Shown: in pieces, positions 1 to 64,000 of the stretch
How the letters are laid out: every line of letters starts with the position of its first letter
How positions within the stretch are numbered: the stretch's first letter is position 1
Origin: an uncultured virus (IMG/VR IMGVR_UViG_3300046524_000185)
Taxonomy: Duplodnaviria; Heunggongvirae; Uroviricota; Caudoviricetes
Reading direction: 5' to 3' (one strand)
DNA: 64,000 nucleotides
Virus record (IMG/VR): IMGVR_UViG_3300046524_000185
Notes under the pieces: generated by a model
Databases searched by the model: none
Told to the model about the DNA's origin: nothing
What the model saw: the letters and a program-made list of their open reading frames with translations, nothing else
Program-made: the position numbers and the translations under genes

Positions 1-1
1 G

Positions 2-1483
2 GAGAAGGAGCATCTCGACGAGCTCCGCTCTCAGGCCGACCAGCTCCACGGCTGGCTGGCGGCGATCGAGAAGAAGGCGCCGGTCAAGCCAACCGATCCT
101 CATGGTGTGGGATCTGCGATCGTGCAGGAGCTCCTCGACGAGCAGACCGCTCGCAAGGTCCAGCGCCAGGTTCTCGAGGGCGAGCTCGCTCGCATTCCCG
201 CAGCATCTGGGATCACACTCGAGGATCTCGCCACCGATCGCGAGAGCCACAAGCTGGCTCAGGCCTATCGCGCCCGCCGGCAGTTCCAGAGCCTGCACCG
301 GAAACCGGAGTGGGACCAGGCTCATCTGGATCAGAAGCGTCTCGACCTGGAAGCGATGAATAACCAGAAGCGATTCAACCACCTGGTCGAACAGCTGAAG
401 GATCTTCAGGAGCAGGGCGAGCATGCCTGCCCGTCGTGCGACCACCACTGGCCAATCGCTGGTGATGCCTTGGACAAGGTGAAAGCCGAGATCAAGCAAG
501 TCAGCGCCTTACCTCGCATGTACAACATGAATGCCCTGACTGAGGAGAAGATCGACGGCTACCAGCGTATACTAGACGCTTGGAATCGTGTGGCTGAGGA
601 ATGGGAAACCGTCCACCAGCACGCTCCGGACACGGAGCCGAAGGTCCGCTGGACGCTCGAGGAGATTACCAAGCTCGAGCATGGGCTCTCGCTGCAGGAC
701 CGCCGCGCCGAGATCGTCGCTCAGCTCGACGCTACGAAGACCAAGGATGAGCCTGACTACGCCAAGATGCTTCGTGAGGCTCAGCAGTATGAGGCTCAGC
801 TCGCTGTCTGGTCCAGCCAGGTAGCCGAGTTCGAAGCCTGGGAGACGGAGAAGGGCCAGAAGCTGGTTCAGCTCACCATGCTCGACATGGATCTTCAGGG
901 CTACCCGGATCTGATTCAGGCTCTGAACCAGGCTCAGCTCTACGAGCAGCAGTTGGTGGTCTACAGCTCGCAGCTGGCCGACTATCAGCGACTGATCGAC
1001 CAGGTGGTGGCTTATCGCACTGACGCCGACGAGTGGTCCAAGGTGAAGGACGCTCTCGTGATCCTGCGGTCGAAGATCAAGCAGTATCTGGTTCCGAGCC
1101 TGAACAAGGTCGCAAGCAGCCTCCTGTCTCACATGACTGGTGGTGAACGTCAGTCGATCGTCGTCGACGAGGACTTCAACATTCTCGTCGATAATCAGTC
1201 GATCGACACCCTGTCAGGTTCCGGCAAGGCAGTGGCGAATCTCTCGCTGCGAATTGGCCTTGGTCAGGTGCTGACTAACAACGTCTTCTCGCTCTTCATG
1301 GGCGATGAGATTGACGAGTCTATGGACAAAAACAGAAGCGAGAAAACGGCGACAGTTCTTAGAACTCTCGCCGGTAGGATCTCCCAACTCTTGCTGGTGT
1401 CACATAAATCTCCTTCAGCGGATTACTTCATCGCTGTAGGAGAAAATAGTGAATACCAACTCGAAGACGTCCAGTCTCATTAA
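2..1483 (+). CDS. SbcC/Rad50 (gp46-like) SMC-family recombination ATPase, 5'-truncated by window edge
   Basis: Frame is open from position 2. Zinc-hook CPSC, long coiled coil, ABC signature LSGSG, Walker B/D-loop FMGDEIDESMD, H-switch LVSH. Confidence 0.88.
   Translation, partial: EKEHLDELRSQADQLHGWLAAIEKKAPVKPTDPHGVGSAIVQELLDEQTARKVQRQVLEGELARIPAASGITLEDLATDRESHKLAQAYRARRQFQSLHRKPEWDQAHLDQKRLDLEAMNNQKRFNHLVEQLKDLQEQGEHACPSCDHHWPIAGDALDKVKAEIKQVSALPRMYNMNALTEEKIDGYQRILDAWNRVAEEWETVHQHAPDTEPKVRWTLEEITKLEHGLSLQDRRAEIVAQLDATKTKDEPDYAKMLREAQQYEAQLAVWSSQVAEFEAWETEKGQKLVQLTMLDMDLQGYPDLIQALNQAQLYEQQLVVYSSQLADYQRLIDQVVAYRTDADEWSKVKDALVILRSKIKQYLVPSLNKVASSLLSHMTGGERQSIVVDEDFNILVDNQSIDTLSGSGKAVANLSLRIGLGQVLTNNVFSLFMGDEIDESMDKNRSEKTATVLRTLAGRISQLLLVSHKSPSADYFIAVGENSEYQLEDVQSH
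1354..1366. promoter_or_regulatory. Palindrome AGTTCTTAGAACT, putative operator
   Basis: Same palindrome recurs at 45365, 47626, 47724, 60390 and with one mismatch at 42149. Lies about 85 bp upstream of the HTH gene. Confidence 0.5.
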
Positions 1484-1865
1484 GGAAGAACTCAAGCGCA
1501 CGGGCGGCAATCTCTCAAAGGTCGCTCGTGCTCTTGGCCTCGATTACCACGCTCTGCTCGACCAGCGTAAGCGGGAGCTCGCCACTCGCAAGGTTGGCAT
1601 TACCCCGGTCGATGGACCGGAACCGGATGACATCCGGACGCTCGGCCGTCCAGGCCATGAGCACAATGTCGTCGCTGTAAAGCGCCAGGGCCACGGATGG
1701 CCCGAACATTTCGCCGCAGCCATTGCGGACGCCCGTCAGAAGTATGACGCCGGCTCTCACGAAATGTGCCAGACCACGGAAAACGGTTGGGTCGTCTTGT
1801 ACCTGATCCCGCGGCTGAAGCCGGCAGGACGCCGGAATTTCTTCTCCACCATGGTGGTCATGTAA
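1449..1865 (+). CDS. Protein with N-terminal Fis-like HTH
   Basis: ELKRTGGNLSKVARALGL matches the Fis/NtrC HTH pattern; overlaps the end of the SbcC-like gene. Confidence 0.6.
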   Translation: MNTNSKTSSLIKEELKRTGGNLSKVARALGLDYHALLDQRKRELATRKVGITPVDGPEPDDIRTLGRPGHEHNVVAVKRQGHGWPEHFAAAIADARQKYDAGSHEMCQTTENGWVVLYLIPRLKPAGRRNFFSTMVVM

Positions 1866-1866
1866 G

Positions 1867-2376
1867 ATGACCGCGATCCTTCTCTCTTCCGGTCGCAGGG
1901 TCGACCCGTTTGCACTCGAGGGCGTAGTCCTCGACCTCAACGAACTCATCCCACCGCTCGCGAAACTCTGCCGCTACACCGGCCATGTGAACCGCTTCTA
2001 CTCCGTCGCGGAACACACGGTCCACCTTGTGAACAAGGTGCCCGTGGGCCTGAAGCGTGCCGCAGCTCTCCACGACCTCAATGAAGGTCTCACGAATGAT
2101 CTGCCGCACCCGTTCAAGGCCGCGTTGCCCGACTACGTGTCGTTCGAGGTGGCCGTGCAGCAGCACATCTTCCGGCAGTTCAACGAGCCTTGGGAGAACA
2201 TGGAGCTCCTGACCCACTACGATCGCCGCATCTGCGCCGACGAGATGGAGCAGCTTTTCGAGCCCCCGTACATCATCCCGGGTCTCGCCCCGCTCGATGT
2301 TCGCGTCGAGGGCTGGGAATGGCGCGAAGCCGAACAAAAACTCCGCAACACCTTCAAATTCCTGGGGCTCCTCTGA
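1867..2376 (+). CDS. HD-domain 5'-deoxynucleotidase-like phosphohydrolase (YfbR/YfdR-like)
   Basis: RYTGH, YSVAEH, LHDLNE and a distal D motif. Confidence 0.8.
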   Translation: MTAILLSSGRRVDPFALEGVVLDLNELIPPLAKLCRYTGHVNRFYSVAEHTVHLVNKVPVGLKRAAALHDLNEGLTNDLPHPFKAALPDYVSFEVAVQQHIFRQFNEPWENMELLTHYDRRICADEMEQLFEPPYIIPGLAPLDVRVEGWEWREAEQKLRNTFKFLGLL

Positions 2377-3002
2377 TGACCATGCTTCGCTACAACGCCG
2401 GCAAGATTCCGGTTTCGCTCATCCCGACCAGCTTCTTCGAAGCCATCTTCAACAATGCCTACGAATGCGGTGCTGCTCCGTCGACGAAGCTCCTCGAGCT
2501 CGTCGGCCAGGTGTTGGATTTCGGCGCCCAGAAATACAACGCACACAACTGGCGCCAGGGTGGCAGCTGGTCGTCTGTCATGAACAGCGCCCTTCGCCAT
2601 CTCGTCTTCCGCATGATGGAAGGCTTCACCGTGGACACCGAGAGCGGCTTGTCCGAGGCGGGCCATCTCGGCTGCAACATCGCGTTCCTGCTCGAGTTCG
2701 CCAGTCAGGGTATCGGTGACGACGACCGCTACGTCACACCAACGGCGCCAGAAGGTCTGGAAGCTAATCCGGAACCGAGCCTGATCTGGGTTCTGAACGA
2801 GCTCCTCGCTTTCCGCGACGGTGGCAGTGTCGAACACCTCCGCACCGCGGCCTGGGAGCTCGCCCGCTGGGTCGATTTCCAGACTGAACCACAGCCGGCC
2901 CCTGACAACGTCCTCAAGTTCCCGGCCACTCCCCGCATCCCAACCAGCGTCCTGCCTTTCGGCTTCCCTGCCTTCAACGGCGATCAAGTAGTCTTCCACT
3001 AA
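2376..3002 (+). CDS. dATP/dGTP diphosphohydrolase-domain protein (DUF5664-like)
   Basis: GAQKY..HNWRQG, SALRHL, DTESGL..GHLGCN motifs. Start moved to the ATG in the TGATG overlap at 2376. Confidence 0.75.
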   Translation: MTMLRYNAGKIPVSLIPTSFFEAIFNNAYECGAAPSTKLLELVGQVLDFGAQKYNAHNWRQGGSWSSVMNSALRHLVFRMMEGFTVDTESGLSEAGHLGCNIAFLLEFASQGIGDDDRYVTPTAPEGLEANPEPSLIWVLNELLAFRDGGSVEHLRTAAWELARWVDFQTEPQPAPDNVLKFPATPRIPTSVLPFGFPAFNGDQVVFH

Positions 3003-3014
3003 GGATCCACGAAC

Positions 3015-3542
3015 ATGCAAGCTTCTGAATACCAGGCCCAGTTCGGCCGCACCCGCGCTCCCGTCTTCTTCCCGCACAACGTCCATCCGGCGTTCGTCGG
3101 CCAGCTGATGGAGGCTCGCAAGAAGTCAGCCGACATCATCGACGCCGTGAAGCGGGCGCTGATCTATGGCAACACCGAGCGTCTGAAGAAGACCGACTAT
3201 GCCAAGGTGGCCGAGAACCCGCTCGACCTCCCGTACTTCATGGACGTCGACGAGCTGCATGCCATCCTCGGCATGGAAGGGGAGGTCGGTGAGATCTCCG
3301 AGGCCGTCCTGTCGGACGACCCCCGCGATGTAATCCGTGCCCGTATCGTCGACGAGGCCGGTGACTTCCTCTGGTACCTCGCGCTGCTCTGCGACAAGTT
3401 CGACATCAAGTTCGAGGAGCTGTTCGCCGGCAACATCGCCAAGCTGGCCAAGCGCTATCCGGACAAGTTCACCACGGACCTGGCTGTGAACCGTGACCTG
3501 AAGGCTGAGGCCGAGGTATTTGGTTTGGGAGCGGTCCATTGA
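3015..3542 (+). CDS. MazG-like nucleoside triphosphate pyrophosphohydrolase
   Basis: GMEGEVGE, DEAGDFLWY and NIAKLAKRYP motifs. Confidence 0.85.
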   Translation: MQASEYQAQFGRTRAPVFFPHNVHPAFVGQLMEARKKSADIIDAVKRALIYGNTERLKKTDYAKVAENPLDLPYFMDVDELHAILGMEGEVGEISEAVLSDDPRDVIRARIVDEAGDFLWYLALLCDKFDIKFEELFAGNIAKLAKRYPDKFTTDLAVNRDLKAEAEVFGLGAVH

Positions 3543-3781
3543 AGCTCTGGCTCATTCTCTACGTCGGCACTCAGATCGGTGGCACCTGGGGTCCGCTGCC
3601 CTACGGCATGGATGAGTGCCAGGAACGGGCCAAGATCATGATGGTGGATGTGGTCGAGGCTAAGACCAATCCGGCCAAGATCGCCAAGATGAAAGAGGAA
3701 AGCCGCTTCGAGGATTTCGAGAAGATCTTCTTCAAGTGTGAGCAAAACTCCGTCCGTCCGAAGATCACCTTCGTCCACTGA
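3539..3781 (+). CDS. Hypothetical protein
   Basis: 80-aa ORF overlapping the upstream stop; phage-like codon use. Confidence 0.55.
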   Translation: MKLWLILYVGTQIGGTWGPLPYGMDECQERAKIMMVDVVEAKTNPAKIAKMKEESRFEDFEKIFFKCEQNSVRPKITFVH

Positions 3782-3866
3782 TCCTTCCTGAACCAGACTG
3801 CATCAGCCCCGCCATGGCACCCGCCGGCGGGGCTCACCACCTAAGACATCCAACAAGGAAAAACTG

Positions 3867-4835
3867 ATGCTTTTCAACGAGCAAGTTGCGCGTAAGCCCA
3901 ACCTTTATCCGTGGACTGACGACTTCATCCACGCCATCACCTCTTCACCATGGACAGTCAACGAGTTCTCGTTCCAGTCCGATTTCGACCAGTTCAAGAC
4001 ACAGCTCACCGACCAGGAACGGCAGATCGTCGTTCGCACGCTGTCCGCGATCGGCCAGATCGAGATCGCCGTGAAGGACTTCTGGGCGAACCTGGGCCGG
4101 AACCTGCGTCACCCTGCGATCAAGGATCTCGGCTACGTCATGGCGTACACCGAAGTGATCCACAACCAGGCTTATGAGCGTCTGCTCGAGGTGCTCGGTC
4201 TCGAGTCCGTCTTCGAAGATAACCTGAAGGTCGACGTCGTTCGCGCCCGCGTGAACTATCTCCGGAAGCATGCTCAGCGTGTCTACGAGGACGATCGCAA
4301 GCAGTACGTCTACTCGATCATCCTGTTCACGCTCTTCGTCGAGAACGTCAGCCTCTTCAGCCAGTTCTACACGATCATGTGGTTCAACCGCTTCAAGAAC
4401 GTGCTGAAGGACACTGCCCAGCAGGTTCAGTACACGAAGAACGAAGAGACGCTCCACGCCCAGGTCGGCATCAAGATCATCAACACGCTGCGCCAGGAAT
4501 ATCCGGACCTGTTCGACTTCGAGCTGACCGAACGCATCCGTCACGAGTGCATGGAAGCATACTCGGCCGAGAGCAAGCTGATCGACTGGATGATCGGTGA
4601 CTACGCCGACGACAACATCAGCGCCGAGATCCTGAAGAACTACGTCTCCACCCGCCTGCAGGACAGCCTCAAGGCCATCGGTATCGCGTCACCCCTGAAC
4701 AACTGGCCGATGATCGAGACGTTCTGGATGGATGAAGAAGTCTTCGGAACCAACAAGACCGATTTCTTCCACAAGAACCCCGTCGACTACACCGAAAACG
4801 ACGTCGCATACGACCCGAAGGAACTATTCGCATGA
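3867..4835 (+). CDS. nrdB: Ribonucleotide reductase class I beta subunit
   Basis: Di-metal ligands QIE, EVIH, VEN..LFSQF, NEETLH; Tyr in HNQAY; C-terminal DFF. Confidence 0.93.
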   Translation: MLFNEQVARKPNLYPWTDDFIHAITSSPWTVNEFSFQSDFDQFKTQLTDQERQIVVRTLSAIGQIEIAVKDFWANLGRNLRHPAIKDLGYVMAYTEVIHNQAYERLLEVLGLESVFEDNLKVDVVRARVNYLRKHAQRVYEDDRKQYVYSIILFTLFVENVSLFSQFYTIMWFNRFKNVLKDTAQQVQYTKNEETLHAQVGIKIINTLRQEYPDLFDFELTERIRHECMEAYSAESKLIDWMIGDYADDNISAEILKNYVSTRLQDSLKAIGIASPLNNWPMIETFWMDEEVFGTNKTDFFHKNPVDYTENDVAYDPKELFA

Positions 4836-6472
4836 CCAGCTGGATTACCGATGACACCCGTAAGTTTCTCTCCCGCGGATATCTGCGGGAGGGAGTGTCC
4901 GTAGAGGACCGCATTGCCGAGGTTGGCAAGCGGGCAGGGGAAATCCTCGATCGCCCTGACATCGGAAAGAAGATCTCCGAGTACCTGCTGAACGGCTGGA
5001 TGAGTTTGTCGTCTCCGATCTGGTCGAACTTCGGGCTCGCCCGTGGCCTGCCGATCAGCTGCAACAACGTCTACGTGGACGATACCATGGACAGCATCCT
5101 GCTGAAGACGGCCGAGATCGGTGCCCAGACCAAGTACGGCGCCGGCACGTCAGCCTACTATGGTGCTCTCCGTGGACGTGGCGCTGGCATCTCTGGTGGC
5201 GGCTCGAGCTATGGTGCTGTCCATTTCATGCAGATGGCGGAAACGACAACGTCCGTGGTGAGCCAGTCGAATGTCCGCCGTGGCTCGATCGCCGTCTACC
5301 TGCCGGCCGATCACCCTGACATCGACGAACATCTGACGATCCGCACGAAGGCCAGCCCGCTGCAGAACGTCCAGCCAGCCGTATCCATCACAGACAAGTT
5401 CCTGGAAGACGCCTTCGCCGGCAGTGAACGCAACCAGGCTGTGTTCGCCAAGATCCTCGAGCGCCGTCGCGCCAACGGTCGTCCGTTCATCTTCTTCCAC
5501 GACAACGCCAATCGCTTCGCTGCGGACGTTTATCGTGATCAGAAGCGGACCATCTGGTCGTCCAACCTCTGCACCGAGATCATGTTGCCCTCGACGGCGA
5601 GAGAGTCGTTCGTCTGCAACCTGCTCTCCCTGAACGTGCTGCACTATGACGACTGGAAGGACACCGACCTGGTGAAGGTGGCCATCTATCTGCTCGACGC
5701 CGTCATGTCCGAGTACATCGAGAAGACGAAGGATCTGCCGTTCATGGACAGCTCCTATCGCTTCGCTCTGCATCACCGTGCCCTCGGTCTCGGCATCCTC
5801 GGCTGGCACTCGCTGTTGCAGTCCAAGATGATCGCGTTCGAGAGCGCTGAAGCTTCGATCTTGAACATCAAGATCTTCCAGCAGATGCAGGCTCAGTCCT
5901 ATGAGGCGTCGGAGCTCCTCGGCCGAGAATACGGTGTTCCGGAGATGCTGATCAACTACAAGCGCCGCAACAGCACCACCATGGCGATCGCGCCGACGAA
6001 GTCCTCGGCCTTCATCCTCGGCCAAGCTTCTGAAGGCATCGGCCTGTTCGAGAACAACTACTTCGTTCCGGATCTGCAGAAGGGCAAGTTCACCTTCCGC
6101 AACCCGTACCTGGAGAAGGTTCTCGGCCAGAAGAACATGGACAATGCTGAGACCTGGCGTTCGATCCTGCTTCGCGAGGGCTCGGTTCAGCACCTGGACA
6201 TCCTCACGGACCATGAGAAGGCCGTCTTCCGGACAGCCAGCGAGGTCTCTATGGACAAGGTGATCGAACAGGCCGCAGCTCGTGGTCGCTACATCGATCA
6301 GGGTCAGAGCCTGAACCTGAAGATGCCGCCGAACGTGACGCCGAAGGAGCAGATGCGTCTGACCCTCAAGGCCCACAAGCTCGGTCTGAAGTCGCTCTAT
6401 TATCAGGAGTCGACGAATCCGGCCCAGGCTCTGGCTCGATCGAACGAGTCCTGTGTGGCATGTGAAGCATAA
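4832..6472 (+). CDS. nrdA: Ribonucleotide reductase class I alpha subunit (short, no obvious ATP cone)
   Basis: PISC, SNLCTEI, VCNL, AIAPT, DQGQSLN, KSLYY and C-terminal CVAC. Confidence 0.93.
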   Translation: MTSWITDDTRKFLSRGYLREGVSVEDRIAEVGKRAGEILDRPDIGKKISEYLLNGWMSLSSPIWSNFGLARGLPISCNNVYVDDTMDSILLKTAEIGAQTKYGAGTSAYYGALRGRGAGISGGGSSYGAVHFMQMAETTTSVVSQSNVRRGSIAVYLPADHPDIDEHLTIRTKASPLQNVQPAVSITDKFLEDAFAGSERNQAVFAKILERRRANGRPFIFFHDNANRFAADVYRDQKRTIWSSNLCTEIMLPSTARESFVCNLLSLNVLHYDDWKDTDLVKVAIYLLDAVMSEYIEKTKDLPFMDSSYRFALHHRALGLGILGWHSLLQSKMIAFESAEASILNIKIFQQMQAQSYEASELLGREYGVPEMLINYKRRNSTTMAIAPTKSSAFILGQASEGIGLFENNYFVPDLQKGKFTFRNPYLEKVLGQKNMDNAETWRSILLREGSVQHLDILTDHEKAVFRTASEVSMDKVIEQAAARGRYIDQGQSLNLKMPPNVTPKEQMRLTLKAHKLGLKSLYYQESTNPAQALARSNESCVACEA

Positions 6473-6473
6473 G

Positions 6474-6502
6474 AAAAAGGCCCCTCACGGGGCCTTTTTT
6501 AT
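6474..6502. terminator. Bidirectional intrinsic terminator between nrdA and the lysis genes
   Basis: AAAAAGGCCCC-TCAC-GGGGCCTTTTTT between convergent genes. Confidence 0.85.
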
Positions 6503-6784
6503 TTGTCCTGTCCGTAGAGCGTCATCTCTCTCGATCAGTCGTCGACCACAGGACGACTTCTTTTCGTCCAGGGTGATGAACTCCCCGAACTTGTCGTACA
6601 CCTGCACCTTCGACATCCGCTTGCCACGCTCGGGAGGAGGCACTGTCTCGTCGAAACAGGTCCGGATGTCAGCGGGCAGGAGAGGCAGGTTTGCTCTGTC
6701 CGTGAGGCCAGATGTTCCACAGCTGCTCAACATCATCGCTGTCAAAGCAGGTATCGTCAGGCTTCTTAATCTTGGCGCGAGCAT
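6485..6784 (-). CDS. o-spanin (Rz1-like lipoprotein)
   Basis: Lipobox LSSC after a hydrophobic stretch; Pro-rich; overlaps the i-spanin. Confidence 0.7.
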   Translation of the reverse strand: MLAPRLRSLTIPALTAMMLSSCGTSGLTDRANLPLLPADIRTCFDETVPPPERGKRMSKVQVYDKFGEFITLDEKKSSCGRRLIERDDALRTGQIKKAP

Positions 6785-7025
6785 TCGCCAGCTCCTTCTG
6801 CAATTCTGTAATCCGACTCTGATCCTGTTCCCGCTTCACGCGGTCAGCAGAGTCGATCGCTATTCCGAGGTTGATGTCCTTCACCCACTTGGCGAGCTCG
6901 GCCGCTTCGTGCCTCTCGTTCGCGACGTGCTGTCCGTAGAAGTATCCGCCAAAGACCAGGCCTGCTGCCACGGCACAGATCAGGACCGGTTTTGCTAACG
7001 GCTCGAGGAGCGTGAGAGGAATCAT
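6669..7025 (-). CDS. i-spanin (Rz-like)
   Basis: N-terminal TM segment (VLICAVAAGLVFGGYFYG) plus coiled coil, directly after the endolysin. Start reassigned to MIPLTLL. Confidence 0.7.
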   Translation of the reverse strand: MIPLTLLEPLAKPVLICAVAAGLVFGGYFYGQHVANERHEAAELAKWVKDINLGIAIDSADRVKREQDQSRITELQKELANARAKIKKPDDTCFDSDDVEQLWNIWPHGQSKPASPAR

Positions 7026-7513
7026 TCCACTCCCCGCATGCACATGTTCCGCTCCGTCGCTCTGCGCTTCGCCAAGCCCGGGAGCACGACCTTCTTGCCG
7101 TTCACTGTCCCCTTGTTCCAGGCCAGCATTCCTTCGCAGGCGGCTTTGATGTTTCCGGTGCGAAGATAGCGGGCCGAGCTCGAGCCACAGAAGCCCCCGA
7201 CTCCGATGTTGTAGCTGAAGCTGTCGAAGGCTCCTCGAGTCTCGACGGGGAGGGCGTCCCAGTTCTTGACGCATGCCGCGTTACCTTGATCGTAGTGGGC
7301 CATGCGCTTAACCAGCAGGTCATGACACTCTTGCCTGGAAAACTTCCGGCCCTGCATGGACTTCGCATTTTCAGTTTCTCCCATGCAGTAGGTCAGCACG
7401 CCGACCGCATCGCGGTAGACGTAGCCGACATAACCTTCCGCCGGTTCAGCAATGGAGACGCCGATCGCAACAGCAGCACTGGCGATCGTGCCGATGATCG
7501 TCTTCTTAGCCAT
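7022..7513 (-). CDS. Endolysin, GH24 phage lysozyme, probably SAR type
   Basis: E-x8-D-x5-T triad (EGYVGYVYRDAVGVLT), FSYNIG, GLAKRRATE; N-terminal Ala/Gly/Ile-rich anchor after KK. Confidence 0.88.
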   Translation of the reverse strand: MAKKTIIGTIASAAVAIGVSIAEPAEGYVGYVYRDAVGVLTYCMGETENAKSMQGRKFSRQECHDLLVKRMAHYDQGNAACVKNWDALPVETRGAFDSFSYNIGVGGFCGSSSARYLRTGNIKAACEGMLAWNKGTVNGKKVVLPGLAKRRATERNMCMRGVE

Positions 7514-7754
7514 TCTTGGCTCCTGAGATTTTCTTCTGGGGGATGAGGCGTCCGTAGACCGCGCCGAGGCCGACCAGGCCGTCCAGGATGGAGAAGCCAA
7601 GTCGGACGGCCGGCGGAAGCGACGAGCCAGCCATCATGGACAGCAGCGTGTCGCAGATCGGCTCAAGCACGACGAGGAACAGGAAGAAGTAGACGCACAT
7701 CAGCGACCAGGAGTGACGCAGAATCGTCCACCAGTCGGGGTGCAGCTTCGGCAT
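7506..7754 (-). CDS. Putative holin
   Basis: Two hydrophobic segments and a basic C-terminus; directly upstream of the endolysin. Start MPKLHPDWW. Confidence 0.65.
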   Translation of the reverse strand: MPKLHPDWWTILRHSWSLMCVYFFLFLVVLEPICDTLLSMMAGSSLPPAVRLGFSILDGLVGLGAVYGRLIPQKKISGAKNG

Positions 7755-8083
7755 CAGAGCCCCACGAACTTCTTGAGGAGCAGCGGGCCAACAGCGGAGA
7801 TCACAGCACTGGCAACGGAGCAAAGCGTCACCAGGCGGACGACCTTCTCATTCAAGGCCGTGTACTTTTTCTCGAGGTCCGTGTGTTGGGCTTTGAGTTC
7901 CCCAATGGCCTCCTTGAAGCCATCCTTCACTTCCTTCACCTGGGTCGAGACGAAGCTGTTACGCTCCTCGAGCACGACCAGGCGCTCCATAAACTCCGCC
8001 ATTGCAACGAGGCGATCAGACATCTGCCGGACTGCCGATTCAAGGCCGTCAAGCCGGTGGGTGAAAGCGTCGGTGAGGGGCAT
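7754..8083 (-). CDS. Coiled-coil protein with C-terminal TM segment, first gene of the lysis cassette
   Basis: Heptad-rich N-terminus, hydrophobic C-terminus; coupled to the holin. Confidence 0.6.
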   Translation of the reverse strand: MPLTDAFTHRLDGLESAVRQMSDRLVAMAEFMERLVVLEERNSFVSTQVKEVKDGFKEAIGELKAQHTDLEKKYTALNEKVVRLVTLCSVASAVISAVGPLLLKKFVGL

Positions 8084-8187
8084 ACGGGAACTCCAATTGG
8101 TTCCCGTAAATATGGTTACAGTGGCTGGAGGATTCCCGTTCCGGTTGACTCAGAACGGTTCAGTTTGAAGGTTATAAGGGCTGGGCG

Positions 8188-8238
8188 AAACCTTATAACG
8201 GATAATCGGAAAGGCTTAAACCTTATGACGGATAATCG
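8188..8238 (+). repeat. Two 21-bp direct repeats AAACCTTAT(A/G)ACGGATAATCG with 30-bp period
   Basis: Copies at 8188-8208 and 8218-8238; the second runs into the dif-like site. Confidence 0.8.
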
Positions 8239-8260
8239 CATAGGTTCTGTTATGGAACCG
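8233..8260 (+). other. dif-like XerC/XerD recombination site
   Basis: TAATCGCATAG-GTTCTG-TTATGGAACCG: 11-6-11 layout, arms resembling the rhizobial dif as recalled (TAATCGCATAA-N6-TTATGGAAC). Confidence 0.72.
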
Positions 8261-8407
8261 ATGCACCGAATAGTTGTTCAAATTTTTCCCTGATCATCTT
8301 AATCAGAAACTCGCTTCCGGACAGTCCATAGGTGTCGGCCAGGACCGCGAGCTTCTCGCGATCCTCGTCCGTGCCATACGCGATGATGCCTTTGTTTCGG
8401 GTCTTGC

Positions 8408-8788
8408 TCACCAGGCTATCTCCGTTGCTGCTTCGATTGCGGCTGGTGTTGTCGCTGCGGCCACAAGATCCTTGGCCACCATGCGTTTGTCTTCGATCAT
8501 AGGTCCGACGACACGCCAGCTCTCGGCCATAGTGAGAATGACAGCCGCGGCGTCCAGGAGCGTGACGTTGTATCGCTCAGCGTCGATCGCCACTAGGCGG
8601 ACCAGGTTCGGGTTTATGTTCGGGTCCGCGCAAACCGTCTCTGCTTGGCGTTCCTTCTCCAGGTAGGTCATGGCCTGACCGGCGCCGAGCGTGATGTACC
8701 TTCCACGTGCGAGCTCGGCTGCAGCATCGATCTTGGCGATCGCCGCGGCGCGGATCGGAGTCAGATCCTTCTTCAGATTAAGCTTCAT
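8408..8788 (-). CDS. Tail fibre assembly-like protein
   Basis: Helical Ala-rich protein (IDAAAE.AR..Y..GQAMTY.EK..QA) at the end of the tail operon. Confidence 0.55.
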   Translation of the reverse strand: MKLNLKKDLTPIRAAAIAKIDAAAELARGRYITLGAGQAMTYLEKERQAETVCADPNINPNLVRLVAIDAERYNVTLLDAAAVILTMAESWRVVGPMIEDKRMVAKDLVAAATTPAAIEAATEIAW

Positions 8789-9341
8789 CGATCGTCACCT
8801 TCACGTAGCGTTCCATGTACGGCCACTTCTCGAGCACGATGTTGTAGGTCGCCGGCATCTCGGCCTCGAGCTCGAGCTCGCCACCGGTCAGGATAGTGGG
8901 ATCGCGGTCCACCCAAACGTTGCAAGGATCCGGCAAGCCAGTCAGCTTGACAGTCTCACCGACCTTGAGATTGATTTCGGCAGGTACATCGAACTTCGGC
9001 CGTGCCGTGATCTGTCCATCCAGAATGTAGTCGCTCTCAATGGCACACTTCACGGATTCCAGACGACCGGTGATGACTATCTGCTGCTCGAAGGTGTCGA
9101 CTACCTGCTCGCCCAGCTCATCGACGACGGGCTGACCTTCAGCGTCGATCCTTGGAATCTGGACCGTCTCCATGATGGGCTGGCCCGTTGTGGGGTCGAC
9201 GGCGCCGATGTCAGGCAGGGCCACTGGAGGGAAATCCAAGTAGGGTCGCCCCTGCTCCTCGAAAGCGGCATGAATGTCGGGGGAGACTGGATCCCAGATG
9301 GCGTGAGTGATCCGGCCGTCAGGTAAGTGTTCGATAATCAT
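8778..9341 (-). CDS. Tail-associated hypothetical protein
   Basis: Start reassigned to MIIEHLPDG, overlapping the upstream stop; lies in the tail operon. Confidence 0.55.
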   Translation of the reverse strand: MIIEHLPDGRITHAIWDPVSPDIHAAFEEQGRPYLDFPPVALPDIGAVDPTTGQPIMETVQIPRIDAEGQPVVDELGEQVVDTFEQQIVITGRLESVKCAIESDYILDGQITARPKFDVPAEINLKVGETVKLTGLPDPCNVWVDRDPTILTGGELELEAEMPATYNIVLEKWPYMERYVKVTIDEA

Positions 9342-9715
9342 ACAGCGTAATCCCAAATGAAGTAGCCCATGTAGATCGGTCCCCAGGTGCCCGCGTAGAG
9401 TTCCAGCCGATCGTTGAAAACTTGTGCAACCCCGTTCAATCCCAGGGTCAAATCGTTGAACTGCAAATACATCCATTGATAACCCAACTCGGCCGAGTTG
9501 AAGTTGTACGGGACGGTTACCTGGGGGATTCGAGAGAAGGTCTTGCCAAAAGGGATGACGGTCGTCCCGGTGACGTAGACCTTGCCCGAGATGAGCAGCG
9601 TCATTGCTGACCAATCAGACGAGAAGTTCAGGTTTACATTTGCAGCACTCAGCACGTCCATGCCTGGACGTGATACCTTCAAACCCTCATTGCTGAGCAG
9701 CACACGATTAGGCAA
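9338..9715 (-). CDS. Minor tail-tip protein, paralog 3
   Basis: Probable TTG start giving MPNRVLLSNEGLKVSRPGMDV, the same N-terminal motif as the two upstream genes. Confidence 0.55.
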   Translation of the reverse strand: MPNRVLLSNEGLKVSRPGMDVLSAANVNLNFSSDWSAMTLLISGKVYVTGTTVIPFGKTFSRIPQVTVPYNFNSAELGYQWMYLQFNDLTLGLNGVAQVFNDRLELYAGTWGPIYMGYFIWDYAV

Positions 9716-10109
9716 CGGCGGGCAAGCTCCAAACTCGATAGCGGATATATCTCTGGGCCGCACTGCCTGCGGGGGTGAAGCGATTGCCCAGGCTTCCATC
9801 ACCACCGTTAGGTGATTGGATGAAATAGATTTGAGTCCAACTCAGATACTGGCAAACAACCTCGTACCAACCGACGCTCTCGAACTCGACGACGGGCTTG
9901 AAGCCAAGGTTCGGAATGTTCACGACGGTTGGTGTGAAGCCACCGGCGGTTTGAGGAATGACCCCACTCTGGACCACCTGCACCATCTTGGTGTCGACCC
10001 GAAGCAGAAAGTCGCTGTCCAGTGTGGCGGTCTGAACTTCCTTGCCAGGTTTGGTGATCCACAATCCATATTCAGTGCCCCGCTTACCGAGGAGGACGCG
10101 ACCTACCAT
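9708..10109 (-). CDS. Minor tail-tip protein, paralog 2
   Basis: MVGRVLLG..GLWITKPGKEV; TAATG coupling to the upstream gene. Confidence 0.6.
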   Translation of the reverse strand: MVGRVLLGKRGTEYGLWITKPGKEVQTATLDSDFLLRVDTKMVQVVQSGVIPQTAGGFTPTVVNIPNLGFKPVVEFESVGWYEVVCQYLSWTQIYFIQSPNGGDGSLGNRFTPAGSAAQRYIRYRVWSLPAVA

Positions 10110-10558
10110 TACGGTTTCACAATCCAGTAGTCGAACCATCCGTACGTGCGGGTGACTCGATCAGGAGGATACCAGGCGGCTGTGGCACCAAATCCCAAGG
10201 TCTTGCCTGTGGCGTCATAGCCTCCAGAAGAGAAGAGGCCACCGATCTGGGCCTGACCGATTATATCGTTGCTGAAGTTGCAACGTGGCGCGACAACCAT
10301 GGTGGGGAGCTCGTTCGCATCCCAGCTGCCGCCTAGATAGATTGGTGAGGCCCCGAACCAGGACCATCCGACCATGTCGGCCCATTCCAGGAGACCTTGG
10401 ACAGTTCCCTGGGAAAGGACACGCATGGCGGTGAAGTAACGGCTATCGAAGGCCAGCTGCTCCTTGGTCAGGGCAGGATCGAGAACATTGTAACCTGGCT
10501 TGGAGGCTCTTAGGACATATGTGCCTTCGAAGGCGCCGAGGATAATTCTGTTGGTCAT
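10109..10558 (-). CDS. Minor tail-tip protein, paralog 1
   Basis: MTNRIILG..VLRASKPGYNV; directly follows the J-like gene. Confidence 0.6.
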   Translation of the reverse strand: MTNRIILGAFEGTYVLRASKPGYNVLDPALTKEQLAFDSRYFTAMRVLSQGTVQGLLEWADMVGWSWFGASPIYLGGSWDANELPTMVVAPRCNFSNDIIGQAQIGGLFSSGGYDATGKTLGFGATAAWYPPDRVTRTYGWFDYWIVKP

Positions 10559-13500
10559 TAGTCCGCGATTAGAATCCTGGTGTTGTCGAGCTCGATCCGC
10601 ATCTTGTTGTTTGCCGATCGAGCCACGCCCGCGGTCAAATCACCCATGTTTGCGGTGACGGTCGATAGTGAAGACACACTTAGTTTCGCAGCGGTGACAG
10701 ATCCAGCCGCGAGCTCCTCTGCAGTGACGCTTCCTGCATCAAGATGATTCGTTTTGATGGCGTTGTCCGAGATCTCCGTCGCGCCGAGAGCCAGTGGAGT
10801 GCCGAAGACTTCGGTGACTGTGAAGATCGAGCGGTTGCCAGACTTGTCGACGGCTCGAGCCCAGACCCAATACTTGACGCCAGCCAGCAGGCCGACGATC
10901 ACACCACGGGTGCCTGAAGCATTGCCGCCGAACGTGGACGTCGTCACGTCGTTGACCGTATTGGTGAACAGCTCAATGTACGAGATATCGGAGTCGGACG
11001 GATTCACCCAGTTGGCGACCAGGATCTTGAAGCCAGGTGCGACCGACAGGCTTGTCGGAGGTTCCGGCGGAATCTCGTCACCCACGCCACCGCTCGGAAG
11101 CGGGATCTCGAGCATCATCTGGTTGCCGAAGTTGAGATCGGAATCGTCCTCGAACAAGTCGTAGAACGCCAGCTTGAAGTACCAGGTGTTGTCGGCCTCG
11201 AGCGGGATCGCGACGTTGTTGTTCGGTCCCTTGTAGACGAGGTTGCTGTCATCTGGCGTGAAGCTGTCCGTCAATGAGGCATGGACCACGACGCCGCGGA
11301 AGTCGCGGATCGGCGGCACGTCATAATGGACGACGGCAGCTTCGTAGAGAACCTCGACGCTCTGGGTGGCAGGAGCTGCCGGTGCATCGTTCTTGACGGC
11401 CAGTGTGACGAAGTCGGACCTGAACCCGAACTGGTCCTCGGTCGCGATGGCGATCTTGAAGGCACGACGAGGCGTTCCACCGCCGTCGTTCATATTGACC
11501 GTGTACTCGTAGGTGTACCACGTGCGGTCGAGGATTTCCTCGCGGATCACGAGATCGCTCAGATCGCGGATCTGCATGATGTACTGCTTGAAATAGTCGT
11601 CCTTCGATGCACCCCATTGGAAGAGCGGCGAACGGCTTTCGAAGTCCGTCTCGGTCGGCTCGTCGATCATCCGGAGACCGGCGATCCCGTCTACCACGCG
11701 GGTGTCGCCAATCAGGCGGTGCTCGATAATGGCCGCTGCAGAAGCGTAGCCGTTCACGTCGACAGCCGTCACCTCGAAATAATATTCGCCGGCCGGAATG
11801 TCGTCCCACTCAAACTGGGGGACCGGGACTTCGCCAAGCAGCGCGATTGGGCCGTTGTCTCGCGAGCCAGAGATCTTGTATTTGGTGACGGTCTTCGTCG
11901 GGCTCGGGTTCCAGGCCAGGGTGAGTGTCGTGACCTTGCGGGCGCCAACGGAGCGGCTGGTCGCCCTCACCTTCAGATCCGTGATAGGTTCGGGCTTCTT
12001 CTTCTGATCTAGGACGTACTTATCCAGGTCATCGATCGAACCAATGTAGCCGTCGACGTAGAGCCACTTGGCTCGGTTCATCTGCATGGCCTGGATTTCG
12101 ACGTTGTCCGGATCGCCGTCCACTTCCGTGATCGACATGACGCGGAACGCGAGCGGTGCCACATCACCATTCATCTGGGAGATGGTGAAGACGGCGTCGT
12201 CCGGAAGATCCGGCAAGTCCACAGTGGTCGTCAGAGCGGTCACAGCGCCCGTGACATTGGTCAGCTCGCGGCTGTCCATCACGAAGTCGCCAGTCGCCTC
12301 GCTGATCCGCTGGAAGCCCACCTGGTAGGAGTAGCCAGGTTCGAGGAAGAGTGGGTCGCGGAGATTGATCGTCCGCTTGCCGGTCACACTCTTCACACGT
12401 CCGCTGAGGCCAGCTTCCATGTCCTCATCCGCGACGGTGATAACATCATACGGCGTGAGATAGAGACCCATGCGGTTGGTCTTGAAGTTGACCATCATGG
12501 TCTCGGTCGTGCCGGTGATCAGATGATACCGAGCGCGGCGGATCGCTTCTTCTTCGTCGGTGCAGGCGATCGCTTCGAAGTTGAACGGGATGCGACCGTA
12601 CTTATTAATATGGTCCTGGTCGTAGACACGACGGCGGTCGTCCTGCCAGCCCAGGTTCTCATTCGTGAACGTGACCGTCAGATCGTTGTGGCGGGTCGAG
12701 ATCTCGGTGAACGAGTACGTGAAAAGTCCGTCGACAACGTTCTCAGGCGTGAAGGCCACGGCGGGATTGAGATCGCGGTCAATCTTGATGACGCCCTGAC
12801 CATTGCCGTCGTCAAAGAAACGGCCGGCGAAGATGCCGCAAATGTAATTGATGGTGTCGCGGCCACCCTTCGGGTCCGAGATCAAACCGTTGAAGGTGAA
12901 GCGGGGTTTCCCAGACGCCGTTCGCGTGTCGCACCAGACGCCAGCGTCATAGACATCCCACTTGTCGATCACGATCGGGTAGTAGGCATTCATGCCATAC
13001 CGGTCGTTCAGCACAACATCGTTGGCGACGAAGGCTGGGTTGTTCGTGTAGGCGAGCTTCCAGGTGCCGTCCCAGACCCCGGTGTAGACACGGGTCGTCG
13101 AGTTGTAGTTGGACGGAACACGAACGATGCGGCCGAGGTAAATGCCTGAGAAATCCGGGATCGACGAGAACTGCTCGCTCGCTCGAGCGATCACCTGGGT
13201 GCAGGCGAGACCCGGGAACTTGTAGTTCTTCGCGGTCACCTCCTGGAACGACTCCCAGGTGATGCTGAAGAAGTTCTCCGTCGTATCGATCGGAGAGGTC
13301 TTGGTGACGCGGAACATGTAGGGCTCGTTGGCCCGAGCGACCGGGATGCGGAGCTCTTTCGGGAACGGTTGAGTGGTCTTCGCGGTGATCGCGATTTCAC
13401 CATTCGTCAGGACGACGTCACCGCCGGTCCCGTTCTCACCGAAGGTACCAGGACGGAGCGAGGATCCCGCCTGGATCCAGCTCGAGCCGTTGAAGAAGTA

Positions 13501-14364
13501 TGGACGCTGGGCGCCCGTGTGCAGCCAGTAGTCGCCTTGCTCAGGAGCGAAGCCGAGTTGCGGGCCGACGAATGCTCTGGTGGCCCGATCGCCTCCCCAT
13601 GAGGAAGCCTCGGACCAGGTCCAGCGATTGCTCGCGAAGTAGAGACCGGCTGGGAAATACCAGTTATATCCGTCCCAGATCTTTGGCTTATAGTTGTTCG
13701 AGGTGTCGAACCAGATGCCAGCGTTGGCCGTCGTGATCGGCTGCGATGGTGCCCAGTAAGTCGGCCGATCACCTGGAGAGGCGTTGATCTTTGCCGGTGT
13801 TCCACCAGTCCCATAATAGATGTCGAAGCTGTCGCCAGAGATTTGCGGCGGGAGTGGATTGACGCTCGGCGTCCGGACGGGTTCCCAATACTGGCCACTG
13901 ACGAGTTTGTGTTCGATGCGCCAGCGGCCGGTGTGATTAAAGGTGCCCTTGTCGTTCTGCGTCACCAGCTGGTTGATGACGAAGCGCAAATCAATGTAGT
14001 CGATGTCCGTATGGGTGCCCTGCCGGATGATAGCGACGTTGGGTGCCATCTCGGTGTTGACCGTGGTGGACGCGCCGAAGCCACCAAGACGGGAGTAGAT
14101 CTCCTCCCCCTGCTCGCTTCCTTTGTAGTCGACGAGCTCGAAGTTTTCGAAGTTGTTGGAGCCGCTGTCGTCCTGGAGTTGGGTCTCACCGACCAGGTAG
14201 GATTTGGCGCCGTTCTCCAGACCTTTGATTGGGCCTTCGCTGATGCCCAAAAGTGCTTCGACCACATCGGTCGCGAAAAGGGAGTCGGCTGTCTGTTTAG
14301 GACTGGAACTAGATCCTCCCTTCGAACCGCTAAGTTTCCGAAGGGAGATATCTTGAATTGTCAT
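10558..14364 (-). CDS. Tail tip / host specificity protein (lambda gpJ-like) with FN3 domains
   Basis: 1268 aa; ISEGPIKGL, YTGVWDGTWK.AYTNNPA, PRFTFNG motifs; FN3-like WARAVDKSGNRS. Confidence 0.9.
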   Translation of the reverse strand: MTIQDISLRKLSGSKGGSSSSPKQTADSLFATDVVEALLGISEGPIKGLENGAKSYLVGETQLQDDSGSNNFENFELVDYKGSEQGEEIYSRLGGFGASTTVNTEMAPNVAIIRQGTHTDIDYIDLRFVINQLVTQNDKGTFNHTGRWRIEHKLVSGQYWEPVRTPSVNPLPPQISGDSFDIYYGTGGTPAKINASPGDRPTYWAPSQPITTANAGIWFDTSNNYKPKIWDGYNWYFPAGLYFASNRWTWSEASSWGGDRATRAFVGPQLGFAPEQGDYWLHTGAQRPYFFNGSSWIQAGSSLRPGTFGENGTGGDVVLTNGEIAITAKTTQPFPKELRIPVARANEPYMFRVTKTSPIDTTENFFSITWESFQEVTAKNYKFPGLACTQVIARASEQFSSIPDFSGIYLGRIVRVPSNYNSTTRVYTGVWDGTWKLAYTNNPAFVANDVVLNDRYGMNAYYPIVIDKWDVYDAGVWCDTRTASGKPRFTFNGLISDPKGGRDTINYICGIFAGRFFDDGNGQGVIKIDRDLNPAVAFTPENVVDGLFTYSFTEISTRHNDLTVTFTNENLGWQDDRRRVYDQDHINKYGRIPFNFEAIACTDEEEAIRRARYHLITGTTETMMVNFKTNRMGLYLTPYDVITVADEDMEAGLSGRVKSVTGKRTINLRDPLFLEPGYSYQVGFQRISEATGDFVMDSRELTNVTGAVTALTTTVDLPDLPDDAVFTISQMNGDVAPLAFRVMSITEVDGDPDNVEIQAMQMNRAKWLYVDGYIGSIDDLDKYVLDQKKKPEPITDLKVRATSRSVGARKVTTLTLAWNPSPTKTVTKYKISGSRDNGPIALLGEVPVPQFEWDDIPAGEYYFEVTAVDVNGYASAAAIIEHRLIGDTRVVDGIAGLRMIDEPTETDFESRSPLFQWGASKDDYFKQYIMQIRDLSDLVIREEILDRTWYTYEYTVNMNDGGGTPRRAFKIAIATEDQFGFRSDFVTLAVKNDAPAAPATQSVEVLYEAAVVHYDVPPIRDFRGVVVHASLTDSFTPDDSNLVYKGPNNNVAIPLEADNTWYFKLAFYDLFEDDSDLNFGNQMMLEIPLPSGGVGDEIPPEPPTSLSVAPGFKILVANWVNPSDSDISYIELFTNTVNDVTTSTFGGNASGTRGVIVGLLAGVKYWVWARAVDKSGNRSIFTVTEVFGTPLALGATEISDNAIKTNHLDAGSVTAEELAAGSVTAAKLSVSSLSTVTANMGDLTAGVARSANNKMRIELDNTRILIAD

Positions 14365-14405
14365 AGACTTATCCGGCGTTTCTTATGTACCGGTTTAAGT
14401 GGGGA

Positions 14406-15443
14406 TTAATGAGCTGTTTTTCCAGAGCGCCAGCGGTTCTGCATCCACTTCAGACGCTCGGCTGCTTCACCAGGATCAAACTCGAAACGGATGAAGTTCA
14501 TCTCGCTCGTCGCGTAGGGATCGATGAGTGCCACAGGGCAATTGTAGAGATCCTTGGCGTCGAGGTTCAGCTCCTCGGCGTAGCGGTCAATCTTCTTGTA
14601 CGAGGCGACCTGGAGAGCGTGCCAGATCTGCGAGGATGATGGACGCATGCCATGGGCATAACCCGAGGTGTGGATGTGGCCGGCGACGTAGATGTCGTGG
14701 TGATCGCCGTCGAGCTGAGCTGCCTTCGCAGCACCATAGGACTCCGACCACATGGACTTACCGCGGAACCCGTGGACCGAATAGATCTTCACGTCACGTC
14801 CGTTGGGCAGCTGCAGCTGCAGACGAACCTTGTTCGACTTGTGGACCAGAGCGTTGTTCGCGAGGATGTGCTTCAGGATGTCGCCACCCTGCCCCCACAG
14901 ATCGTGGTTGCCGTCCGTGTAATAGAGCCAGTCGATCTTCTGGAGAACGTACTCGACCAGTGCCAGGGCTTCGTCCGCCGAGGTGCTCTGTTCCGAGTAG
15001 AGACGAGCCAGACGGCCAGCCCAGTTGTTGAAGACGTCACCGACGTTGGCCGCATATAGACCTTCATTCCGGCCGTCGAAGAGATTGACGTGCTCGAGCA
15101 CCTGGGCCAGGTCTGTGCCATCGTCGTCCAGGTGCATGTCACCGAAGAAGCCAATGCCGATTGGGCCGTCGCGCTTGACGCGAACCGGGATGATTTTCTC
15201 CCGCTCGAATTTCTCCCGCTTCTGAGCGAACTGGTTGATGCGGCGCTCGACCAGGGCTTCGATGTCGATCGAGGGTTTTGGCTCGTCGACAAGCTCGAAG
15301 TCGCTGTCGTCCCAGCGTTTCTTCATCCCACGGATGCCAGACTCGGAGATGTCGTAGCCCTGCTCCCGCAGATAGCGAGCGGCGGGTCTGAAGCCCCCCG
15401 TCATGCCAACTGCCTGCTTGATGAGGTCTTCAGATGGACGCAT
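14406..15443 (-). CDS. Calcineurin-like metallophosphoesterase with possible N-terminal HTH
   Basis: GDMH, GDVFN, GNHD, HG and GHIH motifs in canonical order. Confidence 0.85.
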   Translation of the reverse strand: MRPSEDLIKQAVGMTGGFRPAARYLREQGYDISESGIRGMKKRWDDSDFELVDEPKPSIDIEALVERRINQFAQKREKFEREKIIPVRVKRDGPIGIGFFGDMHLDDDGTDLAQVLEHVNLFDGRNEGLYAANVGDVFNNWAGRLARLYSEQSTSADEALALVEYVLQKIDWLYYTDGNHDLWGQGGDILKHILANNALVHKSNKVRLQLQLPNGRDVKIYSVHGFRGKSMWSESYGAAKAAQLDGDHHDIYVAGHIHTSGYAHGMRPSSSQIWHALQVASYKKIDRYAEELNLDAKDLYNCPVALIDPYATSEMNFIRFEFDPGEAAERLKWMQNRWRSGKTAH

Positions 15444-15451
15444 TAGAGATC

Positions 15452-16021
15452 CTATGGTTTGTACTCGATCGCGTTGATATCGAACGACAGGAAGTGTCCG
15501 TAGACGCGGCGCCTGCCGTAGAGGATTGGGATGCGGGTACCGATCGCCACCGTGTTCTTCGGCGTGCCGAGATAGCCGCTCTTTCGCGTGCTATCCCCTT
15601 GCGTGTCGGTCTCAGGCTTCGGGGCCAGGAGTGCTGTCAGGCCTCCGAGTAGGGCCAAGGCACCAACCTTGATCAGAAGCGAGCCGACGAGCGAGCCAGC
15701 GCCCAGCATAAGGCCGACGCCGACAAGTACAACGCCGAGGAGGATCTGAAGCAGACCACCCTTCTTGCCACCGCTCAGCTGCGGGACGATATGGATGAAT
15801 TCGACGTCGGGCTCGATCGGCGTGTGGAGGGACTCCTCCGTATCAAAGCCGACAATCTTGATGCGATGGCGACCACGAACGGGGTCAGGCTGGAAGCCTT
15901 TGACCTGGCGTGTGACACCTTCGATGATGTCCGCGACGGTGTGACCCACCATCTCAATCGGGCCATCATGAAAGGCAGCGAAATAGCCGTGGAGAATGAC
16001 CTTAATCCGCAACGAGAACAT
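15452..16021 (-). CDS. Tail assembly protein I (lambda gpI-like)
   Basis: IHIVPQLSGGK, Gly-rich hydrophobic stretch, NTVAIGTRIPILYGR. True start may be TTG at 16012. Confidence 0.85.
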   Translation of the reverse strand: MFSLRIKVILHGYFAAFHDGPIEMVGHTVADIIEGVTRQVKGFQPDPVRGRHRIKIVGFDTEESLHTPIEPDVEFIHIVPQLSGGKKGGLLQILLGVVLVGVGLMLGAGSLVGSLLIKVGALALLGGLTALLAPKPETDTQGDSTRKSGYLGTPKNTVAIGTRIPILYGRRRVYGHFLSFDINAIEYKP

Positions 16022-16322
16022 CTCCGTCCGCGACCACGTACTTCGTCACACCATCATTGCCGATGATGTAGTGCTCGAGCTCGGGCCAGTTGATGAACGA
16101 ATGGAAGTCGCCGGCAGATAGGTTCGAGTCCTCGCCAGGGTGGGTGTGCCAGCTGGCGGCTGCGACCGGCGTGTAAAGGACGAGATCCTCACCCCGGAAA
16201 TCGAAGCCCTCAGTTGGCTGCTCGCAGATGTTCTCGCACTCGACGATCTCGCCTGTCTTCAGGATGAAACCACAGCGTTCCTTGTCGCCCTCATACAAGT
16301 GGAGAAGTTCGGAGGAAGTCAT
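16002..16322 (-). CDS. JAB/MPN-domain protein (gpK N-terminal half)
   Basis: ERCG..WHTHP..S.GD JAMM motif. Confidence 0.85.
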   Translation of the reverse strand: MTSSELLHLYEGDKERCGFILKTGEIVECENICEQPTEGFDFRGEDLVLYTPVAAASWHTHPGEDSNLSAGDFHSFINWPELEHYIIGNDGVTKYVVADGDVLVAD

Positions 16323-16779
16323 CGAGTTTCCTTTTGACGCTCGGGCTAACAATATCGAGGAGGTTCACAGAGCTCTCGGTCTGCTCGAGTTTGACGTCCT
16401 TGTGACGGAGGACGGCGAGAGTGGTGTTGCGAAGCAGAGCCCGATACGACTCCACGGTCGACAGCCGGCCCCAGAGATGATGAAGCACCTGGCCGTTCTC
16501 GACGAACACACCCACGTGGTTGGCTACGGGAGAGTCGATGCCACAGAGGATCACGTCACCTGGTTGGTATTCGGATGGGTGGCAGTCGAGCAAATAGAAG
16601 CCGCACTTGCGATAGCGGTTCATGTAGAGGTCGAGATCGTTGTTCCAGAAATCCTTCGGGCCAGCGTAGTTGGGTAGCTGAATGCCGAAGTTGTCAGCGT
16701 AGAAGCCGCGGATCAGGTGGTAGCAGTTCTGGTTCTTGTAGCTGAACGGTCGGTGCAGCAGGTGCTCATATTTCAACAT
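16291..16779 (-). CDS. NlpC/P60-domain protein (gpK C-terminal half)
   Basis: NCY, PGDVIL, NHVGVF, LHH motifs. Confidence 0.85.
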   Translation of the reverse strand: MLKYEHLLHRPFSYKNQNCYHLIRGFYADNFGIQLPNYAGPKDFWNNDLDLYMNRYRKCGFYLLDCHPSEYQPGDVILCGIDSPVANHVGVFVENGQVLHHLWGRLSTVESYRALLRNTTLAVLRHKDVKLEQTESSVNLLDIVSPSVKRKLDDFLRTSPLV

Positions 16780-17270
16780 TAGAGCGACACCATCGGGAAC
16801 TCAGGCGGGATGAACATGCGGCACGGAATCTGGAAGTTCGCGCCTTCGGTCATGTTGCGGAGCTCGAGCGAGATGCTCTGTCCGGAGATGAGCTCGCGGA
16901 TGCGGCCGACGTACCACATGCGTTGCTCGAATTTGTTCACATCCTTCTCGACATGATCGCGGAGGACGCGACGACGGATCACGGTGGCCTGGTCGAGCTG
17001 GCCCTTGATCGCGGCCGAGTTAAAGATCCCGAACGGGTTCATGACCTGGAGAATTGGCCGGCTTTCCTCGCCGTCCGCCGATCGAGTGTCGCCGGTCATG
17101 CGTGTGGCCATGCCTTCGTAAAGCTGTCCCTGCCACGTGGTGGTGTTGTCGGTCTTGAAGCGGAAGATGACCGGTTGGTTCTTCAGGATGATCGTGTAGA
17201 GATCGACCAGCGCGTCGGCTGTGAGTTTCTGTGCTTCTTGTTTGTGCTCAAGAGGCGCAGTCGACGTCAT
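16779..17270 (-). CDS. Minor tail protein L-like
   Basis: TWQGQLY, RPIL, ATVIRRR motifs; lies between M-like and K-like genes. Confidence 0.7.
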   Translation of the reverse strand: MTSTAPLEHKQEAQKLTADALVDLYTIILKNQPVIFRFKTDNTTTWQGQLYEGMATRMTGDTRSADGEESRPILQVMNPFGIFNSAAIKGQLDQATVIRRRVLRDHVEKDVNKFEQRMWYVGRIRELISGQSISLELRNMTEGANFQIPCRMFIPPEFPMVSL

Positions 17271-17647
17271 GGCTGGGTCGTGACCTCCATCTCGAAGGAT
17301 TCGACAGTACCTTGACCGTCCTCAGCGACACGGTATTTCAGCGGCTTGCTGAAGCGAACGGTCAAAAGCCCCTTCCCCGGCAAAGGCAGAATGAACTTCT
17401 CGAACAGCTTGTGCTTCAGGTAGAACTCTTCCAGACGAGCGATGTTGATCTTGGGCATGATACCCGTGAGGACACGGCCAGTCTCGTCCGTGTAAAACTT
17501 CATCGTCTTGTAGTGGAGCGTGTACTTTACCTGATCAGGTCCGCGAGGTCTGGCTGCAAATTCATAGCCTCGCCCGAGCTGCACCTTTGGAGAGGACTCT
17601 GGGTATTCCGTTGTCCAGGTGAAGTACGGGAAATCATACGTTTCCAT
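17267..17647 (-). CDS. Minor tail protein M-like (distal tail)
   Basis: VQLGRGYE, LEEFYLKH..F motifs; start METYDF; position after the tape measure gene. Confidence 0.65.
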   Translation of the reverse strand: METYDFPYFTWTTEYPESSPKVQLGRGYEFAARPRGPDQVKYTLHYKTMKFYTDETGRVLTGIMPKINIARLEEFYLKHKLFEKFILPLPGKGLLTVRFSKPLKYRVAEDGQGTVESFEMEVTTQP

Positions 17648-18315
17648 GCGGGTTGATATGGGTTTGATTCCCTTGCAATACAAGGGTTTGCGGTCGCTGC
17701 GCTCTTAGTAGATAAACCTTGAGTATTCGTGGTGCTTTCTTTTTTCCACCCTATCCTCCGCGACAACCAGCCGAGCCACTTCGGGCACAGAAGCCTGATC
17801 AGGTTGAAGTCGTTCTTCTCGCCCTTCCGCTTCTGAATCTTTCGCTCGATCAGCCGCATATCGTGGGCTTTCCGGATCGTCTTCTGAACCATGGATCTCG
17901 AGACAGCCGCACGGGCAGCGATGGCGTCGACGGCGCAACGAATGACAGAGCACTCACCAGCCAGCTTCGCCAATGTTGTGAGGACCGCCTGCTCAGACAT
18001 GGTGAACTGGGTAGCGATCTCCGGAGGAAGAAATCCCGCTGCAACCAGTCCACGACGGCGGGCAATCGACGCCTCCCTCTTCCGGGGCTGTGGCTTCTTC
18101 CGCTCGATCTCGGTGAACACCGTGATGATCCGTTGGTGGATCAGAGTCTGGCGTAGTTTCAGGGCCGCGTCGAGCTGGTGAGCTCGCCGGTCGCTGAGCT
18201 CGCCTTTGTGGTGCTGATCCCAAAGGATCCTCGAGAGATTGGTGCAGACCTGAAGTTTTGTGGCTTTGGAAATAGCACGTTTGAGTTGCAGAGCAACCAA
18301 TAGGTTTCCCGTCAA
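17527..18315 (-). CDS. HTH protein, putative plasmid replication initiator
   Basis: HTH-like DAIAARAAVSRSMVQKTIRKA..LI plus wing RKGEKNDFNLIR; very basic; GAGGT SD before a TTG start; ctRNA-like unit in its leader. Confidence 0.6.
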   Translation of the reverse strand: MTGNLLVALQLKRAISKATKLQVCTNLSRILWDQHHKGELSDRRAHQLDAALKLRQTLIHQRIITVFTEIERKKPQPRKREASIARRRGLVAAGFLPPEIATQFTMSEQAVLTTLAKLAGECSVIRCAVDAIAARAAVSRSMVQKTIRKAHDMRLIERKIQKRKGEKNDFNLIRLLCPKWLGWLSRRIGWKKESTTNTQGLSTKSAATANPCIARESNPYQPAWKRMISRTSPGQRNTQSPLQRCSSGEAMNLQPDLADLIR

Positions 18316-18369
18316 AGCTGTACCTCACTTAGGTATAAGATATCGTTCGAGAAATCGGCAAATTTCCCG

Positions 18370-18472
18370 TTGACACCTGATTCGTTTTATGAGAGCTTTG
18401 ACCTTGTGAAGGGGCTTCAAGAGCTCTCTGAAGGTTTGAACAAGCACTGGGCGGCAACCCGGTGCTTTTTCG
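18370..18472 (+). ncRNA. Putative counter-transcribed antisense RNA (ctRNA) with its promoter and terminator
   Basis: TTGACA-cct-GATTCG promoter resembling repABC ctRNA promoters; terminator AAGCACTGGG-CGGCAA-CCCGGTGCTTTTT; antisense to the Rep-like gene leader. Confidence 0.62.
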
Positions 18473-18625
18473 TTTGTGGGTAAATTACGTCAAGACTCAC
18501 GTCCCCCGTTGCAAATCAGTGATATTGTGGCCTAGTGGTTGAGTCGTGCCAACCCCTGAGCAGAAAACGCGCAGGGGTCCACAGATTAGAATTGTCGATA
18601 GATCGTTAAGGTGCTGTTAAGGGTT

Positions 18626-18991
18626 ATGCAGTTTTTCAGAATTTTGTCCGCAGCAGCGATCACGTTGATCGCCACCACCGCTTACGCTGCCAGTGAGCCG
18701 GCACCTACCGGGACTGACAAGAAGGTCGCGGACATCATTCGCAAGTCAGCAAAGGATCCATGGTCGGTTCGGGATCTGAAGGCTGGCAAGCCCCACCAGG
18801 CGGTCGACAATTTCCGCTATCCTCGAGCATGGGCAGTCTGCACGACCTTCTATGCGAAGAATAGTTTCGGGGCGTACAGCCAAGGGTTCTACCTGGTGTT
18901 CTTCAAGAACAACCAGGTGATCGATGCACTCGGCGGGCCGGGGATCGCACCTCATCCTGAGTGCGGTCCCCTTCATTCCGTCAAATTCTAG
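18626..18991 (+). CDS. Secreted/periplasmic protein, moron-like
   Basis: Signal peptide MQFFRILSAAAITLIATTAYA; AVC...AKNSFGAY motif; opposite strand to the tail operon. Confidence 0.65.
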   Translation: MQFFRILSAAAITLIATTAYAASEPAPTGTDKKVADIIRKSAKDPWSVRDLKAGKPHQAVDNFRYPRAWAVCTTFYAKNSFGAYSQGFYLVFFKNNQVIDALGGPGIAPHPECGPLHSVKF

Positions 18992-21900
18992 ATCTGACCC
19001 ATCGCTACCTGCTGGATCAATTGCTTGATCGAGCCGCGGTTCTGGATGTTGGCGCTGACGGTAGCGATGATGTCGTTCGGGCCAGACTGTGGGACTTGAT
19101 CCGGCGAGACAACCCATACGTTGACCATGCCAGGATCCTGCTTCTTGTTGCTGTTCGCAGCGAGACCCTGGAGAGCGCCTTCCGAGATCTGGCGGTTGCC
19201 CAGGTTGTTGATGTGGGTCAACTTATCCTCACCGATCGCCTGGACGGCCGACTGACGCAGAACCATCTCACCAGGCATCAGCTGGTAGGCGCCACCGTCG
19301 CGGAACGGAGCGACCGCACCATTGGCGGCTCGGATCAGGCCACCAACAGCCTTGCCGCCGACGATGCCGAAGAGACCCTCCCCCAGCTGAGAGAGGATGC
19401 TAGAGCCGCCGGATCCACCGCTGAACAGCGACATGATGATCTGGTTGGCGAGGGCCTTGGCGATGATCTGCATGAACATCTGGAGGATGGTCTGGCCGAG
19501 CTGCTTGAACGCCTCGCCGGCCGACATGGTGCCAGAGGAAATGTTCATGAAGAACTGCGAGAAGCCGGAAGACAAACCATCAAGCACCTGACCCCAGGCG
19601 TTGCCCACCTGGGTTGCCAGCGGGATCATCTTACCGGTAGCGTCGATGATCCCGTTCTGCTGAGCCCAGGCTGCGGTTGCGGACTGGATCGCATTGACCG
19701 TTGTTGGCCCCTGGTTCGCCTTGGCAGCGTCGAGGAGGTTGTTCTGCTCCTTCAGCTGGTTGTTCTTCTCGATGAGGTCGTTCTCGAGGGTGCGCCACTG
19801 CAGCACCTCGGTGTCACGCGAGCCGTCCGTGTTGTTCGCTTCTGCGTCAGCCGCCATGCGGCGAACTTCAGCGATCTGCTGCTCGATGAGCAGGACACGG
19901 TTGGCAGCTGCCTCACGCTCGCGATCGACCACGTTCTGCTGAAGCTTCTGAATGTCCAGAGTGGTGTACTTGCTGGCCATGTCGGGCTGCTGGGCAACAT
20001 CCAGTGCAGCCTTGGCGCGATCGACCGGCCGCTGCAGCTCTTCTTCCGCGGCTTTGAAATATTCCTCAATCACCTTCTGAAGGTCGGAGTTGAGGTTTTC
20101 GTGCAGGCCGTCCTTCAGCTCCTTGAGCTTGTTCGTGTAGTCGGTCGGGTTGGTGTTCTTGAGCTCGGCATTCTCAGCATCGAACTTCTTGATCTCCTGA
20201 TCCAGGAGCTGGTCGTGGGCGCTCTGGATCTGTGACTGCAGATCCTTGAGCGACTTTGCGTCGTCCGTGAAGCGGACCTGGGTCTTCAGGTTGCCGATAC
20301 GGGACTTGAGGCTGGTGATCGCAGCTTCTGCCTGGGCCTCGATACCCTTGTTGATGTTCTCCGTGGCCTGACGTTCGGTCTCTTCGAGGATCTTGGACGT
20401 TTCAGCCGAACCGGCGGTGTCCGTGCCAGAAAGAAACGCCTGGGCGCGAGACATGCGCTTGCCGACGTGGTTGATCGACGGATCTTTGTTTGGCCGTTCG
20501 AAGATGTTCATGAACGCCTTCGACAAAGCCTGCGGATCTTCGGTACCTGCCTTCAGCCGTGCGAAGAGATCCGGGTAGTCACGCATAAGCTCCTTCAGTA
20601 CGAAATCATACTGAGTGTTGACATCGTTCGCGGCTGTGCCCTTTTGGATTGCAAAGGACCGGAGCTCGTTCCAGCGTGTGCCTCGCCACTGGGCAACACC
20701 ATGGGCGGTGCCATGGTCGCCTAGAGCATTCGGATTGAACTCGGACTCGACGGACAGGTTCGACGCGATCGCAGCGGCGCCAGCCTTGGAAAGACCGCGG
20801 TCCATATAGTGCTTGATCGCAGACTGGGCGCTACCAGCCATTGCTTGGCTGATCGGCTCGTTCAGATCGATGCCCTCGAGCTGGACGTCAATGTTGCCGA
20901 TCTTGTTGAGCTCGCCGCTGAGCTGGCCGGTCAGCTCCTTGATCTTGTCGACGAGCGCGTTCATGGCTGCACTCGGCGGCGTCTTCTTCAGCTCGGCCGT
21001 TGCTTCCTCGATCTTGGTGCGGAGGGTCTTCGCTGCGTCCTGGACAGCTTCACGCTGGCGCTGCAGCGACTCCTTCTGGAGGTCGAGTTCCTTCTCGTCG
21101 TTGGCACGGTTCTGCTCAGCCAACTCGGCCGCAGCGCGTTCCGTAAACTCCTTCCGCTCCTCCTGCAGCTTCTCGACTGCGTCGGTATCCTTGTTCAGGT
21201 TCGCGAGGCGGATGAGCTCATCATAGAAGTTGATGATCTGTGCCGTCGTCGTCTTGCGGAGCTCGTCGTAGCCCTTCTTCGCAGCCTCGAACGCTTCGTT
21301 GTTCTTGGCACCAGAGATCTGCCGCTGCCAGCGGGCCAGCTCGCGGTTCTGGTTCTGCTCGGCCTTCTTGACTTCCTTCGAGGTGTACTTCGTCTGGTTG
21401 GTGACAGCTTTCTGGCTCGCCTCGTTCAGCTTCAGCTGCAGACTGGCCAGCGCCTGGTCGATCTGCGACGAAACGGACTTGTCGTCGAGACCGGCGAGGT
21501 TGGGGTCGGTCGAAGATTCCTTCGCGAAATCATCCTTGAACGCCTGGATCGACTTGTCGCGAACGGTTTCCAACCACCGGCGGACGGCGCTGTATGCTTC
21601 GATCTTCTCCTCGTCGTTCAGATTCCCGGTCGAGATCGCGCTCATCTTGTCGTCGAACGTCTTCTGGATGAACTGCGACTTCTCGCTCAAACGACCAAAG
21701 GACTTCGAGCCCTGAATTCCAGCGTCGGCTTCGCGGCGCAGGATGGTGACGAGATCGGCGTCGGCTGCGGCAGTCTTGGTCAGGTTGGCAACGATCGGGT
21801 CGAGCGTGGCCTTCAGCTCCGTGAGGAAGCCGAGGCTACCGTTGGGGTCGCCCTGGCGCTGAGCAACACCGATCTGTTCATTCACGTACTTGCCGAGGGA

Positions 21901-24363
21901 AAGGGCCTGACGTGCATCGTGGACCTGGCTGAGATCGCCAAGCGAGATTCGAAGCGCCTCACCGATGTTGGTGCCGAAACGCTTGCTGATCTGCTCGATG
22001 AGGTAGTTGTTCGCAGAGGTCTCGATCCCACCACCGGCACCACCAACCGCCTGATCGGCCAGACCACGGATGTAGTTGGCTTGAGGACCATTGTGGTCGG
22101 TGAGCTTCCCGCGCTGTTCCTTCAGTTTGTCGATCTCGCCACGGCGAGCTTCAGCGGCCTCAGCCAGCTCAGCGGCACGAACTCGGGAGGATGTCGCACG
22201 AAGGTCGTTCAGCTCACGGATGAGGTCCGTGACCGACATGGTGTCGTCCTTGATGGACAGACCGAGCTCGTTGAACTGGGCACGGAGCTCATCGATCTTG
22301 GCGCCACGCATGATCCGGTCGCCGTCAAGTTCTTTGCGGCGGTCGATCAGACCTTGGATCGCGGTGTCGAGCGAGCCGATCTTGCTTTCGGTCGCGTCGG
22401 CCGCGCCCTTCAGCTCATTGACCTTGGACTCGAGGTCGTCGATGCTCTTGGTGAGTTCGTCGGTCTTACCCTTCCAGGCAAAGAAGGCTCCCGCCGCCAG
22501 GGCGACACCCGCGATGACAAGACCGATCCAGTTGGTGAGAGTGAGAGCGGATAGGCCGGCGAGGACGCGGCCGAAGAAGCCAACGGCGACAGCACCCTCA
22601 GTAGCGGCTAGTCCCACGCCCTTGAACCCAGTGGCGAAGTTGGCGAGCAGCGGGATCATCAGACCCAGGCTCTTGATCAAGCTGCCAAACAGCGAGACGC
22701 CGAGCACGGTTGCGAAGGTGCCGGCGACAGCGCCGATCGCCTGAAGCACTCCAGGAAATTTATTGAGCCAGGAGAAGACAGTGGTGGCACCGGCGATTAT
22801 CTGCTGCAGTGTCGCCACGATGGGCTCGAACGCGGTGAAGACAGAAGCGCCGAGAGTGTTCTTGAAGACCTGGGCGGTGTTGCTCAGCGACTTCATCTGA
22901 ATGGCGTTCGCCTCGACAGCTGCAGCCGATAGCGTGAAGCTACGCTGCATATCACGAGCCAGTTCTGTGTTGTTCGCCAGTGCCAGGAAGGCTGCTGCGG
23001 AACGCGTCTCGAGAGTTTCGTAGGCCTCGGCTGCGCCAAAGCCCGCCTTCTTCAGCGTCTCGATAACAGGCAGAAAGCCCTTCGTCTTGACGTTGATGTC
23101 GTCGACGGACAGGCCAGCAGCCCTCAACACGTCGACCAGTTTCTTGGATGGAGACTGGAGGTCGGTGAGCAGAGCACGGAAGCCTGTGCCCATCGTCGAG
23201 GCCTTCACGCCAGACTGGGAAAGAGCACCGAGGATCGAGGTCGTCTCCTCGAGCGTCAGGCCAAGAGCTTCGGCGGTCGGGCCGATGTAGTTCAGCGAGG
23301 TCTGCAGCTTGTCGACGGACAGCTTCGAGAGGTTGAGCGCCGCGGTGAAGATGTTGGCGACGTCACCCGTGCGGCTCGTTTCGAGGTTGAAGGCCGTGAG
23401 GGTCGAGGTCACGACGTCAACAGCCTGCGACAGGCTCGAGCCCGTGGCCGTAGCAAACTGCGCGATCGAGCCAAGGGACTCGCTGACCTGGCCAGTGGAC
23501 AGACCCGCCTGGGCAAGGGCGGTTGCGGCCTGGGTGATCTGGAGCGTGGTGTACGGAACAGACTGGGAGATCTGCACCAGGTTCTGCTTGAACTGCACCA
23601 TCTCCTTGTTCGTGGCAGCAGAGATCGCCTGGTACTGATGCAGTTCCTTGTCCAGCTCGACGAGGCCGGTTCCGGCGCCCTTGATCGTGTTGAACAGGCC
23701 ACCGACTGCGGCGTAGTTCAGCATGACGCGACCTTGGATTCCCATGAGATCGGCGCCGCCGTTATAGTTCAGCTGCTCGAGACGGTTGCGGCTCGACAGG
23801 GCGGCGCGACCATTCTCTGCGGCATAGATGGCGTCGGCACGGCGCTGGTTGGCCAGCGTGTTGCGGGCGCTGAGATAACGATCGTCGGAGTTCGCGATCG
23901 ACTGGTTGTTGGCGAACGTGGCGTTTTTGATGCGAGCTGCGACCGCGGCCTCGGTCGTCTTCAGAAGGCTGACGGTCTGCTTGACGATCGCCTCAGTGAC
24001 GCGGGCTTCTGCAGCCTTTGCGGTGTTCTGAATATCGTTGACGAGTGCCTGGGCGGCGACTCGGTTGAGCTGGTTTTCCTGAGACTTCTGGACGCCCGAG
24101 CCCTGGCCAAGTTGCTGGTAGCGAGCTCCGAGGATCGAGGTGGCACTGCGCTCGGCACGGGCGCGAGCAGCAGTGCCTTTCTCGGTTGCGGCGACCATGT
24201 CGCTGAGGAGCTTGGTCAGCTCGAGAATGCCCTTCTTAGCAGTCCCGAGATTACTGTTGAACTTGGCTGTGACACCGTCGAGTTGTTTACGAACCTTCTC
24301 CAGCTCATCTCGAGCCTGGGCAGCGTTCAGTTCATAATCAACTTCAAAGGTATTCTCAGCCAA
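18988..24363 (-). CDS. Tape measure protein with internal phage-tail lysozyme domain
   Basis: 1791 aa, Ala-rich helical; TMP core (AQAGLS, SQSGVKASTMGTGFR); lysozyme-like AAAIASNLSVESEFNP..GVAQW.GTR..FERP. Confidence 0.92.
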   Translation of the reverse strand: MAENTFEVDYELNAAQARDELEKVRKQLDGVTAKFNSNLGTAKKGILELTKLLSDMVAATEKGTAARARAERSATSILGARYQQLGQGSGVQKSQENQLNRVAAQALVNDIQNTAKAAEARVTEAIVKQTVSLLKTTEAAVAARIKNATFANNQSIANSDDRYLSARNTLANQRRADAIYAAENGRAALSSRNRLEQLNYNGGADLMGIQGRVMLNYAAVGGLFNTIKGAGTGLVELDKELHQYQAISAATNKEMVQFKQNLVQISQSVPYTTLQITQAATALAQAGLSTGQVSESLGSIAQFATATGSSLSQAVDVVTSTLTAFNLETSRTGDVANIFTAALNLSKLSVDKLQTSLNYIGPTAEALGLTLEETTSILGALSQSGVKASTMGTGFRALLTDLQSPSKKLVDVLRAAGLSVDDINVKTKGFLPVIETLKKAGFGAAEAYETLETRSAAAFLALANNTELARDMQRSFTLSAAAVEANAIQMKSLSNTAQVFKNTLGASVFTAFEPIVATLQQIIAGATTVFSWLNKFPGVLQAIGAVAGTFATVLGVSLFGSLIKSLGLMIPLLANFATGFKGVGLAATEGAVAVGFFGRVLAGLSALTLTNWIGLVIAGVALAAGAFFAWKGKTDELTKSIDDLESKVNELKGAADATESKIGSLDTAIQGLIDRRKELDGDRIMRGAKIDELRAQFNELGLSIKDDTMSVTDLIRELNDLRATSSRVRAAELAEAAEARRGEIDKLKEQRGKLTDHNGPQANYIRGLADQAVGGAGGGIETSANNYLIEQISKRFGTNIGEALRISLGDLSQVHDARQALSLGKYVNEQIGVAQRQGDPNGSLGFLTELKATLDPIVANLTKTAAADADLVTILRREADAGIQGSKSFGRLSEKSQFIQKTFDDKMSAISTGNLNDEEKIEAYSAVRRWLETVRDKSIQAFKDDFAKESSTDPNLAGLDDKSVSSQIDQALASLQLKLNEASQKAVTNQTKYTSKEVKKAEQNQNRELARWQRQISGAKNNEAFEAAKKGYDELRKTTTAQIINFYDELIRLANLNKDTDAVEKLQEERKEFTERAAAELAEQNRANDEKELDLQKESLQRQREAVQDAAKTLRTKIEEATAELKKTPPSAAMNALVDKIKELTGQLSGELNKIGNIDVQLEGIDLNEPISQAMAGSAQSAIKHYMDRGLSKAGAAAIASNLSVESEFNPNALGDHGTAHGVAQWRGTRWNELRSFAIQKGTAANDVNTQYDFVLKELMRDYPDLFARLKAGTEDPQALSKAFMNIFERPNKDPSINHVGKRMSRAQAFLSGTDTAGSAETSKILEETERQATENINKGIEAQAEAAITSLKSRIGNLKTQVRFTDDAKSLKDLQSQIQSAHDQLLDQEIKKFDAENAELKNTNPTDYTNKLKELKDGLHENLNSDLQKVIEEYFKAAEEELQRPVDRAKAALDVAQQPDMASKYTTLDIQKLQQNVVDREREAAANRVLLIEQQIAEVRRMAADAEANNTDGSRDTEVLQWRTLENDLIEKNNQLKEQNNLLDAAKANQGPTTVNAIQSATAAWAQQNGIIDATGKMIPLATQVGNAWGQVLDGLSSGFSQFFMNISSGTMSAGEAFKQLGQTILQMFMQIIAKALANQIIMSLFSGGSGGSSILSQLGEGLFGIVGGKAVGGLIRAANGAVAPFRDGGAYQLMPGEMVLRQSAVQAIGEDKLTHINNLGNRQISEGALQGLAANSNKKQDPGMVNVWVVSPDQVPQSGPNDIIATVSANIQNRGSIKQLIQQVAMGQI

Positions 24364-24733
24364 GTGTGCCTCCTACGTCGGCAAATGCCCTGGCGAGTTG
24401 ATCGAAGGTTTGGATCGCCTCGCTCTCATCAGGTTTGGAGTTTCCTCCCCCTCCGAGTGCTTCATCGACTACCAGGCGGAACGTTTCGTATTCCTGGTAG
24501 TATCCGGCCATACGCTCCTGTGATTTCAAACTCACCAGAGTGGTCAGATCCTCGAGGGAGTGCGACCAGTACACTTCCTCGAGAAGGCTGGGCCTGACGC
24601 CCAGCGCCCAAATTATGCTGTCGCGGAAGCTAAGCTCCGCAAGCCATCCATGGAAGACTTGAGGCCCTCGAGTAGGCTTTTGTGGTTTTCCACGTGCTTG
24701 GCTGACTTTGCCAAGCGCCGCATGAAAAAACCC
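24356..24733 (-). CDS. Tail assembly chaperone GT extension (-1 frame)
   Basis: The -1 frame is open from the slippery GGGTTTT at 24733 to the stop at 24356. Confidence 0.75.
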   Translation of the reverse strand, partial: GFFHAALGKVSQARGKPQKPTRGPQVFHGWLAELSFRDSIIWALGVRPSLLEEVYWSHSLEDLTTLVSLKSQERMAGYYQEYETFRLVVDEALGGGGNSKPDESEAIQTFDQLARAFADVGGTLG

Positions 24734-25020
24734 ATGAGGTGCTCTCCAGCCCAGTCGAGAACCGCTTCAACGTCGTCGATGGAGATCTCGATCTCTTCGA
24801 GATCCGCGATCGCCTGGACGACCTTGCCGGTGACCTTGCGTTCAGCCAGGACGGCCTTCAGAACTTCGGTTCGAAGTTCATCGTCGAGGGACATTGCCGG
24901 CACCAGTTCGGGCGAGCCGACTGCGATCGAAAGCACGTTCAGAAGTCCATAGGACATGAAGAGTTCGCGCTCTTTGCCGTCCTGAGTAATGGTCAATTTT
25001 GGATTGGGAATTTCGGTCAT
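24613..25020 (-). CDS. Tail assembly chaperone G
   Basis: Lies between tail tube and TMP; contains in-frame G GGT TTT slippery site. Confidence 0.75.
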   Translation of the reverse strand: MTEIPNPKLTITQDGKERELFMSYGLLNVLSIAVGSPELVPAMSLDDELRTEVLKAVLAERKVTGKVVQAIADLEEIEISIDDVEAVLDWAGEHLMGFFMRRLAKSAKHVENHKSLLEGLKSSMDGLRSLASATA

Positions 25021-25044
25021 TTGTGATCCAGAGTTACAAACAAT

Positions 25045-25075
25045 TGCGCCCCAGTCATGTGGTGACTGGGGCGCA
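25045..25075. terminator. 13-bp inverted repeat after the tail tube gene (terminator or processing hairpin)
   Basis: TGCGCCCCAGTCA-TGTGG-TGACTGGGGCGCA. Confidence 0.55.
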
Positions 25076-25098
25076 TATTTGCAAGAGAGTTTGAGGGC

Positions 25099-25899
25099 TT
25101 AGCGGTTGAAGAGGATGGCCGCTGCAGGTCCGTATTCAGCGTAAAGAGGATCGCTCTCGACACCAGAGTACGGAGTGAACTCAAACGGCAGGTTGCCGAA
25201 GTTGTCCGTCTGGAACGCGACACCGAGACCCTTCGTGATCTTGACCTTCGGCAGGTAGATCGTGAACGGCGCGTTGTCGACCGGTAGGAGGCCGACGATC
25301 TTGACCGCGAATTCCGGCTGCACATCCGTGCCACCAACGTCGATACGCTTGACCTTACCGATACGGGTACCGATCGGGAACGTGACCGTCGCAGATGGCT
25401 CGTAGCCAGCGGCGAGGGTGATCGTGGTCTTGGCCGCAGCGAAGGCAGACGAGGCGACCTTGGCAATGTGGACCTTATCGTCCAGGCCGTTCTGCAGGAA
25501 GATGTAGTCGCCGGCACTCAGCTTCGCACTGATGTCGGTGCCAACTTCGATCGTCTTGCCAGCCGTTGCGTAGGCGCCGGATGCGATCCAGATGTCGGTG
25601 ATCGAATCGAACTCAACGCCCGAGGCGTCGAGACCAGCTGCGTAAGCCATGTTGCGGAGCGTGTACTCGTAGACTTCCATCGAGCACTTCAGGCCTTCGC
25701 CGTTCTTGACGGACATGACGACCGAGTTCTTGACGCCCTGCGTGAGCTCGACGAACGTCGGATCAGCGGTCATCTGGAAGTTCTTGACGAGACCGATCGA
25801 GTGTTCGGCAGGGTTGAGTTGGTGCAGCTTGTCAGGAGCGCCAATCATGACGGTCGCCGTAGAAAGAAGGAAGTTTTTGGTCTTAGCGTTGCCAGCCAT
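25099..25899 (-). CDS. Major tail tube protein
   Basis: 266 aa, beta-rich, precedes the chaperones; strongly biased codons. Confidence 0.75.
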   Translation of the reverse strand: MAGNAKTKNFLLSTATVMIGAPDKLHQLNPAEHSIGLVKNFQMTADPTFVELTQGVKNSVVMSVKNGEGLKCSMEVYEYTLRNMAYAAGLDASGVEFDSITDIWIASGAYATAGKTIEVGTDISAKLSAGDYIFLQNGLDDKVHIAKVASSAFAAAKTTITLAAGYEPSATVTFPIGTRIGKVKRIDVGGTDVQPEFAVKIVGLLPVDNAPFTIYLPKVKITKGLGVAFQTDNFGNLPFEFTPYSGVESDPLYAEYGPAAAILFNR

Positions 25900-25999
25900 G
25901 GGTGAGAGTTCCTCATTGTTCAGAACAGGTGTTGCTGCTTGATAAATGAGGAGAGATACTTATATTTGCTAGGCACAAGATTATTCAAAATGGTGGGAA

Positions 26000-26203
26000 A
26001 TGCGTCGTCTTTCAACTAGCCTTCCAGACGAGTTATTTGCACTGCTTGAAGGCAGAGCAGAGATCAATCGTCGATCGATGAACAAGGAAGTCATCTTCCT
26101 TCTTGAAGCCGCGCTCGCTGCAGAGCACGGCGATAATCTGGAGATCCTCCGGACTGTCATGATTGCCCAGGGCGGGCTCTCGTCTCTCAGCCAGTCGCAG
26201 TGA
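26000..26203 (+). CDS. Arc-like ribbon-helix-helix regulator
   Basis: LPDEL..L..RAE.NRRSMNKEV..LLE matches the Arc family pattern. Confidence 0.75.
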   Translation: MRRLSTSLPDELFALLEGRAEINRRSMNKEVIFLLEAALAAEHGDNLEILRTVMIAQGGLSSLSQSQ

Positions 26204-26639
26204 CTGGGTCGAAGACAAACTGACATTGAACGAATTGGAGAGGGCGGGCATCCGCCCTCGTCATTGGTAGCACAATCGTCCCATCGACAATGTGAAACCA
26301 TCCCTTCTGCTCGAGCGTCTCATGATCGTAGAAGGGCACTTTCATCCCCGGCCGCAGCCGGTTGAAAACCTCTCCCACATAATTGCGAAGCCTGAAGAGA
26401 TTGCTGTCGTCGGCATAGGTCGACACACCGATCGTGAACGAGCCGTTGAACAACTCAGGCTGATCCTCCGTGAAGGTGATCGCCGTTGTGCCAATGAGGT
26501 CGCCTTCTGGCAGCTCCTGGATGTTGGCATGGGCTTCCCAGTCCACGTATTCAATGTCGACGCCTGGGTATTTGGCTCGACGATCGTCGATGATATCGTT
26601 CGAGAAGGCGACGATGGATCCCCAAATGTTCTCATACAT
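26187..26639 (-). CDS. Putative tail terminator/completion protein
   Basis: 150 aa, directly upstream of the tail tube gene. Confidence 0.5.
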   Translation of the reverse strand: MYENIWGSIVAFSNDIIDDRRAKYPGVDIEYVDWEAHANIQELPEGDLIGTTAITFTEDQPELFNGSFTIGVSTYADDSNLFRLRNYVGEVFNRLRPGMKVPFYDHETLEQKGWFHIVDGTIVLPMTRADARPLQFVQCQFVFDPVTATG

Positions 26640-26651
26640 ATTAGCAAACCC

Positions 26652-27512
26652 TTACTTGAGGCTGTTCTGGATCGTGGTCGCAACAATCCGCGGTATGCGG
26701 TTCAGCGCCCAGAAGGTGAAGATCGGCTGGAGGAGCGGACGATGATGTCCGTCTACACCACGTAGCTTTCGAAGTGACGGCTTGGAGATCCCGAGGCTCC
26801 GTTCGAACAGAACATTCGGATCCCAGTTCGAGACTTCAGCGGTATGGGCACCAGGTAGGTTCTTGAGGTTGGCCTTCGGCAAGAAGGCAATCTGGATCTT
26901 GCCGACCTTGATGCGCTTCGGAAGATCCTTCGACGAGCGGAAGTTCTTCGCGTTGCCCTTCATGTAACCCACTGTGACCGTGCCGGTCTTGGTCGTGATG
27001 GTCTTGGCGAGCTGGCGCAGCTCAGCCTGCAGAGCACCGGTGTGGACGAAGTATTGCCGCGCTCGCTCGCGAGGAGAGTCACCTCGGCCGGCGACAGCTC
27101 CGTTTGCCTGGGTGTTCGACTTCTTCATAATGGTCTTGAGGCTCAGCGCTTCCCAATAGATGACGTCGCCAGTCTTGAGGCTTTCGATCTGGGCCTTACT
27201 GGCATTGACAATCGGATTGTATGGCTCCGACCAATCGAAATGGATTGCCGTCTCTGCACCCCTACCCTTCATGGCCACATTCGATTTCGTACCAACCATG
27301 GTGTTAGCTGCGAAATTAACTGCGGCCTCGAGCGAGCGCTCCACACGGCCGGTCAGCTTTGCCCGCAACGCCTGGACCTGGACGCGGTCGACAGTTGCGG
27401 CTTGGTCCACGGTCTTCACGCCTACCGCCTGGATGAACTGGTCGATGCCTTCAGACATCTCAGCGTTGCTGACCTTGCGGTTCCCGACCTTGAAGGTGAC
27501 CTTGACGGGCAC
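26652..27512 (-). CDS. Neck/tail completion-like protein
   Basis: Basic protein in the head-tail joining block; TGAL and RPLL motifs. Confidence 0.5.
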   Translation of the reverse strand: MPVKVTFKVGNRKVSNAEMSEGIDQFIQAVGVKTVDQAATVDRVQVQALRAKLTGRVERSLEAAVNFAANTMVGTKSNVAMKGRGAETAIHFDWSEPYNPIVNASKAQIESLKTGDVIYWEALSLKTIMKKSNTQANGAVAGRGDSPRERARQYFVHTGALQAELRQLAKTITTKTGTVTVGYMKGNAKNFRSSKDLPKRIKVGKIQIAFLPKANLKNLPGAHTAEVSNWDPNVLFERSLGISKPSLRKLRGVDGHHRPLLQPIFTFWALNRIPRIVATTIQNSLK

Positions 27513-28057
27513 TACTGGATCTCCGCGAGATAGACACCACGGACGACATCGATACGCTTGACCGTCATGCCCCTGACGATGTCGTTGAGCTCGAGCTTTG
27601 CCGCGGTGAAGACGGTGAAGGATTGCTCCTTCACACGCATGGTGCCATCGGCCTGCTCACGGTTCACACGTTCAGGCAGGATCCAGATATCACCAAGCGG
27701 CTGTCGGCCGGCGGACTTCGGCCGCTTTGTCAGCGGGTCGATGACTTGCGTCTCGCGCTCCCAGGCCACCTGCTCGGTGAGTGGGATCAGCATGTGCGAT
27801 CGGTACTCAGCGACGTTGTAGGCGAAGGAGCCATCGTGGTCGGCCACCAGGTAACGGCGCTCGAGGCCGTCGATGATCACGTCGAGGGTCTGGACCAGGC
27901 AGTCCGGAGAAACGCGGAGGAGACGACGGGGGAAGCTGAAATCGTAGCCGATCAGCTTGCCCTCGAGATCCTGCTCGACGGTGCCTTTGAATGGCAGTCC
28001 GTCGTCACGATACATCAGGCTGTCGAAACGAAGGCCGGCGGTTTTCAGGCTAACCAT
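27512..28057 (-). CDS. Putative head closure protein
   Basis: Synteny in the head-tail joining block. Confidence 0.5.
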   Translation of the reverse strand: MVSLKTAGLRFDSLMYRDDGLPFKGTVEQDLEGKLIGYDFSFPRRLLRVSPDCLVQTLDVIIDGLERRYLVADHDGSFAYNVAEYRSHMLIPLTEQVAWERETQVIDPLTKRPKSAGRQPLGDIWILPERVNREQADGTMRVKEQSFTVFTAAKLELNDIVRGMTVKRIDVVRGVYLAEIQ

Positions 28058-28060
28058 TCA

Positions 28061-28780
28061 TCACCCCGTGATTGCGTCAGTGTTCGAGGTGACCAGGAAG
28101 AACGACGGCGTGACTTCGTTCTTGGTCACGACCTGGTCGATGGCTTCCTGGTAGCGCTTCTCGGCTTCGATCTTCAGCTTGTCGAGCTCCTTCAGATCCA
28201 CGCGGCTGAATTCCTTGACGCCGTTCTTCTCGGACTGAGCCATCCGCTGCTTGGCGGATGGCAGCACATCGAGAACAGCTCGCATGCAGATCAGGGTGTT
28301 AGCGGCGAGCTCGGCCGTGGTGCCCGAAACGAGTGCTGCTGCGAGCTCGTCGGCGCCGATTTCACGCTCGACCGTGAGGAACGCGGAGAAGATATCGATG
28401 TCAGAGTCCGGGAGCTCGTGCTCCTCGATACCGATGAAGGCGCGGACTTGTTGACCAGTTGTGGTGTGGACGGGTTCCGGCACAACGCGGTAAGCGCGAT
28501 TGAGCTGGACTTCCTGACCCTGGACGGTGAATTTGACGACGACTGTGCGGCGCTCAAAGCTGCGCGTCGGGTCGATCTGGTGGGCCGACGACGGAACGAG
28601 GACCGTCATCTGATAGGTCGCGGAGGTGGTGACATAAGGAATGTCCTCCAGCCCTGGCATAGCGGCGCCCGCCTGGTTGCGGACGGTGTATGTTACGGAC
28701 CCGAGATCAGGGGCAACCGGCCGGTCGCCAACCATGAATGGGATGGTCAATGCAGACGGTGTGCCCCCGATGATGTCCAT
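28061..28780 (-). CDS. Putative head-tail adaptor
   Basis: Synteny; VRAFIGI...ELPD motif. Confidence 0.5.
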   Translation of the reverse strand: MDIIGGTPSALTIPFMVGDRPVAPDLGSVTYTVRNQAGAAMPGLEDIPYVTTSATYQMTVLVPSSAHQIDPTRSFERRTVVVKFTVQGQEVQLNRAYRVVPEPVHTTTGQQVRAFIGIEEHELPDSDIDIFSAFLTVEREIGADELAAALVSGTTAELAANTLICMRAVLDVLPSAKQRMAQSEKNGVKEFSRVDLKELDKLKIEAEKRYQEAIDQVVTKNEVTPSFFLVTSNTDAITG

Positions 28781-29067
28781 TACTTAACCTTCCGTACCTT
28801 CGGAGCCGCAGGTGCGTTCTCGTCGAACTTCGAGAGGAAGGATGCGATCGCGAGATCGCGGTCTCCAGAGTCGATCCAGAAGGCCAGGAACTCTTCGTCG
28901 GTGGCTTCGTCCGGAACATCAGCAACCTTAGTCACCTGGCCGAGAGCGATACGGGAGTCGATGAAGCCAGAGCGGGCTACAACAGAGGGACGGTGAGCCT
29001 GGATGTCATGCCCAGTGGACATATCCGCCAGCATGAAGTCACCAGTGGTCTCAGCAAGAATTTTCAC
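28780..29067 (-). CDS. Hypothetical virion protein
   Basis: 95-aa ORF after the capsid gene, coupled to the next gene. Confidence 0.55.
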   Translation of the reverse strand: MKILAETTGDFMLADMSTGHDIQAHRPSVVARSGFIDSRIALGQVTKVADVPDEATDEEFLAFWIDSGDRDLAIASFLSKFDENAPAAPKVRKVK

Positions 29068-29137
29068 GGGGGTTCTCCTAATAGAAAGCCCGTCGTCCAG
29101 GGTTTGAACGACGGGCCGGTTGGGTGCTTCTCGGTGA

Positions 29138-30325
29138 TTAAGCCGAGAAGTCGAAGATCGAGCGGGTGTCTCCGAAGTTCATCTTGTAACCAGCGTTTGT
29201 GGTCTTGGTGACCGTGACCGACTGGTTGGTGATGGAGCGTTCGGACTCCTCGATATCCGAGCCGGCTTCGATCAGCTCTTCCATGGTGTCACCCTTGGAG
29301 AGACCAATGAGCTTGCCGACCGGGGCATCGCTGGCGATCGCGAAGTTGGCAACGCCCTGCAGAAGCGGGATGCCGCCGAGCTGGAAGCCCTGAGCCTGAG
29401 CGATCTCAACCTCAGTCTTGCCCTGGAGGGCAGCGTTCGGCATGACGAACAGCTCGAGCCATTCCAGGTAGGCGTCCCAGTTACCGACAACCGTGTCGAT
29501 CGGGGTGCCAGCCTTGGCGCGGTTGATCATCCACTTGACGAGGGCACGGCGGCTGATCTTGCCAGCGGTTGCACCAGCGTCGAGGCTGGACTGCGTGACG
29601 ACTGGAGCAGCGGCATTCACGCCGTCACCGTTCACGAGCAGAGATACCGCGGCCGAAACCTTGGACATCTCAGCTTCGCGCAGCATGCGGACGAAGTATG
29701 GCGTCATCAGATCGAGGCGGGCTCGACGGCCAAACTCGTACGAATAACGCAGACCACCACCGTGCTTGAAGATCTGGACCGAGGTCTGGCTGGACCGGAT
29801 CGTGCGAACCGGTACGCGACCAAGTTCTGCAACCGCACGAGTCGTCTGGTAGTCGTCCTGCTTGTCATCGATCACCGTCGAAATCATTTCGTTGCCCGAA
29901 ATGGAACGCGACTGGGAGATCAACGGCTGAACGCTCTCGAGCTGGCTCTGGCGGTACTTCCAGCGGACCATGTCGTCGACAACTTCCGGGAACAGCGCAC
30001 GGGTACCGGCGTAGGTCTGGAAGGTGTCGGACGCGGCGTCGAGGACAACGCCCTGGGCGAAGTCATCACGAACCGGGAGGTTCAGGAAGGCCAGGGAGGC
30101 TTCGTAGCCATTCAGGAAGCCGTTGGCGTCCTGGTAACGTTCGGAGTGCTCGGACTGCGAGGCGTCGATCGCCAGTGTCAGGAAGTCACGCAGATTGAGG
30201 CCGAAGTTCTTAGCTTCGCGAATGAGCTTCGCAGCTTCGCTCTTCGATGCCGCCTCGTCTTCCACCAGGAGTACGCGAAGGGTTTCTACGCCACGACGCT
30301 GAACTCGAGTAAGGGATTCGGTCAT
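29138..30325 (-). CDS. Major capsid protein
   Basis: 395 aa; VAELG..P, K.GG.L.YSYE, L.NGDG HK97-fold-like motifs; strong GGAGA SD; hairpin downstream. Confidence 0.85.
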   Translation of the reverse strand: MTESLTRVQRRGVETLRVLLVEDEAASKSEAAKLIREAKNFGLNLRDFLTLAIDASQSEHSERYQDANGFLNGYEASLAFLNLPVRDDFAQGVVLDAASDTFQTYAGTRALFPEVVDDMVRWKYRQSQLESVQPLISQSRSISGNEMISTVIDDKQDDYQTTRAVAELGRVPVRTIRSSQTSVQIFKHGGGLRYSYEFGRRARLDLMTPYFVRMLREAEMSKVSAAVSLLVNGDGVNAAAPVVTQSSLDAGATAGKISRRALVKWMINRAKAGTPIDTVVGNWDAYLEWLELFVMPNAALQGKTEVEIAQAQGFQLGGIPLLQGVANFAIASDAPVGKLIGLSKGDTMEELIEAGSDIEESERSITNQSVTVTKTTNAGYKMNFGDTRSIFDFSA

Positions 30326-30364
30326 TTCAAAAATTCTCCGTTGAGTTTGGGGCGGCGCGGCGCG

Positions 30365-30763
30365 TTAGACCAGGACGACGACGGCGTCGGTCCCGATGAT
30401 TTCCGCGACGAAGTTCTTGGTGGCGTCGTTCGCAGCGGCCTTCTTGACTGTGCCGCTACCGCCGCCGATGACCGTGTCGCCAGCTGCGACTGCATCGCCG
30501 TTCTTGATCGGAAGCAGGTTTGCGAACTTCAGAGCGACGGCGCCGACGAGCTGACCTTCGACCTTGCGATCTTCGACAGTCGACAGACGGCCAACGATCA
30601 CGTCGCCATCAGCGGCGAGCTTGACCTTGTTCGGCGCGGACGTGTCGAGCGACACTGCCTTGCCTACGTCAGCAGCGACGATGCCTGCTGCGAGCGTGAA
30701 GGTCAGGATGAAGTCTTCGAAGTGGAAACCACGAAGACTGACTTTGGTGTGGAAGGATGCCAT
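30365..30763 (-). CDS. Capsid decoration/cement protein
   Basis: Small Gly/Ala/Val-rich protein between protease and capsid genes. Confidence 0.7.
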   Translation of the reverse strand: MASFHTKVSLRGFHFEDFILTFTLAAGIVAADVGKAVSLDTSAPNKVKLAADGDVIVGRLSTVEDRKVEGQLVGAVALKFANLLPIKNGDAVAAGDTVIGGGSGTVKKAAANDATKNFVAEIIGTDAVVVLV

Positions 30764-30788
30764 GGTAGTTTATCTCCGTGGTGGGTGA

Positions 30789-31904
30789 TTAGCGGGCCGA
30801 GCGGAAAGCAGCGGCGTTGCGGGACGGCTGGTTCGCCAGGTCGGTCGGCTTGTCGCTGGCCTTGCCACCTGCCTGGATCACGAGAACAGCGGAGTGCTCG
30901 TTGATCAGGGCGGACAGCTCGGTGACCGTCTTCGGCAGTTCGACGTTGAGCTTGCCAACCTTCGTCAGGACGCTCTTGGCGACTTCCGAGAGGGCAGCAA
31001 CGGCAGCATCGCGGTCAGCGGTGACAGCGTTGACGTCGACAGCATTGGCAGCGGTCAGCTGGGTGTTCAGATCAGCGATCGTTGCGTCACGTTCGGTGAT
31101 GGTGGCTTCGAGCGTGGTGACCTTGCCGGTTGCGTCCGTAAGGTCGCGCTTGGCGTTCGTGAGGTCAGCAGTCGTGGTCGTCAGGTTGGCGACGAGAGTT
31201 GCGAGGTCCATAGAATTATCCTTGCGGGGAGTTGCGGTTGCGAGCAGGACGAGGGAGTTCGGGTCCATTCCGGAGGCCGCTAGGCGCTCCATGGACTGGC
31301 CGAAGTGCGACCGGTCGCGTGAGACGATCCGTGCATTCTGGGCACCACCCTGGCCGACGAGGGACATTTCGAAGAAGCTGTCGAGGCCGACCATGCGGGC
31401 GTAGACGCCACTCTTGCCGATCTGATTTCCGTCGTTGTCCGAGCCTGACCAGATGTTTTCGTACGAGGAGTCGGGGCCGAAGTAGTCGAAGCCCGACTTG
31501 GAATTGAGCATCTGCTTTGCGAGAACCGAGACCGAAACCTGGTCGACGCTGCCTGCCTCGATCTTGGTCGCCTGGTCATTGGCGGTCGGATCGAGGAAGA
31601 AGAGCACGCGGAGCTCGGACTCGACGCCCGTGTCGACGACTTCACCATGGAAGACGCGACCGATTGGGAGCGGCGAGGTGTTGTGCATGATCTGCACGGG
31701 GCGAGATTCGCGCTTCAGTTCGCCGGCCATCTCGAGGAGGAAGGCGCGATCAGCGCGAGCGCCCTTGTAGAGCGGGTGCTCCTTGCGGATCGGGAGGGTG
31801 TTGAAAGCAATCGCTTCGTAGACACGCAGGGCGTCGACATCGACATCACCCGCGGAAGCGGTGAGTAGATCCCGAATAGCCTGTGTTTTCTCGATTTGCT
31901 TCAT
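30789..31904 (-). CDS. Prohead protease with C-terminal scaffold
   Basis: H, VSVS and EMSLVGQGG motifs, followed by a coiled-coil tail. Confidence 0.7.
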   Translation of the reverse strand: MKQIEKTQAIRDLLTASAGDVDVDALRVYEAIAFNTLPIRKEHPLYKGARADRAFLLEMAGELKRESRPVQIMHNTSPLPIGRVFHGEVVDTGVESELRVLFFLDPTANDQATKIEAGSVDQVSVSVLAKQMLNSKSGFDYFGPDSSYENIWSGSDNDGNQIGKSGVYARMVGLDSFFEMSLVGQGGAQNARIVSRDRSHFGQSMERLAASGMDPNSLVLLATATPRKDNSMDLATLVANLTTTTADLTNAKRDLTDATGKVTTLEATITERDATIADLNTQLTAANAVDVNAVTADRDAAVAALSEVAKSVLTKVGKLNVELPKTVTELSALINEHSAVLVIQAGGKASDKPTDLANQPSRNAAAFRSAR

Positions 31905-31933
31905 CTGTCAGTGATCCCGTAAGGTTCACTGAC

Positions 31934-31988
31934 AGATGGAAATTTACTTCAGGAAGTTCAATTAAGCTATTGAAGCACAATGATTAAT
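31934..31988 (-). promoter_or_regulatory. Putative late promoter TTGAAC-N16-CCATCT with conserved upstream AT-rich element
   Basis: 33-bp motif shared with 34068-34100; identical spacing to the CCATCT hexamer. Confidence 0.6.
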
Positions 31989-31997
31989 TGTGATTCA

Positions 31998-33659
31998 TTA
32001 CGCAGCGGCAAGCCAGGAATCGATTGCAGCGCCTGTCGGCTGGTCGATCATAACCTGGCCACCCAAGCCACCAGTTGCCACGCGGAGGTGCGTTCCGTCG
32101 TCGCCCGCGTAGCTGTTACCTGGCCACATGACGAGCTGGTCGTTGACCGCCGGAATGTTTGTCCAGGCGGTAGCTGCGGTGAAGTCGCCATTGGTGTTGT
32201 TGCTGCCGCCCTTCAACACACCGATGTTGGTGCCGCTGATGAATTGGGCGACACCGTTCGCCATGGTGTTGCTTCCGACCGCGTAGTCCGTGATGAAACG
32301 GCTCGTCGTGCGAGGCGAGGCATTGAGAACGGTTGCGACGACAGGAAGTGGCAGTGCGGCCTTCTCGCCGGCCACTGCGAAGCGTCCGGAGTCGCGGTAG
32401 GGCTCGACGGCGTCTGCCCAGTCGATGTAGCCGTCAAAGGCCCCAGCGCGGATCGCGGCGTTGAACTGACCTCGAGAGGAGTTGGGACCAGGTTCGTATC
32501 CAGGGTTCGGCTGCTGCCAGTAGACCGAGCTCGTGAATGCACGAGATGTGATCGTGATGCTACCTGTCGCGGTTGGGGTAGCGGACCCAACGAACGGGAA
32601 CGTGATCTTGTTCGTGCCAGTGTCGATCGAGCGGCAGATGAACGAACCGTTGTATTCGGTCTGAGTGGCGCCCGCTATTGTGTATGCCTGGTTGACGACG
32701 AAGATCGAGGCATCCGGAACGGTCATCGTCATGACGTTTCCGGCCGATGTCACTGGACCGACTGCGATTGCGGCCTTCTTGCTCACGCGAGGCAGCATGG
32801 TGATCTGCGTGAACTTGATGCCCTCGGCGTTCGCCATTGCGCGGAGCACTTGCAGATCTGCGAGGATCTGGGTGGGGGTGCGACCAGCGGTTAGGTCGTT
32901 GGTCGACCAGTTGCAGATAATGCGGGTGATGCCGAGCATTTTCGCGAGGGCGATCTGACGGACGAAGTTGGCACCACCATTCGCGGCGTAGGTCTGTACG
33001 GTCGTACCAACGATCGACGCATGATAGACGGGGCACTTGCCCGCAGAGGCGTTCATCAGCGCCGCGCCGTTGTTGGTCGCGAGCGAGTCGCCACAACCCA
33101 TAACGGCTTCCTTGCGGAGTTCGGAGGCCTTGGCTTTCGTCACGACACCTGCGAAGCCAAGTCGAGAGATATACTTGGCACCGTTCGCGATCGTTGAAGT
33201 GAAATTCAGTTTGAACGACGCACCCGCTGGGATGCTCGTGGGCATGGTTATATCGACCGATTTGACAGGTCCACCTACAATCCCCGGGACGACGACGTCA
33301 GGCATCGGAGTCTGCGTGCCACCGACCGGATACTCAATGTTGCCACTGTTGGTGAAGTCGTTTCCAGCGGCCGGGGTTCCGGTTGTTGTCAGGCCCCAAC
33401 CTTGGAAAGTGATGGCGAGCGTGTCGAGTGCTCGGCCGCTCTCGTTGACGAGCGTAACTGAATAGGTCTTGGCCGTTCCATCACCCGTTAGCACGACGGT
33501 CTCGGCGTTGTAGCCGATACCGTACTGGCGGGTCGCGAGACGGTAGATGGGAGATTCGGGCGGCGGCGGCACGACGACGGGCGGCTTATGGCTGACCGAC
33601 GATCCAAGGCGCAATTTCAGGCGTCGGAGTCCCGTGACGGAAGTCCGAAGGCGCCGCAT
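31998..33659 (-). CDS. SGNH/GDSL esterase-like virion protein
   Basis: GDSL (block I), G, STND (block III), D.TH (block V), with inserted beta-rich domains. Confidence 0.7.
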   Translation of the reverse strand: MRRLRTSVTGLRRLKLRLGSSVSHKPPVVVPPPPESPIYRLATRQYGIGYNAETVVLTGDGTAKTYSVTLVNESGRALDTLAITFQGWGLTTTGTPAAGNDFTNSGNIEYPVGGTQTPMPDVVVPGIVGGPVKSVDITMPTSIPAGASFKLNFTSTIANGAKYISRLGFAGVVTKAKASELRKEAVMGCGDSLATNNGAALMNASAGKCPVYHASIVGTTVQTYAANGGANFVRQIALAKMLGITRIICNWSTNDLTAGRTPTQILADLQVLRAMANAEGIKFTQITMLPRVSKKAAIAVGPVTSAGNVMTMTVPDASIFVVNQAYTIAGATQTEYNGSFICRSIDTGTNKITFPFVGSATPTATGSITITSRAFTSSVYWQQPNPGYEPGPNSSRGQFNAAIRAGAFDGYIDWADAVEPYRDSGRFAVAGEKAALPLPVVATVLNASPRTTSRFITDYAVGSNTMANGVAQFISGTNIGVLKGGSNNTNGDFTAATAWTNIPAVNDQLVMWPGNSYAGDDGTHLRVATGGLGGQVMIDQPTGAAIDSWLAAA

Positions 33660-34006
33660 CAGGCGGCGCTCACTACGGAGATCTTGTCACCTACCAGGCA
33701 TGGGATGTCGCGAACTTCTCCAGCTGCGAGGTGGATTCTCGTGTCGTCTCGCTTGGTGCTCTTGGCCTTGCTGGCGTCCGGAGTACCTCCGCGGGCGACG
33801 AAGATGGCGTTTGCCGTAGGTGCCCGTACGCGGAAAATTGGTAGACCAACGGTGGCGAGTGTGGGGACCGAACCGGCTGCTAGTGCTGCTAGCGTCGTTG
33901 CGGCGTTGACAGCGATCGTCTCCGACCAGATTGGGTCGAAGAGCTCACCACTTCCAGCCTTCAGAGCAACGCCCATTTCAACATGAGCACCTGTAAATTC
34001 GGCCAT
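33659..34006 (-). CDS. Hypothetical virion protein
   Basis: 115-aa ORF with AGGAG SD, coupled to the SGNH gene. Confidence 0.6.
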   Translation of the reverse strand: MAEFTGAHVEMGVALKAGSGELFDPIWSETIAVNAATTLAALAAGSVPTLATVGLPIFRVRAPTANAIFVARGGTPDASKAKSTKRDDTRIHLAAGEVRDIPCLVGDKISVVSAA

Positions 34007-34045
34007 TGTGGATCTCCTGGCAAGCAGTATGGACTGTTGCCCTAG

Positions 34046-34100
34046 AGATGGCCTTGGCGGCGTCCCCGTTCAATTAACGCATTGATTCGAAATGACTAAT
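34046..34100 (-). promoter_or_regulatory. Putative late promoter TTGAAC-N16-CCATCT with conserved upstream AT-rich element
   Basis: Same motif and spacing as 31934-31988. Confidence 0.6.
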
Positions 34101-34109
34101 ATTGAACCG

Positions 34110-34301
34110 TTACGCCTCCAGTTGCTCGGCTTCCTCGATCACGCCTCCCTCAGCGAGGAACTGCGGCCATGGTGGTACATCTGTGCTCGCCGAGGGTATG
34201 AAGTATTCGAGCCCATCGTCGCCAACGGCTTTGATGTTGGGTTCTTGGCCGGGGGACATCGGCGTCTGCCATTGGGCGGAAACGAATTTGGTGAGTGGCA
34301 T
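34110..34301 (-). CDS. Small fibre-assembly-like protein
   Basis: 63 aa after the fibre genes; IP...W..FLAEGG.IE. Confidence 0.5.
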   Translation of the reverse strand: MPLTKFVSAQWQTPMSPGQEPNIKAVGDDGLEYFIPSASTDVPPWPQFLAEGGVIEEAEQLEA

Positions 34302-34303
34302 GG

Positions 34304-35392
34304 TTACATCCTCGCGTTCAAAATGATATTGCAGCCGCCATATGCTTGACCGACTGCTGTTGCACTGACTTGCGGCCGGATAAAACGATCCGTGACGGCA
34401 TTGGTAGCGATGGCACTGGCGTTGGCATATGAGACGCCCGTGTAACCGACAGTCGGCGTCGTCCGCATCGGCTTATATTGGAGGGTATTGATTACCTGCC
34501 CGCCTGCACCTGCATATGACGAGAAGATCAAGCAGCCATTTATGGTAAAGTAATAGCGCGAGCAGCGTTCGAGCGTCACGTCGTAGTCTGGCACCTCGTA
34601 GGGCGGCGGCAGATTGGTTTTGTCGGGGTCGACATAGAGCCCGACATCGAACAGTTCGAAGACGTTGCTAGTCGAGGCTAGGCCGTTGGTGGCCCCTGCC
34701 GCCGACAGCAGGTTGCCAGCCTGCCAGCCAGCCACACCGGTGAAAGTCGCGCCAGAAGCGAAGCAAAAACCGATCATCAACCCGGCAGTATTGTCGATGG
34801 TCCATGTGCCAGTGACATCGCCGGGGATGACTAGAACTTGCTCCGTTTCAGTGTTTGCCTGCCCGGTGGTGATGGTGAAGGTGGCGAGATAGGAGCGGTC
34901 AGCAGCGCTGTTGCGAAAGCTGACAGTATAGGTGCCTGCCGGACCCTTGAAGCCAAATCGGAGTACCAACTGCTTGGCATCAGCCGACCCCCATTTCAGT
35001 GCACCACACCGTAAGCCTTCGATCTTGGTGGTTAGGTAGGCATACTCACCTGCCGCAAGCGAGGTGTCGGCCGTCGTCACAGAGAGGCGCACGCGATAGG
35101 GCGAGGGGGACTTCGATCCGGCCGGCGTTGCCACCTGTTGCGCCGAAACAGCGCCCGACGTCGCCAAGCCAAGTGCAAGCTGGTCAACGGGCCACGTGCC
35201 GTTCGCCGTGACGGTCGTATTACCGTTCTCTTGGCTCACCCACATCGACGGGTTATCGATGAGGTTATTCTTGTCAGCCGTCTTAGTCTGTGTTGGCGAC
35301 AGGTTCCACGCTACACCATCCCATGTGTAGATAGGCCCGACGCCGCTGTTGAAAACCTGCCCAAGCGTGGGACTAGTTGGAAAGTCGATCAT
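34304..35392 (-). CDS. Fibre / receptor-binding protein C
   Basis: N-terminal IDFP..P..GQ.F...Y.WDG.AWN; C-terminal part clearly paralogous to 36147-38135. Confidence 0.7.
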   Translation of the reverse strand: MIDFPTSPTLGQVFNSGVGPIYTWDGVAWNLSPTQTKTADKNNLIDNPSMWVSQENGNTTVTANGTWPVDQLALGLATSGAVSAQQVATPAGSKSPSPYRVRLSVTTADTSLAAGEYAYLTTKIEGLRCGALKWGSADAKQLVLRFGFKGPAGTYTVSFRNSAADRSYLATFTITTGQANTETEQVLVIPGDVTGTWTIDNTAGLMIGFCFASGATFTGVAGWQAGNLLSAAGATNGLASTSNVFELFDVGLYVDPDKTNLPPPYEVPDYDVTLERCSRYYFTINGCLIFSSYAGAGGQVINTLQYKPMRTTPTVGYTGVSYANASAIATNAVTDRFIRPQVSATAVGQAYGGCNIILNARM

Positions 35393-36147
35393 CCACGTAC
35401 CCCCAAGAGCCTCACGTTGCCGTTGATGTTGCCAGTGCCGCAATAGAGCTGGATGGCGTTTCTGGCCACGGATGCATTAACGCGTCCGCCAACGGATGCC
35501 GACACCAAGCCACCAGAATTCAATTCGGCATGAACCGTTCCGTTAAAGCGGCTCCTCGCGTTTTTATTGAAGTTGTGGATTAAGATGTTGACCTCTACGC
35601 CCTCGCCGTCTGCCGTAGCCACGTTGCCGATCATCGACAAGGGGAAAGCGGAAGAGTTGGCCGAGTTTGACGCGGGGGTCGTGCCGTTGCCCGCCATATA
35701 CTGATAGCCGTAATCCGACGCCCCCTGCGAAAAGTTCGCACCGTTATCGGTGCTTGTTCGCAACAATAAGTTTGTCGATGTTGATGGCCAGAGCTTGGCG
35801 ATTAACCAGAGTAATTCATAGGCACCGAGATTGACTTTACTCCATGCATTTTGTGTTCCGGGAATGATTTCATCAGTGATGGTTTCGAATAGCCCCGGTG
35901 CCGCCGCCGCACCAGCCGACTGTACCCACTGTTTGGTGTTGCCGTCGTCGTACCAAAGGTACTGCTGTCCGTTGCTTGACCGCCACCATTGCTGCCCGAT
36001 GGCAGGGTTGGAGGGTGGTGTGTCTCCGATGTACATCGGCCCCATCTGCGGCACGATGTTCCACGCGGTGCCATCCCACTGGTAGGTGGCTGAGCCCCCG
36101 GTGAATTGCTGGCCGATGGCCGGTAATGAAGGAAAGTCGATGGCCAT
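35389..36147 (-). CDS. Fibre / receptor-binding protein B
   Basis: Shares the IDFP module with fibre C and the WW.SS.G..YLWYDDGNT.QWV module with fibre A. Confidence 0.7.
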   Translation of the reverse strand: MAIDFPSLPAIGQQFTGGSATYQWDGTAWNIVPQMGPMYIGDTPPSNPAIGQQWWRSSNGQQYLWYDDGNTKQWVQSAGAAAAPGLFETITDEIIPGTQNAWSKVNLGAYELLWLIAKLWPSTSTNLLLRTSTDNGANFSQGASDYGYQYMAGNGTTPASNSANSSAFPLSMIGNVATADGEGVEVNILIHNFNKNARSRFNGTVHAELNSGGLVSASVGGRVNASVARNAIQLYCGTGNINGNVRLLGVRG

Positions 36148-38135
36148 TACATCCTCGCGTTTAGGTTCACACTGCTGGTAAAAGCGCCCGCGCCCGTATT
36201 GTTAGCGGTGCGGTTTTCTTGCAACATGGCACTATTAAAACTCAAGGAGCCCGGAGTAGCGGGGAAACCAGCATTGCTGGTGCTGACGCCCGACAAAGTG
36301 GGTGCCGTTCGCATCAGAACGCCTTTTGTTCCGTAACCCAGAAAACCAATACCGCTTACAGCTTGCCCAGCCCATGCGGTACTGATGCTCTGCCAGTAGC
36401 GTTGACACTTCGTCAGCGCGGCGACAAAGTCCGGGGCCTCGAACGGTGGCGGCAGGCCGGTCTTGTCGGGGTCGAGGTACAGACCGATGTCGAAAAGCTC
36501 GAAGACGTTTGCGGTCGAGCCAACACCATTGAACTGCCCCGGCCCGGCAAGGAAGTTGCCCGCCTGCCAACCGAGCGCACCGGTATAGGTTGGCCCACTG
36601 GCAAAAGTGAAAGAAAGTTGGATGCTACGGGAAGTATCGATTAACCATGTGCCGGTGACATCGCCGGGAATGACAATGGTCTGTTCCGTGTCGGTGTTGG
36701 CTTGCGCCGCCGAAATGGTGAACATGGTCACATAGGTACGATCTGGAGCATTATTGCGGATAGCGACAGAGTATGACCCGGCCGGTGCCTTGAAGCCGAA
36801 ACGGAGGATTACTTGCTTCGCCGCAGCGGTGCCCCAAAGAAAGTCGGCCACGTCGAGACCTTCGATATTAGACAATATCGCCGCGTAGTCGCCTGCCGTT
36901 ATGGAGGCATCGATTGTCCCGACAGTGATCCGCAGCCGGTCGCGGCTGCCGTTCGGCGTCGTGACCTGTACGCGTTGCGAACCCATAACCATCGCTCCGC
37001 TGTAGGAAGTAACGAACTGGTCCGCGCCAAAGACGTTTGTCCCAGTCACTAACGTGTTGCCGTTCTCTTGGCTCACCTGCATGGTGGGATTGGCGATACG
37101 GTTGCGGGCCTGCGCCGTCTTGCGGGCGTAATTCTGGTCGACGATCTGCGCGTTGCCAGACACCGCGACCCACTGCTGGGTGTTGCCGTCATCATACCAG
37201 AGATACAGGACGCCCGTGCTCGATTTCCACCAAAGTTGGCCGTCCTGCAGCGGTCCTGCGGGTGGCAGGTCGTCGGTGTGCGCTCCGCCAGTGCTTGGCG
37301 ACCACACACCATTCTTGCGCATATAGCCAAGCCCGTCGTTCGGGGCATCCAGCATGAAGCCTTGAACCGTGGGGGTGGCGGTGGCGTGAAGGGTGCCACC
37401 GCCTCGCGCTCCATGACTGGTGTCATCGAAGTTGGCGGTAGGCAGCTTGCCGGTGGTGTTGGTCAGATCGCGGTAATAGGCCCCGTGCTGACCATCCAAG
37501 AGATCAGCATCGAGCCCACTGCTGTCACCATCGACTGTCAGTAGCTTGGCGCGAACGTCGGCCGCGGTGTATGCCGATGCATCCAGCTTGAAAGAGATCG
37601 CGTTCGCGAGCTCTGTATCGTTCGAATCGAGCCACGCGCCGATCTCTGCCAGTGTGTCGTAGAGAGCGGGGGCACCAACCTTGAGGTTGTCGATCGCGGC
37701 TTTGACAGCAGCCATCGTGGCGATCTGAGTGGTGTTAGTACCCAATGCCGCAGTCGGCGCGGTCGGTGTCCCTTGCAACTGTGCATCGACGAGGGTGGCG
37801 AAGGTCGCGAGGTGAGCATCCAGGCCAGTGATATCCGCTGTCGTGTGGATGTGGACCGTTGGAGCCGCATAGGCCGAGACGTTCTGCCGAACGCGGAGAG
37901 AACTCCAACCAGTCAGTGTCGTGTCTGTTCCAGCCTGAGCTAGTGCTGGCGTAACAATGGTTAGAGCAGCCTGCGCTCCGATATTGGCACGCACTGCGGT
38001 AGGATCTGCGAAGTCAGAACCGTTGTTCTCTTTCCGGACATAGGAAGCCGCATTCTCGATCGCGGTGCGGACGCTCTTGAACTCGGTAGCGAGGCGGCTT
38101 GTTAGGGCGACGATCGTATCGGCTGCAAACATCAA
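36147..38135 (-). CDS. Fibre / receptor-binding protein A
   Basis: GTPTAPT..GTNTTQIAT, DTLAEI, SGLDADLLDG fibre motifs; CQRY C-terminal module. Confidence 0.8.
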   Translation of the reverse strand: MMFAADTIVALTSRLATEFKSVRTAIENAASYVRKENNGSDFADPTAVRANIGAQAALTIVTPALAQAGTDTTLTGWSSLRVRQNVSAYAAPTVHIHTTADITGLDAHLATFATLVDAQLQGTPTAPTAALGTNTTQIATMAAVKAAIDNLKVGAPALYDTLAEIGAWLDSNDTELANAISFKLDASAYTAADVRAKLLTVDGDSSGLDADLLDGQHGAYYRDLTNTTGKLPTANFDDTSHGARGGGTLHATATPTVQGFMLDAPNDGLGYMRKNGVWSPSTGGAHTDDLPPAGPLQDGQLWWKSSTGVLYLWYDDGNTQQWVAVSGNAQIVDQNYARKTAQARNRIANPTMQVSQENGNTLVTGTNVFGADQFVTSYSGAMVMGSQRVQVTTPNGSRDRLRITVGTIDASITAGDYAAILSNIEGLDVADFLWGTAAAKQVILRFGFKAPAGSYSVAIRNNAPDRTYVTMFTISAAQANTDTEQTIVIPGDVTGTWLIDTSRSIQLSFTFASGPTYTGALGWQAGNFLAGPGQFNGVGSTANVFELFDIGLYLDPDKTGLPPPFEAPDFVAALTKCQRYWQSISTAWAGQAVSGIGFLGYGTKGVLMRTAPTLSGVSTSNAGFPATPGSLSFNSAMLQENRTANNTGAGAFTSSVNLNARM

Positions 38136-38455
38136 ATCAATCCATTCTCAAACAATGCAACGAGATCCGGGAGCTGCCCAAGTTCACCCTGGATGCCTTG
38201 GATTCCCTGGATGCCCTGGATGCCTTGATCCCCTTTGTCACCCTTCAGACCCTGGATGCCTTGGATGCCCTGGTCACCCTTGTCACCCTTGTCACCCTTC
38301 AGGCCTTGGATGCCTTGGATCCCCTGAATGCCTTGGATACCTTGGGTACCCCGGTCACCCTTCTGGACGATCTCGACGACTTCAGGCTTCGCTGGTTCGA
38401 CAACCTCGATCAGGCTTGGCCCATTCGAGATCTCGACCAGGATGACTTCAGCCAT
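38132..38455 (-). CDS. Collagen-like protein
   Basis: About 20 consecutive G-X-Y triplets (GIQ, GDK). Confidence 0.8.
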   Translation of the reverse strand: MAEVILVEISNGPSLIEVVEPAKPEVVEIVQKGDRGTQGIQGIQGIQGIQGLKGDKGDKGDQGIQGIQGLKGDKGDQGIQGIQGIQGIQGELGQLPDLVALFENGLI

Positions 38456-38780
38456 GGTTGATGCTTCCCGCCATCAGGAGGTTGCCGTGGAGGACCGTCT
38501 TCTCCTCGGCCTCGAAGAAACGAACGATCTCGTAGTTCGCCTGGTGGGTCTTGGCGGTGATGGTCTTGGTGATGGCGCTGGTGATGTGGACCTGGAACTC
38601 GCCAACGAGGGCGTCGGTCACCGTGGCAACTATCTCCGTGACGACCTCGTCGCTCTCAATAAACATCTTCAGGACGTCGCCCGTCAGATCATAGGCAACG
38701 CCGGATGCATCACGTAGCCGGAAGGTCAGCGTTTCGGAGTTGCCGCGCCAGAGGTTGATGTCGCGATACGGGGGCTTCAT
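38448..38780 (-). CDS. BppU-N-like fibre attachment protein
   Basis: RG.S..L.F.L.D..G..YDLTG motif. Confidence 0.55.
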   Translation of the reverse strand: MKPPYRDINLWRGNSETLTFRLRDASGVAYDLTGDVLKMFIESDEVVTEIVATVTDALVGEFQVHITSAITKTITAKTHQANYEIVRFFEAEEKTVLHGNLLMAGSINHG

Positions 38781-40276
38781 GCGGCCTCCTTCTTCTTAGC
38801 GGCAGGCTTCTTCACCTGCTTGGATTTCGCCATCTTGGAGCCTTCCGGCGCGAGTGAGCGGCCGAGCGGGTCCGAGTTCGGGGTGACCTCATCAGCGCGG
38901 CTCTCAGCGCCACCCGCGACGGCTTGCATGAAGCCAGTGCCACTCAGCTCCGGAGCACCTTCCGGCGGGAGCCGGTGGTACATCTGCAAATGGTACTCGA
39001 GGTCGCTGATCAGGCCGAGTGAGAGATCGGTCTGCAGACGGGCCTGACGCATCGTGAGCTGAGGCTCGAGCTCGAGCTCCGGACGAAGCTCACCTTTAAC
39101 GAAGGAGACTTCGGCAAACCCCTGGTAGCCACCCTGATGCAACATGAAGGAGAACACGTTGCTCAGGATGGCTGACACAGGCGCATTGAGCTCGTCGGCG
39201 TTCATGGCAGCGATACGCGCTTCCACGGAGCCGGTGTTGACCCCCGAGGCACCGCGACCGATCACAGTAGCCATGGTCTTCAGACCCGCTTGATTCTGTG
39301 CGTTAAGAGTCTCGATCACCTTGCTGATGTCGATCCCGGCGCCTGGGGACTTTTCGTTCATGATACCTGGCGTCACCGAGTCCATGTGGACGAAGGCGGT
39401 GTCAGCCCTGATATCCTGAACAGAGTTGCGGATCTCAGCCAGTCGGGCGTTGATCCATTCTGTCTTCTTGGTCTCGTCCGCCTGGATGTTGACCGGCATG
39501 TTCTTGCGCAGCACTTCTTCGACGACCGTCACCTCGAGGCGCGGATAGCCGGTGTACTGCATGATGCGGTAGAGATCGTTGATCACCTGCTGGCGAGCGG
39601 CGATCGTGTTGATCGTAGAGACGAACGGTGAGTTCGAATAGATCTTGGTCGGGTTCTGGCGGTAGTAGGCGACGAAGAACGTCGCGATGTCCAGATTGAT
39701 GCCGTCCTGCACGCCAGAAACCTTCTGGCGCGGCTTGTATTCCCCAGGCTTCTTTTCGAACCACTCGACGGACGCCAGGTCGACGTTCCGGAGATCCGAG
39801 GGGATCATCTTCTCGTCGTAGATGAGCTCGATCGCCGCGCCACCCCGCATGAGGACCATGTAGCGGATCTCTTCGCACCACTGCTCCAGGGTCATCTTCA
39901 TCTGGAAGCCCTTGGTGTAGTCGGTCGGCCGCGTCATGAACTTGATCTTCTGCATCAGCTCGGCCGTTGCTGCGGCGTCGATCTGATCGTTCATATCCTT
40001 GACGAGGATGACCGGCTGCGTGTTCGCCATGGTGAGATAAGCGTGCAGCGCAGCCGATACATCCGGATCCTGCTCCATAAGGCTGACGATCAGCGTGCGG
40101 GCGTCGTCGGCCGTCCTGGTGGAGAAGATGTCGTTGAGGTGGTCCTGGTAGGTCGGAGCTGTGAGGACGTTCTGGCTCGTCGACGGGCTAAAGGTGCCCG
40201 TGGCTGCGAAGCCACCCTTCTTGACCGCCTTCTTAGGAGCAATGATCGACAGAACGGCTTTGCCCAAAGAGGCCAT
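38777..40276 (-). CDS. Portal protein
   Basis: 499 aa directly after the terminase; DPDVSAAL, GYPRL. Confidence 0.75.
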   Translation of the reverse strand: MASLGKAVLSIIAPKKAVKKGGFAATGTFSPSTSQNVLTAPTYQDHLNDIFSTRTADDARTLIVSLMEQDPDVSAALHAYLTMANTQPVILVKDMNDQIDAAATAELMQKIKFMTRPTDYTKGFQMKMTLEQWCEEIRYMVLMRGGAAIELIYDEKMIPSDLRNVDLASVEWFEKKPGEYKPRQKVSGVQDGINLDIATFFVAYYRQNPTKIYSNSPFVSTINTIAARQQVINDLYRIMQYTGYPRLEVTVVEEVLRKNMPVNIQADETKKTEWINARLAEIRNSVQDIRADTAFVHMDSVTPGIMNEKSPGAGIDISKVIETLNAQNQAGLKTMATVIGRGASGVNTGSVEARIAAMNADELNAPVSAILSNVFSFMLHQGGYQGFAEVSFVKGELRPELELEPQLTMRQARLQTDLSLGLISDLEYHLQMYHRLPPEGAPELSGTGFMQAVAGGAESRADEVTPNSDPLGRSLAPEGSKMAKSKQVKKPAAKKKEAA

Positions 40277-40285
40277 AGAGGTTTC

Positions 40286-42055
40286 CTAGCGTATTCCGAG
40301 AGATGTGGGGGTTCGGACCCCACGCTGCAGCCCCAGTCGTGATGCGTTTTGAACCGGAACGACTACGTTCGAGACGGTGACCTGGGTGCGAGGATCCTCC
40401 TCGCGGTAGTCGATCGCGGTGTTCACGCGGATGGCGTAGAGCAGGTAACCGAGTGAGTGGAAGAAGTGATCATTGCCCGTGAGCTTGGCCCAGCGGGCGG
40501 GGATCTCGTCCTTGGTTTTCTCGTTCAGCTCGTTCTCGATACGCACCATGTCCTGCAGGTGATCGAGGATGATGCGTTCGAGGCGACCGTAGCCGTAGAA
40601 CGAGACCCTCCGCTTGCGGACGGCGCCGGCCACAGCGTCGAGCATGGTCGTGCGGTTGCCAACCAGGTGTGACAGTTGATCGAGCTCGTCCTTGACGAAG
40701 GTGACCGCCGCGGCGCCTGGTTGGCCGGCGTACTGGACAGGGAGGATGCGACCCGCCGACAGGTCACGGATTTCGTTCGCGAGCGGCGTGTATGGATTGC
40801 GGTCCATGCACCCACCCACGACGTTGTATCGGCCGAGGATCGTTTTGACCTCGTCGTAGAGATTGTCCGCGGATACCTGGCGGAAACTAAAGACGACTGG
40901 CTGGGCCTGGCCAATGGTGGCAAGCGTGATGTGGCAGGTGAGACCGGCGTCGATGCCAATCATTACGGGCTCGAGGCTGCTGACGTCGGCGCTGCCCTCC
41001 CCCTTCATGACGGCGCGGATGTCGACTTCGCTCAGGCGAGCGCTGGCGTCGTTGTAGGCTTCGCCCAGCACCGTGTTGTACCAGCGGCGCAGCGCGTCAC
41101 GCTTCTTGTACTTGAGGAGCTGGTCGACGATGTATTCCGGGTTCGCTATGCGGTGAACGCAGAAGGGGCTAACCCTGTAACCGCGAGAGCGGCGCCCAGG
41201 AAAGCGAGGCACCCAAGACCGCAGCGAAGGATCAGAGGTATTAAGACGGCGTCCACAAGCCTCACATCGAACGTAGCCGGCTCTAAGGTCCAGCTTGTCA
41301 GCAAGTTCCGAGTCGATTTCTGAGAGATCGTTGATGTCACTGGAGAGCCCCGGGATGTGGATGAATTTCGGGTTGAACTGCGGGATGTTGTAGTGGTTGC
41401 ACCCTTCGCACTTGAGGACGTACTCGTGCTGGTCGGATGTCTGAAACCCCGCGTGGACCCCATATCCTTCGAACGTGGGGGTCGAGAAGCTTTGTGTGAT
41501 CTTGTAGTCAGAGCCCTGGAGACGTGACTGGTAGAGAGCCAGCATTTCCTGATCTGCGAGATCGATTTCGTCCTGGAAAAGCGCGTCGGCGTTGATCGAA
41601 GTGGCATCCGATTCCTTGCCCCCGGTGAAGAATCCGAATGACTGGTTGATCTGATAGAGGCCGACTGAGCGCACGGGCTTGTCGACAGATGCCATGTTGA
41701 AGACTGGCTCGTCGTTGATCAGAGGGCCGAAACGTGTCTGAGACACGCGCTTGAACATCACGTCGGTCGGCAGAGAGAAGATCGCGTTGACGGCAGTGGT
41801 TCGGGCCAGGAAACCCGCGAACTTGCGGAGCTGAACTTCGGTCAGGCCGATCTGAGAGCATTTGATCGTCCAGAGGTCCGGATGCATGTCGTCGACGATC
41901 TGCTGCTGGAACTCATAGCCAGCGAAACTGAACTGCTTCTTTCTCAGATGGGTGTTCTTGATGATCCATTCGGACATCGACATATTGATCGAATCTTCCG
42001 CAAATCGCTGGCGCAGTTGGGCTCGGAAGTCGGACAAATAGTCATTGCGATACAT
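40286..42055 (-). CDS. Terminase large subunit (gpA-like)
   Basis: Q motif FQQQI, KCSQIGLTE Walker A, QDEID Walker B, STPT, Cys pairs, GID nuclease, DHFFH. Confidence 0.9.
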   Translation of the reverse strand: MYRNDYLSDFRAQLRQRFAEDSINMSMSEWIIKNTHLRKKQFSFAGYEFQQQIVDDMHPDLWTIKCSQIGLTEVQLRKFAGFLARTTAVNAIFSLPTDVMFKRVSQTRFGPLINDEPVFNMASVDKPVRSVGLYQINQSFGFFTGGKESDATSINADALFQDEIDLADQEMLALYQSRLQGSDYKITQSFSTPTFEGYGVHAGFQTSDQHEYVLKCEGCNHYNIPQFNPKFIHIPGLSSDINDLSEIDSELADKLDLRAGYVRCEACGRRLNTSDPSLRSWVPRFPGRRSRGYRVSPFCVHRIANPEYIVDQLLKYKKRDALRRWYNTVLGEAYNDASARLSEVDIRAVMKGEGSADVSSLEPVMIGIDAGLTCHITLATIGQAQPVVFSFRQVSADNLYDEVKTILGRYNVVGGCMDRNPYTPLANEIRDLSAGRILPVQYAGQPGAAAVTFVKDELDQLSHLVGNRTTMLDAVAGAVRKRRVSFYGYGRLERIILDHLQDMVRIENELNEKTKDEIPARWAKLTGNDHFFHSLGYLLYAIRVNTAIDYREEDPRTQVTVSNVVVPVQNASRLGLQRGVRTPTSLGIR

Positions 42056-42065
42056 GTGTTTGGCT

Positions 42066-42093
42066 ATATGGGTAGCCGAGAGTTCATTTGCAA
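42066..42093 (-). promoter_or_regulatory. Putative late promoter TTGCAA-N16-CCATAT
   Basis: Just upstream of the terminase ATG; same spacing as four other sites. Confidence 0.55.
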
Positions 42094-42229
42094 TTAGTGC
42101 GAGACATTCCCAGAAATGGAAGTCGAGAGATATTGCGTAATCTGCTTGAGTTCTTGGAACTGATGCACGGCTCGTGTAGCCAAACCTCCTCCGGTTTTCT
42201 ACCTAAGCTCCAACAGACATGGAGCCCAA

Positions 42230-42706
42230 ATGAACCCGAAATATTTTCCGAACATCAGCGAGGACCAAATCCTCCTCGTAAATCGAGTGTTGCGGAGCAT
42301 CAGCGAGAACCCTGAATATCTCTCCGACGCTCAGTGCCCCTACCCTCCGCTCGTCAAGGACTTCTTCCTGAAGCAGGCTCGAGCCTCCCAGGGTGGAGTG
42401 GCTGAGGATCTCTTCGAAGGCGACCAAGTGGTGGCGATCGAGAAGCAGATCCAGAAGCTGATCAACGATCTCGAGGACTACGGGCAGAAGCTCGGCGCCG
42501 ACGATAACTCTGAGAAGCTGCAGTATTTCAAGACGAAAAACTCCCTCCTCGAGAAGCTCCTGAACAACCTGGAGCGGGCCGCAAACCTCAAGCAGATCAA
42601 TGAGTTCAGGTCCACAGTCATCCAGTTCATGGATGAAATCCTCACCAAAGATCAGATCACCGATTTCATGAAGCGTATCGACGGAGTGCTCACCAATGGC
42701 CGATAA
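42230..42706 (+). CDS. Hypothetical coiled-coil protein
   Basis: 158 aa with GGAG SD; overlaps the primase start; divergent from the terminase. Confidence 0.7.
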   Translation: MNPKYFPNISEDQILLVNRVLRSISENPEYLSDAQCPYPPLVKDFFLKQARASQGGVAEDLFEGDQVVAIEKQIQKLINDLEDYGQKLGADDNSEKLQYFKTKNSLLEKLLNNLERAANLKQINEFRSTVIQFMDEILTKDQITDFMKRIDGVLTNGR

Positions 42707-45104
42707 GATTTTCGAAACCCACGCCCCACTCTACTGGGCCGCTGGCTTGCCAGCCATTCCCCTCGTCTTCGAGAACAAGCGCCCCGCCATCCCACGCTGG
42801 CAGATGTACTCCGACGCCTTCCCGACGAAGGAAGATCAGGCTGCATGGTTGCATGCCTTCGCAGCTGGCAACATCGGTCTGCCAATGGGTCCAGCTGCTG
42901 GCCTCGTCGCGATCGACGTCGACTCCGAGGATCCGGTAGTCCTCCAGGTTCTTGATCGCGTCCTGCCGCCGTCTCCGTGGCACCGCGTTGGTCGTAAGGG
43001 TCGGGTCCAGATCTATCGCTGGTCGGGCGAGCGTACCGCTCGTATCAAGGCCGAAGACGGCTCGATGATCTGCGAAATCCTGTCCAAGGGCACGCAGTTC
43101 GTTCTCCCGCCGTCGATCCACCCGGATACCAAGCAGCCCTACACGGCTGACGGCAATCTCTGGGAGATCGCGAAGAACGCTCCTCCCCTGCCCCTCAATT
43201 TCGAGAAGGTGCTGAAGAGCGCCCTGCAGGAAGCTGGGATCAAGGTCTCCACCGGTGGTGGCAACAAGACCGTCAACTTCGTACCGGCCGGTGCTCGCGA
43301 TGCCACCATGGTGTGGCATGCCGGTCTGCTGGCTCGAGCCGTGCTCCGCGGCGAGCGTTCGCTCCTCCAGGTGATGGGTGAGATGGCTGCGTGGGTCGAG
43401 AACTATGTCGAGAAGGTGGTCGGGGATCCGCTCACGATCGACAAGGCCCAAGGGAAGGTCGTCGAGTTCCTCGTTCGCGATGTGACCGGCGAGGCTCGCA
43501 AGGCCCTGCCGCTTGGTTGGGATGAGGGTCTGACGGAAGAGGATCTTGTCAAGCTCGGCCTGACCTTCACGGACGACGACAAGAGCTGGTCGCCGCAGAA
43601 GATCATGGATTATGTCTCTCTGGAGTTCGAGCGTCATATGGACGTCCGCTCCGAAGGCCGCAGCAATGCGATCTCGGTCGCCCTGGACCGAATTGTACGG
43701 ACCAACCCGCCGTTGAGCCCGATCGACGAGGCAATCCTCCTCAAGTTCATCGTCAACCATGCGAACAACGGTCTGTCCGTACCAGACCTGAAGCGTCAGC
43801 TGCAGACCCTTCGCCGTGGTGAAATCCTCGGTGAGACGCACGCCGAGCTCGCGGATGCCTGCCTGGGCTTCCTCCGCAAGTACGGTGACGTCCGCTACGA
43901 CGCCAGCCACTTCTGGCAGTGGCGCGGTGCTGCCTGGGTGAAGTGCCAGGAGCAGGAGCTGCTGAAGATCATCGCGGAAAACTATGGTTCATATCCGGCC
44001 GGCAAGCGCCAGAGCGACCACAACGGTGTGCTCAAGGTCATGAAGGCCATCGCTTCGGAGCCGCTTCGCAATTCGTACGTCAAGGGTGTCAACTTCGCCA
44101 ACGGCTACCTGACCGAGAACCTCGAGCTCGTTCCGCACGCTCCGGAATACGGCATGACCTACACCCTGCCCTACCGGTACACACCCGAGAAGGCCGGTCA
44201 CATGCCGATGTTCGACCAGTTCCTCAATGATAGCTGGGCGACGGACGCGGATTACGGTGACAAGCTGCTGGCTCTGCAGGAGATGCTCGGTGTTTCGCTC
44301 ATGGGCATGGCGCCACGTTTTCAGATGGCGTTCCTCCTGTTCGGTCAGGCGGGTGCTGGCAAGTCCGTGCTCCAGGCCATCATGCGGGGTTTGATGCCGT
44401 TTGGTTCCTCGTCGGCCATTGTGCCGTCTGACTGGTCCGACCGGTTCCTGCCGGCCGAGATGTTCGGCAAGGTCGTCAACTTCGCAGGCGAGTTGTCGGA
44501 AACGCGGCCGATTCCTGGCGACATCTTCAAGAAGGTGGTGTCGGGCGAAGAGATGCAGGTTCAGTTCAAGAACCAAAACCCCTTCGTTTTCATCCCGGAA
44601 TGCGCTCACTGGTTCAACTCGAACCACCTGCCGAAGACGAGGGACAGCTCCGAGGGCTTCAATCGTCGCTGGTTGATCCTCGAGTTCAACAACCGGATCA
44701 GCCCCGACAAGCGGGTCATCGATCTGGATGCTCAGATCCTCGAGCACGAGCGCGAAGCGATCGTTGCCTGGGCGATCCAGGGCTACAAGCGCCTGGTCGA
44801 TGCTGGAAACTTCACTCTTCCGACCTCGCACCTGGCTCTCGTTGATCAGATGGCGGCGGACAACAACTCGGTTCGTCACTTCCTTTCGTCGACGGGCACG
44901 GGTCTGAAGTGGGGCGCTCAGCACGAGTTCTCGCTGGCCGAGATGCACACCCAGTATTGGCAGTTCTGCATCGCGACTGGCAACTCAACTCGGGTGAACA
45001 TCACGAAATTCACGAAGCTGATGAAGGAGCTGTCGGGCACGTTCCCGTTCGACATCGACATCCGCGGCAAGAACGAAATTTACTACATAGGAGTTGGAAT
45101 CTGA
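42696..45104 (+). CDS. Prim-Pol primase fused to D5/P4-like SF3 helicase
   Basis: NIGL..G..LVAIDVD and VLPPSIHPDT (Prim-Pol); NFANG (D5_N); GQAGAGKS Walker A; SNHLP, RRW. Confidence 0.9.
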   Translation: MADKIFETHAPLYWAAGLPAIPLVFENKRPAIPRWQMYSDAFPTKEDQAAWLHAFAAGNIGLPMGPAAGLVAIDVDSEDPVVLQVLDRVLPPSPWHRVGRKGRVQIYRWSGERTARIKAEDGSMICEILSKGTQFVLPPSIHPDTKQPYTADGNLWEIAKNAPPLPLNFEKVLKSALQEAGIKVSTGGGNKTVNFVPAGARDATMVWHAGLLARAVLRGERSLLQVMGEMAAWVENYVEKVVGDPLTIDKAQGKVVEFLVRDVTGEARKALPLGWDEGLTEEDLVKLGLTFTDDDKSWSPQKIMDYVSLEFERHMDVRSEGRSNAISVALDRIVRTNPPLSPIDEAILLKFIVNHANNGLSVPDLKRQLQTLRRGEILGETHAELADACLGFLRKYGDVRYDASHFWQWRGAAWVKCQEQELLKIIAENYGSYPAGKRQSDHNGVLKVMKAIASEPLRNSYVKGVNFANGYLTENLELVPHAPEYGMTYTLPYRYTPEKAGHMPMFDQFLNDSWATDADYGDKLLALQEMLGVSLMGMAPRFQMAFLLFGQAGAGKSVLQAIMRGLMPFGSSSAIVPSDWSDRFLPAEMFGKVVNFAGELSETRPIPGDIFKKVVSGEEMQVQFKNQNPFVFIPECAHWFNSNHLPKTRDSSEGFNRRWLILEFNNRISPDKRVIDLDAQILEHEREAIVAWAIQGYKRLVDAGNFTLPTSHLALVDQMAADNNSVRHFLSSTGTGLKWGAQHEFSLAEMHTQYWQFCIATGNSTRVNITKFTKLMKELSGTFPFDIDIRGKNEIYYIGVGI

Positions 45105-45232
45105 TGACTGGACTTGGAAACCTTCTGTATTTTCTTCTGATCTGGGCCGCTATTGGTGCGATCTTGAGCCTCGGAGGTGGAATTTGGCTGATTTATTGGC
45201 TTCTGACCCACGTTTCGATGACGATCTCGTAG
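45104..45232 (+). CDS. Small membrane protein
   Basis: 42-aa hydrophobic ORF, TGATG-coupled to the primase gene. Confidence 0.5.
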   Translation: MTGLGNLLYFLLIWAAIGAILSLGGGIWLIYWLLTHVSMTIS

Positions 45233-45335
45233 TCGTCAGGGTCAAAAATCGACGTCCTCCAGGGCGGTTCCGACCCTCAAGCGACGGAAAAACATAGGGT
45301 TTTGGGCCTGGTTCTGGCTCAAAATCGGGTAAAAT

Positions 45336-45358
45336 GGGCGCCTTCGGGCGCCCTTTTT
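45336..45358 (+). terminator. Intrinsic terminator
   Basis: GGGCGCC-TTCG-GGCGCCC-TTTTT. Confidence 0.8.
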
Positions 45359-45364
45359 CGTGTT

Positions 45365-45381
45365 TGAGTTCTCAGAACTCA
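45365..45381. promoter_or_regulatory. Palindrome TGAGTTCTCAGAACTCA, putative operator
   Basis: 17-bp palindrome with recurrent core. Confidence 0.55.
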
Positions 45382-45724
45382 CGCGATTCTGGTCTGGATT
45401 CTGGTCCGCGGCTGGAAGTAGGAGTCCGGTCATCGAAACCGACCCGGAGCCATATGATAGCAGTCAGAAAAACGAAAAACTTCCCAGAGTTTCTCTGACC
45501 CTATTAGGGCCGAATAGTGTAATAAAATCAGATAATTACGTGGTACCCTTATGTGGTACTTCATGTAGTGACCCATTAGATTGATGACAGTTGATCGACA
45601 GATCGACGAGGCAAGTGGCCTTCGGGCCACGGGCTTGGGGCGGAGCTGTGTCTCCACTCCAAGTCTCCCCCACGGGGGAAGGTTCAACACTCTCCCCTGC
45701 GGGGGAACGGAAGGGAAAACGGAA

Positions 45725-46474
45725 ATGGCAACGGATACGGCAATCGAGACTGTCGCAACTGCAAAGGCCGCTGGTTATCAGGCAGCTACGGTTGCCGCTC
45801 GCATCGCGGATATGGATCTCGATGCAGCGGGCAACGCTGAGAAGGCAGCATGGAAGCGTTATCTGACGCTCGCCTTGCTCGCCATGGCCAAGAACGTCGA
45901 TAAGAAGAAGCTTATCGAAGCGGTCTTCGGCAGGGGCGGCAAGCCTTCGAAGAACTTCCAGAACATGTGGTCGATTGCGGCGAACGCCCGCAACACGGTC
46001 CTTGGCAATCGCGACTGGGATGACATCCGGTCCATGGCCATCGACGACGCAGTGTCGAACGTGATCCTTTCCATCAACGCCCACATGTCGCAACTGGGGG
46101 TCTCGGGCAAGAACGACTATGCGTCGGTCTGCAACCTGTCGGTCTCCGAAGCGGCCCGCTTCTTTGAGCAAAAGGCAGCGGATAAGGCAGCGGCCGATGC
46201 TGCTGCGGCAGCGGAGAAGGCCGAGAAGGCCGAGACCGACAAGACGGCCGAGACTGAGGCGCAAGCCACAGCGACGGCAACGCCCGAACGCACTGCCGCT
46301 GAGGCAGCGATCGGCGCCCTTGCTGAGGCAGGGCAGGATGACTTGATGCAGGTCGCGGCCTTCATCGTCTCCAAGATCGAGGTCGAGAACATGATCCTGA
46401 TGCGGGATGCATTGGAGAACATGATCGCCAATGCGGCCCGCACGATCAACGGCCCAGCCGCCAACGCGGCCTAA
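45725..46474 (+). CDS. Ala-rich hypothetical early protein
   Basis: Start MATDTAIE; flanked by hairpin-rich intergenic regions. Confidence 0.7.
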   Translation: MATDTAIETVATAKAAGYQAATVAARIADMDLDAAGNAEKAAWKRYLTLALLAMAKNVDKKKLIEAVFGRGGKPSKNFQNMWSIAANARNTVLGNRDWDDIRSMAIDDAVSNVILSINAHMSQLGVSGKNDYASVCNLSVSEAARFFEQKAADKAAADAAAAAEKAEKAETDKTAETEAQATATATPERTAAEAAIGALAEAGQDDLMQVAAFIVSKIEVENMILMRDALENMIANAARTINGPAANAA

Positions 46475-47023
46475 GCCTCCCGGCTCCCCCACGGGGGAGC
46501 CTCCACCCCCACGGAAGCGCGGCTCACACCCGAACCGCGCCTACACCTACAACCATGCGTCGCATATCGACGCGAGAGCCAAAACCTAAAAGCGCACAGG
46601 AAGGCGTTTGGAAATGATCCGTGAAACGACGAACCCAAAGTACCACCAGCCCGCTCAACATTCGGGTCGGGTCCGGATGCTGCCTGACCGGCCAGCAGCT
46701 CAGATCTATGATGGCGACTTCGTGAGCGCCGGATCGCGGTCCATGTCCAAGGGCCAGCCTCAAGAACCATTTCGCGATCGACTGCCTCATGAGGCTCCGA
46801 GCCGCGAACCTGAGCCGCGGGACAGGCCGCTCGGGTCGAGCATGTGGATCGTGGATCAGGCTCCCGATGCACCGCTCTGGCTCATTCGTGATCGAACCAC
46901 ACACGAGATTTTTGCTCGGGTTCGCGGCTCACTGCCGTGGATCGTGGACCAGATGAAGCTGCTCGCCGACCAGCTCGGCGGTCAGGTTTCAGAATTATAC
47001 TACCAAAGGGCGAGGGACATCTG

Positions 47024-47245
47024 ATGTTTTTGAATACATACCAGCATGGGTACCAGGATGCCATTCGCGGCAATGGCCCATTCTATTTAGAACCGAGTGA
47101 CGGGTACCAGCAGGGTTATGATGCTGGTACTCGCTACCGTGCGACCGATCGCATGATGCAGCTCATCGCTCTCGGTGCGCTGGCCATCACCATGGGTGGC
47201 GTGCTCACCACGTGGATCGCCCAGGGCGTGGCGGTGGCTGTATGA
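47024..47245 (+). CDS. Hypothetical protein with C-terminal TM
   Basis: YQHGYQD/YQQGYDAG repeats; coupled start and stop. Confidence 0.5.
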   Translation: MFLNTYQHGYQDAIRGNGPFYLEPSDGYQQGYDAGTRYRATDRMMQLIALGALAITMGGVLTTWIAQGVAVAV

Positions 47246-47442
47246 CAGAGTTCTGGTATCTGGACTCTGAGGGCCGGATGCTCGGCTCATTGCAGGCATT
47301 CTCGTTTCGCGATGCCCATGCATGGCTCAGCCTGCAGGGCATTGCCTACGACAAGGTAACGAAATTCAAGCCTCGGGTCCGCAAGGGCCGCGAGCGTCGG
47401 ATCGAAAAGCGTACTCGTCGGTACGGGGAGCTGGCACTGTGA
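47242..47442 (+). CDS. Hypothetical protein
   Basis: ATGA-coupled 66-aa ORF. Confidence 0.5.
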   Translation: MTEFWYLDSEGRMLGSLQAFSFRDAHAWLSLQGIAYDKVTKFKPRVRKGRERRIEKRTRRYGELAL

Positions 47443-47609
47443 AACTATACGCAATTGTGAGGGATGGCTTTCCGGCTGGTCTTAGAACCAGCCGCGAGCT
47501 ATCGGACCTGAACCGGAGCCGCGAGGTTGCGGTGGAGATCCGGGGGCTGGATCGGGATCGCGGATTGTTGGTGTTGGACCAGGCTCTGGTTCGGGTCCGC
47601 AGTTGACCA

Positions 47610-47900
47610 GTCGGTGGTGGAGGTGTGAGTTCTAAGAACTCAGGTAAGCTCAGATGTTAGAGTTGGTCCCCTATTATATATCTCTTCTTTTTCTTTCTAC
47701 TTTACTCCAGGGAAAAAAGAATAAGTTCTAAGAACTAAAGAGAGACTAGGGAAACTGGTTGCCCTCAAAAACGGGGCCGTTCAAACCACCCCTGTGGTCA
47801 AATTCGCCCTGCGGCGAGCGCTGGCACCTCCATGGTGCATTCCCTTCGACACCCTCACAAAACGCGCTGGTGACTCGCTGTGAGTCAACCAGCACGCATC
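47610..47900. other. Candidate lytic replication origin (AT-rich core, two palindromes, hairpin cluster)
   Basis: AT-rich tract 47672-47745; AGTTCTAAGAACT at 47628 and 47724; apparent switch from G/T-rich to C/A-rich + strand. Confidence 0.45.
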
Positions 47901-48237
47901 TGGACCTGATCCAGATCCGCGAACCAGAACCTCGGAGAAAACCATGACTTGGAAAGCCTTCGCCCTGAGCGACGGTTATTGGTGGACCTGTATCCAGATC
48001 CGCGATCGATGGACCCCGATCTATCGAGCCGGAAAGGTAGGTCACTGTGTCCGCTTCTAACCAGATCCTGAACCGGATCCACGAACTCCAACCATCGCTC
48101 GGGATGCACCGCGCCAAGGAGATCGCGATTGCCGAGAACCTGCTCTTCCGAGCCCAGACCGCAACCACGATCCAAGATCTGAAGTGGATCCTGTGCCAGA
48201 TCCTCGAACCCGCAACCAAGATTGGACCATTCGACTG

Positions 48238-48654
48238 ATGAAGATCAAATCCGATTTCGCCATCCTCGACGTGAAGGATGGCCGCGACGACCTCGCATTC
48301 CACTTCGCACCGCGACCCCGAATGGGGCCGTGCCCCGAGAGCATGCGGATCCCAATCACGATCGTCGGGTACATCGACGGGATCAACAGCAAGGACGACG
48401 GCATCAGCCGAGAGTTCACGGTCGTGGTGGAACACGTCAACCCAGTGGGCTGGCAACCAATGGAAACCGCCCCTCTGGACGGTAAGCACTGCATCCTCGC
48501 GATCAAGTGCAGTGCATTCGTCTACGCAATTCAGGGTGCCTTCATGAAGGGCAAGTGGATGAACGCGGCGGATATTCAGTCAGAACCTCTGTGCTGGATG
48601 CCCAACATCATGATCCCTGATGAGTTCCTACCATGGATGAAAGCGGCGAGCTGA
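48238..48654 (+). CDS. Hypothetical protein with DUF551-like C-terminus
   Basis: WQPMETAPLDG ... P..WMP. Confidence 0.6.
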   Translation: MKIKSDFAILDVKDGRDDLAFHFAPRPRMGPCPESMRIPITIVGYIDGINSKDDGISREFTVVVEHVNPVGWQPMETAPLDGKHCILAIKCSAFVYAIQGAFMKGKWMNAADIQSEPLCWMPNIMIPDEFLPWMKAAS

Positions 48655-48965
48655 TGGCCTACGGTGACTACGACGGACCCAACAAACCGAACAAGGGCCA
48701 CGAAGGCGGCGCTTGCAACCGGACTCGCTGCCAGTGCGAACCGGCCAACTGGTGGAACCACGGTTCCTACTCTTGGTACTGTGACGACTGCCGTGAGCAG
48801 ATCGAGTTCGACCTGTTAAACAGCGTAGCTTGGCAGCGGAATTTCTTCCCTCGCCTCGGTCACCCGATGTTCGAGACCCGCGAGATGATGAATTCTAGGG
48901 ACAGCACATCCCCTAGACACGTAGAGCAGCCACGAAAGTGCTGCGCCGCTGCCCGCCGGGACTAA
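48654..48965 (+). CDS. Cys-rich hypothetical protein
   Basis: KG..GG.CNRT.CQ...YC..C; TGATG coupling. Confidence 0.55.
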   Translation: MAYGDYDGPNKPNKGHEGGACNRTRCQCEPANWWNHGSYSWYCDDCREQIEFDLLNSVAWQRNFFPRLGHPMFETREMMNSRDSTSPRHVEQPRKCCAAARRD

Positions 48966-49032
48966 TAGTCGGGCACCCCCAGGAAGATCCTGAGCAAGAT
49001 CTAAAACTGCTCCCTCCAACCACAATCAAAGG

Positions 49033-49368
49033 ATGACCATCGTGACGAACGCCGTCCACGAATTGCTTTCCCGTGCCCAAGACCTGATCCGCGACCCAGA
49101 ACACTGGTTGCAGGACAACTTCGCACAGACCACCCGCGGCCAGATCACCGACCCCACGGACCCCGAAGCCACCTGCTTCTGTAGTCTCGGCGCTCTCTGG
49201 CGCACATCCGAACCCTGCGACACTCGCAGCGAGGCACGCCGCTGGCTCACGATCGCAACCACCGAAGCCGATCCGTACTTCACGAACATCGCCGCATTCA
49301 ACGATCTGAAGACCCACGACCAGGTCATGGCCGTCTGGGATCGAGCAAAGGAGCTCGCACTCGCATGA
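49033..49368 (+). CDS. Small paralog-family protein, copy 1 (DUF6197-like)
   Basis: AQDLIRDP..W.Q, CFCSLGA, FND...H..V...WDRA. Confidence 0.7.
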   Translation: MTIVTNAVHELLSRAQDLIRDPEHWLQDNFAQTTRGQITDPTDPEATCFCSLGALWRTSEPCDTRSEARRWLTIATTEADPYFTNIAAFNDLKTHDQVMAVWDRAKELALA

Positions 49369-49527
49369 GGATCACGATCGAGCAAACCAGCCAGGGTCCA
49401 ATCACACTGGCCCACGACCCCGTGGCGAACGTGCTTTCGAGCTTCCCCGGTGTGCTGAGCCCAGACCAGGTTCAACGTCAACTCAACATCAATCGGGCAC
49501 TCGATGCCCAGCAGAAGAAGGTGATCT

Positions 49528-49854
49528 ATGAGCGCGTACGCTAACCTGACCGCCGCCCAGGAGTTGATCCGCGATCCACAAAACTGGACGAAGAACGCCT
49601 ATGCCCGTTTCGCGAATGGACGCGAGACCGGCAACCTCAACGAGGCCTGCAAGTGGTGCTCGGTTGGAGCCGTGCTGAAGGTCACAGGTCGTCCTGTCGA
49701 AGCCGAGTCCCTGTCTGAGTTCGACTATCTCGGACGGGCCATCAACGACATGAAGGCCGGCGCGGTACCAGAGTTCAACGATAGTCACAACCACGCCGAG
49801 GTGATGTGGATGTTCGACAAGGCCAGGGAGCTCGCCCGTGCAGACGACGTTTGA
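49528..49854 (+). CDS. Small paralog-family protein, copy 2
   Basis: AQELIRDPQNW, WCSVGA, FNDSHNHAEV..FDKA. Confidence 0.7.
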   Translation: MSAYANLTAAQELIRDPQNWTKNAYARFANGRETGNLNEACKWCSVGAVLKVTGRPVEAESLSEFDYLGRAINDMKAGAVPEFNDSHNHAEVMWMFDKARELARADDV

Positions 49855-50152
49855 ACTCCTCCACGCCGCCCAGGATCTGATCCGCGATCCTCGCAACTGG
49901 ATCCAGGGCAGAGCGTCTGTCGACGAACATGGGCACCCCTGCCCCATCACCTCCAAGCGAGCCCGATGCTTCTGCTCGATCGGCGCCCTTCTCCGCGCCG
50001 AGGAGAGCCGCGAGGGCTACAACGAGGCGGCACGGATCCTCGACACCTTGGCCAATGGAAACCTCATGGCCTTCAACGACACCCACACCCACGCCGAAGT
50101 GATGGCGCTCTGGGACCGAGCAAAGGATATCGCCTGTGCAGCAGCTGCCTAG
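49838..50152 (+). CDS. Small paralog-family protein, copy 3
   Basis: AQDLIRDPRNW, CFCSIGA, FNDTHTHAEV..WDRA. Confidence 0.7.
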   Translation: MQTTFELLHAAQDLIRDPRNWIQGRASVDEHGHPCPITSKRARCFCSIGALLRAEESREGYNEAARILDTLANGNLMAFNDTHTHAEVMALWDRAKDIACAAAA

Positions 50153-50450
50153 CGCCCGAGGGGACCGAACCCTCCACTTCAAGAACCTGAACCGATACCA
50201 GACTGACGGCTACGAAGCTCACCTCATGGTCGGCAAGTTCTGGGAAGTCGACGAGAAGCTCTACTGGGAGTTCCTCGAACTGCTCCCTCCAGAATACTGC
50301 GCTGGCGGCTTCCGCATGATCGAGAAGCTCACCGGCTCGATCGCCGCCACCTACTTCAAGATCGGGGACCGCTACTGGTGCGCCTACACCGATCGCGAGG
50401 TGACCGAACCACACCGGATGCTGAACCACATCGCGAGGCTCTACCCATGA
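50136..50450 (+). CDS. DUF1419-like protein
   Basis: Y..FLELLPP...F.M.E.LTGSI...YF; start uncertain. Confidence 0.55.
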   Translation: MQQLPSARGDRTLHFKNLNRYQTDGYEAHLMVGKFWEVDEKLYWEFLELLPPEYCAGGFRMIEKLTGSIAATYFKIGDRYWCAYTDREVTEPHRMLNHIARLYP

Positions 50451-50617
50451 GGCTGACATTGACACCTCGCGAGGTTCGTCTGGTCATTGGCTGCATTCTC
50501 AATGTCCGCGACCAGGACGAAAGCGGTGGATCGAAAGAGCAGCTGGATGAGGCCGAAGAGCTCGACGTCATCCTCACCAAGATCGCAGATCAAACAGGGG
50601 AGACGCAGGCACCATGA
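50447..50617 (+). CDS. Hypothetical protein
   Basis: ATGA-coupled at both ends. Confidence 0.5.
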   Translation: MRLTLTPREVRLVIGCILNVRDQDESGGSKEQLDEAEELDVILTKIADQTGETQAP

Positions 50618-50898
50618 AGCTCACCTTCAACACCAAGCGCCTCTACACCGCAGAGGGCCAGGTCATTACCGCGATCCATGATCCGGAGGCGAACAAGGTT
50701 CACTTCTCGGACTGGAGCCGGATGTGCAACGGCACAATCGACGGACCACTCCTCGGCCGCTTCAACACTCAGCGCGAGTTCGCTGAATTCGTGATGCGGA
50801 AGTACGACCGCAATCAGTATCAGAACACTCGGGAAGCCTACGAGATGCTGATGATGAACCGCCGGCCTGACACCGAACCTGTGGTGATCCAGCTCTAG
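50614..50898 (+). CDS. Hypothetical protein
   Basis: FNT.R.YT.EGQ.I...F.D.SR; coupled ORF. Confidence 0.55.
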   Translation: MKLTFNTKRLYTAEGQVITAIHDPEANKVHFSDWSRMCNGTIDGPLLGRFNTQREFAEFVMRKYDRNQYQNTREAYEMLMMNRRPDTEPVVIQL

Positions 50899-51182
50899 CG
50901 AGGCAGCTGACCCAGGATCCACTTGTTCCCCTCGCGATTGCCACAGCCAATGCACCGCAATCGCGAGGTGAGTGATCCGAGGTAAGCCCCCTGCCCCCAC
51001 TTTTTGGCCAGCTCCCATCTCAAGAGCCACGCCTCACGCTCGCACTTCGGGCAGTAACCGCCCAGTGCATGCCACTCCGGAATATCGTCAAACGTCGTGT
51101 GAACTGGGTCCATCAATGGCCCCAGGTAAAGGATCTCGCCTGCCTTTGGGCGGATCAGATCTACGCCTCGACGATGTTTCAT
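50895..51182 (-). CDS. Small zinc-finger protein, probably SOS-regulated
   Basis: CPKC...LRCIGCGNREGN; LexA box abuts the ATG. Confidence 0.65.
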   Translation of the reverse strand: MKHRRGVDLIRPKAGEILYLGPLMDPVHTTFDDIPEWHALGGYCPKCEREAWLLRWELAKKWGQGAYLGSLTSRLRCIGCGNREGNKWILGQLPR

Positions 51183-51183
51183 C

Positions 51184-51198
51184 GTTCTTATTTCGTTC
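51184..51198. promoter_or_regulatory. Alphaproteobacterial LexA (SOS) box
   Basis: GTTC-TTATTTC-GTTC (GTTC-N7-GTTC) in a 36-bp gap between divergent genes. Confidence 0.7.
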
Positions 51199-51218
51199 AC
51201 GCTAACGGAAGAGTCAAT

Positions 51219-51398
51219 ATGTTCGAACTCTCGGACTTCAAACGCGGAGACCGCATCCGCATCCACCCTGCATCCGATTGGTTCATGCGAGGCGAGACCC
51301 ATGCCCGCGTGACCGTCCGCAAGTACCTCACCGTCAAAGGCGAGCGCAGCGACAAATCATTCAAGCTGCACGTCGACCACGTTCTGGAGATCAAATGA
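51219..51398 (+). CDS. Small SH3/KOW-like hypothetical protein
   Basis: FKRGDRIRIHP; coupled to the next gene. Confidence 0.5.
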   Translation: MFELSDFKRGDRIRIHPASDWFMRGETHARVTVRKYLTVKGERSDKSFKLHVDHVLEIK

Positions 51399-51871
51399 CC
51401 AGCTGGAAACTCGTTCCCCTCGAGCCCACACTCGACATGGCGAAGGCCGCAATCGACTTGGATCCCAAGTCGGATCTGGACGCCAAGTATCGAGCAATGG
51501 TCCAGGCTGCTCCGGGCCCGCCTCCCCTGCAGGGGATGCCGCCGACCCAAGATCGACGGCCTTATGATGAAGAGACCTACCCAGGGTACCTGGATGGCAA
51601 TCGGGATTGGGCAGGATACAACGACGAGGCGGTTACCTGGCTGGCAGACAACCACGCTCAAATCCGAGCCAGCTTCCAGCTGATCGAGCAGATGGCCGGC
51701 GCCCTCAACTTCATCCTCGCGTTCTACGAACCACAGAACTACCTCGACACCAACGCTTGGACACAAGCCGAGGCTGGTGGTCGTCGAGCCCTCAAGGCTG
51801 CGAAGGACGCTGGCTATTTCGGCGGGAACGCTTCTCAGGCCGCTCCTGAATGTACTCCTCACGAACCATGA
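51395..51871 (+). CDS. Hypothetical protein
   Basis: WKLVP.EPT.DM...YRAMV.AAP module common in phage early genes. Confidence 0.55.
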   Translation: MTSWKLVPLEPTLDMAKAAIDLDPKSDLDAKYRAMVQAAPGPPPLQGMPPTQDRRPYDEETYPGYLDGNRDWAGYNDEAVTWLADNHAQIRASFQLIEQMAGALNFILAFYEPQNYLDTNAWTQAEAGGRRALKAAKDAGYFGGNASQAAPECTPHEP

Positions 51872-52115
51872 GCATCTCCGCAGCATTGGCTGCGGCGACG
51901 AACGCGGCTCTAGCCTGCTCTGGATCTCGGACCCCTTCCATAGCCTCCAGACACATCGTCTGTGCCCTTATCCACTCCTTGCCGCGGCAATCATCAGGCC
52001 AGCGGTAGAGCAAGCTGTAGGCCAAATCCTCCAGCGTGGAATGCCGGCGCATACTGATGCCCCGGCGCTTTTCGATGCAAACCAGCACCTCTCGAACGGA
52101 CAGTCTCTCGAACAT
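51792..52115 (-). CDS. DUF982-like protein
   Basis: LL.RWP...G.....A...CL.A..G...PE.ARAAFVAAA; TTGACA at 52163-52158 upstream. Confidence 0.7.
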   Translation of the reverse strand: MFERLSVREVLVCIEKRRGISMRRHSTLEDLAYSLLYRWPDDCRGKEWIRAQTMCLEAMEGVRDPEQARAAFVAAANAAEMLMVREEYIQERPEKRSRRNSQRPSQP

Positions 52116-52271
52116 TAGCCACCTCTGAAACGAATCAGTGGTGACCATGCGAGGCAATGTCAAGAAAAAAGGAAAGCTCATGGATGAGCACCCTGACGAC
52201 CTCCCCTACCCCAATGACCTCGACGAGTTCGACGAGGTCGACATCAACGAAGTTCTCCGGAGCCTGAACTC

Positions 52272-52601
52272 ATGAACACACCTCTCGAAGTCCTCACCAC
52301 CGGCCGCGAACTGCTCGCGGATCCGAAGAACTGGACGCAGCGAACCCTTGCCCGCAACAAGGCAGGCGAATCTGTCGAGCATCCCTGGGATCCAAAGGCC
52401 ACGTGCTTCTGCTCGATCGGCGCGGTTCACAAGGTGCTGGGTCGGTACCAACTCGACCTGAAGTTCGAGGTCAAAAGACTTCTGGACTGTGTCGCAGGCG
52501 GATGGATGGTGAGTTTCAACGATAGGCACACTCACGCCGAAGTTCTCGAGGCTTGGGACAAGGCGATCGAGCTGGCCAAATCCGATGCACGTCACCAGTG
52601 A
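52272..52601 (+). CDS. Small paralog-family protein, copy 4
   Basis: RELLADPKNWTQ, CFCSIGA, FNDRHTHAEV..WDKA. Confidence 0.7.
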   Translation: MNTPLEVLTTGRELLADPKNWTQRTLARNKAGESVEHPWDPKATCFCSIGAVHKVLGRYQLDLKFEVKRLLDCVAGGWMVSFNDRHTHAEVLEAWDKAIELAKSDARHQ

Positions 52602-52908
52602 TGGTTCCGCGTACGGCAAGATAAATCCCGGTCTCCTTGCCGAGACGCACAAGCAGCAGAGCCTCTTCAACACTGAGATGCTCAAGTATCGGGTCCGCGA
52701 CAGCCGACCGCAGATTGCGATCAGCTTCCACACCAAGACCAACATGCCGGCCGTGTTTCTCGCCGCCGGCACGTATCCCGGCCTCGCGAGCGTCGAGGTT
52801 CACTCCGCATCCTTCGTCACCGTCTACGTCCCGTACCGATCGGAAGACGACGTCAAGACCATGCGAACTCACTTCCGTGAGCTCTGGCAGATGACAACCA
52901 CTCTCTAA
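52585..52908 (+). CDS. Hypothetical protein
   Basis: 107-aa ORF within the early gene run. Confidence 0.5.
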   Translation: MHVTSDGSAYGKINPGLLAETHKQQSLFNTEMLKYRVRDSRPQIAISFHTKTNMPAVFLAAGTYPGLASVEVHSASFVTVYVPYRSEDDVKTMRTHFRELWQMTTTL

Positions 52909-52921
52909 AGGCGAAATCATT

Positions 52922-54448
52922 ATGATTGCTTCTCCTGCTGTGAAACCAGCGGGCGGCTTTGTGCTGCCTCCAGATACCGAACGTTGGGACGACCTCGTCT
53001 CCGTGAGCATGCCTCATGGGGAGCTACTGTCCGACGCGGCCTTCGGAATTGAGACCCGATATCGATCGGTCATCATGTTGACCACGGATGGCGAACTGGA
53101 GCTCCAGGGCACGACCTACGTCGGTCTCAAGGAAGTGTCGTCGCTGAACAGCGACTTCTGCCAGAAGATTCACGTGCTCCGTCCGCCAAAGGACGGAGGC
53201 CTGCAGTTCCATGAGGAAGAAGTCGCCACGACGTTCGAGGGGAACCCGTGGCTCCGGCACCACTGGTTCCGCGAGAACTTCCTCCGCTGGGTCGAGCTCC
53301 TGCCACGGCCGAGCGAGACGGTGCCAGGTGCGGTCGCCTACTTCCAGAACCTGGATAAGCGGGCACGCAACATCCGCACCCCAATCAAGCCGGGACGCTT
53401 TCTCAAGAAATTCTTCGGGGACATTCTTTCCGAAACTGAGATCCATGAGCTGGCCCACGAGTGGGGCAACTGGACTGATCTCAAGACGCTGAGGATCACC
53501 CAGGACGCCGACGAGATCGAGCAGATCTACAAGGCTCGCCACTTCGGCTCCTGCATGTGGTTCTCGGACGACAGCTATGACGGCCCGTGCCACCCTGCCC
53601 GTGTCTACGCTGGACCAGACCTGGCCGTCGCTTACATCGGCTCGATCGAGCAGCCCCTCGCCCGTTCCGTTGTATGGCCCGAGAAGAAGTTTCACACCTC
53701 GATCTATGGTGATGAGTCTCGCATGGAAGCGGCGCTCCAGGCTGCTGGCTATCGTGAGCCACTGAGCTCCAGCTGGCGTGGAGCCAGGATCCAAAAGATC
53801 GAGGCGAAGGACGACCGGTTCGTCCTCCCCTACTTCGATTTCTGTGATGGCGTCGACGACTACGGTGATCACTTCCGCATCGGGAGCGACATCTGCCACG
53901 ACGGCACAACCGGTCTCAGCGAGGAAATCGAGCGTAGGCGGTGTGACGACTGCAACGCTCGGATGGATGAGGACGAGGACTACTACATCTCGTACAGCGA
54001 AACGCGGGTCTGCGAGCATTGCTACTCAAGGGGTTACTTCTTCTGCGAAGGTTCGCAAGAGGATTACCCTGACCATCGCTTGGCGAAAACCGAGACAGAC
54101 GAAAACTACTCACTGGATCACGTCGAGTACAACAGCGACTGGTTCAAGTGCGAGGGCACTAACACCTGGCACAAGAAGGCTGAGACCGAATACGTCGTGG
54201 ACATCAACGAGGACCACTATACTACAGAGTACGCCGCAGAGCACGGCTACTTCTGTGAGTATAGCGAAGAATGGTTCGTCAACGAAGACGAAGACCAGCA
54301 AGTAAAACTCGACAATCACACATCGGTAAACATGAAATCCTTCCACAACCGGGAGGACTTCGAGGAATACCTGCGTGACATCGGGGCCTGCGTCAAAACC
54401 CCGCCGGACCCGAACCAACTCGAACTCCCAATTCAGGAAGCCGCATAA
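52922..54448 (+). CDS. Large hypothetical protein with C-terminal Cys-rich acidic repeats
   Basis: SCM, HP.RVY, ARSVVW, IYG, PY.D core; CDDC/CEHC and FCE repeats. Confidence 0.75.
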   Translation: MIASPAVKPAGGFVLPPDTERWDDLVSVSMPHGELLSDAAFGIETRYRSVIMLTTDGELELQGTTYVGLKEVSSLNSDFCQKIHVLRPPKDGGLQFHEEEVATTFEGNPWLRHHWFRENFLRWVELLPRPSETVPGAVAYFQNLDKRARNIRTPIKPGRFLKKFFGDILSETEIHELAHEWGNWTDLKTLRITQDADEIEQIYKARHFGSCMWFSDDSYDGPCHPARVYAGPDLAVAYIGSIEQPLARSVVWPEKKFHTSIYGDESRMEAALQAAGYREPLSSSWRGARIQKIEAKDDRFVLPYFDFCDGVDDYGDHFRIGSDICHDGTTGLSEEIERRRCDDCNARMDEDEDYYISYSETRVCEHCYSRGYFFCEGSQEDYPDHRLAKTETDENYSLDHVEYNSDWFKCEGTNTWHKKAETEYVVDINEDHYTTEYAAEHGYFCEYSEEWFVNEDEDQQVKLDNHTSVNMKSFHNREDFEEYLRDIGACVKTPPDPNQLELPIQEAA

Positions 54449-55335
54449 TGATGGATACCCTCATCGACATGTTCTCGTATCAGCGCCCCTCCGGTGGCGT
54501 GACCGAGAAACTCTTCGTCAACAAGTACCTGAAGGGGTTCAGAAAGGACGCCTATGGCAACATGGTGCGGACGATCGGTGACAAGCCGCGGATCCTGTTC
54601 TCCAGCCACATGGACACGGTCCACCGCTTCGATGGCAGGAACCAGTCGCTAAAGTTCGACGGCCAGTTCCTGACGCAGACCGACGCAAACTGCCTCGGCG
54701 CCGACGACACTGCCGGCGTCTTCCTGATGCTCGAGATGGCCAAGGCTGGGATCGAGGGCGTCTACGTTATCCACTTCGGTGAGGAGATGGGATGCCAGGG
54801 CTCGCGAGCGTTGGCCAAGGACAACCCGGAGTTCTTCGAACACATCGACATTGCGATCGCCTTCGACCGCATGGGTTATGACGACATCATCACCCACCAG
54901 TGCGGCCGGCGGACAGCCTCCGATGCCTTCGCTCTGTCCCTCGCGGCCGAGCTCGGCGGTAGCTACCAGCCCTCCGACGAAGGTGTCTACACGGACACCA
55001 ACGAGTACCCCCACCTGGTCGCGGAATGCACCAACGTGTCGGTCGGCTACTTCCACCAGCACCACAAGGACGAGAAGCAGGACATCCCGTTCCTGCTGGC
55101 GCTCCGCGAAGCTCTGCTCCAGGTGCGGTGGGAGAACCTGGTCGTCGAGCGGGATCCGAAGGAAGAAGTCGACCACCGCTACGCCCCTCGTCGTCAACGC
55201 GAACCGGCTGATCTCAGCATGAACGACCTCGTCTATGAGTACCCCGAGCTCGCAGCTGAACTGCTGCTCGCCATGGGCATGACGGCGGACGACTTCCTCA
55301 TCTCGGTCGAGGAGCAATACGGGGTGGCGGCTTAG
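54448..55335 (+). CDS. Zn-dependent peptidase/amidohydrolase (M28/M20-like)
   Basis: SHMDTV, LGADD.AG, GEE.G..GS, FDR, YTD, N.SVGY..H. Confidence 0.8.
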   Translation: MMDTLIDMFSYQRPSGGVTEKLFVNKYLKGFRKDAYGNMVRTIGDKPRILFSSHMDTVHRFDGRNQSLKFDGQFLTQTDANCLGADDTAGVFLMLEMAKAGIEGVYVIHFGEEMGCQGSRALAKDNPEFFEHIDIAIAFDRMGYDDIITHQCGRRTASDAFALSLAAELGGSYQPSDEGVYTDTNEYPHLVAECTNVSVGYFHQHHKDEKQDIPFLLALREALLQVRWENLVVERDPKEEVDHRYAPRRQREPADLSMNDLVYEYPELAAELLLAMGMTADDFLISVEEQYGVAA

Positions 55336-55379
55336 CCTCCTCCCCTCCCTTTCCACGAAATACTTAGGAGTTACTGTCA

Positions 55380-55778
55380 GTGAATATTCAGAACCTGACA
55401 ATACTTGCGAACCATCTCGACCACGTTCCACAGCCAGCCTTCGCCATGGACTCGTTTGCCCGCGACGAACACGGCGATCGGCTCGACCCCCCGGCTCACG
55501 AGTGTGCGACGGTCGCGTGCGCCGTTGGCCATGGACCAGGAGCAGGCCTGCCTGTCGGTGATGCCCAGTCTTGGGGAGAATATGCGATCGACACCTTTGG
55601 ACTGCTGCCTGGGAGCCCCGAGTTCTCCTGGTGCTTCAGCGGCGGCTGGTACTGGAGAGACGACACACCCGCCGGCGCCGCCAAGCGGATCCGCCATCTT
55701 ATCTACCACGGGCTCCCGGCCGACGCTGACGACCAGCTGGAAGGTCATGCCCCGTACATTTTCGGAGCAGTGCATTGA
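55380..55778 (+). CDS. Hypothetical protein
   Basis: F.M..F, CATVACAVG; AGGAG SD. Confidence 0.6.
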   Translation: MNIQNLTILANHLDHVPQPAFAMDSFARDEHGDRLDPPAHECATVACAVGHGPGAGLPVGDAQSWGEYAIDTFGLLPGSPEFSWCFSGGWYWRDDTPAGAAKRIRHLIYHGLPADADDQLEGHAPYIFGAVH

Positions 55779-55972
55779 AATACATCATCCTGGCCCGCGA
55801 CGGCTGCGATTACTGCGAGATGGCCAAGGCCATGCTCCCCGACGCGATCGTCCTCTCGGATTTCACGGCGCAGCTGATCGTCAAGGAAGGTGGCTTCGGC
55901 ACTTTTCCCCAGATCTTCCACAATGGCAAACACATTGGAGGCTACACTGAGCTCCTCAGCTACCGACCCTAA
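55775..55972 (+). CDS. Glutaredoxin
   Basis: CDYC, TFPQIF, HIGGYTEL. Confidence 0.85.
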   Translation: MKYIILARDGCDYCEMAKAMLPDAIVLSDFTAQLIVKEGGFGTFPQIFHNGKHIGGYTELLSYRP

Positions 55973-56176
55973 GACCTATCGCCTCGGCTCAAATCACGCC
56001 GTCTATGCTCCAGGTATCGTGAACTGGGCAATGAGCGGCTACTGGAACAAGCCCGACCGCAAGACGCTCGAGAAAATCATCTCGGACGGCTGGAAGATCC
56101 CAGTCGAAGCGGCTCGGGCTTTGCTCAGCAAGGCCGTGAAGTACGAGCTCGACGGCGAGACCGTGGTGTTCACGGT

Positions 56177-56392
56177 ATGAACCCAGAAGAGAAACAGTGG
56201 TTCTCTCGGCTGCGTCGAATACTTCGGAACATGCCCACAACGGTCGAGATTCAAGTTCACCAGAATTTCATCCAAATGAATCGCGCGGGTGCCCGCTCAG
56301 AAACTTTCGAGCTGATCGGTCATGTCGACAATGTCGAAAGCCTGGATGAGTTCAGCACGGAAAGGGTCTACCCTTGCAGCGAGAGTATATGA
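56177..56392 (+). CDS. Hypothetical protein
   Basis: ATGA-coupled 71-aa ORF. Confidence 0.5.
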   Translation: MNPEEKQWFSRLRRILRNMPTTVEIQVHQNFIQMNRAGARSETFELIGHVDNVESLDEFSTERVYPCSESI

Positions 56393-56415
56393 CGCATGAG
56401 CGTTAACGCACGTCA
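56390..56415. repeat. 26-bp element TGACGCATnnGCGTTAACGCACGTCA, copy 1 (centromere/operator candidate)
   Basis: 24/26 identical to 58113-58138. Confidence 0.7.
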
Positions 56416-56537
56416 ACGCGGACTGACCGCCGGACATCGCGGTCAGCCCTACTCCTCGAACCCCTACCCTCGCGGAAGTGACAGACACCTGGCTTGGAGC
56501 CAGGGCCATAACGCCGCCAGGGTGACACGCATTATGA

Positions 56538-56555
56538 TGCGTCAACGTTGACGCA
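56538..56555. repeat. Perfect 18-bp palindrome TGCGTCAACGTTGACGCA
   Basis: Built from the same TGACGCA half-site. Confidence 0.7.
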
Positions 56556-56568
56556 GAAAGGAGAGTTA

Positions 56569-56781
56569 GTGAAAATCAAGAGTATCATCGGTCCTGAACC
56601 CGTTCACAAGCCTGAGTACCCGACCGCATGGGTCATCGATTATGACGGCGTCACCGAGATTCGCGAGACGAACGAGAACCTCGGCACTTACGGGATCACG
56701 TGGTACGAGGTTTACGCCGGTGACAAGCTGGTCGCCAAGATGAACGCCCTGCACACGGCCGAGGTTCGGTACGCTACATAA
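56569..56781 (+). CDS. Hypothetical protein
   Basis: AAGGAG SD, GTG start. Confidence 0.55.
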   Translation: MKIKSIIGPEPVHKPEYPTAWVIDYDGVTEIRETNENLGTYGITWYEVYAGDKLVAKMNALHTAEVRYAT

Positions 56782-56807
56782 TGCGTCAGCGTTAATGTTG
56801 ACGCATT
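56780..56807. repeat. Palindrome AATGCGTCA-N10-TGACGCATT upstream of parA
   Basis: Same half-site, in the parA promoter region. Confidence 0.65.
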
Positions 56808-56893
56808 GTGGAGCATTTTGATGCGTGTTAACGAACCATAAAGCCTTCAGCCGCATCATGATGCTCCAACATTAATCAAAATGAGAGGCGACC

Positions 56894-57568
56894 ATGCCGG
56901 TTATTGCCGTTGCAAACCCGAAGGGTGGGGCAGGGAAGTCGACGACGACCCTCGTTCTTGCCACCACACTGGCCGCTCAGGGTGCCAGCACCATCATTCT
57001 CGACTGTGATCCGAACCAACCAATCACCGGCTGGCGTAGCGGATCGTCGAAGAACGCCGTGATCGTCGACGGCGACGTGAACGAGAGCAACATCACTTCG
57101 AAGCTCGACGAGTACCGAAAGAAATTCCAGTTCGTGTTCGTCGACCTTGAAGGTGTCGCCAGCCGTCTGATGTCGCGAGCACTCGCTCGAGCCCAGCTGG
57201 TGGTCATTCCAATTCAAGCCAGCCCGACCGACGCCGAGCTCGCCGCCAAGGCCATCCGCCTGATCCAGGAAGAGGAGCAGGCATTCGAGAAGCGGATCCC
57301 GTACCAGATCCTGTTCACTCGAACCTCTCCGGTGATCGCCACCAAGCTTGAAAAAGCAATTCTGGCGCAGCTGAGGGGAGGGGAGGTGCCTTCCTTCAAC
57401 AATCACTTGAACGAGCGTGCGGCCTACAAGTCCATGTTCTTCCATCAGCTCGATCTCGACGAGCTCGACCCGCAAGAGGTCAACGGCGTGCCCCAGGCCC
57501 GCGAGAACGCCCTGCGTCTCGCTGAGGAGCTGGTCAACACCGTGGTCCAGAAGCAGGAGGCAGCATGA
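56894..57568 (+). CDS. parA: ParA partition ATPase (short, type Ib)
   Basis: [10 protein letters not shown] deviant Walker A, DCDPN, FVDLEG; no N-terminal HTH. Confidence 0.9.
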
Positions 57569-57852
57569 CTGGCAAGAACCTGGGCTTCAGTGCCCTCGCG
57601 AACATCAAACCCGAGGTCGACGACGCGCCGGCCGTTCCCGATCGCAAGATCGACGAGGTGGCCGAGAAGCATGGTTTCGTCTCCCGCGAGCCGATCCAGA
57701 AGATGAGCCGACGCAAGCCGGCCGAACCTTCGGCCAACCTCAACATCCGACCACCGATCTCGACCTTCAACCGGTTCCTCCAGTTCTGCGAAGAAAACCG
57801 CTACAGCTACCCCGAGGCGCTGAAGGAACTCATGGATAGGGCCAAGATATGA
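57565..57852 (+). CDS. Small partition partner (ParG/RHH-like centromere-binding candidate)
   Basis: ATGA-coupled to parA; flexible N-terminus then ANLNIR strand and two helices. Confidence 0.7.
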
Positions 57853-58115
57853 AGTCACCAACCGGCCGGATCAATAGACCCTGGTACCCGACCGTCCAGG
57901 GGCACGTCGCATCTATAGTGGGTATGGACTTCGCCCACCTCGAGTTGCAGGCTATGTCCCATGAGCTCGACGAGTATCAAACCTGGGCCAGGACAAAAGG
58001 TGTCGACTACGAACGCTCGAAACAGATCCTCGAAGAGGAGATCCTCAATGCGGCGAAATCCCGTGAGTCAGCGTTCGAGCTCGCTCGACGACGGATTTTG
58101 AAATCCCAAACTTGA
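57849..58115 (+). CDS. Hypothetical protein
   Basis: ATGA-coupled 88-aa ORF. Confidence 0.4.
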   Translation: MKSPTGRINRPWYPTVQGHVASIVGMDFAHLELQAMSHELDEYQTWARTKGVDYERSKQILEEEILNAAKSRESAFELARRRILKSQT

Positions 58116-58138
58116 CGCATCTGCGTTAACGCACGTCA
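58113..58138. repeat. 26-bp element, copy 2
   Basis: TGACGCATCTGCGTTAACGCACGTCA. Confidence 0.7.
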
Positions 58139-58145
58139 TTCAACG

Positions 58146-58177
58146 AAGCCCTGGCCCCCGCCGGGGCTTTTTCTTTT
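58146..58177 (+). terminator. Intrinsic terminator
   Basis: AAGCCCTGG...CCGGGGCTTTTTCTTTT. Confidence 0.7.
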
Positions 58178-58187
58178 GGAGAGAGAA

Positions 58188-58448
58188 ATGAACCTCTACT
58201 ACCTGAGCGGAACCAACGAGGAGGGCGAGGACTTCTCGCTGCACGTCGTCGCCCCGAACATGTTCCAGGCCCACGCCATGTGGAAAGAACACTGGGAAGC
58301 GACTTTCTTCCTCGCATCACCAAGCCACGGCTCACCGAACGCCAAGGTCGAGGACAAGCTCCTGATCTACGAGATTGTCTACGAGCCTGACACGGCCGGC
58401 GTCGTCGAGTGGGGCAGGGACGCCATGATCGTGGGATACGTGGAATGA
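58188..58448 (+). CDS. Hypothetical protein
   Basis: GGAGA SD; 86 aa. Confidence 0.55.
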   Translation: MNLYYLSGTNEEGEDFSLHVVAPNMFQAHAMWKEHWEATFFLASPSHGSPNAKVEDKLLIYEIVYEPDTAGVVEWGRDAMIVGYVE

Positions 58449-58609
58449 GATTTGTGATCTGGAACCTGAGCCAGCGGAAGTATGTCGCGCCGCTGGGGTT
58501 GAAATCGAGCTACACCCAGTTCATCCATAAGGCACGAACGTTCCCGACTCGCCAAGCCGCTGAGGCGGATTGCTGCGGCGACGAACGAGTTCGCGAGATT
58601 GACGGCTAA
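58445..58609 (+). CDS. Hypothetical protein
   Basis: ATGA-coupled; SSYT.....AR.F.TR.AAEA..C..E. Confidence 0.5.
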   Translation: MRFVIWNLSQRKYVAPLGLKSSYTQFIHKARTFPTRQAAEADCCGDERVREIDG

Positions 58610-58692
58610 GCAGACGCACCCTGCCAGGTGCATCGGGGAGGATAGGCCACCCCGACCAGGCGAAGGCCTCGCCGTCATTCTGGAGGTGAACT

Positions 58693-58782
58693 ATGTGGTG
58701 GATACCATTTAGTTTCACGCTGACGATAAGGAAAACCCGCACGAGCTGGCAGGCTACCGTGCGGGTGTCATTCCTTAGCTAA
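58693..58782 (+). CDS. 29-aa peptide MWWIPFSFTLTIRKTRTSWQATVRVSFLS, type I toxin-like candidate
   Basis: Strong GGAGGTGA SD; structured flanks; downstream anti-SD at 58818-58826. Too short for the ORF track. Confidence 0.55.
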   Translation: MWWIPFSFTLTIRKTRTSWQATVRVSFLS

Positions 58783-58849
58783 GCAGTAAATGGGAGGCAG
58801 GGTTCGCGCCCTGTCTCTCACTCCAGCTCCCAATATAATCCCCCATCTC

Positions 58850-58880
58850 AGCCCTGACAACTGTCGGGGCTTTTTCTTTT
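58850..58880 (+). terminator. Intrinsic terminator
   Basis: AGCCCTGACA-AC-TGTCGGGGCT-TTTTCTTTT. Confidence 0.7.
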
Positions 58881-58890
58881 GGAGAACCCG

Positions 58891-59091
58891 ATGCTGCCAT
58901 CAGCAGTGCATTTCGAGGGTAGGGGCTTTGGCAAGTTCCACTACCGCAAGCTGGGCTTCCGCCCGCCGAAGAAGGGCGAATTTTACCTGAGCGGCGCAAT
59001 CGTTCAAGCGTATCGAGCCCCGAACGACCTCTCGACGCCGTACCACGTCGTCGAACCAACCGCTGAAGCTTACAAGCTGGTGAGAGCATGA
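58891..59091 (+). CDS. Hypothetical protein
   Basis: R.PKKGE.YLSGA...AYRAPNDL; GGAGA SD. Confidence 0.6.
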   Translation: MLPSAVHFEGRGFGKFHYRKLGFRPPKKGEFYLSGAIVQAYRAPNDLSTPYHVVEPTAEAYKLVRA

Positions 59092-59324
59092 CTAAGAAAC
59101 TCGACCTCTACAAGACCCAGTTCCTTTTCGAGACCAATGGTCTGTCCCAAACAATCAGGATGTACCGGCGTAAGAACGCCACCGTGCTCTTTGGCAAGAA
59201 TGGCCCGATCCGGAGGATCTCTTCATTGGAGTGGCAGGCACTCAAGAAGAATTTCCCAGAGGAAACGAAAGCAGATGGTCTTTACGTCAAAAACGTTTGG
59301 ATGCTTGAGGAGGTTGCAGCGTGA
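59088..59324 (+). CDS. Hypothetical protein
   Basis: ATGA-coupled 78-aa ORF. Confidence 0.5.
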   Translation: MTKKLDLYKTQFLFETNGLSQTIRMYRRKNATVLFGKNGPIRRISSLEWQALKKNFPEETKADGLYVKNVWMLEEVAA

Positions 59325-59518
59325 CCGTTTGCCCACGATGCGACGACACAGGCCTCGCAGACAGCGGCGGCTCGCACCCTTGGGGTGAGCCGATCTCGAT
59401 CCCCTGCGACTGCAAAGAAGAGCCGGATTGCTTCGACTGCATTGGGCTGCTGCTGCAAACAGGCATCTGCTTCTGCGATAGCCAGGGCGTGCCGAGGGGA
59501 GGACCAGGCAATGACTGA
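59321..59518 (+). CDS. Cys-rich small protein
   Basis: CPRC..TG, CDC, CFDC, CFC. Confidence 0.5.
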   Translation: MTVCPRCDDTGLADSGGSHPWGEPISIPCDCKEEPDCFDCIGLLLQTGICFCDSQGVPRGGPGND

Positions 59519-59873
59519 TTTCATCAACACGCTCGAGCTAAGCGTCCGAGCCGGCAACCTGCTGCGGAACAACGGTATCACAACCGCTGAGCAGTTCCTC
59601 GAGATCACCTGGTCGATCGTGAAGAAGTGGAAGGGTGGTGGGCAACGCACATGGTTCGAAATTCTCGATCTGCAGCGTTATGTTCACCGCGAGCTCAAAG
59701 AGCAAGAACGACAGCGGCGCCGCGAAACCTTGCCGGGGAGGGCGCTCATTGCCCTCCGCACGCTCAACGAACTCCTGCCCGAGCTGACCGACAAAGGATG
59801 GTTCGTGCGCCAGGATCCCAAGGGTAACTACCGGCTCGCTCGGTACGTCGTGACGGAGGATCTCGATGGGTGA
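59511..59873 (+). CDS. RNA polymerase alpha-CTD-like (HhH) domain protein
   Basis: INTLELSVRAGNLLRNNGITT...GGGQRTWFEI resembles alpha-CTD LELSVR..N.L...I......G.KS..EI; GGAGG SD. Confidence 0.7.
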   Translation: MTDFINTLELSVRAGNLLRNNGITTAEQFLEITWSIVKKWKGGGQRTWFEILDLQRYVHRELKEQERQRRRETLPGRALIALRTLNELLPELTDKGWFVRQDPKGNYRLARYVVTEDLDG

Positions 59874-60156
59874 GATGGCCGATGAGATGATCGACCGGAT
59901 GATTTTCGGCCGAAACCACTACTTCGAACGGAGCCGCAAGCGGCCGACCTACCAGTCTGGATCCGGTGACTTCATGTGGCGATCGGCCGAGGGTCTGATC
60001 AACATGTACGACATGACGCCCGAGCACCGCGAGAACGCGATGGAAGTCTGCCGCCGCAAGGGCAATTCCGGAAAACTGAAGCAGCTGGAGCAAGTCCAGC
60101 GAGAGATGAGAAAGGCTCGACCACATGAGTTCTCCGAAGACATACCGTTCACCTAA
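59866..60156 (+). CDS. Hypothetical protein
   Basis: MGEMADEMID; W.S.EG...DMT.EH..N; GGAGG SD. Confidence 0.6.
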   Translation: MGEMADEMIDRMIFGRNHYFERSRKRPTYQSGSGDFMWRSAEGLINMYDMTPEHRENAMEVCRRKGNSGKLKQLEQVQREMRKARPHEFSEDIPFT

Positions 60157-60361
60157 CGGCACCAGGATCCTCGGGATTCTGGAAACGGTCCCCGGGATCG
60201 CGCTGATTAGTTCGATCAACCACGACGGTACACCCAACTATGGTGGTGGGACCGATCTGATCTGGGACGAACAACAGCCCGACCTGAAAAGTGGGAACAT
60301 GATCTACGTCGACGAAGATGGAGAGGAGTGGACCTTCGACCAGCTCACCCCAGACGACTAG
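60125..60361 (+). CDS. Hypothetical protein
   Basis: SPNG..I.G.LE, Y.GGT...W, YVDEDGEEW. Confidence 0.6.
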   Translation: MSSPKTYRSPNGTRILGILETVPGIALISSINHDGTPNYGGGTDLIWDEQQPDLKSGNMIYVDEDGEEWTFDQLTPDD

Positions 60362-60388
60362 GCCCGCCTCGAGCGGGCCTTTTCTTTT
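60360..60388 (+). terminator. Intrinsic terminator
   Basis: AGGCCCGC-CTCGA-GCGGGCCT-TTTCTTTT. Confidence 0.7.
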
Positions 60389-60475
60389 CGAGTTCTGAGA
60401 ACTCACGCCGATCACCAATTGTCCCCACCACAGGGGACCGACTACCAAAATTACGCAACTTCATCAGGAGATACT

Positions 60476-61342
60476 ATGAAGAAATTCCTCCTCGGCGCCA
60501 TTGCGGCGCTGCTCATTTCCATGCCTGCTCATGCCGCAACTATCCGCCTCTGCACTGGCGCCGCTGACCAGCCCTACGCCGCGGCCGGCGAGCTGATCAA
60601 GGCCGAAGCCCGGGGTTCCGGTCTCGACGTCGAGGTCATCACCGATACCGGCGGCACCTGGGGCAACATCCAGCAGTCGCTGCAGGGCAAGTGCGAAGCT
60701 TTCATCGGTCAGCCAGATGGCTTGGCTTATCTGAAGCGAACCTCCGCGGGCGATGCTGCCAAGTTCACGCCGATCGCGGATCTGCACCGTGAATACCTCC
60801 ATGCTCTCTGCGCCAAGGACTCGGGCGTCGATGACATTGGGGATCTCGAGAACGATCCGAAGAATTACTCGATCGCCCTTGGCGACCGAGGTTCCGGCGC
60901 CTGGTTGATCTGGCAGAACTTCATCGCTGAAGATGAAGATTATGCAGCCGTCCGCACCACGGACGAGAGCGGTGACATTGCATTGTCGTCGATCGCCAAC
61001 AACCAGACCACCTGTGGCCTCTTCCCAGCAGCCCTTGGCAATTCGACAGTCCGCTCGGCCGACGAACTCTATGGCTCGGGCCTCGCACTGGTCGGCGTGA
61101 ACGATAAGGACTTCGACGACGCTGTCGATCCGCAAGGCAAGCCACTCTACACCTACACCGAGATCCCATCCGGCACCTACAAGAAGAGCCTGCAGGGCTG
61201 GTTCGACGGCAAGGATACGGTCTCGTGGACGGCCAAGGTCTACATCAACAAGACGACGCTCACCGACCAGGTCGCTCTGAAGACCTTCATCCGCACGGTC
61301 ATGAAGGCTCGCACGGCGATCGTCTCCAACTTCGGATCCTAA
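60476..61342 (+). CDS. TAXI-family-like periplasmic solute-binding protein
   Basis: Signal peptide ending AHA; TG....Y...G, T.G...N, Q.D, E..H, G..GSG; AGGAG SD. Confidence 0.7.
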   Translation: MKKFLLGAIAALLISMPAHAATIRLCTGAADQPYAAAGELIKAEARGSGLDVEVITDTGGTWGNIQQSLQGKCEAFIGQPDGLAYLKRTSAGDAAKFTPIADLHREYLHALCAKDSGVDDIGDLENDPKNYSIALGDRGSGAWLIWQNFIAEDEDYAAVRTTDESGDIALSSIANNQTTCGLFPAALGNSTVRSADELYGSGLALVGVNDKDFDDAVDPQGKPLYTYTEIPSGTYKKSLQGWFDGKDTVSWTAKVYINKTTLTDQVALKTFIRTVMKARTAIVSNFGS

Positions 61343-61557
61343 CAACCGTCTCTGCGAATGGCTCCCCCCGCAGGGGAGCCCTTCATGGAGCCCGTTGGCT
61401 CAGAAGGGTGAGATCATGATTTTCGCAATCATCAACAATCTGCCCGAGCTGGCGCTCGGAGTGTGCTGGTCCTGGTTCATGTTCAACCGGGGCCGGTGGT
61501 GGCAACGCCGCCAACAACAATAATCTGAAATCAACCAAACACATCAAGGAGATACAT

Positions 61558-62013
61558 ATGTTTGGACTTTTGAAAAAAGCAGCAGGCGCAGCAGCAACCG
61601 AAATCAAGGGTGCGAACGGCGAAAACAGTGATGCACTCGAAGCAGCATGTGCTGCAGCTGCCCTCGCAGCGGCCGGCGACGGCGACATTGGTTCGTCGGA
61701 GAAGGCTAAGGCCCTGCAGCTGATCAAGAACAATAAGCGTGTCGGTGGCATCTACAAGGAGTCGGATATCGAGCGTCTGCTCGACCTGTACTTCAAGAAG
61801 GCCGAAGACGGCTCTGGTCGCAACGAGTTGGCCCGCGAACTAGGCGACCTGAAGTCTCACCCGAACGCCAAAGTCATGCAGGAAGACTGCTACCTGATCG
61901 CGAAGGACGTCTGCACCGATCCGAAGACCGGTCTGATCGACGACAAGGAACAGGTGATGCTCGACAAGATCGCCAAGGTGCTCAACGTCAACCCCGACGA
62001 CTTCAGCTTCTAA
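61558..62013 (+). CDS. TerB-family protein
   Basis: AAAALAAAGDG.I..SE and IDDKE..ML.KIA..L paired motifs; AAGGAG SD. Confidence 0.75.
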   Translation: MFGLLKKAAGAAATEIKGANGENSDALEAACAAAALAAAGDGDIGSSEKAKALQLIKNNKRVGGIYKESDIERLLDLYFKKAEDGSGRNELARELGDLKSHPNAKVMQEDCYLIAKDVCTDPKTGLIDDKEQVMLDKIAKVLNVNPDDFSF

Positions 62014-62037
62014 TCGACCCGTTCGATAGACGACCAG

Positions 62038-62069
62038 AAAGGCCACCACCTCGGTGGCCTTTTTCTTTT
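62038..62069 (+). terminator. Intrinsic terminator
   Basis: AAAGGCCACC-ACCTC-GGTGGCCTTTTTCTTTT. Confidence 0.75.
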
Positions 62070-62084
62070 AACGAGGAGATCTGC

Positions 62085-62849
62085 ATGAAAATCACGATTT
62101 GGTCCGTCGCCACGGACTCCCGCGACATGGGTCTGCAGACCCAAACCTTTGGCACTGAGAAAGAAGCTCGAGCCGCCTTCAAAGCTGAGGTCGACAGCAT
62201 CTGGTCGACGTGGTCGGATCACCTTCACGACGAACCTGATCAACCCGAGGATCCGCAGGATGCCTACGATCTCCTGAACGAAGAGATCGACGACTTCTCC
62301 GACTACATCCTGCTCGACAGCCAGGAGGTCGACGTCCCGTTCCCGGACTACGGCCACGAGATCGAGGCAGCACTCTGCGCCTGGGAGTGGATGAACGAAA
62401 AGCCGCAGTACGAAAAATACGCTGAACTTTGGGACGCCTTCGGCTCCCCAGGCATGCGGATGGCATCGGTCCAGGCTGGCAAGATCGTCCTGACGGTCCA
62501 CGACCTGATGGAAGCCAAGGGTTTCGACTACACCACCGCCTATGACTTCCAGTTCGTGCCAGGCGTGCTCGAGCAGCTCGATTGGAACACGCTCGTCGAC
62601 AACAACCAATACGGCGACTCGAGCTACAGGCCCGATCCTGAGCCGATCCTCGTGAAGATGATGGCAGACCACCCCGAGGACTTCTCAGACCACTGGCTCG
62701 AAACAGCCAAGGCCGAGGCCAAGAAGCAGTGGGCCTTCCCCGAGCTCGTCACCGAACACGAAGACAGCATCGATCGCACCGAGAAGCCGGCGGACTGGGT
62801 CCGACGCATTGGTGAGAAGTATGGTCTGTCACCGGCCGGGAGCTGGTGA
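62085..62849 (+). CDS. Acidic hypothetical protein
   Basis: 254 aa, GAGGAG SD. Confidence 0.65.
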   Translation: MKITIWSVATDSRDMGLQTQTFGTEKEARAAFKAEVDSIWSTWSDHLHDEPDQPEDPQDAYDLLNEEIDDFSDYILLDSQEVDVPFPDYGHEIEAALCAWEWMNEKPQYEKYAELWDAFGSPGMRMASVQAGKIVLTVHDLMEAKGFDYTTAYDFQFVPGVLEQLDWNTLVDNNQYGDSSYRPDPEPILVKMMADHPEDFSDHWLETAKAEAKKQWAFPELVTEHEDSIDRTEKPADWVRRIGEKYGLSPAGSW

Positions 62850-63055
62850 TGGCTCGGTATCGGTTGGATCTCAAGAACAAGACCGATGCCCAATGTCGGG
62901 AACTCGCTCGACTTTACTACGACCGAGCCCGCCGCGCCGAAGCCAAGCTCGAGCTTTCCGAGAAGCTTCTTCAAGCCACAACCGACCGCTTGCGTTTCGT
63001 GGAGGGGCTCATTCGCGAACTCCATTTCACCGTCAACGATGGTCCAGATCAGTAG
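62849..63055 (+). CDS. Hypothetical protein
   Basis: TGATG-coupled ORF. Confidence 0.5.
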   Translation: MARYRLDLKNKTDAQCRELARLYYDRARRAEAKLELSEKLLQATTDRLRFVEGLIRELHFTVNDGPDQ

Positions 63056-63064
63056 GAGATCCTA

Positions 63065-63412
63065 ATGACCAAGACAGTATTCCGCCGCGGAGACATCGTC
63101 TCCGTTCAAGCCATCGTCAATACCCATTACACCGAGGGTGACATCCTCAAGGATCAGGTGAAGATCGAGATCGAAGGTACCCATCAAAGCATTTTCGTGA
63201 AGCCCGACCAGCTCACACTTCAGATCCCGTTCTTCGCTCCAGGCGAGCGAGTCCGGAAGAAGAACAGCGGCCGAACACCAATCACTGGCGTCGTCGTGGC
63301 GAACAGCGAAGACTCCGTGTGGGTCAAATTCGACAACGGCAAGCATGGCACCATGCCGGCCGTCGAGCTCGAGCCGCTTGAGAGGGAGAAGCCACATGTG
63401 GTTGCGGCTTGA
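63065..63412 (+). CDS. Hypothetical protein with two SH3/KOW-like repeats
   Basis: FRRGDIV and FAPGERV; AGGAG SD. Confidence 0.6.
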   Translation: MTKTVFRRGDIVSVQAIVNTHYTEGDILKDQVKIEIEGTHQSIFVKPDQLTLQIPFFAPGERVRKKNSGRTPITGVVVANSEDSVWVKFDNGKHGTMPAVELEPLEREKPHVVAA

Positions 63413-63710
63413 CGATGACCAAATCCAAACTCTCCAAACTCTGGTGGATATCGGCCTCCGCCTCCGTGGTGAAGATGAAGGACGACGCCACCTCGCCGGG
63501 ATCCAGAAGGTTCTCACAGATGGACCCCACCCCGATACCGAGGCCTTCGCTGCAGCTGTCCAAACCAGCGACGAGCTCGAGGTTGATGGCGACACGGTCA
63601 TCTCTCGCGGCGACGACGGCGCTTTCGTTATGTCCTGGTCCTGGGTCTCGAATGAAGACGCCGGCCTCCAGGTAGACGAAGAAGACGAAGAAGAGGAAGA
63701 AGAAAATTGA
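63396..63710 (+). CDS. Hypothetical protein with acidic tail
   Basis: ELEVDGD..IS.G.DGAFVM.W.WV. Confidence 0.6.
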   Translation: MWLRLDDDQIQTLQTLVDIGLRLRGEDEGRRHLAGIQKVLTDGPHPDTEAFAAAVQTSDELEVDGDTVISRGDDGAFVMSWSWVSNEDAGLQVDEEDEEEEEEN

Positions 63711-64000
63711 TTACCGGACACACTCTCATTGAATGGGGCTTCCAACGAGGTCCGTGGTTTGCAGACGCGATCAGCTACGCCAACCAGCTCACCGCAAACG
63801 GCAAGTCCGAAGACGAGGTTAAGGCCTTCCTGACGGAGATGCAGCCCACGATCCCGCCGGAGATCTTGGTTCGCACGAACTCGATCCCGTTCAGCCGGTT
63901 CATCGAACCCGAGACTGACGACGAGATCCTGAACACGACCTCGGTCCTCACCCACATGGACGCACTTGTCCGGACGCCCACGATCGAGCGGGCGGCGGTC
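63707..64000 (+). CDS. rtcB: Probable RtcB-family RNA ligase, N-terminal fragment (runs off window)
   Basis: Translated by hand: MITGHTLIEWGFQRGPWF...SVLTHMDALVRTPTIERAAV, resembling the N-terminus that precedes the MPDA motif in one RtcB clade. Catalytic motifs are not in the window. Confidence 0.55.
   Translation, partial: MITGHTLIEWGFQRGPWFADAISYANQLTANGKSEDEVKAFLTEMQPTIPPEILVRTNSIPFSRFIEPETDDEILNTTSVLTHMDALVRTPTIERAAV

Follow-up and report, generated by a model that had tools for sequence, protein, structure and literature searches.

Virion, lysis, and replication genes

The window (the whole 64,000-nucleotide stretch analyzed) covers ∼64 of the ∼80.5 kb (∼80%) of a siphophage genome that runs past both window ends. 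A minus-strand virion module (8250..42055), recognized by Pfam, PHROGs, and synteny, extends from the large terminase TerL (40286-42055) through the portal (38777-40276), major head protein (29138-30325), major tail protein (25099-25899), tail chaperone (24613-25020), and tape measure (18988-24363) to lambda L/K/I/J-like tail tip genes (10558-17270) and fibres. The lysis cassette (7022..8083), also on the minus strand, comprises an endolysin (7022-7600; Phage_lysozyme E = 2.8e-24, phrog_7), a holin-like ORF (7506-7823; weak match to holin phrog_1356), and an ORF of unknown function (7754-8083). No small terminase was recognized among the window ORFs by Pfam or PHROGs; with this exception, the full virion and lysis set described in an earlier sequence-only reading of this DNA lies where that reading had placed it. 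A moron-like 126-aa ORF on the plus strand (18611..18991; phrog_2320, E = 1.5e-8) has a signal-peptide-like N-terminus and no tblastn match in the 80%-related phage G003, the M. suomiense DSM 14458 contig, or plasmid pMaq22A_3p.

A plus-strand gene (42696..45104) encodes a P4-family Prim-Pol/D5_N/DUF5906 primase-helicase (Pfam; TIGR01613 E = 1.3e-39, over that model's cut-off) whose counterparts in pMaq22A_3p and M. suomiense are 39-40% identical to it. A 97%-identical relative also encodes PolA, helicase, ligase, and exonucleases; RNR, ThyX, MazG, and SbcCD are all encoded by the phage or its relative. Such a complete replisome and nucleotide-metabolism set is of a kind typical for virulent phages and favors the view that this phage is virulent or pseudolysogenic, its parA cassette, Xer-like site, and winged-helix gene being cargo from host plasmids that have no stable-inheritance role or serve lytic growth (positioning, regulation). 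The same view is favored by the lack of a recognized repressor: no repressor or lysogeny switch was recognized in the window, and the relative's counterpart of the 16.5 kb outside it has no more than generic ORFs of the HTH_3 and MarR-like types, none recognizable as a repressor. We nevertheless consider a virulent phage unlikely, for reasons that lie in its maintenance modules and its relatives.

The absence of an integrase from the window was borne out, as no integrase-type family matched any of its 94 ORFs (Pfam). The search of the rest of the genome that had been proposed was likewise negative: none of the 25 ORFs seen in the relative across the 16.5 kb outside the window belonged to an integration-enzyme family, and tyrosine or serine recombinases, protelomerases, and DDE transposases (PF00589, PF00239, PF16684, PF00665) were each found in 0 of 3 records (the near-complete relatives G002, 98% complete, and G003, 100%; and record G001, 78%).

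Partition, Xer, and winged-helix modules

The 224-aa Walker-type partition ATPase encoded by parA (56894..57568, plus strand; VirC1/AAA_31/CbiA in Pfam, phrog_164) lacks an N-terminal HTH and matches TIGR03453 only in the P-loop. It is 77-79% identical to Rhizobiaceae plasmid ParAs and 63% identical to that of phage AmM-1. Overlapping parA by 4 bp is the gene for a 95-aa ParB/ParG-like partner (57565..57852, plus strand) with 92 homologs, mainly from Rhizobiaceae and several with a plasmid label. Adjacent homologous pairs occur on A. vitis pRvVAT039d, where the 95-aa ORF behind parA is 51% identical to the partner, and on Shinella p4; the G003 counterparts are 87% (ParA) and 74% (partner) identical. 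Upstream of parA, arrays resembling parS or operators and built of GTYRACGC and GCAT..ATGC repeats (56394..56882) form palindrome and repeat clusters at 56394-56423, 56525-56557, and 56771-56882, flanking a 77-aa ORF (56548-56781). Six of the 18 GTYRACGC matches in the window fall in 56400-56804, although the window total is not above chance (13.95 expected). The 16-bp palindrome GCGTCAACGTTGACGC has an identical copy 114 bp upstream of parA in pRvVAT039d, and related arrays lie upstream in Shinella p4 and are present in G003. The operon ends with an 88-aa ORF (57849-58115, plus strand) that has no match in G003, the palindrome GCGTTAACGC (58123-58132), and a plus-strand terminator (58145-58170).

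The parA gene, small partner, and palindromes that the sequence-only reading had noted at 56.4-58.1 kb are thus present and resemble Rhizobiaceae plasmid cassettes. As in type Ib systems (ParF/ParG, delta/omega), a small Walker ParA is paired with a small partner whose C-terminus is strand-helix-helix, and short direct and inverted repeats, here a candidate centromere or operator, lie upstream. In its AF2 model the N-terminal half of the partner is disordered and the C-terminus appears ribbon-helix-helix-like. However, neither the sequence nor the fold of the partner matches ParG or omega significantly; Foldseek returned only weak rows for ribbon-helix-helix proteins (best E = 4.3, ParG at rank 15). 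By sequence and comparison, the cassette is plasmid-derived with a type Ib-like arrangement of repeat array, parA, and small partner. The ParA of pMaq22A_3p is only 22% identical to that of the window, and the Methylobacteriaceae relatives, pMaq22A_3p and the M. suomiense contig, both have their non-orthologous ParA in the same genome region. Unlike ParAs apparently in the same role would be expected under selection for partition itself, which argues against simple cargo. The ParA search matched 11 records, with the lytic-type relatives Seuss, JWF, and their kin not among them, which fits a plasmid role for the modules.

The dif-like site predicted at 8233 was confirmed as a plus-strand Xer-type site with an 11-6-11 layout (8233..8260) and the core CGCATAG / GTTCTG / TTATGGAACC at 8237-8259. 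The pattern GCATAR-N6-TTATGGAA matches the window once (8238-8257) against 0.01 expected, with a match in 1 of 100 shuffles. Both arms are shared with the chromosomal dif of 76 of the 81 genomes sampled from the order, and with M. suomiense dif as well. The site has a counterpart at the same place in G003 (63432-63454) and a further copy in the distantly related pMaq22A_3p (61966-61988); dif-like sites adjoin HTH-262 homologs in pMaq22A_3p, pB146-3, and a small M. suomiense contig. The 11-6-11 core, host-dif-like arms, and divergent central region are shared with cer/psi plasmid sites and CTX-type attP, and two 20-bp direct repeats on the XerC-arm side (8190-8209 and 8219-8238, plus strand), read from the sequence, are possible accessory sequences comparable to those of cer/psi-type sites. 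We know of no documented tailed phage with a Xer site of the cer/psi or IMEX type.

Host-like arms, together with a recombinase count of 0 of 3 records, would also suit a temperate phage that has no integrase of its own and whose dif-like attP is used by host XerCD for insertion at the chromosomal dif, as IMEX elements do, the plasmid state being transient or alternative and stabilized by parAB. We regard this as quite improbable. The central GTTCTG of the site is unlike the commonest dif central regions seen (GATATA and TATATA), and metagenome contigs from 3 of 4 runs cross the site without loose ends, although rare forms would be hidden in contigs.

Between the tape measure and the tail tip genes, and divergent from the 126-aa ORF, sits the minus-strand gene (17527..18315) for HTH-262, a 262-aa winged-helix protein (phrog_15967, E = 4e-37) from a large, unnamed family (1137 cluster representatives at E≤0.001). 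Homologs were found on 57 plasmids, and the usual setting of family members is a plasmid, beside parA, and homologs adjoin parA in pB146-3, pMNOD05, phage AmM-1, and the small M. suomiense contig. The search in phages matched two records, both AmM-1, and not Seuss, JWF, or their kin. Opposite the HTH-262 leader, a terminator scan located a putative ∼75-nt antisense RNA (18370..18475, plus strand) with TTGACA at 18370-18375, a terminator hairpin with the loop CGGCAA at 18442-18467, and a T-run up to 18475. Its plus-strand promoter fails a sigma-70 scan, and it matched no Rfam family, ctRNA families included. The unit is 80% conserved in G003 despite diverged flanking genes. Its architecture and loop (CGSCAA), with differing stems, recur in G003, AmM-1, and pMaq22A_3p; stems are 10-14 bp in 4 of 4 folded elements (z = −2.8 to −6.7).

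The ORF and the hairpin with its T-run (18442-18475) of the proposed Rep-like unit therefore stand, but the "Rep" label is an interpretation. The AF2 model of HTH-262 (mean pLDDT 81) shows a helical domain at the N-terminus and a single winged helix rather than a Rep fold, no member of a 66-sequence alignment matched a Rep family in Pfam, and no iterons were found. We consider HTH-262 a candidate plasmid replication or copy-control protein whose Rep role is unproven. Alternatively, HTH-262 and the antisense RNA might form a module for immunity or for the control of lysogeny (a repressor or antirepressor under antisense control), leaving plasmid-state replication to the Prim-Pol/D5 primase-helicase only. 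This is a possibility that we hold tentatively and with some doubt. It accords with transcription of HTH-262 from its own intergenic region against the late operon, as in prophage-expressed genes, with fold matches that are generic (MarR/CodY-type or MarR/GntR-like winged helices, best E = 1.3e-3), and with the 9.4-kb plasmid pAU20rrn, where an HTH-262 homolog lies next to a separately annotated initiator; P4-family primase-helicases are plasmid replicases in known phage-plasmids. The generic fold matches and the separate initiator of pAU20rrn likewise weigh against a Rep role. Against the alternative, HTH-262 homologs adjoin parAB and dif-like sites on many small plasmids free of phage genes, and plasmid initiators are most commonly controlled in just this way, by an antisense RNA whose terminator hairpin lies upstream of the gene.

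At 58.7 kb, a conserved 29-codon ORF behind GGAGG (58693-58782, plus strand) faces a convergent promoter-like site (58860-58832, minus strand, 10/12), with a minus-strand hairpin and T-run (58755-58734) and a plus-strand terminator (58850-58871). G002 and G003 retain this ORF at the same length and in frame, with synonymous changes; 19 of 29 residues are identical in G002. The small ORF, promoter-like site, and hairpin of a suggested type I toxin locus are thus present, but the conserved 29-aa peptide is not hydrophobic in the manner of such toxins, and an addiction role is doubtful.

Relatives as separate replicons

Cultured Methylobacterium, Methylorubrum, and Rhizobium strains harbor syntenic relatives as separate replicons of 80-86 kb. 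The 85,702-bp pMaq22A_3p (M. aquaticum MA-22A, NZ_AP014707.1), which was not mentioned in the literature searched, is a circular plasmid, and the ends of the 84,253-bp M. suomiense DSM 14458 contig overlap by 111 bp. Both are syntenic with the virion module and share with the window the order nucleotide metabolism, lysis, tail, head, and TerL, followed by divergent Prim-Pol/D5 and early genes. Matches were found for 28 (pMaq22A_3p) and 27 (M. suomiense) of 92 window proteins tested (portal 51-52%, capsid 49-52%, TerL 46%). Both encode a ParA-like protein and a homolog of HTH-262, and pMaq22A_3p also has the dif-like site and antisense hairpin. They are nevertheless distant relatives only, with a ParA of another lineage, and pMaq22A_3p has its dif-like site, HTH-262, and antisense unit together in the early region as a single block, whereas in the window they lie in the late operon. 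Within Rhizobium, R. ruizarguesonis carries TerL at 87% on an 82,624-bp contig and HTH-262 at 69% on an 83,005-bp contig (two accessions), and Rhizobium sp. Leaf383 carries TerL at 78% and a partner homolog on one 80,450-bp contig. The proposed comparison with alphaproteobacterial plasmids was thus positive both for the partition cassette, which matches Rhizobiaceae plasmids, and for the syntenic pMaq22A_3p. The rhizobial host that had been suggested is supported, most likely Rhizobium or a close member of the Rhizobiaceae.

Other relatives are found in larger contigs: one in a 4.29-Mb R. arsenicireducens contig (TerL 78%) and others, at about 55%, in Mesorhizobium and Terrihabitans contigs of 0.2-6 Mb. 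These favor insertion by host XerCD; however, such relatives may bear an integrase of their own in place of parAB, and the closest isolate relatives are element-sized, one deposited as circular and one with a terminal overlap. Some members of the lineage may therefore integrate. Relatives in chromosome-sized contigs also imply that the lineage is temperate, which counts against a virulent phage, as do the circular plasmid or whole-element contigs of at least four cultured strains in three genera and the retention of three modules between the window phage and G003 though many early genes diverged. A virulent phage would require the plasmid-like isolate contigs to represent carrier-state cultures. 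In its favor, the named phages closest in TerL (Seuss, JWF, and Acinetobacter phages, 39-44%) have no reported lysogeny functions, and coverage in rhizosphere metagenomes is deep. All 24 runs with the phage are such metagenomes (word depths 74-157), and this phage itself is not seen in a lysogen. These depths also fit active lytic growth. Seuss, JWF, and the Acinetobacter phages are not reported as temperate, and the Seuss paper mentions no lysogeny genes (PMC4591317).

A probable plasmid prophage among known phage-plasmids

Given its partition cassette, dif-like site, antisense-controlled winged-helix gene, and relatives that are separate circular replicons in isolates, we think it probable that this temperate phage, which lacks an integration enzyme, persists as a circular low-copy plasmid prophage, i.e., a phage-plasmid. 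Injected, terminally redundant DNA would circularize; ParA and its partner would segregate copies via the repeat arrays, and host XerCD would resolve dimers at the dif-like site. The antisense RNA may pair with the HTH-262 mRNA leader and set the amount of the winged-helix protein, which would act as plasmid-state replication initiator or as a copy or maintenance regulator. Lytic replication would be driven by the phage replisome (Prim-Pol/D5 plus PolA, helicase, ligase, and exonucleases), which may serve the plasmid state too. Plasmid lysogeny by unlinked modules rather than repABC, as the sequence-only reading proposed, is accordingly upheld in its partition cassette, Xer site, missing integrase, and separate-replicon relatives but not in its initiator and addiction roles. 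The maintenance parts are dispersed in the window, yet form one compact block on small plasmids.

In AmM-1 and the small M. suomiense contig, the order parA, parB, antisense RNA, and DNA-binding gene is that of repABC, where an antisense RNA with a terminator hairpin likewise faces the leader of the last gene; by analogy, the proposed control of HTH-262 would resemble that exerted by the countertranscripts of repABC and other plasmids. Unlike repABC, the window phage has no RepC (RP-C) family match, its ParA is short and not RepA-like, its parts are unlinked, and its antisense RNA is outside the ctRNA families of Rfam. Two siphophages of the R. leguminosarum group, B1VFA and V1VFA-S, have been proposed as prophage-plasmids for their parA, parB, and rep genes, and one is related to a Rhizobium plasmid (PMC12509600). 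They are 118-122 kb long with tRNAs and an annotated repC (PMC12509600), whereas the window lineage is ∼80 kb; neither showed similarity to the window phage in the phage searches.

As here, a siphovirus is paired with a large set of DNA-metabolism genes in SSU5-type elements. Like phage-plasmids of the P1, N15, and SSU5/pHCM2 type, as described in one survey (PMC7969092), the window phage joins a tailed-phage genome to plasmid partition without an integrase, and their combination of a conserved phage core and plasmid genes that can be exchanged has a parallel in the two unrelated ParA types found here. It differs from these groups in that no sequence relation emerged in the searches run, its TerL relatives being Seuss/JWF-like, in apparently using a host Xer site in place of an element-encoded recombinase, and in its dispersed parts, two of them inside the late operon. 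The window phage is thus probably a new lineage of an already known kind of phage-plasmid.

Genome plan, relatives and the search for an integrase

ORF calling was guided by GC3, and when 94 ORFs were scanned against Pfam and PHROGs, phage genes were found to span the window from end to end, with both window ends cutting through genes. The plus strand at 1-7000 carries SbcC-like, dNMP phosphatase, dATP/dGTP diphosphohydrolase, MazG, and small and large RNR subunit genes. The minus strand at 7022-42055 carries lysis genes, a lambda-like tail tip (I, K and L with J, 10558-14364, -), the tape measure (18988-24363, -), a chaperone, major tail, head genes, portal and TerL. The plus strand at 42230-64000 encodes a Prim-Pol/D5 primase-helicase, four DUF6197 paralogs, a peptidase, a glutaredoxin, parA, TerB and the start of RtcB. 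Apart from a small terminase, which was not identified, the Pfam and PHROGs assignments bear out the full virion and lysis gene set described by the sequence-only reading, and packaging genes are present too. There is no tRNA in the window, and no Rfam family reached its gathering score there.

Several genes deserve mention in their own right. A dATP/dGTP diphosphohydrolase N-domain protein and a MazG-like pyrophosphatase adjoin (2190-3002 and 3015-3542); the adenylosuccinate-synthetase family had no match among the scanned ORFs, so nothing points to a modified-base pathway. Between the gpI-like and gpJ-like genes lies a 345-aa ORF (14406-15443, -) matching a PHROG "DNA repair exonuclease" (E=9e-33), an odd place for it; it is 74% identical in G003, a complete related virus record, and has no match in the Methylobacteriaceae relatives. 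Compared with the 97%-identical relatives L001-L004, replacement mainly affects the tail-fibre region (32007-36448, with collagen-like and fibre genes), and host-range switching is suggested. In the early region, the four DUF6197 paralogs (49033-50152 and 52272-52601; E=1e-11 to 1e-13) include three near-tandem copies with a 59-aa ORF between the first two, and the G003 copies are fewer and more divergent. Further on are a 162-aa protein (59385-59873, +) with an RNA polymerase alpha C-terminal-domain-like segment (E=2.7e-7) and a weak PglW model match, which may be a host-transcription modulator; a TAXI/NMT1-like solute-binding-protein homolog (60419-61342, +; phrog_6856, E=2e-61; 74% in G003); and a TerB-like protein (61558-62013, +; 92% in G003).

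Searches of phage and plasmid collections for near-identical DNA gave no useful match, and comparison was made with related IMG/VR records: G001 (the same record as G004; 64,058 bp, 99% identity over window positions 1-10000), G002 (80,553 bp, 98% complete, shared parts 93-100% identical to the window) and G003 (81,516 bp, ~80% identical, ends overlapping by 127 bp). The last 16.5 kb of the phage's genome was read only through a 97%-identical relative; the 16.5 kb of G002 outside the window encodes PolA, a 5'-3' exonuclease, an SNF2-type helicase, an ATP-dependent ligase, ThyX, a RecU-like resolvase, SbcD, the remainder of RtcB and two generic HTH proteins. Six-frame searches of the three IMG/VR records found tyrosine integrase (PF00589) in none of the three, and likewise serine recombinase (PF00239), protelomerase (PF16684) and rve transposase (PF00665) in none of the three. 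Because these four families were missing from all three records, the lack of an integrase first noticed in the window extends to the whole genome, as far as the 97%-identical relative represents the missing 16.5 kb. A search for a lysogeny switch or repressor returned generic HTH proteins only, none of them assignable, and the opposite-strand ORFs of the early region gave one DUF982 match and no repressor. That DUF982 ORF (51792-52181, -; E=1.3e-11) lies on the strand opposite the early genes and is possibly prophage-expressed.

By TerL (39-44% identity), the phage is related to Caulobacter phage Seuss, Achromobacter phage JWF, Pseudoalteromonas KB12-38, Xylophilus phage Lumi and Acinetobacter phages, all with genomes of 77-85 kb. 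Seuss has a terminal repeat of 1,748 bp and its description mentions no lysogeny genes (PMC4591317); Seuss, JWF and the other TerL-related phages gave no match to the ParA of the window or to HTH-262, its 262-aa winged-helix protein. Among bacteria, the Methylobacterium aquaticum MA-22A plasmid pMaq22A_3p (85,702 bp, circular, TerL 46%) is laid out on the same plan, as its annotation and a tblastn comparison show; 28 of the 92 window proteins have a match there. Among species-representative genomes, TerL led to M. suomiense DSM 14458, in which a contig of 84,253 bp has ends overlapping by 111 bp and matches 27 of the 92 proteins, and to M. jeotgali, with a match on a 41-kb contig that starts inside the element. 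In a large protein collection, a TerL relative at 87% was found in R. ruizarguesonis on an 82,624-bp contig, and one at 78% in Rhizobium sp. Leaf383 on an 80,450-bp contig, a length shared by the contig of a homolog of the small protein encoded after parA; others at 55-64% lie on NCBI contigs of 85-88 kb. An HTH-262 homolog at 69% occurs in two R. ruizarguesonis accessions (longest contig 83,005 bp). Relatives are also found on larger contigs: R. arsenicireducens (78%, 4.29 Mb) and Mesorhizobium and Terrihabitans (~55%, 0.2-6 Mb). Among 401 sampled genomes of the order, a TerL relative was seen in one, which was the sample's own centre.

The extrachromosomal state is seen only in relatives, as a circular plasmid record, an end-overlap contig and element-sized contigs in Rhizobium isolates. 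Because relatives occur in isolates on element-sized contigs as well as in chromosome-sized ones, the lineage is probably temperate; the isolate members closest to the phage appear to be replicons of element size, and others appear to be chromosomal. The sequence occurs in 24 sequencing runs, each a rhizosphere metagenome and all from a single year; they are kept as contigs and are silent on lysogens. No mention of pMaq22A_3p or of pAU20rrn, a 9.4-kb plasmid bearing an HTH-262 homolog, was found in the literature searched.

Partition cassette and dif-like site

ParA (56894-57568, +) has 224 aa, with KGGAGKS at residues 9-15, and is of the short Walker type without an N-terminal DNA-binding domain; it matches NF041546 ParA_partition with E=1.4e-32 at 112.9 bits, under the 180-bit cut-off. 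Its 95-aa partner (57565-57852, +) overlaps the end of parA by 4 bp. By tblastn, ParA matched 1479 plasmid records, the best (77-79%) being A. vitis pRvVAT039d, Shinella zoogloeoides p4, an Ochrobactrum plasmid and other Rhizobiaceae replicons, and no close ParA (E<=1e-60) was found in the 401 sampled genomes of the order. Both plasmids inspected have the same 672-bp/288-bp gene pair, with partner identity of 51%, and are ordinary plasmids, one with a relaxase and T4CP and the other with a RepA initiator. Homologs of the partner number 92, mainly in Rhizobium, Agrobacterium, Neorhizobium, Shinella and Ensifer, some of them labelled plasmid. In its AF2 model the N-terminal half is disordered, and residues 57-92 (pLDDT 84-95) form an extended stretch with two helices, the predicted layout of a ribbon-helix-helix monomer; Foldseek gave no row at E<=0.001, and the rows to ribbon-helix-helix proteins were weak, all at E>4, with ParG at rank 15.

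The DNA 5' of parA contains arrays of GTTGACGC, GTTAACGC and GTCAACGC together with GCAT..ATGC units, direct and inverted. In the A. vitis plasmid an identical copy of the perfect palindrome GCGTCAACGTTGACGC precedes parA by 114 bp, and related arrays are also upstream of parA in Shinella p4 and G003. Over the whole window GTYRACGC is not enriched (18 matches against 14 expected); near parA, 6 of the 18 fall inside 405 bp, and two more form a palindrome directly after the operon. We read this locus as a functional plasmid-type centromere with a ParA and small-ParB cassette, for which we infer binding and segregation. The earlier description of parA with a small partner and palindromes is substantiated as a plasmid-type cassette: the plasmid comparison gave 77-79% and 51% identity for the two proteins, and the repeat array is common to two plasmids and G003.

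The dif-like site (8233-8260) proved stronger than at first sight. A 28-base dif consensus of another bacterium had no match within 9 mismatches, as in shuffles, and by that comparison the site looked like chance; only against the host order's own dif does it become convincing. Its core reads CGCATAG / GTTCTG / TTATGGAACC at 8237-8259. A nearly unchanged core, CGCATAA / TTATCT / TTATGGAACC, is present in pMaq22A_3p, and G003 has CGGATAA / TGTATT / TTATGGAACT at the syntenic position. The string GCATAAGATATATTATGGAA was found in both of two Methylobacteriaceae genomes searched, and GCATAA-N6-TTATGGAA, with up to one mismatch allowed, is present in 76 of the 81 genomes sampled from the order, with few matches to a reversed control; its commonest form there is GCATAA[GT]ATATATTATGGAA. 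In this distribution the order-wide pattern behaves as the chromosomal dif does. The window has one match to it against 0.01 expected, and when set against the M. suomiense dif (11-6-11), the window site agrees at 7/11 positions of the XerC-side arm, 9/11 of the XerD-side arm and 3/6 of the central region. Variants lie at the end of, or directly after, the HTH-262 homologs of Methylorubrum sp. B1-46 plasmid pB146-3 and a small M. suomiense contig.

Dimer resolution by XerCD would be the plain reading of such a site. The rival is that it serves as an attachment site. In a further reading, the element would have two integrase-free modes of persistence, as a ParAB-partitioned plasmid and as a substrate of host XerCD, by which the whole 80-kb genome could be inserted at the chromosomal dif. 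If true, XerCD insertion would explain why recombinase-less relatives are seen both as 80-86 kb episomes and in chromosome-sized contigs. Contigs from the sequencing runs X1, X2 and X3 (word depths 12, 157 and 74) cross the dif-like site without loose ends there, which shows the free or episomal arrangement, and rare integrated forms would escape such contigs. We consider the two-mode scheme improbable, and retain dimer resolution as the reading of the site.

HTH-262, its antisense unit and the 58.7-kb locus

The HTH-262 gene (17527-18315, -) and a divergent 126-aa signal-peptide ORF (18611-18991) lie between the tape measure and a gpM-like gene, a place at which pMaq22A_3p has nothing. HTH-262 matches phrog_15967 (E=4e-37) and, weakly, an O-like initiator family (E=3.9e-4), and belongs to a family with 1137 cluster representatives at E<=0.001. 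Homologs are on 57 plasmids of 6-340 kb (35 Methylobacterium, 6 Methylorubrum, 4 Shinella and others), 42 of them non-mobilizable, and the two phage records matched are both Aurantimonas phage AmM-1. Where inspected, the homolog adjoins a parA-parB pair (pB146-3, pMNOD05, the small M. suomiense contig, and AmM-1 as parA, orf34, orf33), and pMaq22A_3p and the 84-kb M. suomiense element have one homolog each, at other positions.

The AF2 model of HTH-262 (pLDDT 81) has a helical N-terminal domain and one winged helix. Foldseek, PDB-profile and Atlas searches returned generic winged-helix regulators, with no profile match to PDB sequences below E=0.07 and Atlas clusters labelled only "hypothetical" or "HTH"; PADLOC gave no match. 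When 66 family members were compared with Pfam, 27 matched GntR and 18 HTH_36, and none matched a Rep family. An iteron-type Rep, with two winged helices and iterons, was considered and rejected, as the model has one winged helix and 17400-19100 contains no repeated units above chance. On pAU20rrn the homolog stands alongside a separately annotated initiator. We hold it possible, if somewhat short of probable, that HTH-262 is a replication initiator; that it is a copy, maintenance or immunity regulator we judge an even call.

On the opposite strand upstream of HTH-262, the antisense unit (18370-18475, +) has a hairpin followed by a T-run, and its block is 80% conserved in G003 despite diverged genes on either side. 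The same feature lies upstream of the homologs in G003, AmM-1 and pMaq22A_3p. The stem is 10-14 bp and differs in sequence by clade, the 6-nt loop is CGGCAA or CGCCAA, and the flanks are CAAA before and a UUUU(C/G) tail after; between the G003 and window hairpins the difference is one inserted base pair. The window, G003 and AmM-1 each have TTGAC(A/T) about 70 nt ahead of the hairpin; pMaq22A_3p has TTGACG. All four antisense units fold as 5' stem-loop(s) plus terminator (z = -2.8 to -6.7); covariation is stated from the four separate folds, MAFFT having set the hairpins out of register. Antisense hairpins with T-runs and other loops were found in pB146-3, the small M. suomiense contig, pAU20rrn, pF and the 84-kb M. 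suomiense element, and no convincing one upstream of the pMNOD05 homolog. Such an architecture is that of a putative countertranscript-controlled plasmid gene. Of the claim of a Rep-like HTH gene with an antisense unit, the antisense architecture stands, and the Rep assignment, with no Rep family match in 66 members and no iterons, stays a candidate one.

The gene order of the AmM-1 block (parA, parB, antisense RNA, gene) parallels that of repABC. The window differs from repABC in that HTH-262 is not RepC-like, neither it nor any of the 66 family members matching the RepC family (RP-C), and in that no described ctRNA family was matched (none of Rfam at E<=10 in 18250-18650). It also differs from the single repABC operon in that parAB, at 56.9 kb, and the HTH gene, at 17.5 kb, stand apart and on opposite strands. 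The proposal of unlinked modules rather than a repABC operon is upheld by these observations. Plasmid pB146-3 (16,127 bp) carries portal, terminase and head-tail connector genes in addition to parA, an HTH-262 homolog and a dif-like site, and may be a small phage-plasmid, a satellite or an incomplete assembly. Because AmM-1 has parA (63%), the partner, the antisense hairpin and the HTH-262 homolog in one block (24880-26924), it may also be a plasmid prophage.

At 58.7 kb, a 29-codon ORF (58693-58782) behind GGAGG keeps its frame and length in G002 and G003, with synonymous changes and 19/29 residues identical to G002. The minus strand has a promoter-like site (10/12) and, inside the ORF, a hairpin with a T-run, from which an antisense RNA of ~95 nt is predicted; the hairpin is identical in three sequences and so offers no covariation. 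The peptide has ~12 hydrophobic N-terminal residues followed by a basic strand-like segment. What had been called a type I toxin-like locus is real and conserved; the toxin label is not supported, the peptide being unlike a membrane toxin. Nearby, GGGGCTTTTTCTTTTGGAG, a terminator tail plus ribosome-binding string, occurs twice, at 58163-58180 and 58866-58883, each time where an early cassette ends, as though a standard terminator-RBS joint marked the limits of small gene cassettes.

A probable heritable replicon among rhizobial phages

Phage-plasmids are well known in enterobacteria and little studied in rhizobia, whose plasmids carry symbiosis and fitness traits. Phage-plasmids as such are an established kind (PMC7969092), and plasmid prophages are documented in Ochrobactrum (PMC5492332). 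A 2025 paper (PMC12509600) put forward rhizobial siphophages carrying parA, parB and repC as prophage-plasmids; those have genomes of 118-122 kb and belong to another lineage than the phage described here. Particular to the latter are its Seuss-like 80-kb genome type; its three maintenance parts, which form one block on small Hyphomicrobiales plasmids and are inserted separately here, two of them in the late operon; and the combination of a host-type Xer site with an undescribed antisense-RNA/winged-helix module.

Rhizosphere metagenomes contain the lineage in abundance, and isolates of Rhizobium, Methylobacterium and Methylorubrum carry it as well. With the addition of three small parts, which are carried as a set on small plasmids found in the same bacteria, a lytic-looking siphophage of the Seuss type appears to have become a heritable replicon. 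A host-type Xer site in a tailed phage is possibly of wider use, and the unnamed winged-helix family, with its 1137 cluster representatives and conserved antisense RNA, may be the sign of a module for plasmid maintenance or replication that has gone unrecognised in the Hyphomicrobiales.

What the first reader, a model, noticed from the sequence alone, without database searches (positions are those of the whole stretch)
17527..18480. Rep-like gene with ctRNA wedged between tape measure and distal tail genes
Seen: a basic HTH gene interrupts the normally contiguous TMP-gpM junction and overlaps gpM by about 120 nt. Its leader carries, on the other strand, TTGACA-cct-GATTCG (contains a GANTC site), a GAGAGCT/AGCTCTC stem (18391-18428) and a U-tailed terminator (18442-18470). 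More GANTC sites follow near 18494 and 18541. Established: repABC/repC replicons control the initiator with a short ctRNA from a similar promoter, and CcrM methylates GANTC. Inference: a stand-alone initiator that does not look like RepC, under ctRNA control, with the origin perhaps in the AT-rich 3' part (17650-17750).
Basis: partly seen in the sequence, partly recalled or inferred. Interest (0 to 1): 0.8.

Follow-up and report, generated by a model that had tools for sequence, protein, structure and literature searches.

The report
Unrecognised plasmid replicon inside phage tail
A small cassette wedged among the tail genes of a soil phage looks like a plasmid replication module of an undescribed, widespread family, held in check by a small antisense RNA, which would let the phage persist as a plasmid and would explain how many small alphaproteobacterial plasmids with no recognised replication gene copy themselves.

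Summary
The gene (17527-18315, minus strand, 262 aa) encodes a winged-helix protein of a large unnamed family (phrog_15967; 1,137 clusters) and is not RepC. Context points to an initiator. A homolog fills the repC slot after repA-repB in POI1126, a prophage shown to replicate as a plasmid. It is present on 6 of 7 small plasmids examined that lack any Pfam Rep family. Among near-complete related phages, 5 have gene plus ParA and no integrase, while 4 have an integrase and lack the gene. The antisense promoter-terminator unit covaries and recurs in 61 of 97 family loci against 2 of 618 controls. A DNA-level box, an A+T dip and a GANTC peak lie in the gene's 3' part, supporting an origin inside the gene. 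Corrections: the 18391-18428 stem overlaps the -10 box and so probably belongs to the mRNA; a second insert (18626-18991) shares the junction. Replication and RNA expression are untested. The scan noted the same cassette before on near-identical DNA of another genome (two notes). I found no paper on the family.

The parts
17527..18315 (-). Candidate replication initiator gene, 262 aa: N-terminal helical bundle (1-70), basic helix, winged helix (97-189), disordered tail (190-262)
17723..17757 (-). Conserved DNA box in the coding region just past the winged helix; candidate initiator binding site at the origin edge
   Evidence: codon test, consensus, position; function inferred
17640..17750 (.). 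A+T-enriched patch with GANTC at 17666 and a palindrome at 17670-17686; candidate unwinding region
   Evidence: function inferred
17267..17644 (-). gpM-like distal tail gene, overlapped by 118 nt; host context, not part of the cassette
18316..18330 (-). Ribosome-binding site and spacer of the initiator gene
18348..18369 (-). mRNA-leader hairpin at the S-element position; its loop repeats the loop of the ctRNA target hairpin
   Evidence: folds at -8.2 kcal/mol on the minus strand (0 of 200 shuffles) and -2.9 on the plus strand
18370..18398 (+). Predicted ctRNA promoter: -35 18370-18375, GANTC 18379-18383, -10 18393-18398
   Evidence: same layout as a repABC ctRNA promoter fetched here
18391..18428 (-). 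Covarying stem; probably formed in the mRNA leader because its arm at 18391-18398 overlaps the -10 box
   Evidence: the strand is not settled by energy, the assignment is inferred
18405..18473 (+). Predicted counter-transcribed RNA, about 69 nt, ending in an intrinsic terminator (stem 18442-18467)
   Evidence: start inferred, no RNA data
18524..18552 (-). Predicted promoter of the initiator gene (-35 18552-18547, -10 18529-18524) with GANTC at 18541 in the spacer
   Evidence: conserved
18626..18991 (+). Second insert: small secreted-type protein (phrog_2320), exchanged for other genes in related phages
56894..57852 (+). ParA and small partner, the probable partition system of the same replicon

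Best explanation
The cassette is the plasmid-state replicon of a temperate, Seuss-like phage-plasmid of rhizobia-type hosts. A promoter at about 18550 transcribes a 200-nt leader and the gene. The winged-helix protein binds a conserved box in the 3' part of its own gene and opens the adjacent A+T-rich patch, and host machinery then replicates the circle, which the distant ParA pair segregates. A 69-nt antisense RNA pairs with the leader and lowers initiator synthesis, most likely by freeing a stem arm that pairs with the translation start, thereby setting copy number and incompatibility. GANTC sites next to both -35 boxes and in the origin would tie this to CcrM methylation. Shown: the gene, family, fold, conserved leader elements, covariation, genomic contexts. 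Inferred: initiator activity, origin, RNA expression, the switch, any CcrM role, the plasmid state of this phage.
For: (1) POI1126 has repA-repB-small ORF-homolog, no RepC and no Rep_3, and replicates as a plasmid with no replication gene identified by the authors (PMC5492332, passages). (2) Of 74 plasmid records with a homolog most are small Methylobacterium-group plasmids. All ORFs of 140 aa or more from 7 whole plasmids were scanned: 6 have no Pfam Rep family and all 6 have ParA. (3) Near-complete Seuss-like genomes: gene plus ParA and no tyrosine integrase or resolvase in 5 of 5 carriers; integrase and no gene in 4 of 4 non-carriers. One carrier is a closed plasmid record, pMaq22A_3p. (4) 67 of 115 family members match an O-like initiator PHROG at E<=0.001. 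(5) Antisense terminator in 34 of 97 leaders against 44 of 618 controls, with a -35 in 22 of 97 against 2 of 618; relaxed test 61 of 97 against 2 of 618. Ten of 28 pairs change on both sides, 0 of 500 shuffles. The terminator folds better on the antisense strand in 8 of 8 loci. (6) Past the winged helix, mean GC falls to 0.53 and 118 GANTC sites fall in 6 bins against 35 in the 14 bins before (108 loci). The box glycine uses GGG in 66 of 68 against 402 of 1313 in the core, and the lysine AAA in 57 of 59 against 93 of 480.
Against: No experiment. No significant match to a solved initiator; the best fold matches are generic winged helices, mostly regulators. Some carriers have another initiator: Rep_3 on pAU40rrn, RepC on a Shinella plasmid, primase-type genes on 2 of the 7 plasmids. 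ParA was within 2.5 kb in only 22 of 49 loci, and one non-carrier phage has ParA too. The phage has its own primase-helicase. One subclade sits just before HNH/terminase/portal genes, a position also used by late activators. Equilibrium folding showed no change in overall start-site accessibility with the ctRNA site blocked in 8 of 9 loci. Arm-to-start pairing rose strongly in 5 of 8 loci but not in the window itself, and beat shuffled start regions in only 3 of 8. The phage genomes compared are related, so the 5 and 4 are not independent events.
Confidence: 0.8

Rival explanations
1. The protein is a transcription regulator (of par genes, or a late-gene activator) under antisense control, and the plasmids replicate by something else.
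For: Weak GntR/MarR/Crp-type HTH hits in up to 51 of 115 members; top fold matches CodY and CRP; one subclade lies directly before packaging genes; here the gene precedes tail genes.
Against: It occupies the repC slot in POI1126 and occurs on plasmids with no phage genes. A regulator would not explain the DNA-level box, A+T dip and GANTC peak inside the gene or the exclusion of integrases. The window protein reaches no curated cut-off.
Confidence: 0.1
2. The family is an initiator, but in this phage the cassette is an accessory or decaying passenger at a moron hotspot and the phage does not live as a plasmid.
For: The junction takes unrelated inserts in 3 other phages; the gene is 31-39% identical between phages whose gpL is 90-93% identical; the phage has a primase-helicase; par lies 39 kb away.
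Against: The gene is intact at the same site in 8 of 8 carrier loci, with leader covariation; all 5 near-complete carriers keep ParA and lack an integrase; fast initiator turnover is expected if incompatibility groups diversify (inference).
Confidence: 0.07
3. The unit is an antisense-controlled addiction (type I toxin-antitoxin-like) or other stability module rather than a replicon.
For: A short antisense RNA facing the leader of a basic protein is also the layout of type I systems (recalled); the module travels with par genes.
Against: The product is a 262-aa winged-helix protein, not a short membrane peptide; this would leave the 6 Rep-less plasmids and POI1126 without an initiator.
Confidence: 0.03

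Closest known systems
repABC replicons of Alphaproteobacteria (p42d, pTiR10, pSymA)
   Same: ctRNA upstream of the initiator, S-element-position hairpin, GANTC-rich promoter and origin, origin inside the initiator gene, MarR-like N-terminal HTH (PMC6090056, passages and section 12). A repABC ctRNA promoter fetched here has the same -35, GANTC and 17-nt spacing.
   Different: The protein is about 240-260 aa against about 400; no RP-C match in 115 members; profile comparison with RepC gives probability 2.7% over 39 columns; no Rfam S-element or ctRNA hit; the candidate origin is in the 3' tail, not mid-gene; par is usually a short ParA with a small partner and often not co-transcribed.
repC-family replicons (pRmeGR4a, pSmeLPU88b repC)
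   Same: Initiator outside a repAB operon, controlled by an upstream antisense RNA (PMC10194956, passages).
   Different: Those use true RepC; this family does not.
RHEph10 / pLM21S1 phage-plasmids
   Same: Rhizobial phages with plasmid replication and partition genes (PMC4447125, PMC5537653, passages).
   Different: RHEph10 carries a true RepC and no member of this family; different phage group. pLM21S1 could not be fetched.
Ochrobactrum phage POI1126 and Aurantimonas phage AmM-1
   Same: Both carry a homolog directly after partition genes; AmM-1 shares the ctRNA unit (E 3e-4) and its ParA is 63% identical to the window's.
   Different: There the gene adjoins par; here it sits in the tail operon. 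The gene is annotated as regulator or hypothetical and was not tested in the POI1126 paper.
Lambda O-type and HTH_36 initiators (including Paracoccus REP modules; RepQ, RepY, RepW)
   Same: N-terminal winged helix with weak profile and fold similarity to O-like proteins.
   Different: Similarity covers the HTH only. The passages seen for RepQ, RepY and RepW and the Paracoccus modules mention no ctRNA control; their sequences were not compared directly.

Membership tests
repABC / repC family | Initiator homologous to RepC (Pfam RP-C) | tested here: not met
   No RP-C hit in 115 members or in 5 carrier phages; the same search rings on two RepC carriers; hhalign probability 2.7%.
repABC / repC family | Short counter-transcribed RNA gene upstream of the initiator | tested here: met
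   Predicted from promoter, terminator, covariation and enrichment; the transcript itself was not observed.
repABC / repC family | Rfam ctRNA or S-element sequence family | tested here: not met
   No hit in the window or in 7 family loci, while a true repABC locus scores 82 bits for S-element.
repABC / repC family | Origin inside the initiator gene, near an A+T-rich region | tested here: inconclusive
   Sequence signature present; origin activity cannot be tested here.
repABC | repA-repB co-transcribed upstream | tested here: not met
   Absent at this locus; met only by the POI1126 homolog.
Plasmid replication initiator (function) | Confers autonomous replication | not testable with these tools
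   Needs the suicide-vector test.
Lambda O-type initiator | Homology beyond the HTH, iterons in the gene, helicase loader downstream | tested here: inconclusive
   Weak N-terminal hits only; the downstream gene is gpM; iterons were not searched with a repeat tool.
Phage-plasmid | Complete phage with partition and replication genes, no integrase, maintained as a circle | tested here: inconclusive
   Gene content met in 5 of 5 near-complete carriers; circular maintenance is on record only for pMaq22A_3p.
GntR / MarR / Crp transcription factors | Curated family score and effector domain | tested here: not met
   The window protein is below every cut-off; no effector domain in the model.

The most novel reading that the evidence does not exclude
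This is the founding example of a large undescribed initiator family of Hyphomicrobiales that uses repABC-style control (ctRNA, origin inside the gene, CcrM sites) with a different protein. It drives many small Methylobacterium plasmids, POI1126, satellites and a whole branch of Seuss-like phages that traded the integrase for this cassette and swap it at one tail-operon site. Its ctRNA has two loop targets in the mRNA, the facing hairpin and a duplicate-loop hairpin nearer the start.
Probability: 0.55. Interest if true: 0.75.

Novelty: new variant of a known kind. Interest (0 to 1): 0.62.

Why it matters
It would name the missing initiator of POI1126, whose authors found only partition genes (PMC5492332), and of many small Methylobacterium-group plasmids that typing tools leave unassigned. 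It makes that question testable with a 1.1-kb clone. It would add a phage-plasmid group among Seuss-like phages, show that repABC-type RNA control is portable across initiator proteins, and could supply new compatible vectors for methylotrophs and rhizobia.

Tried and rejected
No Rfam match in the window. Leader DNA against plasmids gave only chance-level hits. No RNA holder was listed, which is no evidence either way. Sequence and Foldseek searches of solved structures gave nothing significant; the wide fold search listed generic winged helices and no plasmid initiator among the 50 rows, which does not exclude one. The covariance model found only 2 distant loci at E<0.001 among 19 sources besides the two close ones, and missed the Methylobacterium leaders that the pattern test found. 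The start-site accessibility test was flat. Energy did not settle the strand of the first stem: plus favoured in 5, minus in 3 of 8. The family tree was a quick tree only; it did not decide whether the tail-site genes came in once or several times. RepC membership was rejected. The Atlas returned unnamed clusters and HTH_36. Ten literature searches found no paper on this family; the library lacks most subscription journals, no supplements were read, and the primary repABC papers were not read.

Full report
Observation. The gene runs 17527-18315 on the minus strand, 262 aa from a TTG with a good ribosome-binding site, and overlaps the gpM-like gene by 118 nt.

The phage. Its capsid protein is 51% identical to that of Caulobacter phage Seuss and 52% to one on the closed 85.7-kb plasmid pMaq22A_3p of Methylobacterium aquaticum. 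It has its own primase-helicase, a ribonucleotide reductase and a ParA. The closest named homolog of the gene (69%) is from a Rhizobium, so a rhizobial host is inferred. Of 28 loci found through gpL and examined, 8 carry the gene between tape measure and gpM, 3 carry other inserts, 13 are contiguous and 4 could not be judged. The site is therefore a general insertion spot, and the gene turns over fast: 31-39% identity between phages with 90-93% identical gpL.

The protein. It matches phrog_15967, of unknown function (E 4e-37), and weakly O-like initiator families. 1,137 cluster representatives match at E<=0.001. The model is confident over residues 1-190, a helical bundle plus a winged helix, and disordered after that, so the part overlapping gpM is unstructured tail. 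Fold matches are generic winged helices; the best viral matches are the POI1126 protein and a 307-aa entry of the same length as the AmM-1 homolog. It is not RepC (with positive controls in 101 and 123).

Why an initiator. POI1126 replicates as a plasmid, and its authors found only two partition genes (PMC5492332, passages). The record shows repA, repB, a 39-codon ORF and then the homolog, with no RepC or Rep_3 in the genome. AmM-1 and a Methylocystis plasmid have parA, partner, homolog in a row. Homologs occur on 74 plasmid records, 60 of them listed. I chose 7 small ones and scanned all 232 ORFs of 140 aa or more: one has Rep_3, six have no Pfam Rep family; two of those six have primase-type genes, four have nothing else replicative. 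A Shinella plasmid carries both the homolog and RepC. Among the Seuss-like genomes at least 86% complete, five carry the gene and ParA and lack integrase and resolvase; four lack the gene and carry an integrase, one of them also ParA. These genomes are related, so this is a pattern and not nine independent events. In 91 further loci ParA was seen in 31, and in 22 of the 49 with full flanks.

The RNA. Nine phage leaders align with conserved -35, GANTC, -10 and terminator, and a variable middle. A true repABC ctRNA promoter fetched from the Shinella plasmid has the same layout, with its S-element beside the -35. With 17-nt spacing the -10 is 18393-18398, which puts the start near 18405 and gives about 69 nt, a little longer than the 55-59 nt given for repABC (PMC10194956). 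The terminator folds better on the antisense strand in 8 of 8 loci. Ten of 28 pairs change on both sides among 7 distinct rows, above all 500 shuffles and the slid controls; the structure came from these same sequences. Of 144 loci, 108 remained at under 80% identity and 97 had enough upstream DNA: 34 have an antisense terminator against 6 on the sense strand and 44 of 618 control windows; 22 also have a -35, against 2 of 618. A relaxed test, written after I had seen the Methylobacterium leaders, gives 61 of 97 against 2 of 618. No RNA data were available.

How control may work. Binding of the ctRNA would free the other arm, which in the window is complementary to the start codon region (-15.8 kcal/mol, 1 of 1000 shuffles). 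Support is mixed: the pairing rises on blocking in 5 of 8 loci but is already favoured in the window without the RNA, beats shuffles in 3 of 8, and overall accessibility hardly changes. A further hairpin at 18348-18369 folds on the mRNA strand and repeats the hexamer loop of the ctRNA target; both loops switch together in L027 and L028. Of 61 loci, 29 have the same hexamer at both places, 3 a different one, 21 only at the terminator, 8 at neither; some of the 29 lie in stems and many loci are close kin. A second kissing site is my inference. In repABC the RNA refolds the leader into a terminator (PMC6090056); no U run follows the hairpin here, so I favour translational control, at perhaps even odds.

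The origin. RepC origins lie inside the gene near an A+T-rich region (PMC6090056 section 12). Across 108 family loci anchored on the end of the winged helix, GC drops to 0.53 at +90 nt and GANTC sites peak at +60 to +240. A box there is constrained as DNA: near-exclusive GGG and AAA codons against GC-rich usage in the core (68 loci with the protein motif), and a CACG-N2-TA element conserved at 82-95%, third positions included (78 loci).

Against. Nothing is shown experimentally. One subclade, several of whose leaders showed no ctRNA unit, sits before packaging genes in small phage-like elements, twice with a PC4 gene upstream; that fits a satellite replication gene but also a late activator.

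Novelty. The control logic is known from repABC and repC replicons, but the protein fails the RepC test, so it works like one without being a member. Ten searches found no paper on the family (listed under Tried and rejected); subscription journals and supplements were not seen. Two earlier notes of this scan reached the same reading on near-identical DNA; I had written my reading before seeing them and do not count them as support. Verdict: probable new initiator family in a ctRNA-controlled replicon, confidence 0.8, interest 0.62.

Noticed in passing
window 18626-18991 (+): Secreted-type small protein (phrog_2320) facing the tape-measure gene; related phages have other signal-peptide proteins at this site, as expected of lysogen-expressed morons such as exclusion proteins.
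   Followed up: partly
L028, L030, L031, L032 upstream of the leader: A small ORF resembling ribbon-helix-helix regulators is transcribed away from the initiator promoter; it is absent in the window. Paired GANTC-containing inverted arms (window 18494 and 18541) could be its operator. The RHH label is my reading, not a family search.
   Followed up: no
window 14406-15443 (-): A metallophosphoesterase-type gene (phrog_7339) interrupts the tail operon between the gpI-like and gpJ-like genes.
   Followed up: no
L019 26342-27154 (-) (pMaq22A_3p): A closed Methylobacterium plasmid is a complete Seuss-like phage with the same gene family and ctRNA unit at a different site, so the cassette entered this phage group at more than one place.
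   Followed up: partly
L157, L170 and sister loci: A subclade lies in small phage-satellite-like elements before HNH, terminase and portal genes, with PC4 upstream in two loci.
   Followed up: partly
L008 (pAU40rrn): The 9.4-kb rRNA-operon plasmid of Aureimonas carries both a Rep_3 initiator and a member of this family with its antisense unit.
   Followed up: partly
L037 4033-4614: An ORF that looks like an HNH homing endonuclease occupies the same slot before gpM in an integrase-bearing relative (label from reading the sequence).
   Followed up: no
window 26000-26203 (+): Arc-like regulator on the opposite strand between tail genes.
   Followed up: no

Follow-up and report, generated by a model that had tools for sequence, protein, structure and literature searches.

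Type I toxins are typically shorter than 60 amino acids. To our knowledge, nearly all of those known carry a hydrophobic transmembrane helix, and the families come from few lineages, almost all with helical membrane peptides. In hok/sok of plasmid R1, the small ORF is borne by a stable folded mRNA whose start is closed by pairing between its 5' and 3' parts, which undergoes 3' trimming and which is controlled by a cis-antisense RNA. Another set of systems, par/Fst-RNAII of pAD1, txpA/RatA, bsrG/SR4 and SprA1/SprA1AS, occurs in Gram-positive bacteria and combines hydrophobic helical toxins with antitoxin RNAs that overlap the toxin gene at its 3' end. For aapA1/IsoA1 of Helicobacter pylori, which was found through the structure of its mRNA, the source describes a peptide of ca. 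30 aa, a full-length mRNA that is untranslatable because of its fold and becomes translatable upon 3' processing, and two stem-loops that allow a kissing-loop contact with the antisense RNA (PMC5416894). More generally, type I systems are described as using a distant anti-SD to sequester the Shine-Dalgarno (SD) sequence, and as relying on 3' processing and on antisense binding through loop-loop contacts (PMC8594479, PMC5416894). In the literature searched, no type I toxin-antitoxin family was reported for the Rhizobiales and nothing relevant was found for the peptide motifs considered below; the main text of T1TAdb mentions neither "Alphaproteobacteria" nor "Rhizob" (PMC8594479).

The window analysed here is a stretch of 64,000 nt from an uncultured virus (IMG/VR IMGVR_UViG_3300046524_000185). 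Close to its end lies an element that, on balance, is probably a self-contained mobile type I toxin-antitoxin-like cassette belonging to a family not yet described; judged by architecture, its peptide may be a toxin and its candidate antisense RNA may act on the mRNA. As with hok/sok, the cassette has its small ORF on a highly folded mRNA and is found on plasmids and prophages, often in several copies, its start would be closed by long-range pairing, 3' trimming is proposed for its mRNA, and it has a short candidate cis-antisense RNA with a strong promoter. Unlike Hok, which is a membrane helix of ca. 50 aa, its peptide is a predicted beta-hairpin of 29 aa, its predicted antisense RNA covers the second half of the ORF plus the 3' UTR rather than the 5' leader, its hosts are Alphaproteobacteria, and neither sequence nor Pfam matches relate it to Hok/Gef. 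With the Gram-positive systems it shares convergent mRNA and (predicted) antisense RNA that overlap at the 3' end of the gene, but its predicted antisense terminator falls within the coding sequence and is separate from that of the mRNA, which additionally uses a distant anti-SD. Compared with aapA1, the cassette is alike in its peptide of ca. 30 aa, in a full-length mRNA whose fold would prevent translation until 3' processing, in two stem-loops that may make kissing-loop contact with the candidate antisense RNA, and in having come to notice through mRNA structure; the two differ in that IsoA1 faces the 5' part of its toxin gene and the predicted antisense RNA of the cassette the 3' part, and the peptide types are unrelated. 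The features of the element are as follows, the pair counts of the leader having been made on 40 sequences.

58600-58677, plus strand: structured 5' leader domain, formed by P0 to P3 and a loop-loop pairing
58600-58606 with 58671-58677, plus strand: P0, closing stem, double-sided changes in 8 of 9 pairs
58608-58613, plus strand: invariant AAGCAG of the leader
58616-58631, plus strand: P1 hairpin, loop CUGCCA, double-sided changes in 5 of 5 pairs
58633-58655, plus strand: P2 hairpin, loop with GGAGGAU and AGGCC, double-sided changes in 4 of 6 pairs
58644-58648 with 58665-58669, plus strand: loop-loop pairing (82/111: GC 35, AU 5, none unpaired)
58659-58673, plus strand: P3 hairpin, double-sided changes in 2 of 4 pairs (104/113: GC 27, AU 12)
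58680-58685, plus strand: SD strand CUGGAG, 5' side of the long-range helix with 58821-58826
58682-58686, plus strand: Shine-Dalgarno GGAGG, 6 nt upstream of the ATG
58693-58782, plus strand: 29-codon ORF for a predicted cationic amphipathic beta-hairpin peptide, stop codon TAA at 58780-58782
58735-58743 with 58758-58766, plus strand: P4, 9-bp stem within the ORF (codons 15-25), loop CUGGCAG
58791-58820, plus strand: P5, 13-bp hairpin directly after the stop codon, abutting the anti-SD
58821-58826, plus strand: anti-SD CUCCAG, 3' side of the long-range helix, directly 3' of P5
58850-58880, plus strand: sense intrinsic terminator, 9-bp stem (58850-58871) then UUUUUCUUUU, overlapping the antisense -35
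58860-58832, minus strand: sigma-70-type antisense promoter, -35 TTGTCA (58860-58855), 17-nt spacer, -10 TATATT (58837-58832)
58755-58734, minus strand: terminator-like site, predicted antisense terminator made of the P4 complement then UUUUCCUUAU (58734-58725)
58825-58725, minus strand: predicted antisense RNA of ca. 100 nt, deduced from promoter and terminator

Coding signature and predicted shape of the peptide

The ORF, which had been noticed in a preliminary description together with its strong SD, is present at 58693-58782, encodes the 29-aa peptide MWWIPFSFTLTIRKTRTSWQATVRVSFLS and displays a coding signature across 40 relatives. Its frame has no gap and no in-frame stop in any of these, for 14-126 stops in the other five frames, and its pN/pS is 0.45 versus 0.85 and 1.33 in the other plus-strand frames (0.60-1.41 when the five other frames are taken together). 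The entropies of the three codon positions are 20.5/15.1/28.1, the third being the most variable, and at fixed Thr and Arg positions of the ORF all four synonymous codons are in use. In the alignment of relatives the SD and the ATG are invariant, with GGAG near-invariant (38-39 of 40). The length is equally stable, with 29 aa in all 11 blastn relatives and in 42 of the 46 pattern matches, and 28-30 aa in all 15 further copies. By these comparative measures the ORF is a real coding gene, predicted to be translated, whose peptide is under purifying selection.

The peptides are strongly basic (charge of +3 to +5) and, among the 36 analysed, hydrophobicity shows a beta periodicity, the beta hydrophobic moment of the family being 0.81-0.97 versus 0.21-0.26 for the alpha moment. 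Kyte-Doolittle analysis of the same 36 peptides gave a best 19-residue mean of 0.09 (range -0.20 to 0.52) and revealed no hydrophobic stretch able to cross a membrane as a helix. An AF2 model, which represents the family rather than the exact peptide of the window since its input was a 46-residue natural read-through relative (L027:7-144:-) with 27 family rows, folds with moderate confidence (pLDDT 68.9) as a hairpin with strands at residues 6-14 and 19-27. The peptide is thus predicted to be a cationic amphipathic beta-hairpin devoid of a transmembrane helix, and the earlier view of it as beta-hairpin-like and non-transmembrane holds by both hydrophobic moment and model. Searches for known families returned no match, whether with the peptide of the window in Pfam, NCBIfam and PHROGs (0 families at E up to 10, Hok/Gef, Fst/Ldr and other named type I toxins included), with the 36 peptides in PADLOC (0 families at E up to 10) or in a PDB profile search (0 hits). 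Judging from its shape, the peptide would most likely either damage membranes as beta-hairpin oligomers or bind nucleic acid.

Covarying helices and the long-range SD pairing

The RNA covering the element is unusually stable, with an RNAfold energy of -129.4 kcal/mol for 58597-58880 compared to -96.3 +/- 4.6 kcal/mol for 200 shuffles (z = -7.2), none of which was as good. In the 40 relatives, the 58 pairs of the structure are formed in 91.6% of cells versus 35-43% in slid controls, and double-sided changes occur in 33 of the 58, whereas 0 of 500 shuffles reach any of these measures. Together, these comparisons support an RNA architecture that is real, covarying and under selection. The three leader hairpins, the 9-bp stem within the ORF, the hairpin after the stop codon and the terminator are all located where they had first been described; the closing stem P0 is an additional one, absent from that initial list of features. 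Covariation, which had been proposed there as a check, is observed in the 40 relatives for the helices, including the core of the long-range SD:anti-SD pairing.

Within the leader, P0 and P1 are also recovered by RNAalifold from the alignment of relatives, and 3 nt are contested between P0 and P3. In P4, the pair 188/209 occurs as GC in 23 of the 40 sequences, as CG in 15, and as AU and UA in one each, with none unpaired. The CUGGCAG loop of P4 is complementary to the loop of P1; the putative contact between the two shows few changes (58/194: GC 32, AU 2, GU 1) and is also confounded by the Ser-Trp codons. P5 has a counterpart in each of the 40 relatives, a hairpin of 10-14 bp with a dG of -18 to -30 kcal/mol and 0-2 nt between its end and CUCC; its stem sequence varies freely and its loops are mostly GAAA, GCAA or UCGC. 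One further, local helix, between the SD spacer and codons 8-9, is part of the minimum-free-energy fold of the window and was discarded as a family feature, being paired in 69.5% of cells across the family with almost no covariation.

The long-range pairing had been proposed between CTGGAGGTGA at 58680-58689 and TCACTCCAG at 58818-58826. Its 6-bp core (58680-58685 with 58821-58826) stands, with covarying flanking pairs (UA 17 / CG 15 and CG 18 / UA 8), while the 3 additional bp (UGA with UCA) are left unsupported, as they overlap the base of P5, show no double-sided change and are paired in 75% of cells. In the alignment of relatives the CUCC of the anti-SD is invariant, and the helix is paired in 89.6% of cells in the 40 relatives. 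Beyond GGAG:CUCC, pairing extends by 1.70 bp on average versus 1.08 +/- 0.12 bp for permuted partners, a value reached by 0 of 1000 permutations, and the helix is found both by RNAalifold and in the minimum-free-energy fold of the window. Such a helix would close the ribosome-binding site. Long-range sequestration of the SD is the hallmark of the hok and aapA1 mRNAs, so that its covariation in the present element supports the type I-like architecture put forward earlier (PMC8594479, PMC5416894).

In Rfam, no family reaches its gathering score in the window and none matches in the loci of 18 relatives. A weak cmscan match to RF02278, a toxic small RNA of Betaproteobacteria, was detected at 58812-58878 (20.1 bits versus a gathering score of 50, E = 0.58); it corresponds to a C/U-rich stretch and the terminator hairpin of the window, and membership was rejected because this sub-threshold match is confined to the region of the terminator, outside the conserved element. 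A scan of the window for tRNA and tmRNA genes gave 0 genes.

A candidate antisense RNA and the transcription signals

The preliminary description had left the antitoxin RNA unfound; a candidate can now be proposed from a promoter and a terminator-like hairpin with a U-tract that are both kept in 40 of 40 sequences. A consensus scan gives the minus-strand promoter 10 matches out of 12. Its aligned counterpart in every one of the 40 relatives has TTGnnn and a TAnnnT-like hexamer separated by 16 nt (7 sequences) or 17 nt (33 sequences), and the sequence of this spacer is unconserved (<=0.52 bit per position). Downstream of the terminator stem, the 10 nt that follow contain 4-7 U in each of the 40 sequences; on the coding strand, codons 13-14 are drawn from the purine-rich AGG, AGA, AAA and AAG, which preserves the U-tract of the antisense strand.

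The predicted transcript would have its 5' end opposite the anti-SD, ca. 7 nt downstream of the -10, and would consist of the P5 complement, a linker of 25-30 nt that spans the stop codon, then the P4 complement and the U-tract. It is predicted to fold into two hairpins (-41.3 kcal/mol, z = -3.2). These features make the minus strand a strong candidate for an antisense RNA gene. With a 5' end placed there, the RNA could by pairing with the anti-SD also free the SD and so activate rather than repress translation.

On the plus strand, no consistent sense promoter was detected across the 40 relatives, a permissive pattern devised post hoc matching 23 of them. No sense promoter is present in the window or in G001, its nearest relative, because the upstream ORF ends inside P0. 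These two are also the only ones in which a terminator directly follows the element, three others having terminator-like sites further downstream.

Distribution, alternative readings and proposed mechanism

Conservation of the element, of ca. 250 nt, is seen at the level of DNA in 13 records of phages, 19 of plasmids and many Rhizobiaceae chromosomes, always in unannotated gaps between unrelated genes. Carriers include an accessory plasmid of Sinorhizobium meliloti and the Rhizobium etli phage RHEph10. It was found in 29 of the 300 genomes (ca. 10%) sampled from the Rhizobiaceae, the family of Sinorhizobium kostiense G003, and in 10 of the 401 sampled from the order of this species. Carrier genomes have 1-5 copies, and tandem arrays of 2-3 copies with a period of 295-410 nt are frequent. 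A divergent peptide type, with an ORF of 27-30 aa, occurs in other genomes of the order together with the leader, P4, P5, ACUCC and the antisense promoter. At the greatest distances it is the leader that is best conserved, matches confined to it reaching 87-89% identity in genomes that encode a different peptide. A search pattern built on the P4 stem matched 3 viral loci, which were not relatives and were dropped. The stretch itself is contained in 24 DNA sequencing runs and in none of the RNA runs listed; the DNA runs come mostly from rhizosphere metagenomes, 11 of them may be the source of the window, and they have no bearing on expression.

In the window, the ORF belongs to a plus-strand operon of small phage genes; ParA is encoded at 56894-57568. 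The element had initially been presented as an addiction module near par; this proximity is particular to the window, since the flanking genes differ in every relative and are unrelated, and a link to par was rejected as a family feature. From its sequence conservation among unrelated surroundings, the element is seen to evolve as a unit, as a self-contained mobile cassette.

The same data were weighed against other readings. The peptide might be a benign factor of mobile elements that binds nucleic acid or a host protein, for takeover, exclusion or regulation, with the RNA fold and the antisense RNA merely setting timing and dose, as in an antisense-regulated small-protein gene outside any toxin-antitoxin pair. 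A basic peptide with a predicted beta-hairpin in place of a transmembrane helix, the lack of match to defence or toxin families in the searches above and the position of the window copy in a phage operon, with no promoter of its own, all agree with this; yet the cassette moves independently among unrelated neighbours and chromosomes and is found as 2-3 copies in tandem, which fits selfish or addictive modules better, and its triple silencing (occlusion of the SD, antisense RNA and a strong antisense promoter, as predicted) is the pattern seen where leaky expression is costly. We regard such a benign role as rather unlikely.

It is still harder to see the RNA as the main product, the leader with its SD-like GGAGGAU in P2 being a regulatory RNA, a decoy or a switch that senses a ligand or a protein, and the peptide being secondary or part of a dual function. 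The conservation of the leader where the peptide differs speaks for this reading, as do the multi-helix junction, the covarying tertiary contact and the competition between P0 and P3, but the peptide is under purifying selection and, in either of its types, measures 27-30 aa, Rfam gives no match for the window or the 18 relatives, and no conserved gene follows that the leader could regulate; we judge it improbable. That a repeated intergenic palindromic element or a cluster of terminators would contain the ORF by chance, as its multiple copies, intergenic location and richness in hairpins could suggest, is very improbable given the frame kept open in 40 sequences against 14-126 stops in the others, the variable third position with its Thr and Arg synonyms, and the invariant SD and ATG.

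Under the type I-like reading, which we prefer, the full-length mRNA would constitute a stable and silent pool, while the minus-strand promoter would direct an antisense RNA of ca. 100 nt that covers, as their complement, codons 12-29, the stop codon, P5 and the anti-SD. Trimming of the mRNA from 3' to 5' would stall at P5, so that the anti-SD would be lost and the SD opened, as with hok and aapA1. Contact between the antisense RNA and the opened mRNA would then begin at the complementary loops of P4 and P5, and their pairing would either block translation or lead to cleavage of the duplex. Upon loss of the DNA or arrest of transcription, the antisense RNA would decay first, the peptide would be made and the cell would be harmed or arrested; the outcome would be a stabilised phage-plasmid, plasmid or prophage, or an aborted infection. 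In the closed mRNA, the P1 loop, which has the same sequence as the loop of the predicted antisense terminator, may shield that of P4.

A further-reaching proposal, which we offer tentatively and consider somewhat doubtful, is that the cassette represents a new class of antisense-controlled killer whose effector, instead of a membrane helix, would be a soluble, cationic and amphipathic beta-hairpin of 29 residues, acting through beta-sheet pores or binding to nucleic acid. In that proposal the P1 loop, like the antisense terminator loop complementary to the loop of P4, would mimic the recognition loop of the antitoxin and hide the mRNA from it until the anti-SD is lost through 3' trimming at P5. 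The Rhizobiales would then have their first type I-like system, spread over phages, phage-plasmids, conjugative plasmids and chromosomes, and its single RNA chassis would carry at least two subtypes of peptide.

If the cassette is a toxin-antitoxin pair, it would extend this type to nitrogen-fixing symbionts and their phages, add a new effector fold and offer to the study of mRNA silencing a compact RNA in which many long-range contacts covary. It could also account for the stable maintenance of accessory plasmids and phage-plasmids in rhizobia. For annotators, it corresponds to a missing gene in ca. 10% of the Rhizobiaceae species genomes sampled. In 31 of the 32 phage and plasmid records no annotated feature lies under the match, and the remaining record is devoid of any annotation. 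One overlapping "hypothetical protein" is the sole annotation at the cassette in the phage and plasmid records examined.

Layout and conserved fold of the element

The element (window 58597-58880) is flanked by two small + strand ORFs, at 58445-58609 and 58891-59091. Its features are listed below, with P0 to P5 designating the helices of the sense RNA and anti-SD the distant CUCC-containing strand that pairs with the Shine-Dalgarno sequence (SD).

Features of the element (window coordinates)
58600-58606 with 58671-58677: P0, closing stem of the leader
58616-58631: P1, leader hairpin
58633-58655: P2, leader hairpin
58659-58673: P3, leader hairpin
58680-58685 with 58821-58826: complementary pair, CUGGAG on the SD side and CUCCAG of the anti-SD
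58693-58782, + strand: 29-codon ORF encoding MWWIPFSFTLTIRKTRTSWQATVRVSFLS, with GGAGG 6 nt upstream
58735-58743 with 58758-58766: P4, 9-bp stem within the ORF
58791-58820: P5, 13-bp post-stop hairpin
58850-58871: intrinsic terminator
58860-58855 (-35, TTGTCA) and 58837-58832 (-10, TATATT), - strand: predicted promoter with a 17-nt spacer (consensus scan, 10/12 positions)
58825 to ca. 58725, - strand: predicted antisense RNA, two hairpins in its fold

A preliminary description had recognized the ORF with its SD, the three leader hairpins, the stem within the ORF, the post-stop hairpin and the terminator, all of which were found at the site; P0 was absent from its list. The element RNA folds with an energy of -129.4 kcal/mol versus -96.3 +/- 4.6 in shuffled copies (z = -7.2) and its minimum-free-energy fold contains the SD:anti-SD pairing, so that the earlier observation is confirmed except for the length of the SD helix: the 6-bp CUGGAG:CUCCAG pairing stands, and the 3-bp extension once proposed overlaps P5 and lacks support in relatives.

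Covariation was analyzed in A2, an alignment comprising 40 of the 45 distinct sequences of relatives' elements, from which L012 (same record as L011), L027, L048 and two L042 rows (near-identical to L030) were left out. Of the 39 pairs that RNAalifold predicted, 24 show double-sided changes; the set takes in P0, P1, P4, P5 and the SD:anti-SD helix. In a 58-pair model, 91.6% of the cells are paired versus 35-43% after sliding of the 3' partners, double-sided changes occur at 33 pairs and 0/500 shuffles match any of five measures. Examples, by A2 column, are the P0 pairs 27/120 (CG 22, UA 16) and 32/116 (GC 18, AU 17) and the P4 pair 188/209 (GC 23, CG 15). All 40 sequences form P5 as a perfect hairpin of 10-14 bp, whose stem sequence is free to vary and whose foot lies 0-2 nt 5' of the invariant CUCC. 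In the SD helix, 89.6% of the cells are paired, flanking pairs covary (125/277: UA 17, CG 15) and pairing extends past GGAG:CUCC by a mean of 1.70 bp versus 1.08 +/- 0.12 with permuted partners (0/1000). Such covariation, in which the SD:anti-SD helix is included, indicates that the RNA structure is under selection.

Within the leader, the loops of P2 and P3 pair with each other (82/111: GC 35, AU 5, unpaired 0), and three nucleotides are contested by P0 and P3 with covariation supporting both helices, a competition that could stem from alternative folds. In the window, the P1 loop reads CUGCCAG and is the complement of the P4 loop, CUGGCAG; this pairing is kept in 3/3 sequences with a synonymous C-to-T change in Ser18 (two compensated, one G-U), a count confounded by coding; the case for this putative contact is thin. 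P2, the most conserved leader hairpin, bears an SD-like GGAGGAU (58637-58643) that could act as an alternative partner of the anti-SD CUCC or as a ribosome decoy.

The ORF and its peptides

SD, ATG and the 29-aa frame are kept in 11/11 blastn relatives, and 15/15 copies from additional blastn-derived loci encode 28-30 aa. The search pattern requires ATG, so that start conservation among its 46 raw hits is by construction; 42 of these encode 29 aa and two 28 aa, while L027, its stop lost, is truncated at the contig end and L048 is frameshifted. Across the 87 coding columns of A2 there are 0 gaps and 0 in-frame stops, versus 14-126 stops in the five other frames. For the ORF frame, pN/pS is 0.45 versus 0.85 and 1.33 in the other + frames, summed entropy at codon positions 1, 2 and 3 amounts to 20.5, 15.1 and 28.1, and synonymous variety is illustrated by Thr9 and Arg16, which occur with all four codons and all four CGN codons, respectively. 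On this comparative evidence, the 29-codon ORF is a gene.

The family consensus is MWxLPFSITLTxRKTRTSWQxxVRVQFxx, with M1, P5, R16 and R24 invariant, a net charge of +3 to +5, and two 8-9-residue runs of alternating hydrophobic and polar residues flanking a basic turn. The best 19-residue Kyte-Doolittle mean is 0.09, and the peptide is therefore without a membrane helix; the hydrophobic moment is 0.81-0.97 for beta versus 0.21-0.26 for alpha periodicity. AlphaFold2, given 27 family rows and a natural 46-residue read-through relative instead of the window peptide, placed strands at 6-14 and 19-27 (pLDDT 68.9). These results agree with the beta-hairpin-like character, lacking a transmembrane helix, that had been noted earlier. 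No match for the peptide was found in Pfam, NCBIfam, PHROGs, PADLOC or PDB.

Leader-only matches in an order-level search, with up to 87-89% identity in distant genomes, led to loci (L061-L069 and L076-L079, in genomes G326, G495, G527 and G583) having the same leader, SD, P4, P5, ACUCC and antisense promoter and a different peptide type, exemplified by MSRRRWKLEVSLTKNAERWVITLRITFVI and MSRPRWKLEVALAKYADRWVITVRISFAR. These peptides are also 27-30 aa long and have W19, T22, R24 and the alternating pattern in common with the first type; intermediates between the two exist, and second-type copies are likewise multi-copy and tandem.

Candidate antisense RNA and proposed mode of action

In the alignment, TTGnnn and a TAnnnT-like hexamer occur at the place of the predicted promoter in 40/40 relatives, separated by 17 nt in 33 of them and by 16 nt in 7. 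Conservation of TTG and of the -10 A is by construction, since the script demanded both; the spacer sequence is unconserved (<=0.52 bit per position). The -10 ends 1-7 nt ahead of the anti-SD complement, and the predicted transcript would therefore start at or within it. On the same strand, the P4 complement is followed by a U-rich run (4-7 U per 10 nt in 40/40 sequences; UUUUCCUUAU in the window), a site scored terminator-like by the scan. Codons 13-14 (Arg/Lys) are drawn from the purine-rich AGG, AGA, AAA and AAG, so that the antisense U-tract is kept. The conserved minus-strand promoter and terminator mark a candidate antisense RNA gene.

Sequence comparison shows a small gene that is translated, an RNA fold whose covarying helices include one between the SD and a remote anti-SD, and, on the minus strand, a predicted promoter and terminator that are both conserved. 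In the proposed mechanism, the full-length mRNA would stay silent; trimming from the 3' end would halt at P5, strip the adjacent anti-SD and thereby open the SD; the antisense RNA would bind the P4-P5 region, blocking translation or destroying the active mRNA; and, once the DNA is lost or transcription stops, the peptide would be produced. This logic parallels that reported for aapA1/IsoA1 (PMC5416894) and for SD/anti-SD arrangements of type I systems (PMC8594479). Antisense pairing may instead have the opposite sign and release the SD.

Under the mechanism of SD occlusion relieved by trimming, the element would work like hok/sok and aapA1/IsoA1, yet it belongs to no named family, because neither element nor peptide has a profile or covariance model match, the peptide lacks the hydrophobic helix, and the predicted antisense RNA faces the gene's 3' portion, not the 5' part as in those two systems. 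No relevant report of the peptide motifs or of Rhizobiales type I systems was found in the open-access main texts searched. That the element holds a real small gene, antisense-flanked and with its SD occluded, is very likely; that it constitutes a toxin-antitoxin-type module we favour only slightly.

Distribution and surroundings

The element is mobile as well as conserved. With window 58400-59100 (element plus flanks) as blastn query, matches in phage and plasmid records were confined to the intergenic element, the flanking genes being unmatched. They occurred in 13/50,697 phage records (115-122-kb Rhizobium phages, Ochrobactrum phage POI1126 and one freshwater phage) and 19/72,556 plasmid records, mostly Sinorhizobium conjugative plasmids, the others being from Shinella, Pararhizobium, Rhizobium, Ensifer and Brucella. 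No annotated feature underlies the match in 31/32 records and the 32nd carries no annotation whatever; in 10 regions inspected, the element is housed in a gap of 170-800 nt between unrelated hypothetical genes. Among contigs representing one genome per species, the ORF-start pattern yielded 25 loci (Rhizobiaceae, Phyllobacterium, Mesorhizobium, Xanthobacter and one bin labelled Sphingomonas), and it also picked up 8 viral contigs; in the nearest virus record, G001, the element is 73% identical. Matches were found in 29/300 genomes sampled from the family of Sinorhizobium kostiense (G003) and 10/401 from its order, copy numbers being a floor as only two candidates were scored per genome. Tandem arrays of 2-3 copies (period 295-410 nt) are common.

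Peptide tblastn matched 14 plasmid and 13 phage records, with an annotated feature under the match in one only. The freshwater phage MW462191.1 has three such places (L005 and two more), one of which underlies an annotated hypothetical protein. In POI1126, the annotated 37-aa CDS gp29 (L007:873-986) covers the structured leader and is probably a mis-call; the conserved 29-aa ORF (L007:992-1078) is unannotated.

The proximity to par noted earlier holds in the window, where ParA is encoded at 56894-57568, and is local to it, not a trait of the family, the neighbours in relatives being unrelated. Other neighbours are a peptidase, a glutaredoxin-like protein, a TerB-like protein and many small unknown phage ORFs. 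ORFs 58188-58448 and 58445-58609 share an ATGA overlap (58445-58448) that suggests translational coupling. The stop of the latter (58607-58609) is immediately 3' of the P0 5' strand (58600-58606), whose last three nt are its final sense codon, and in this phage the cassette would therefore be read through from the upstream operon. Two intrinsic terminators, within 58145-58185 and 58848-58893, are both followed by one and the same 20-mer, GGGGCTTTTTCTTTTGGAGA (terminator tail and SD), and precede ORFs 58188-58448 and 58891-59091; the second copy also occurs in G001, and the repeat resembles a terminator/re-initiation cassette put to repeated use between blocks of phage genes. Finally, a phage protein (59385-59873) with a domain like the RNA polymerase alpha subunit C-terminal domain (PF03118, E 2.7e-7) could be a host-transcription takeover factor.
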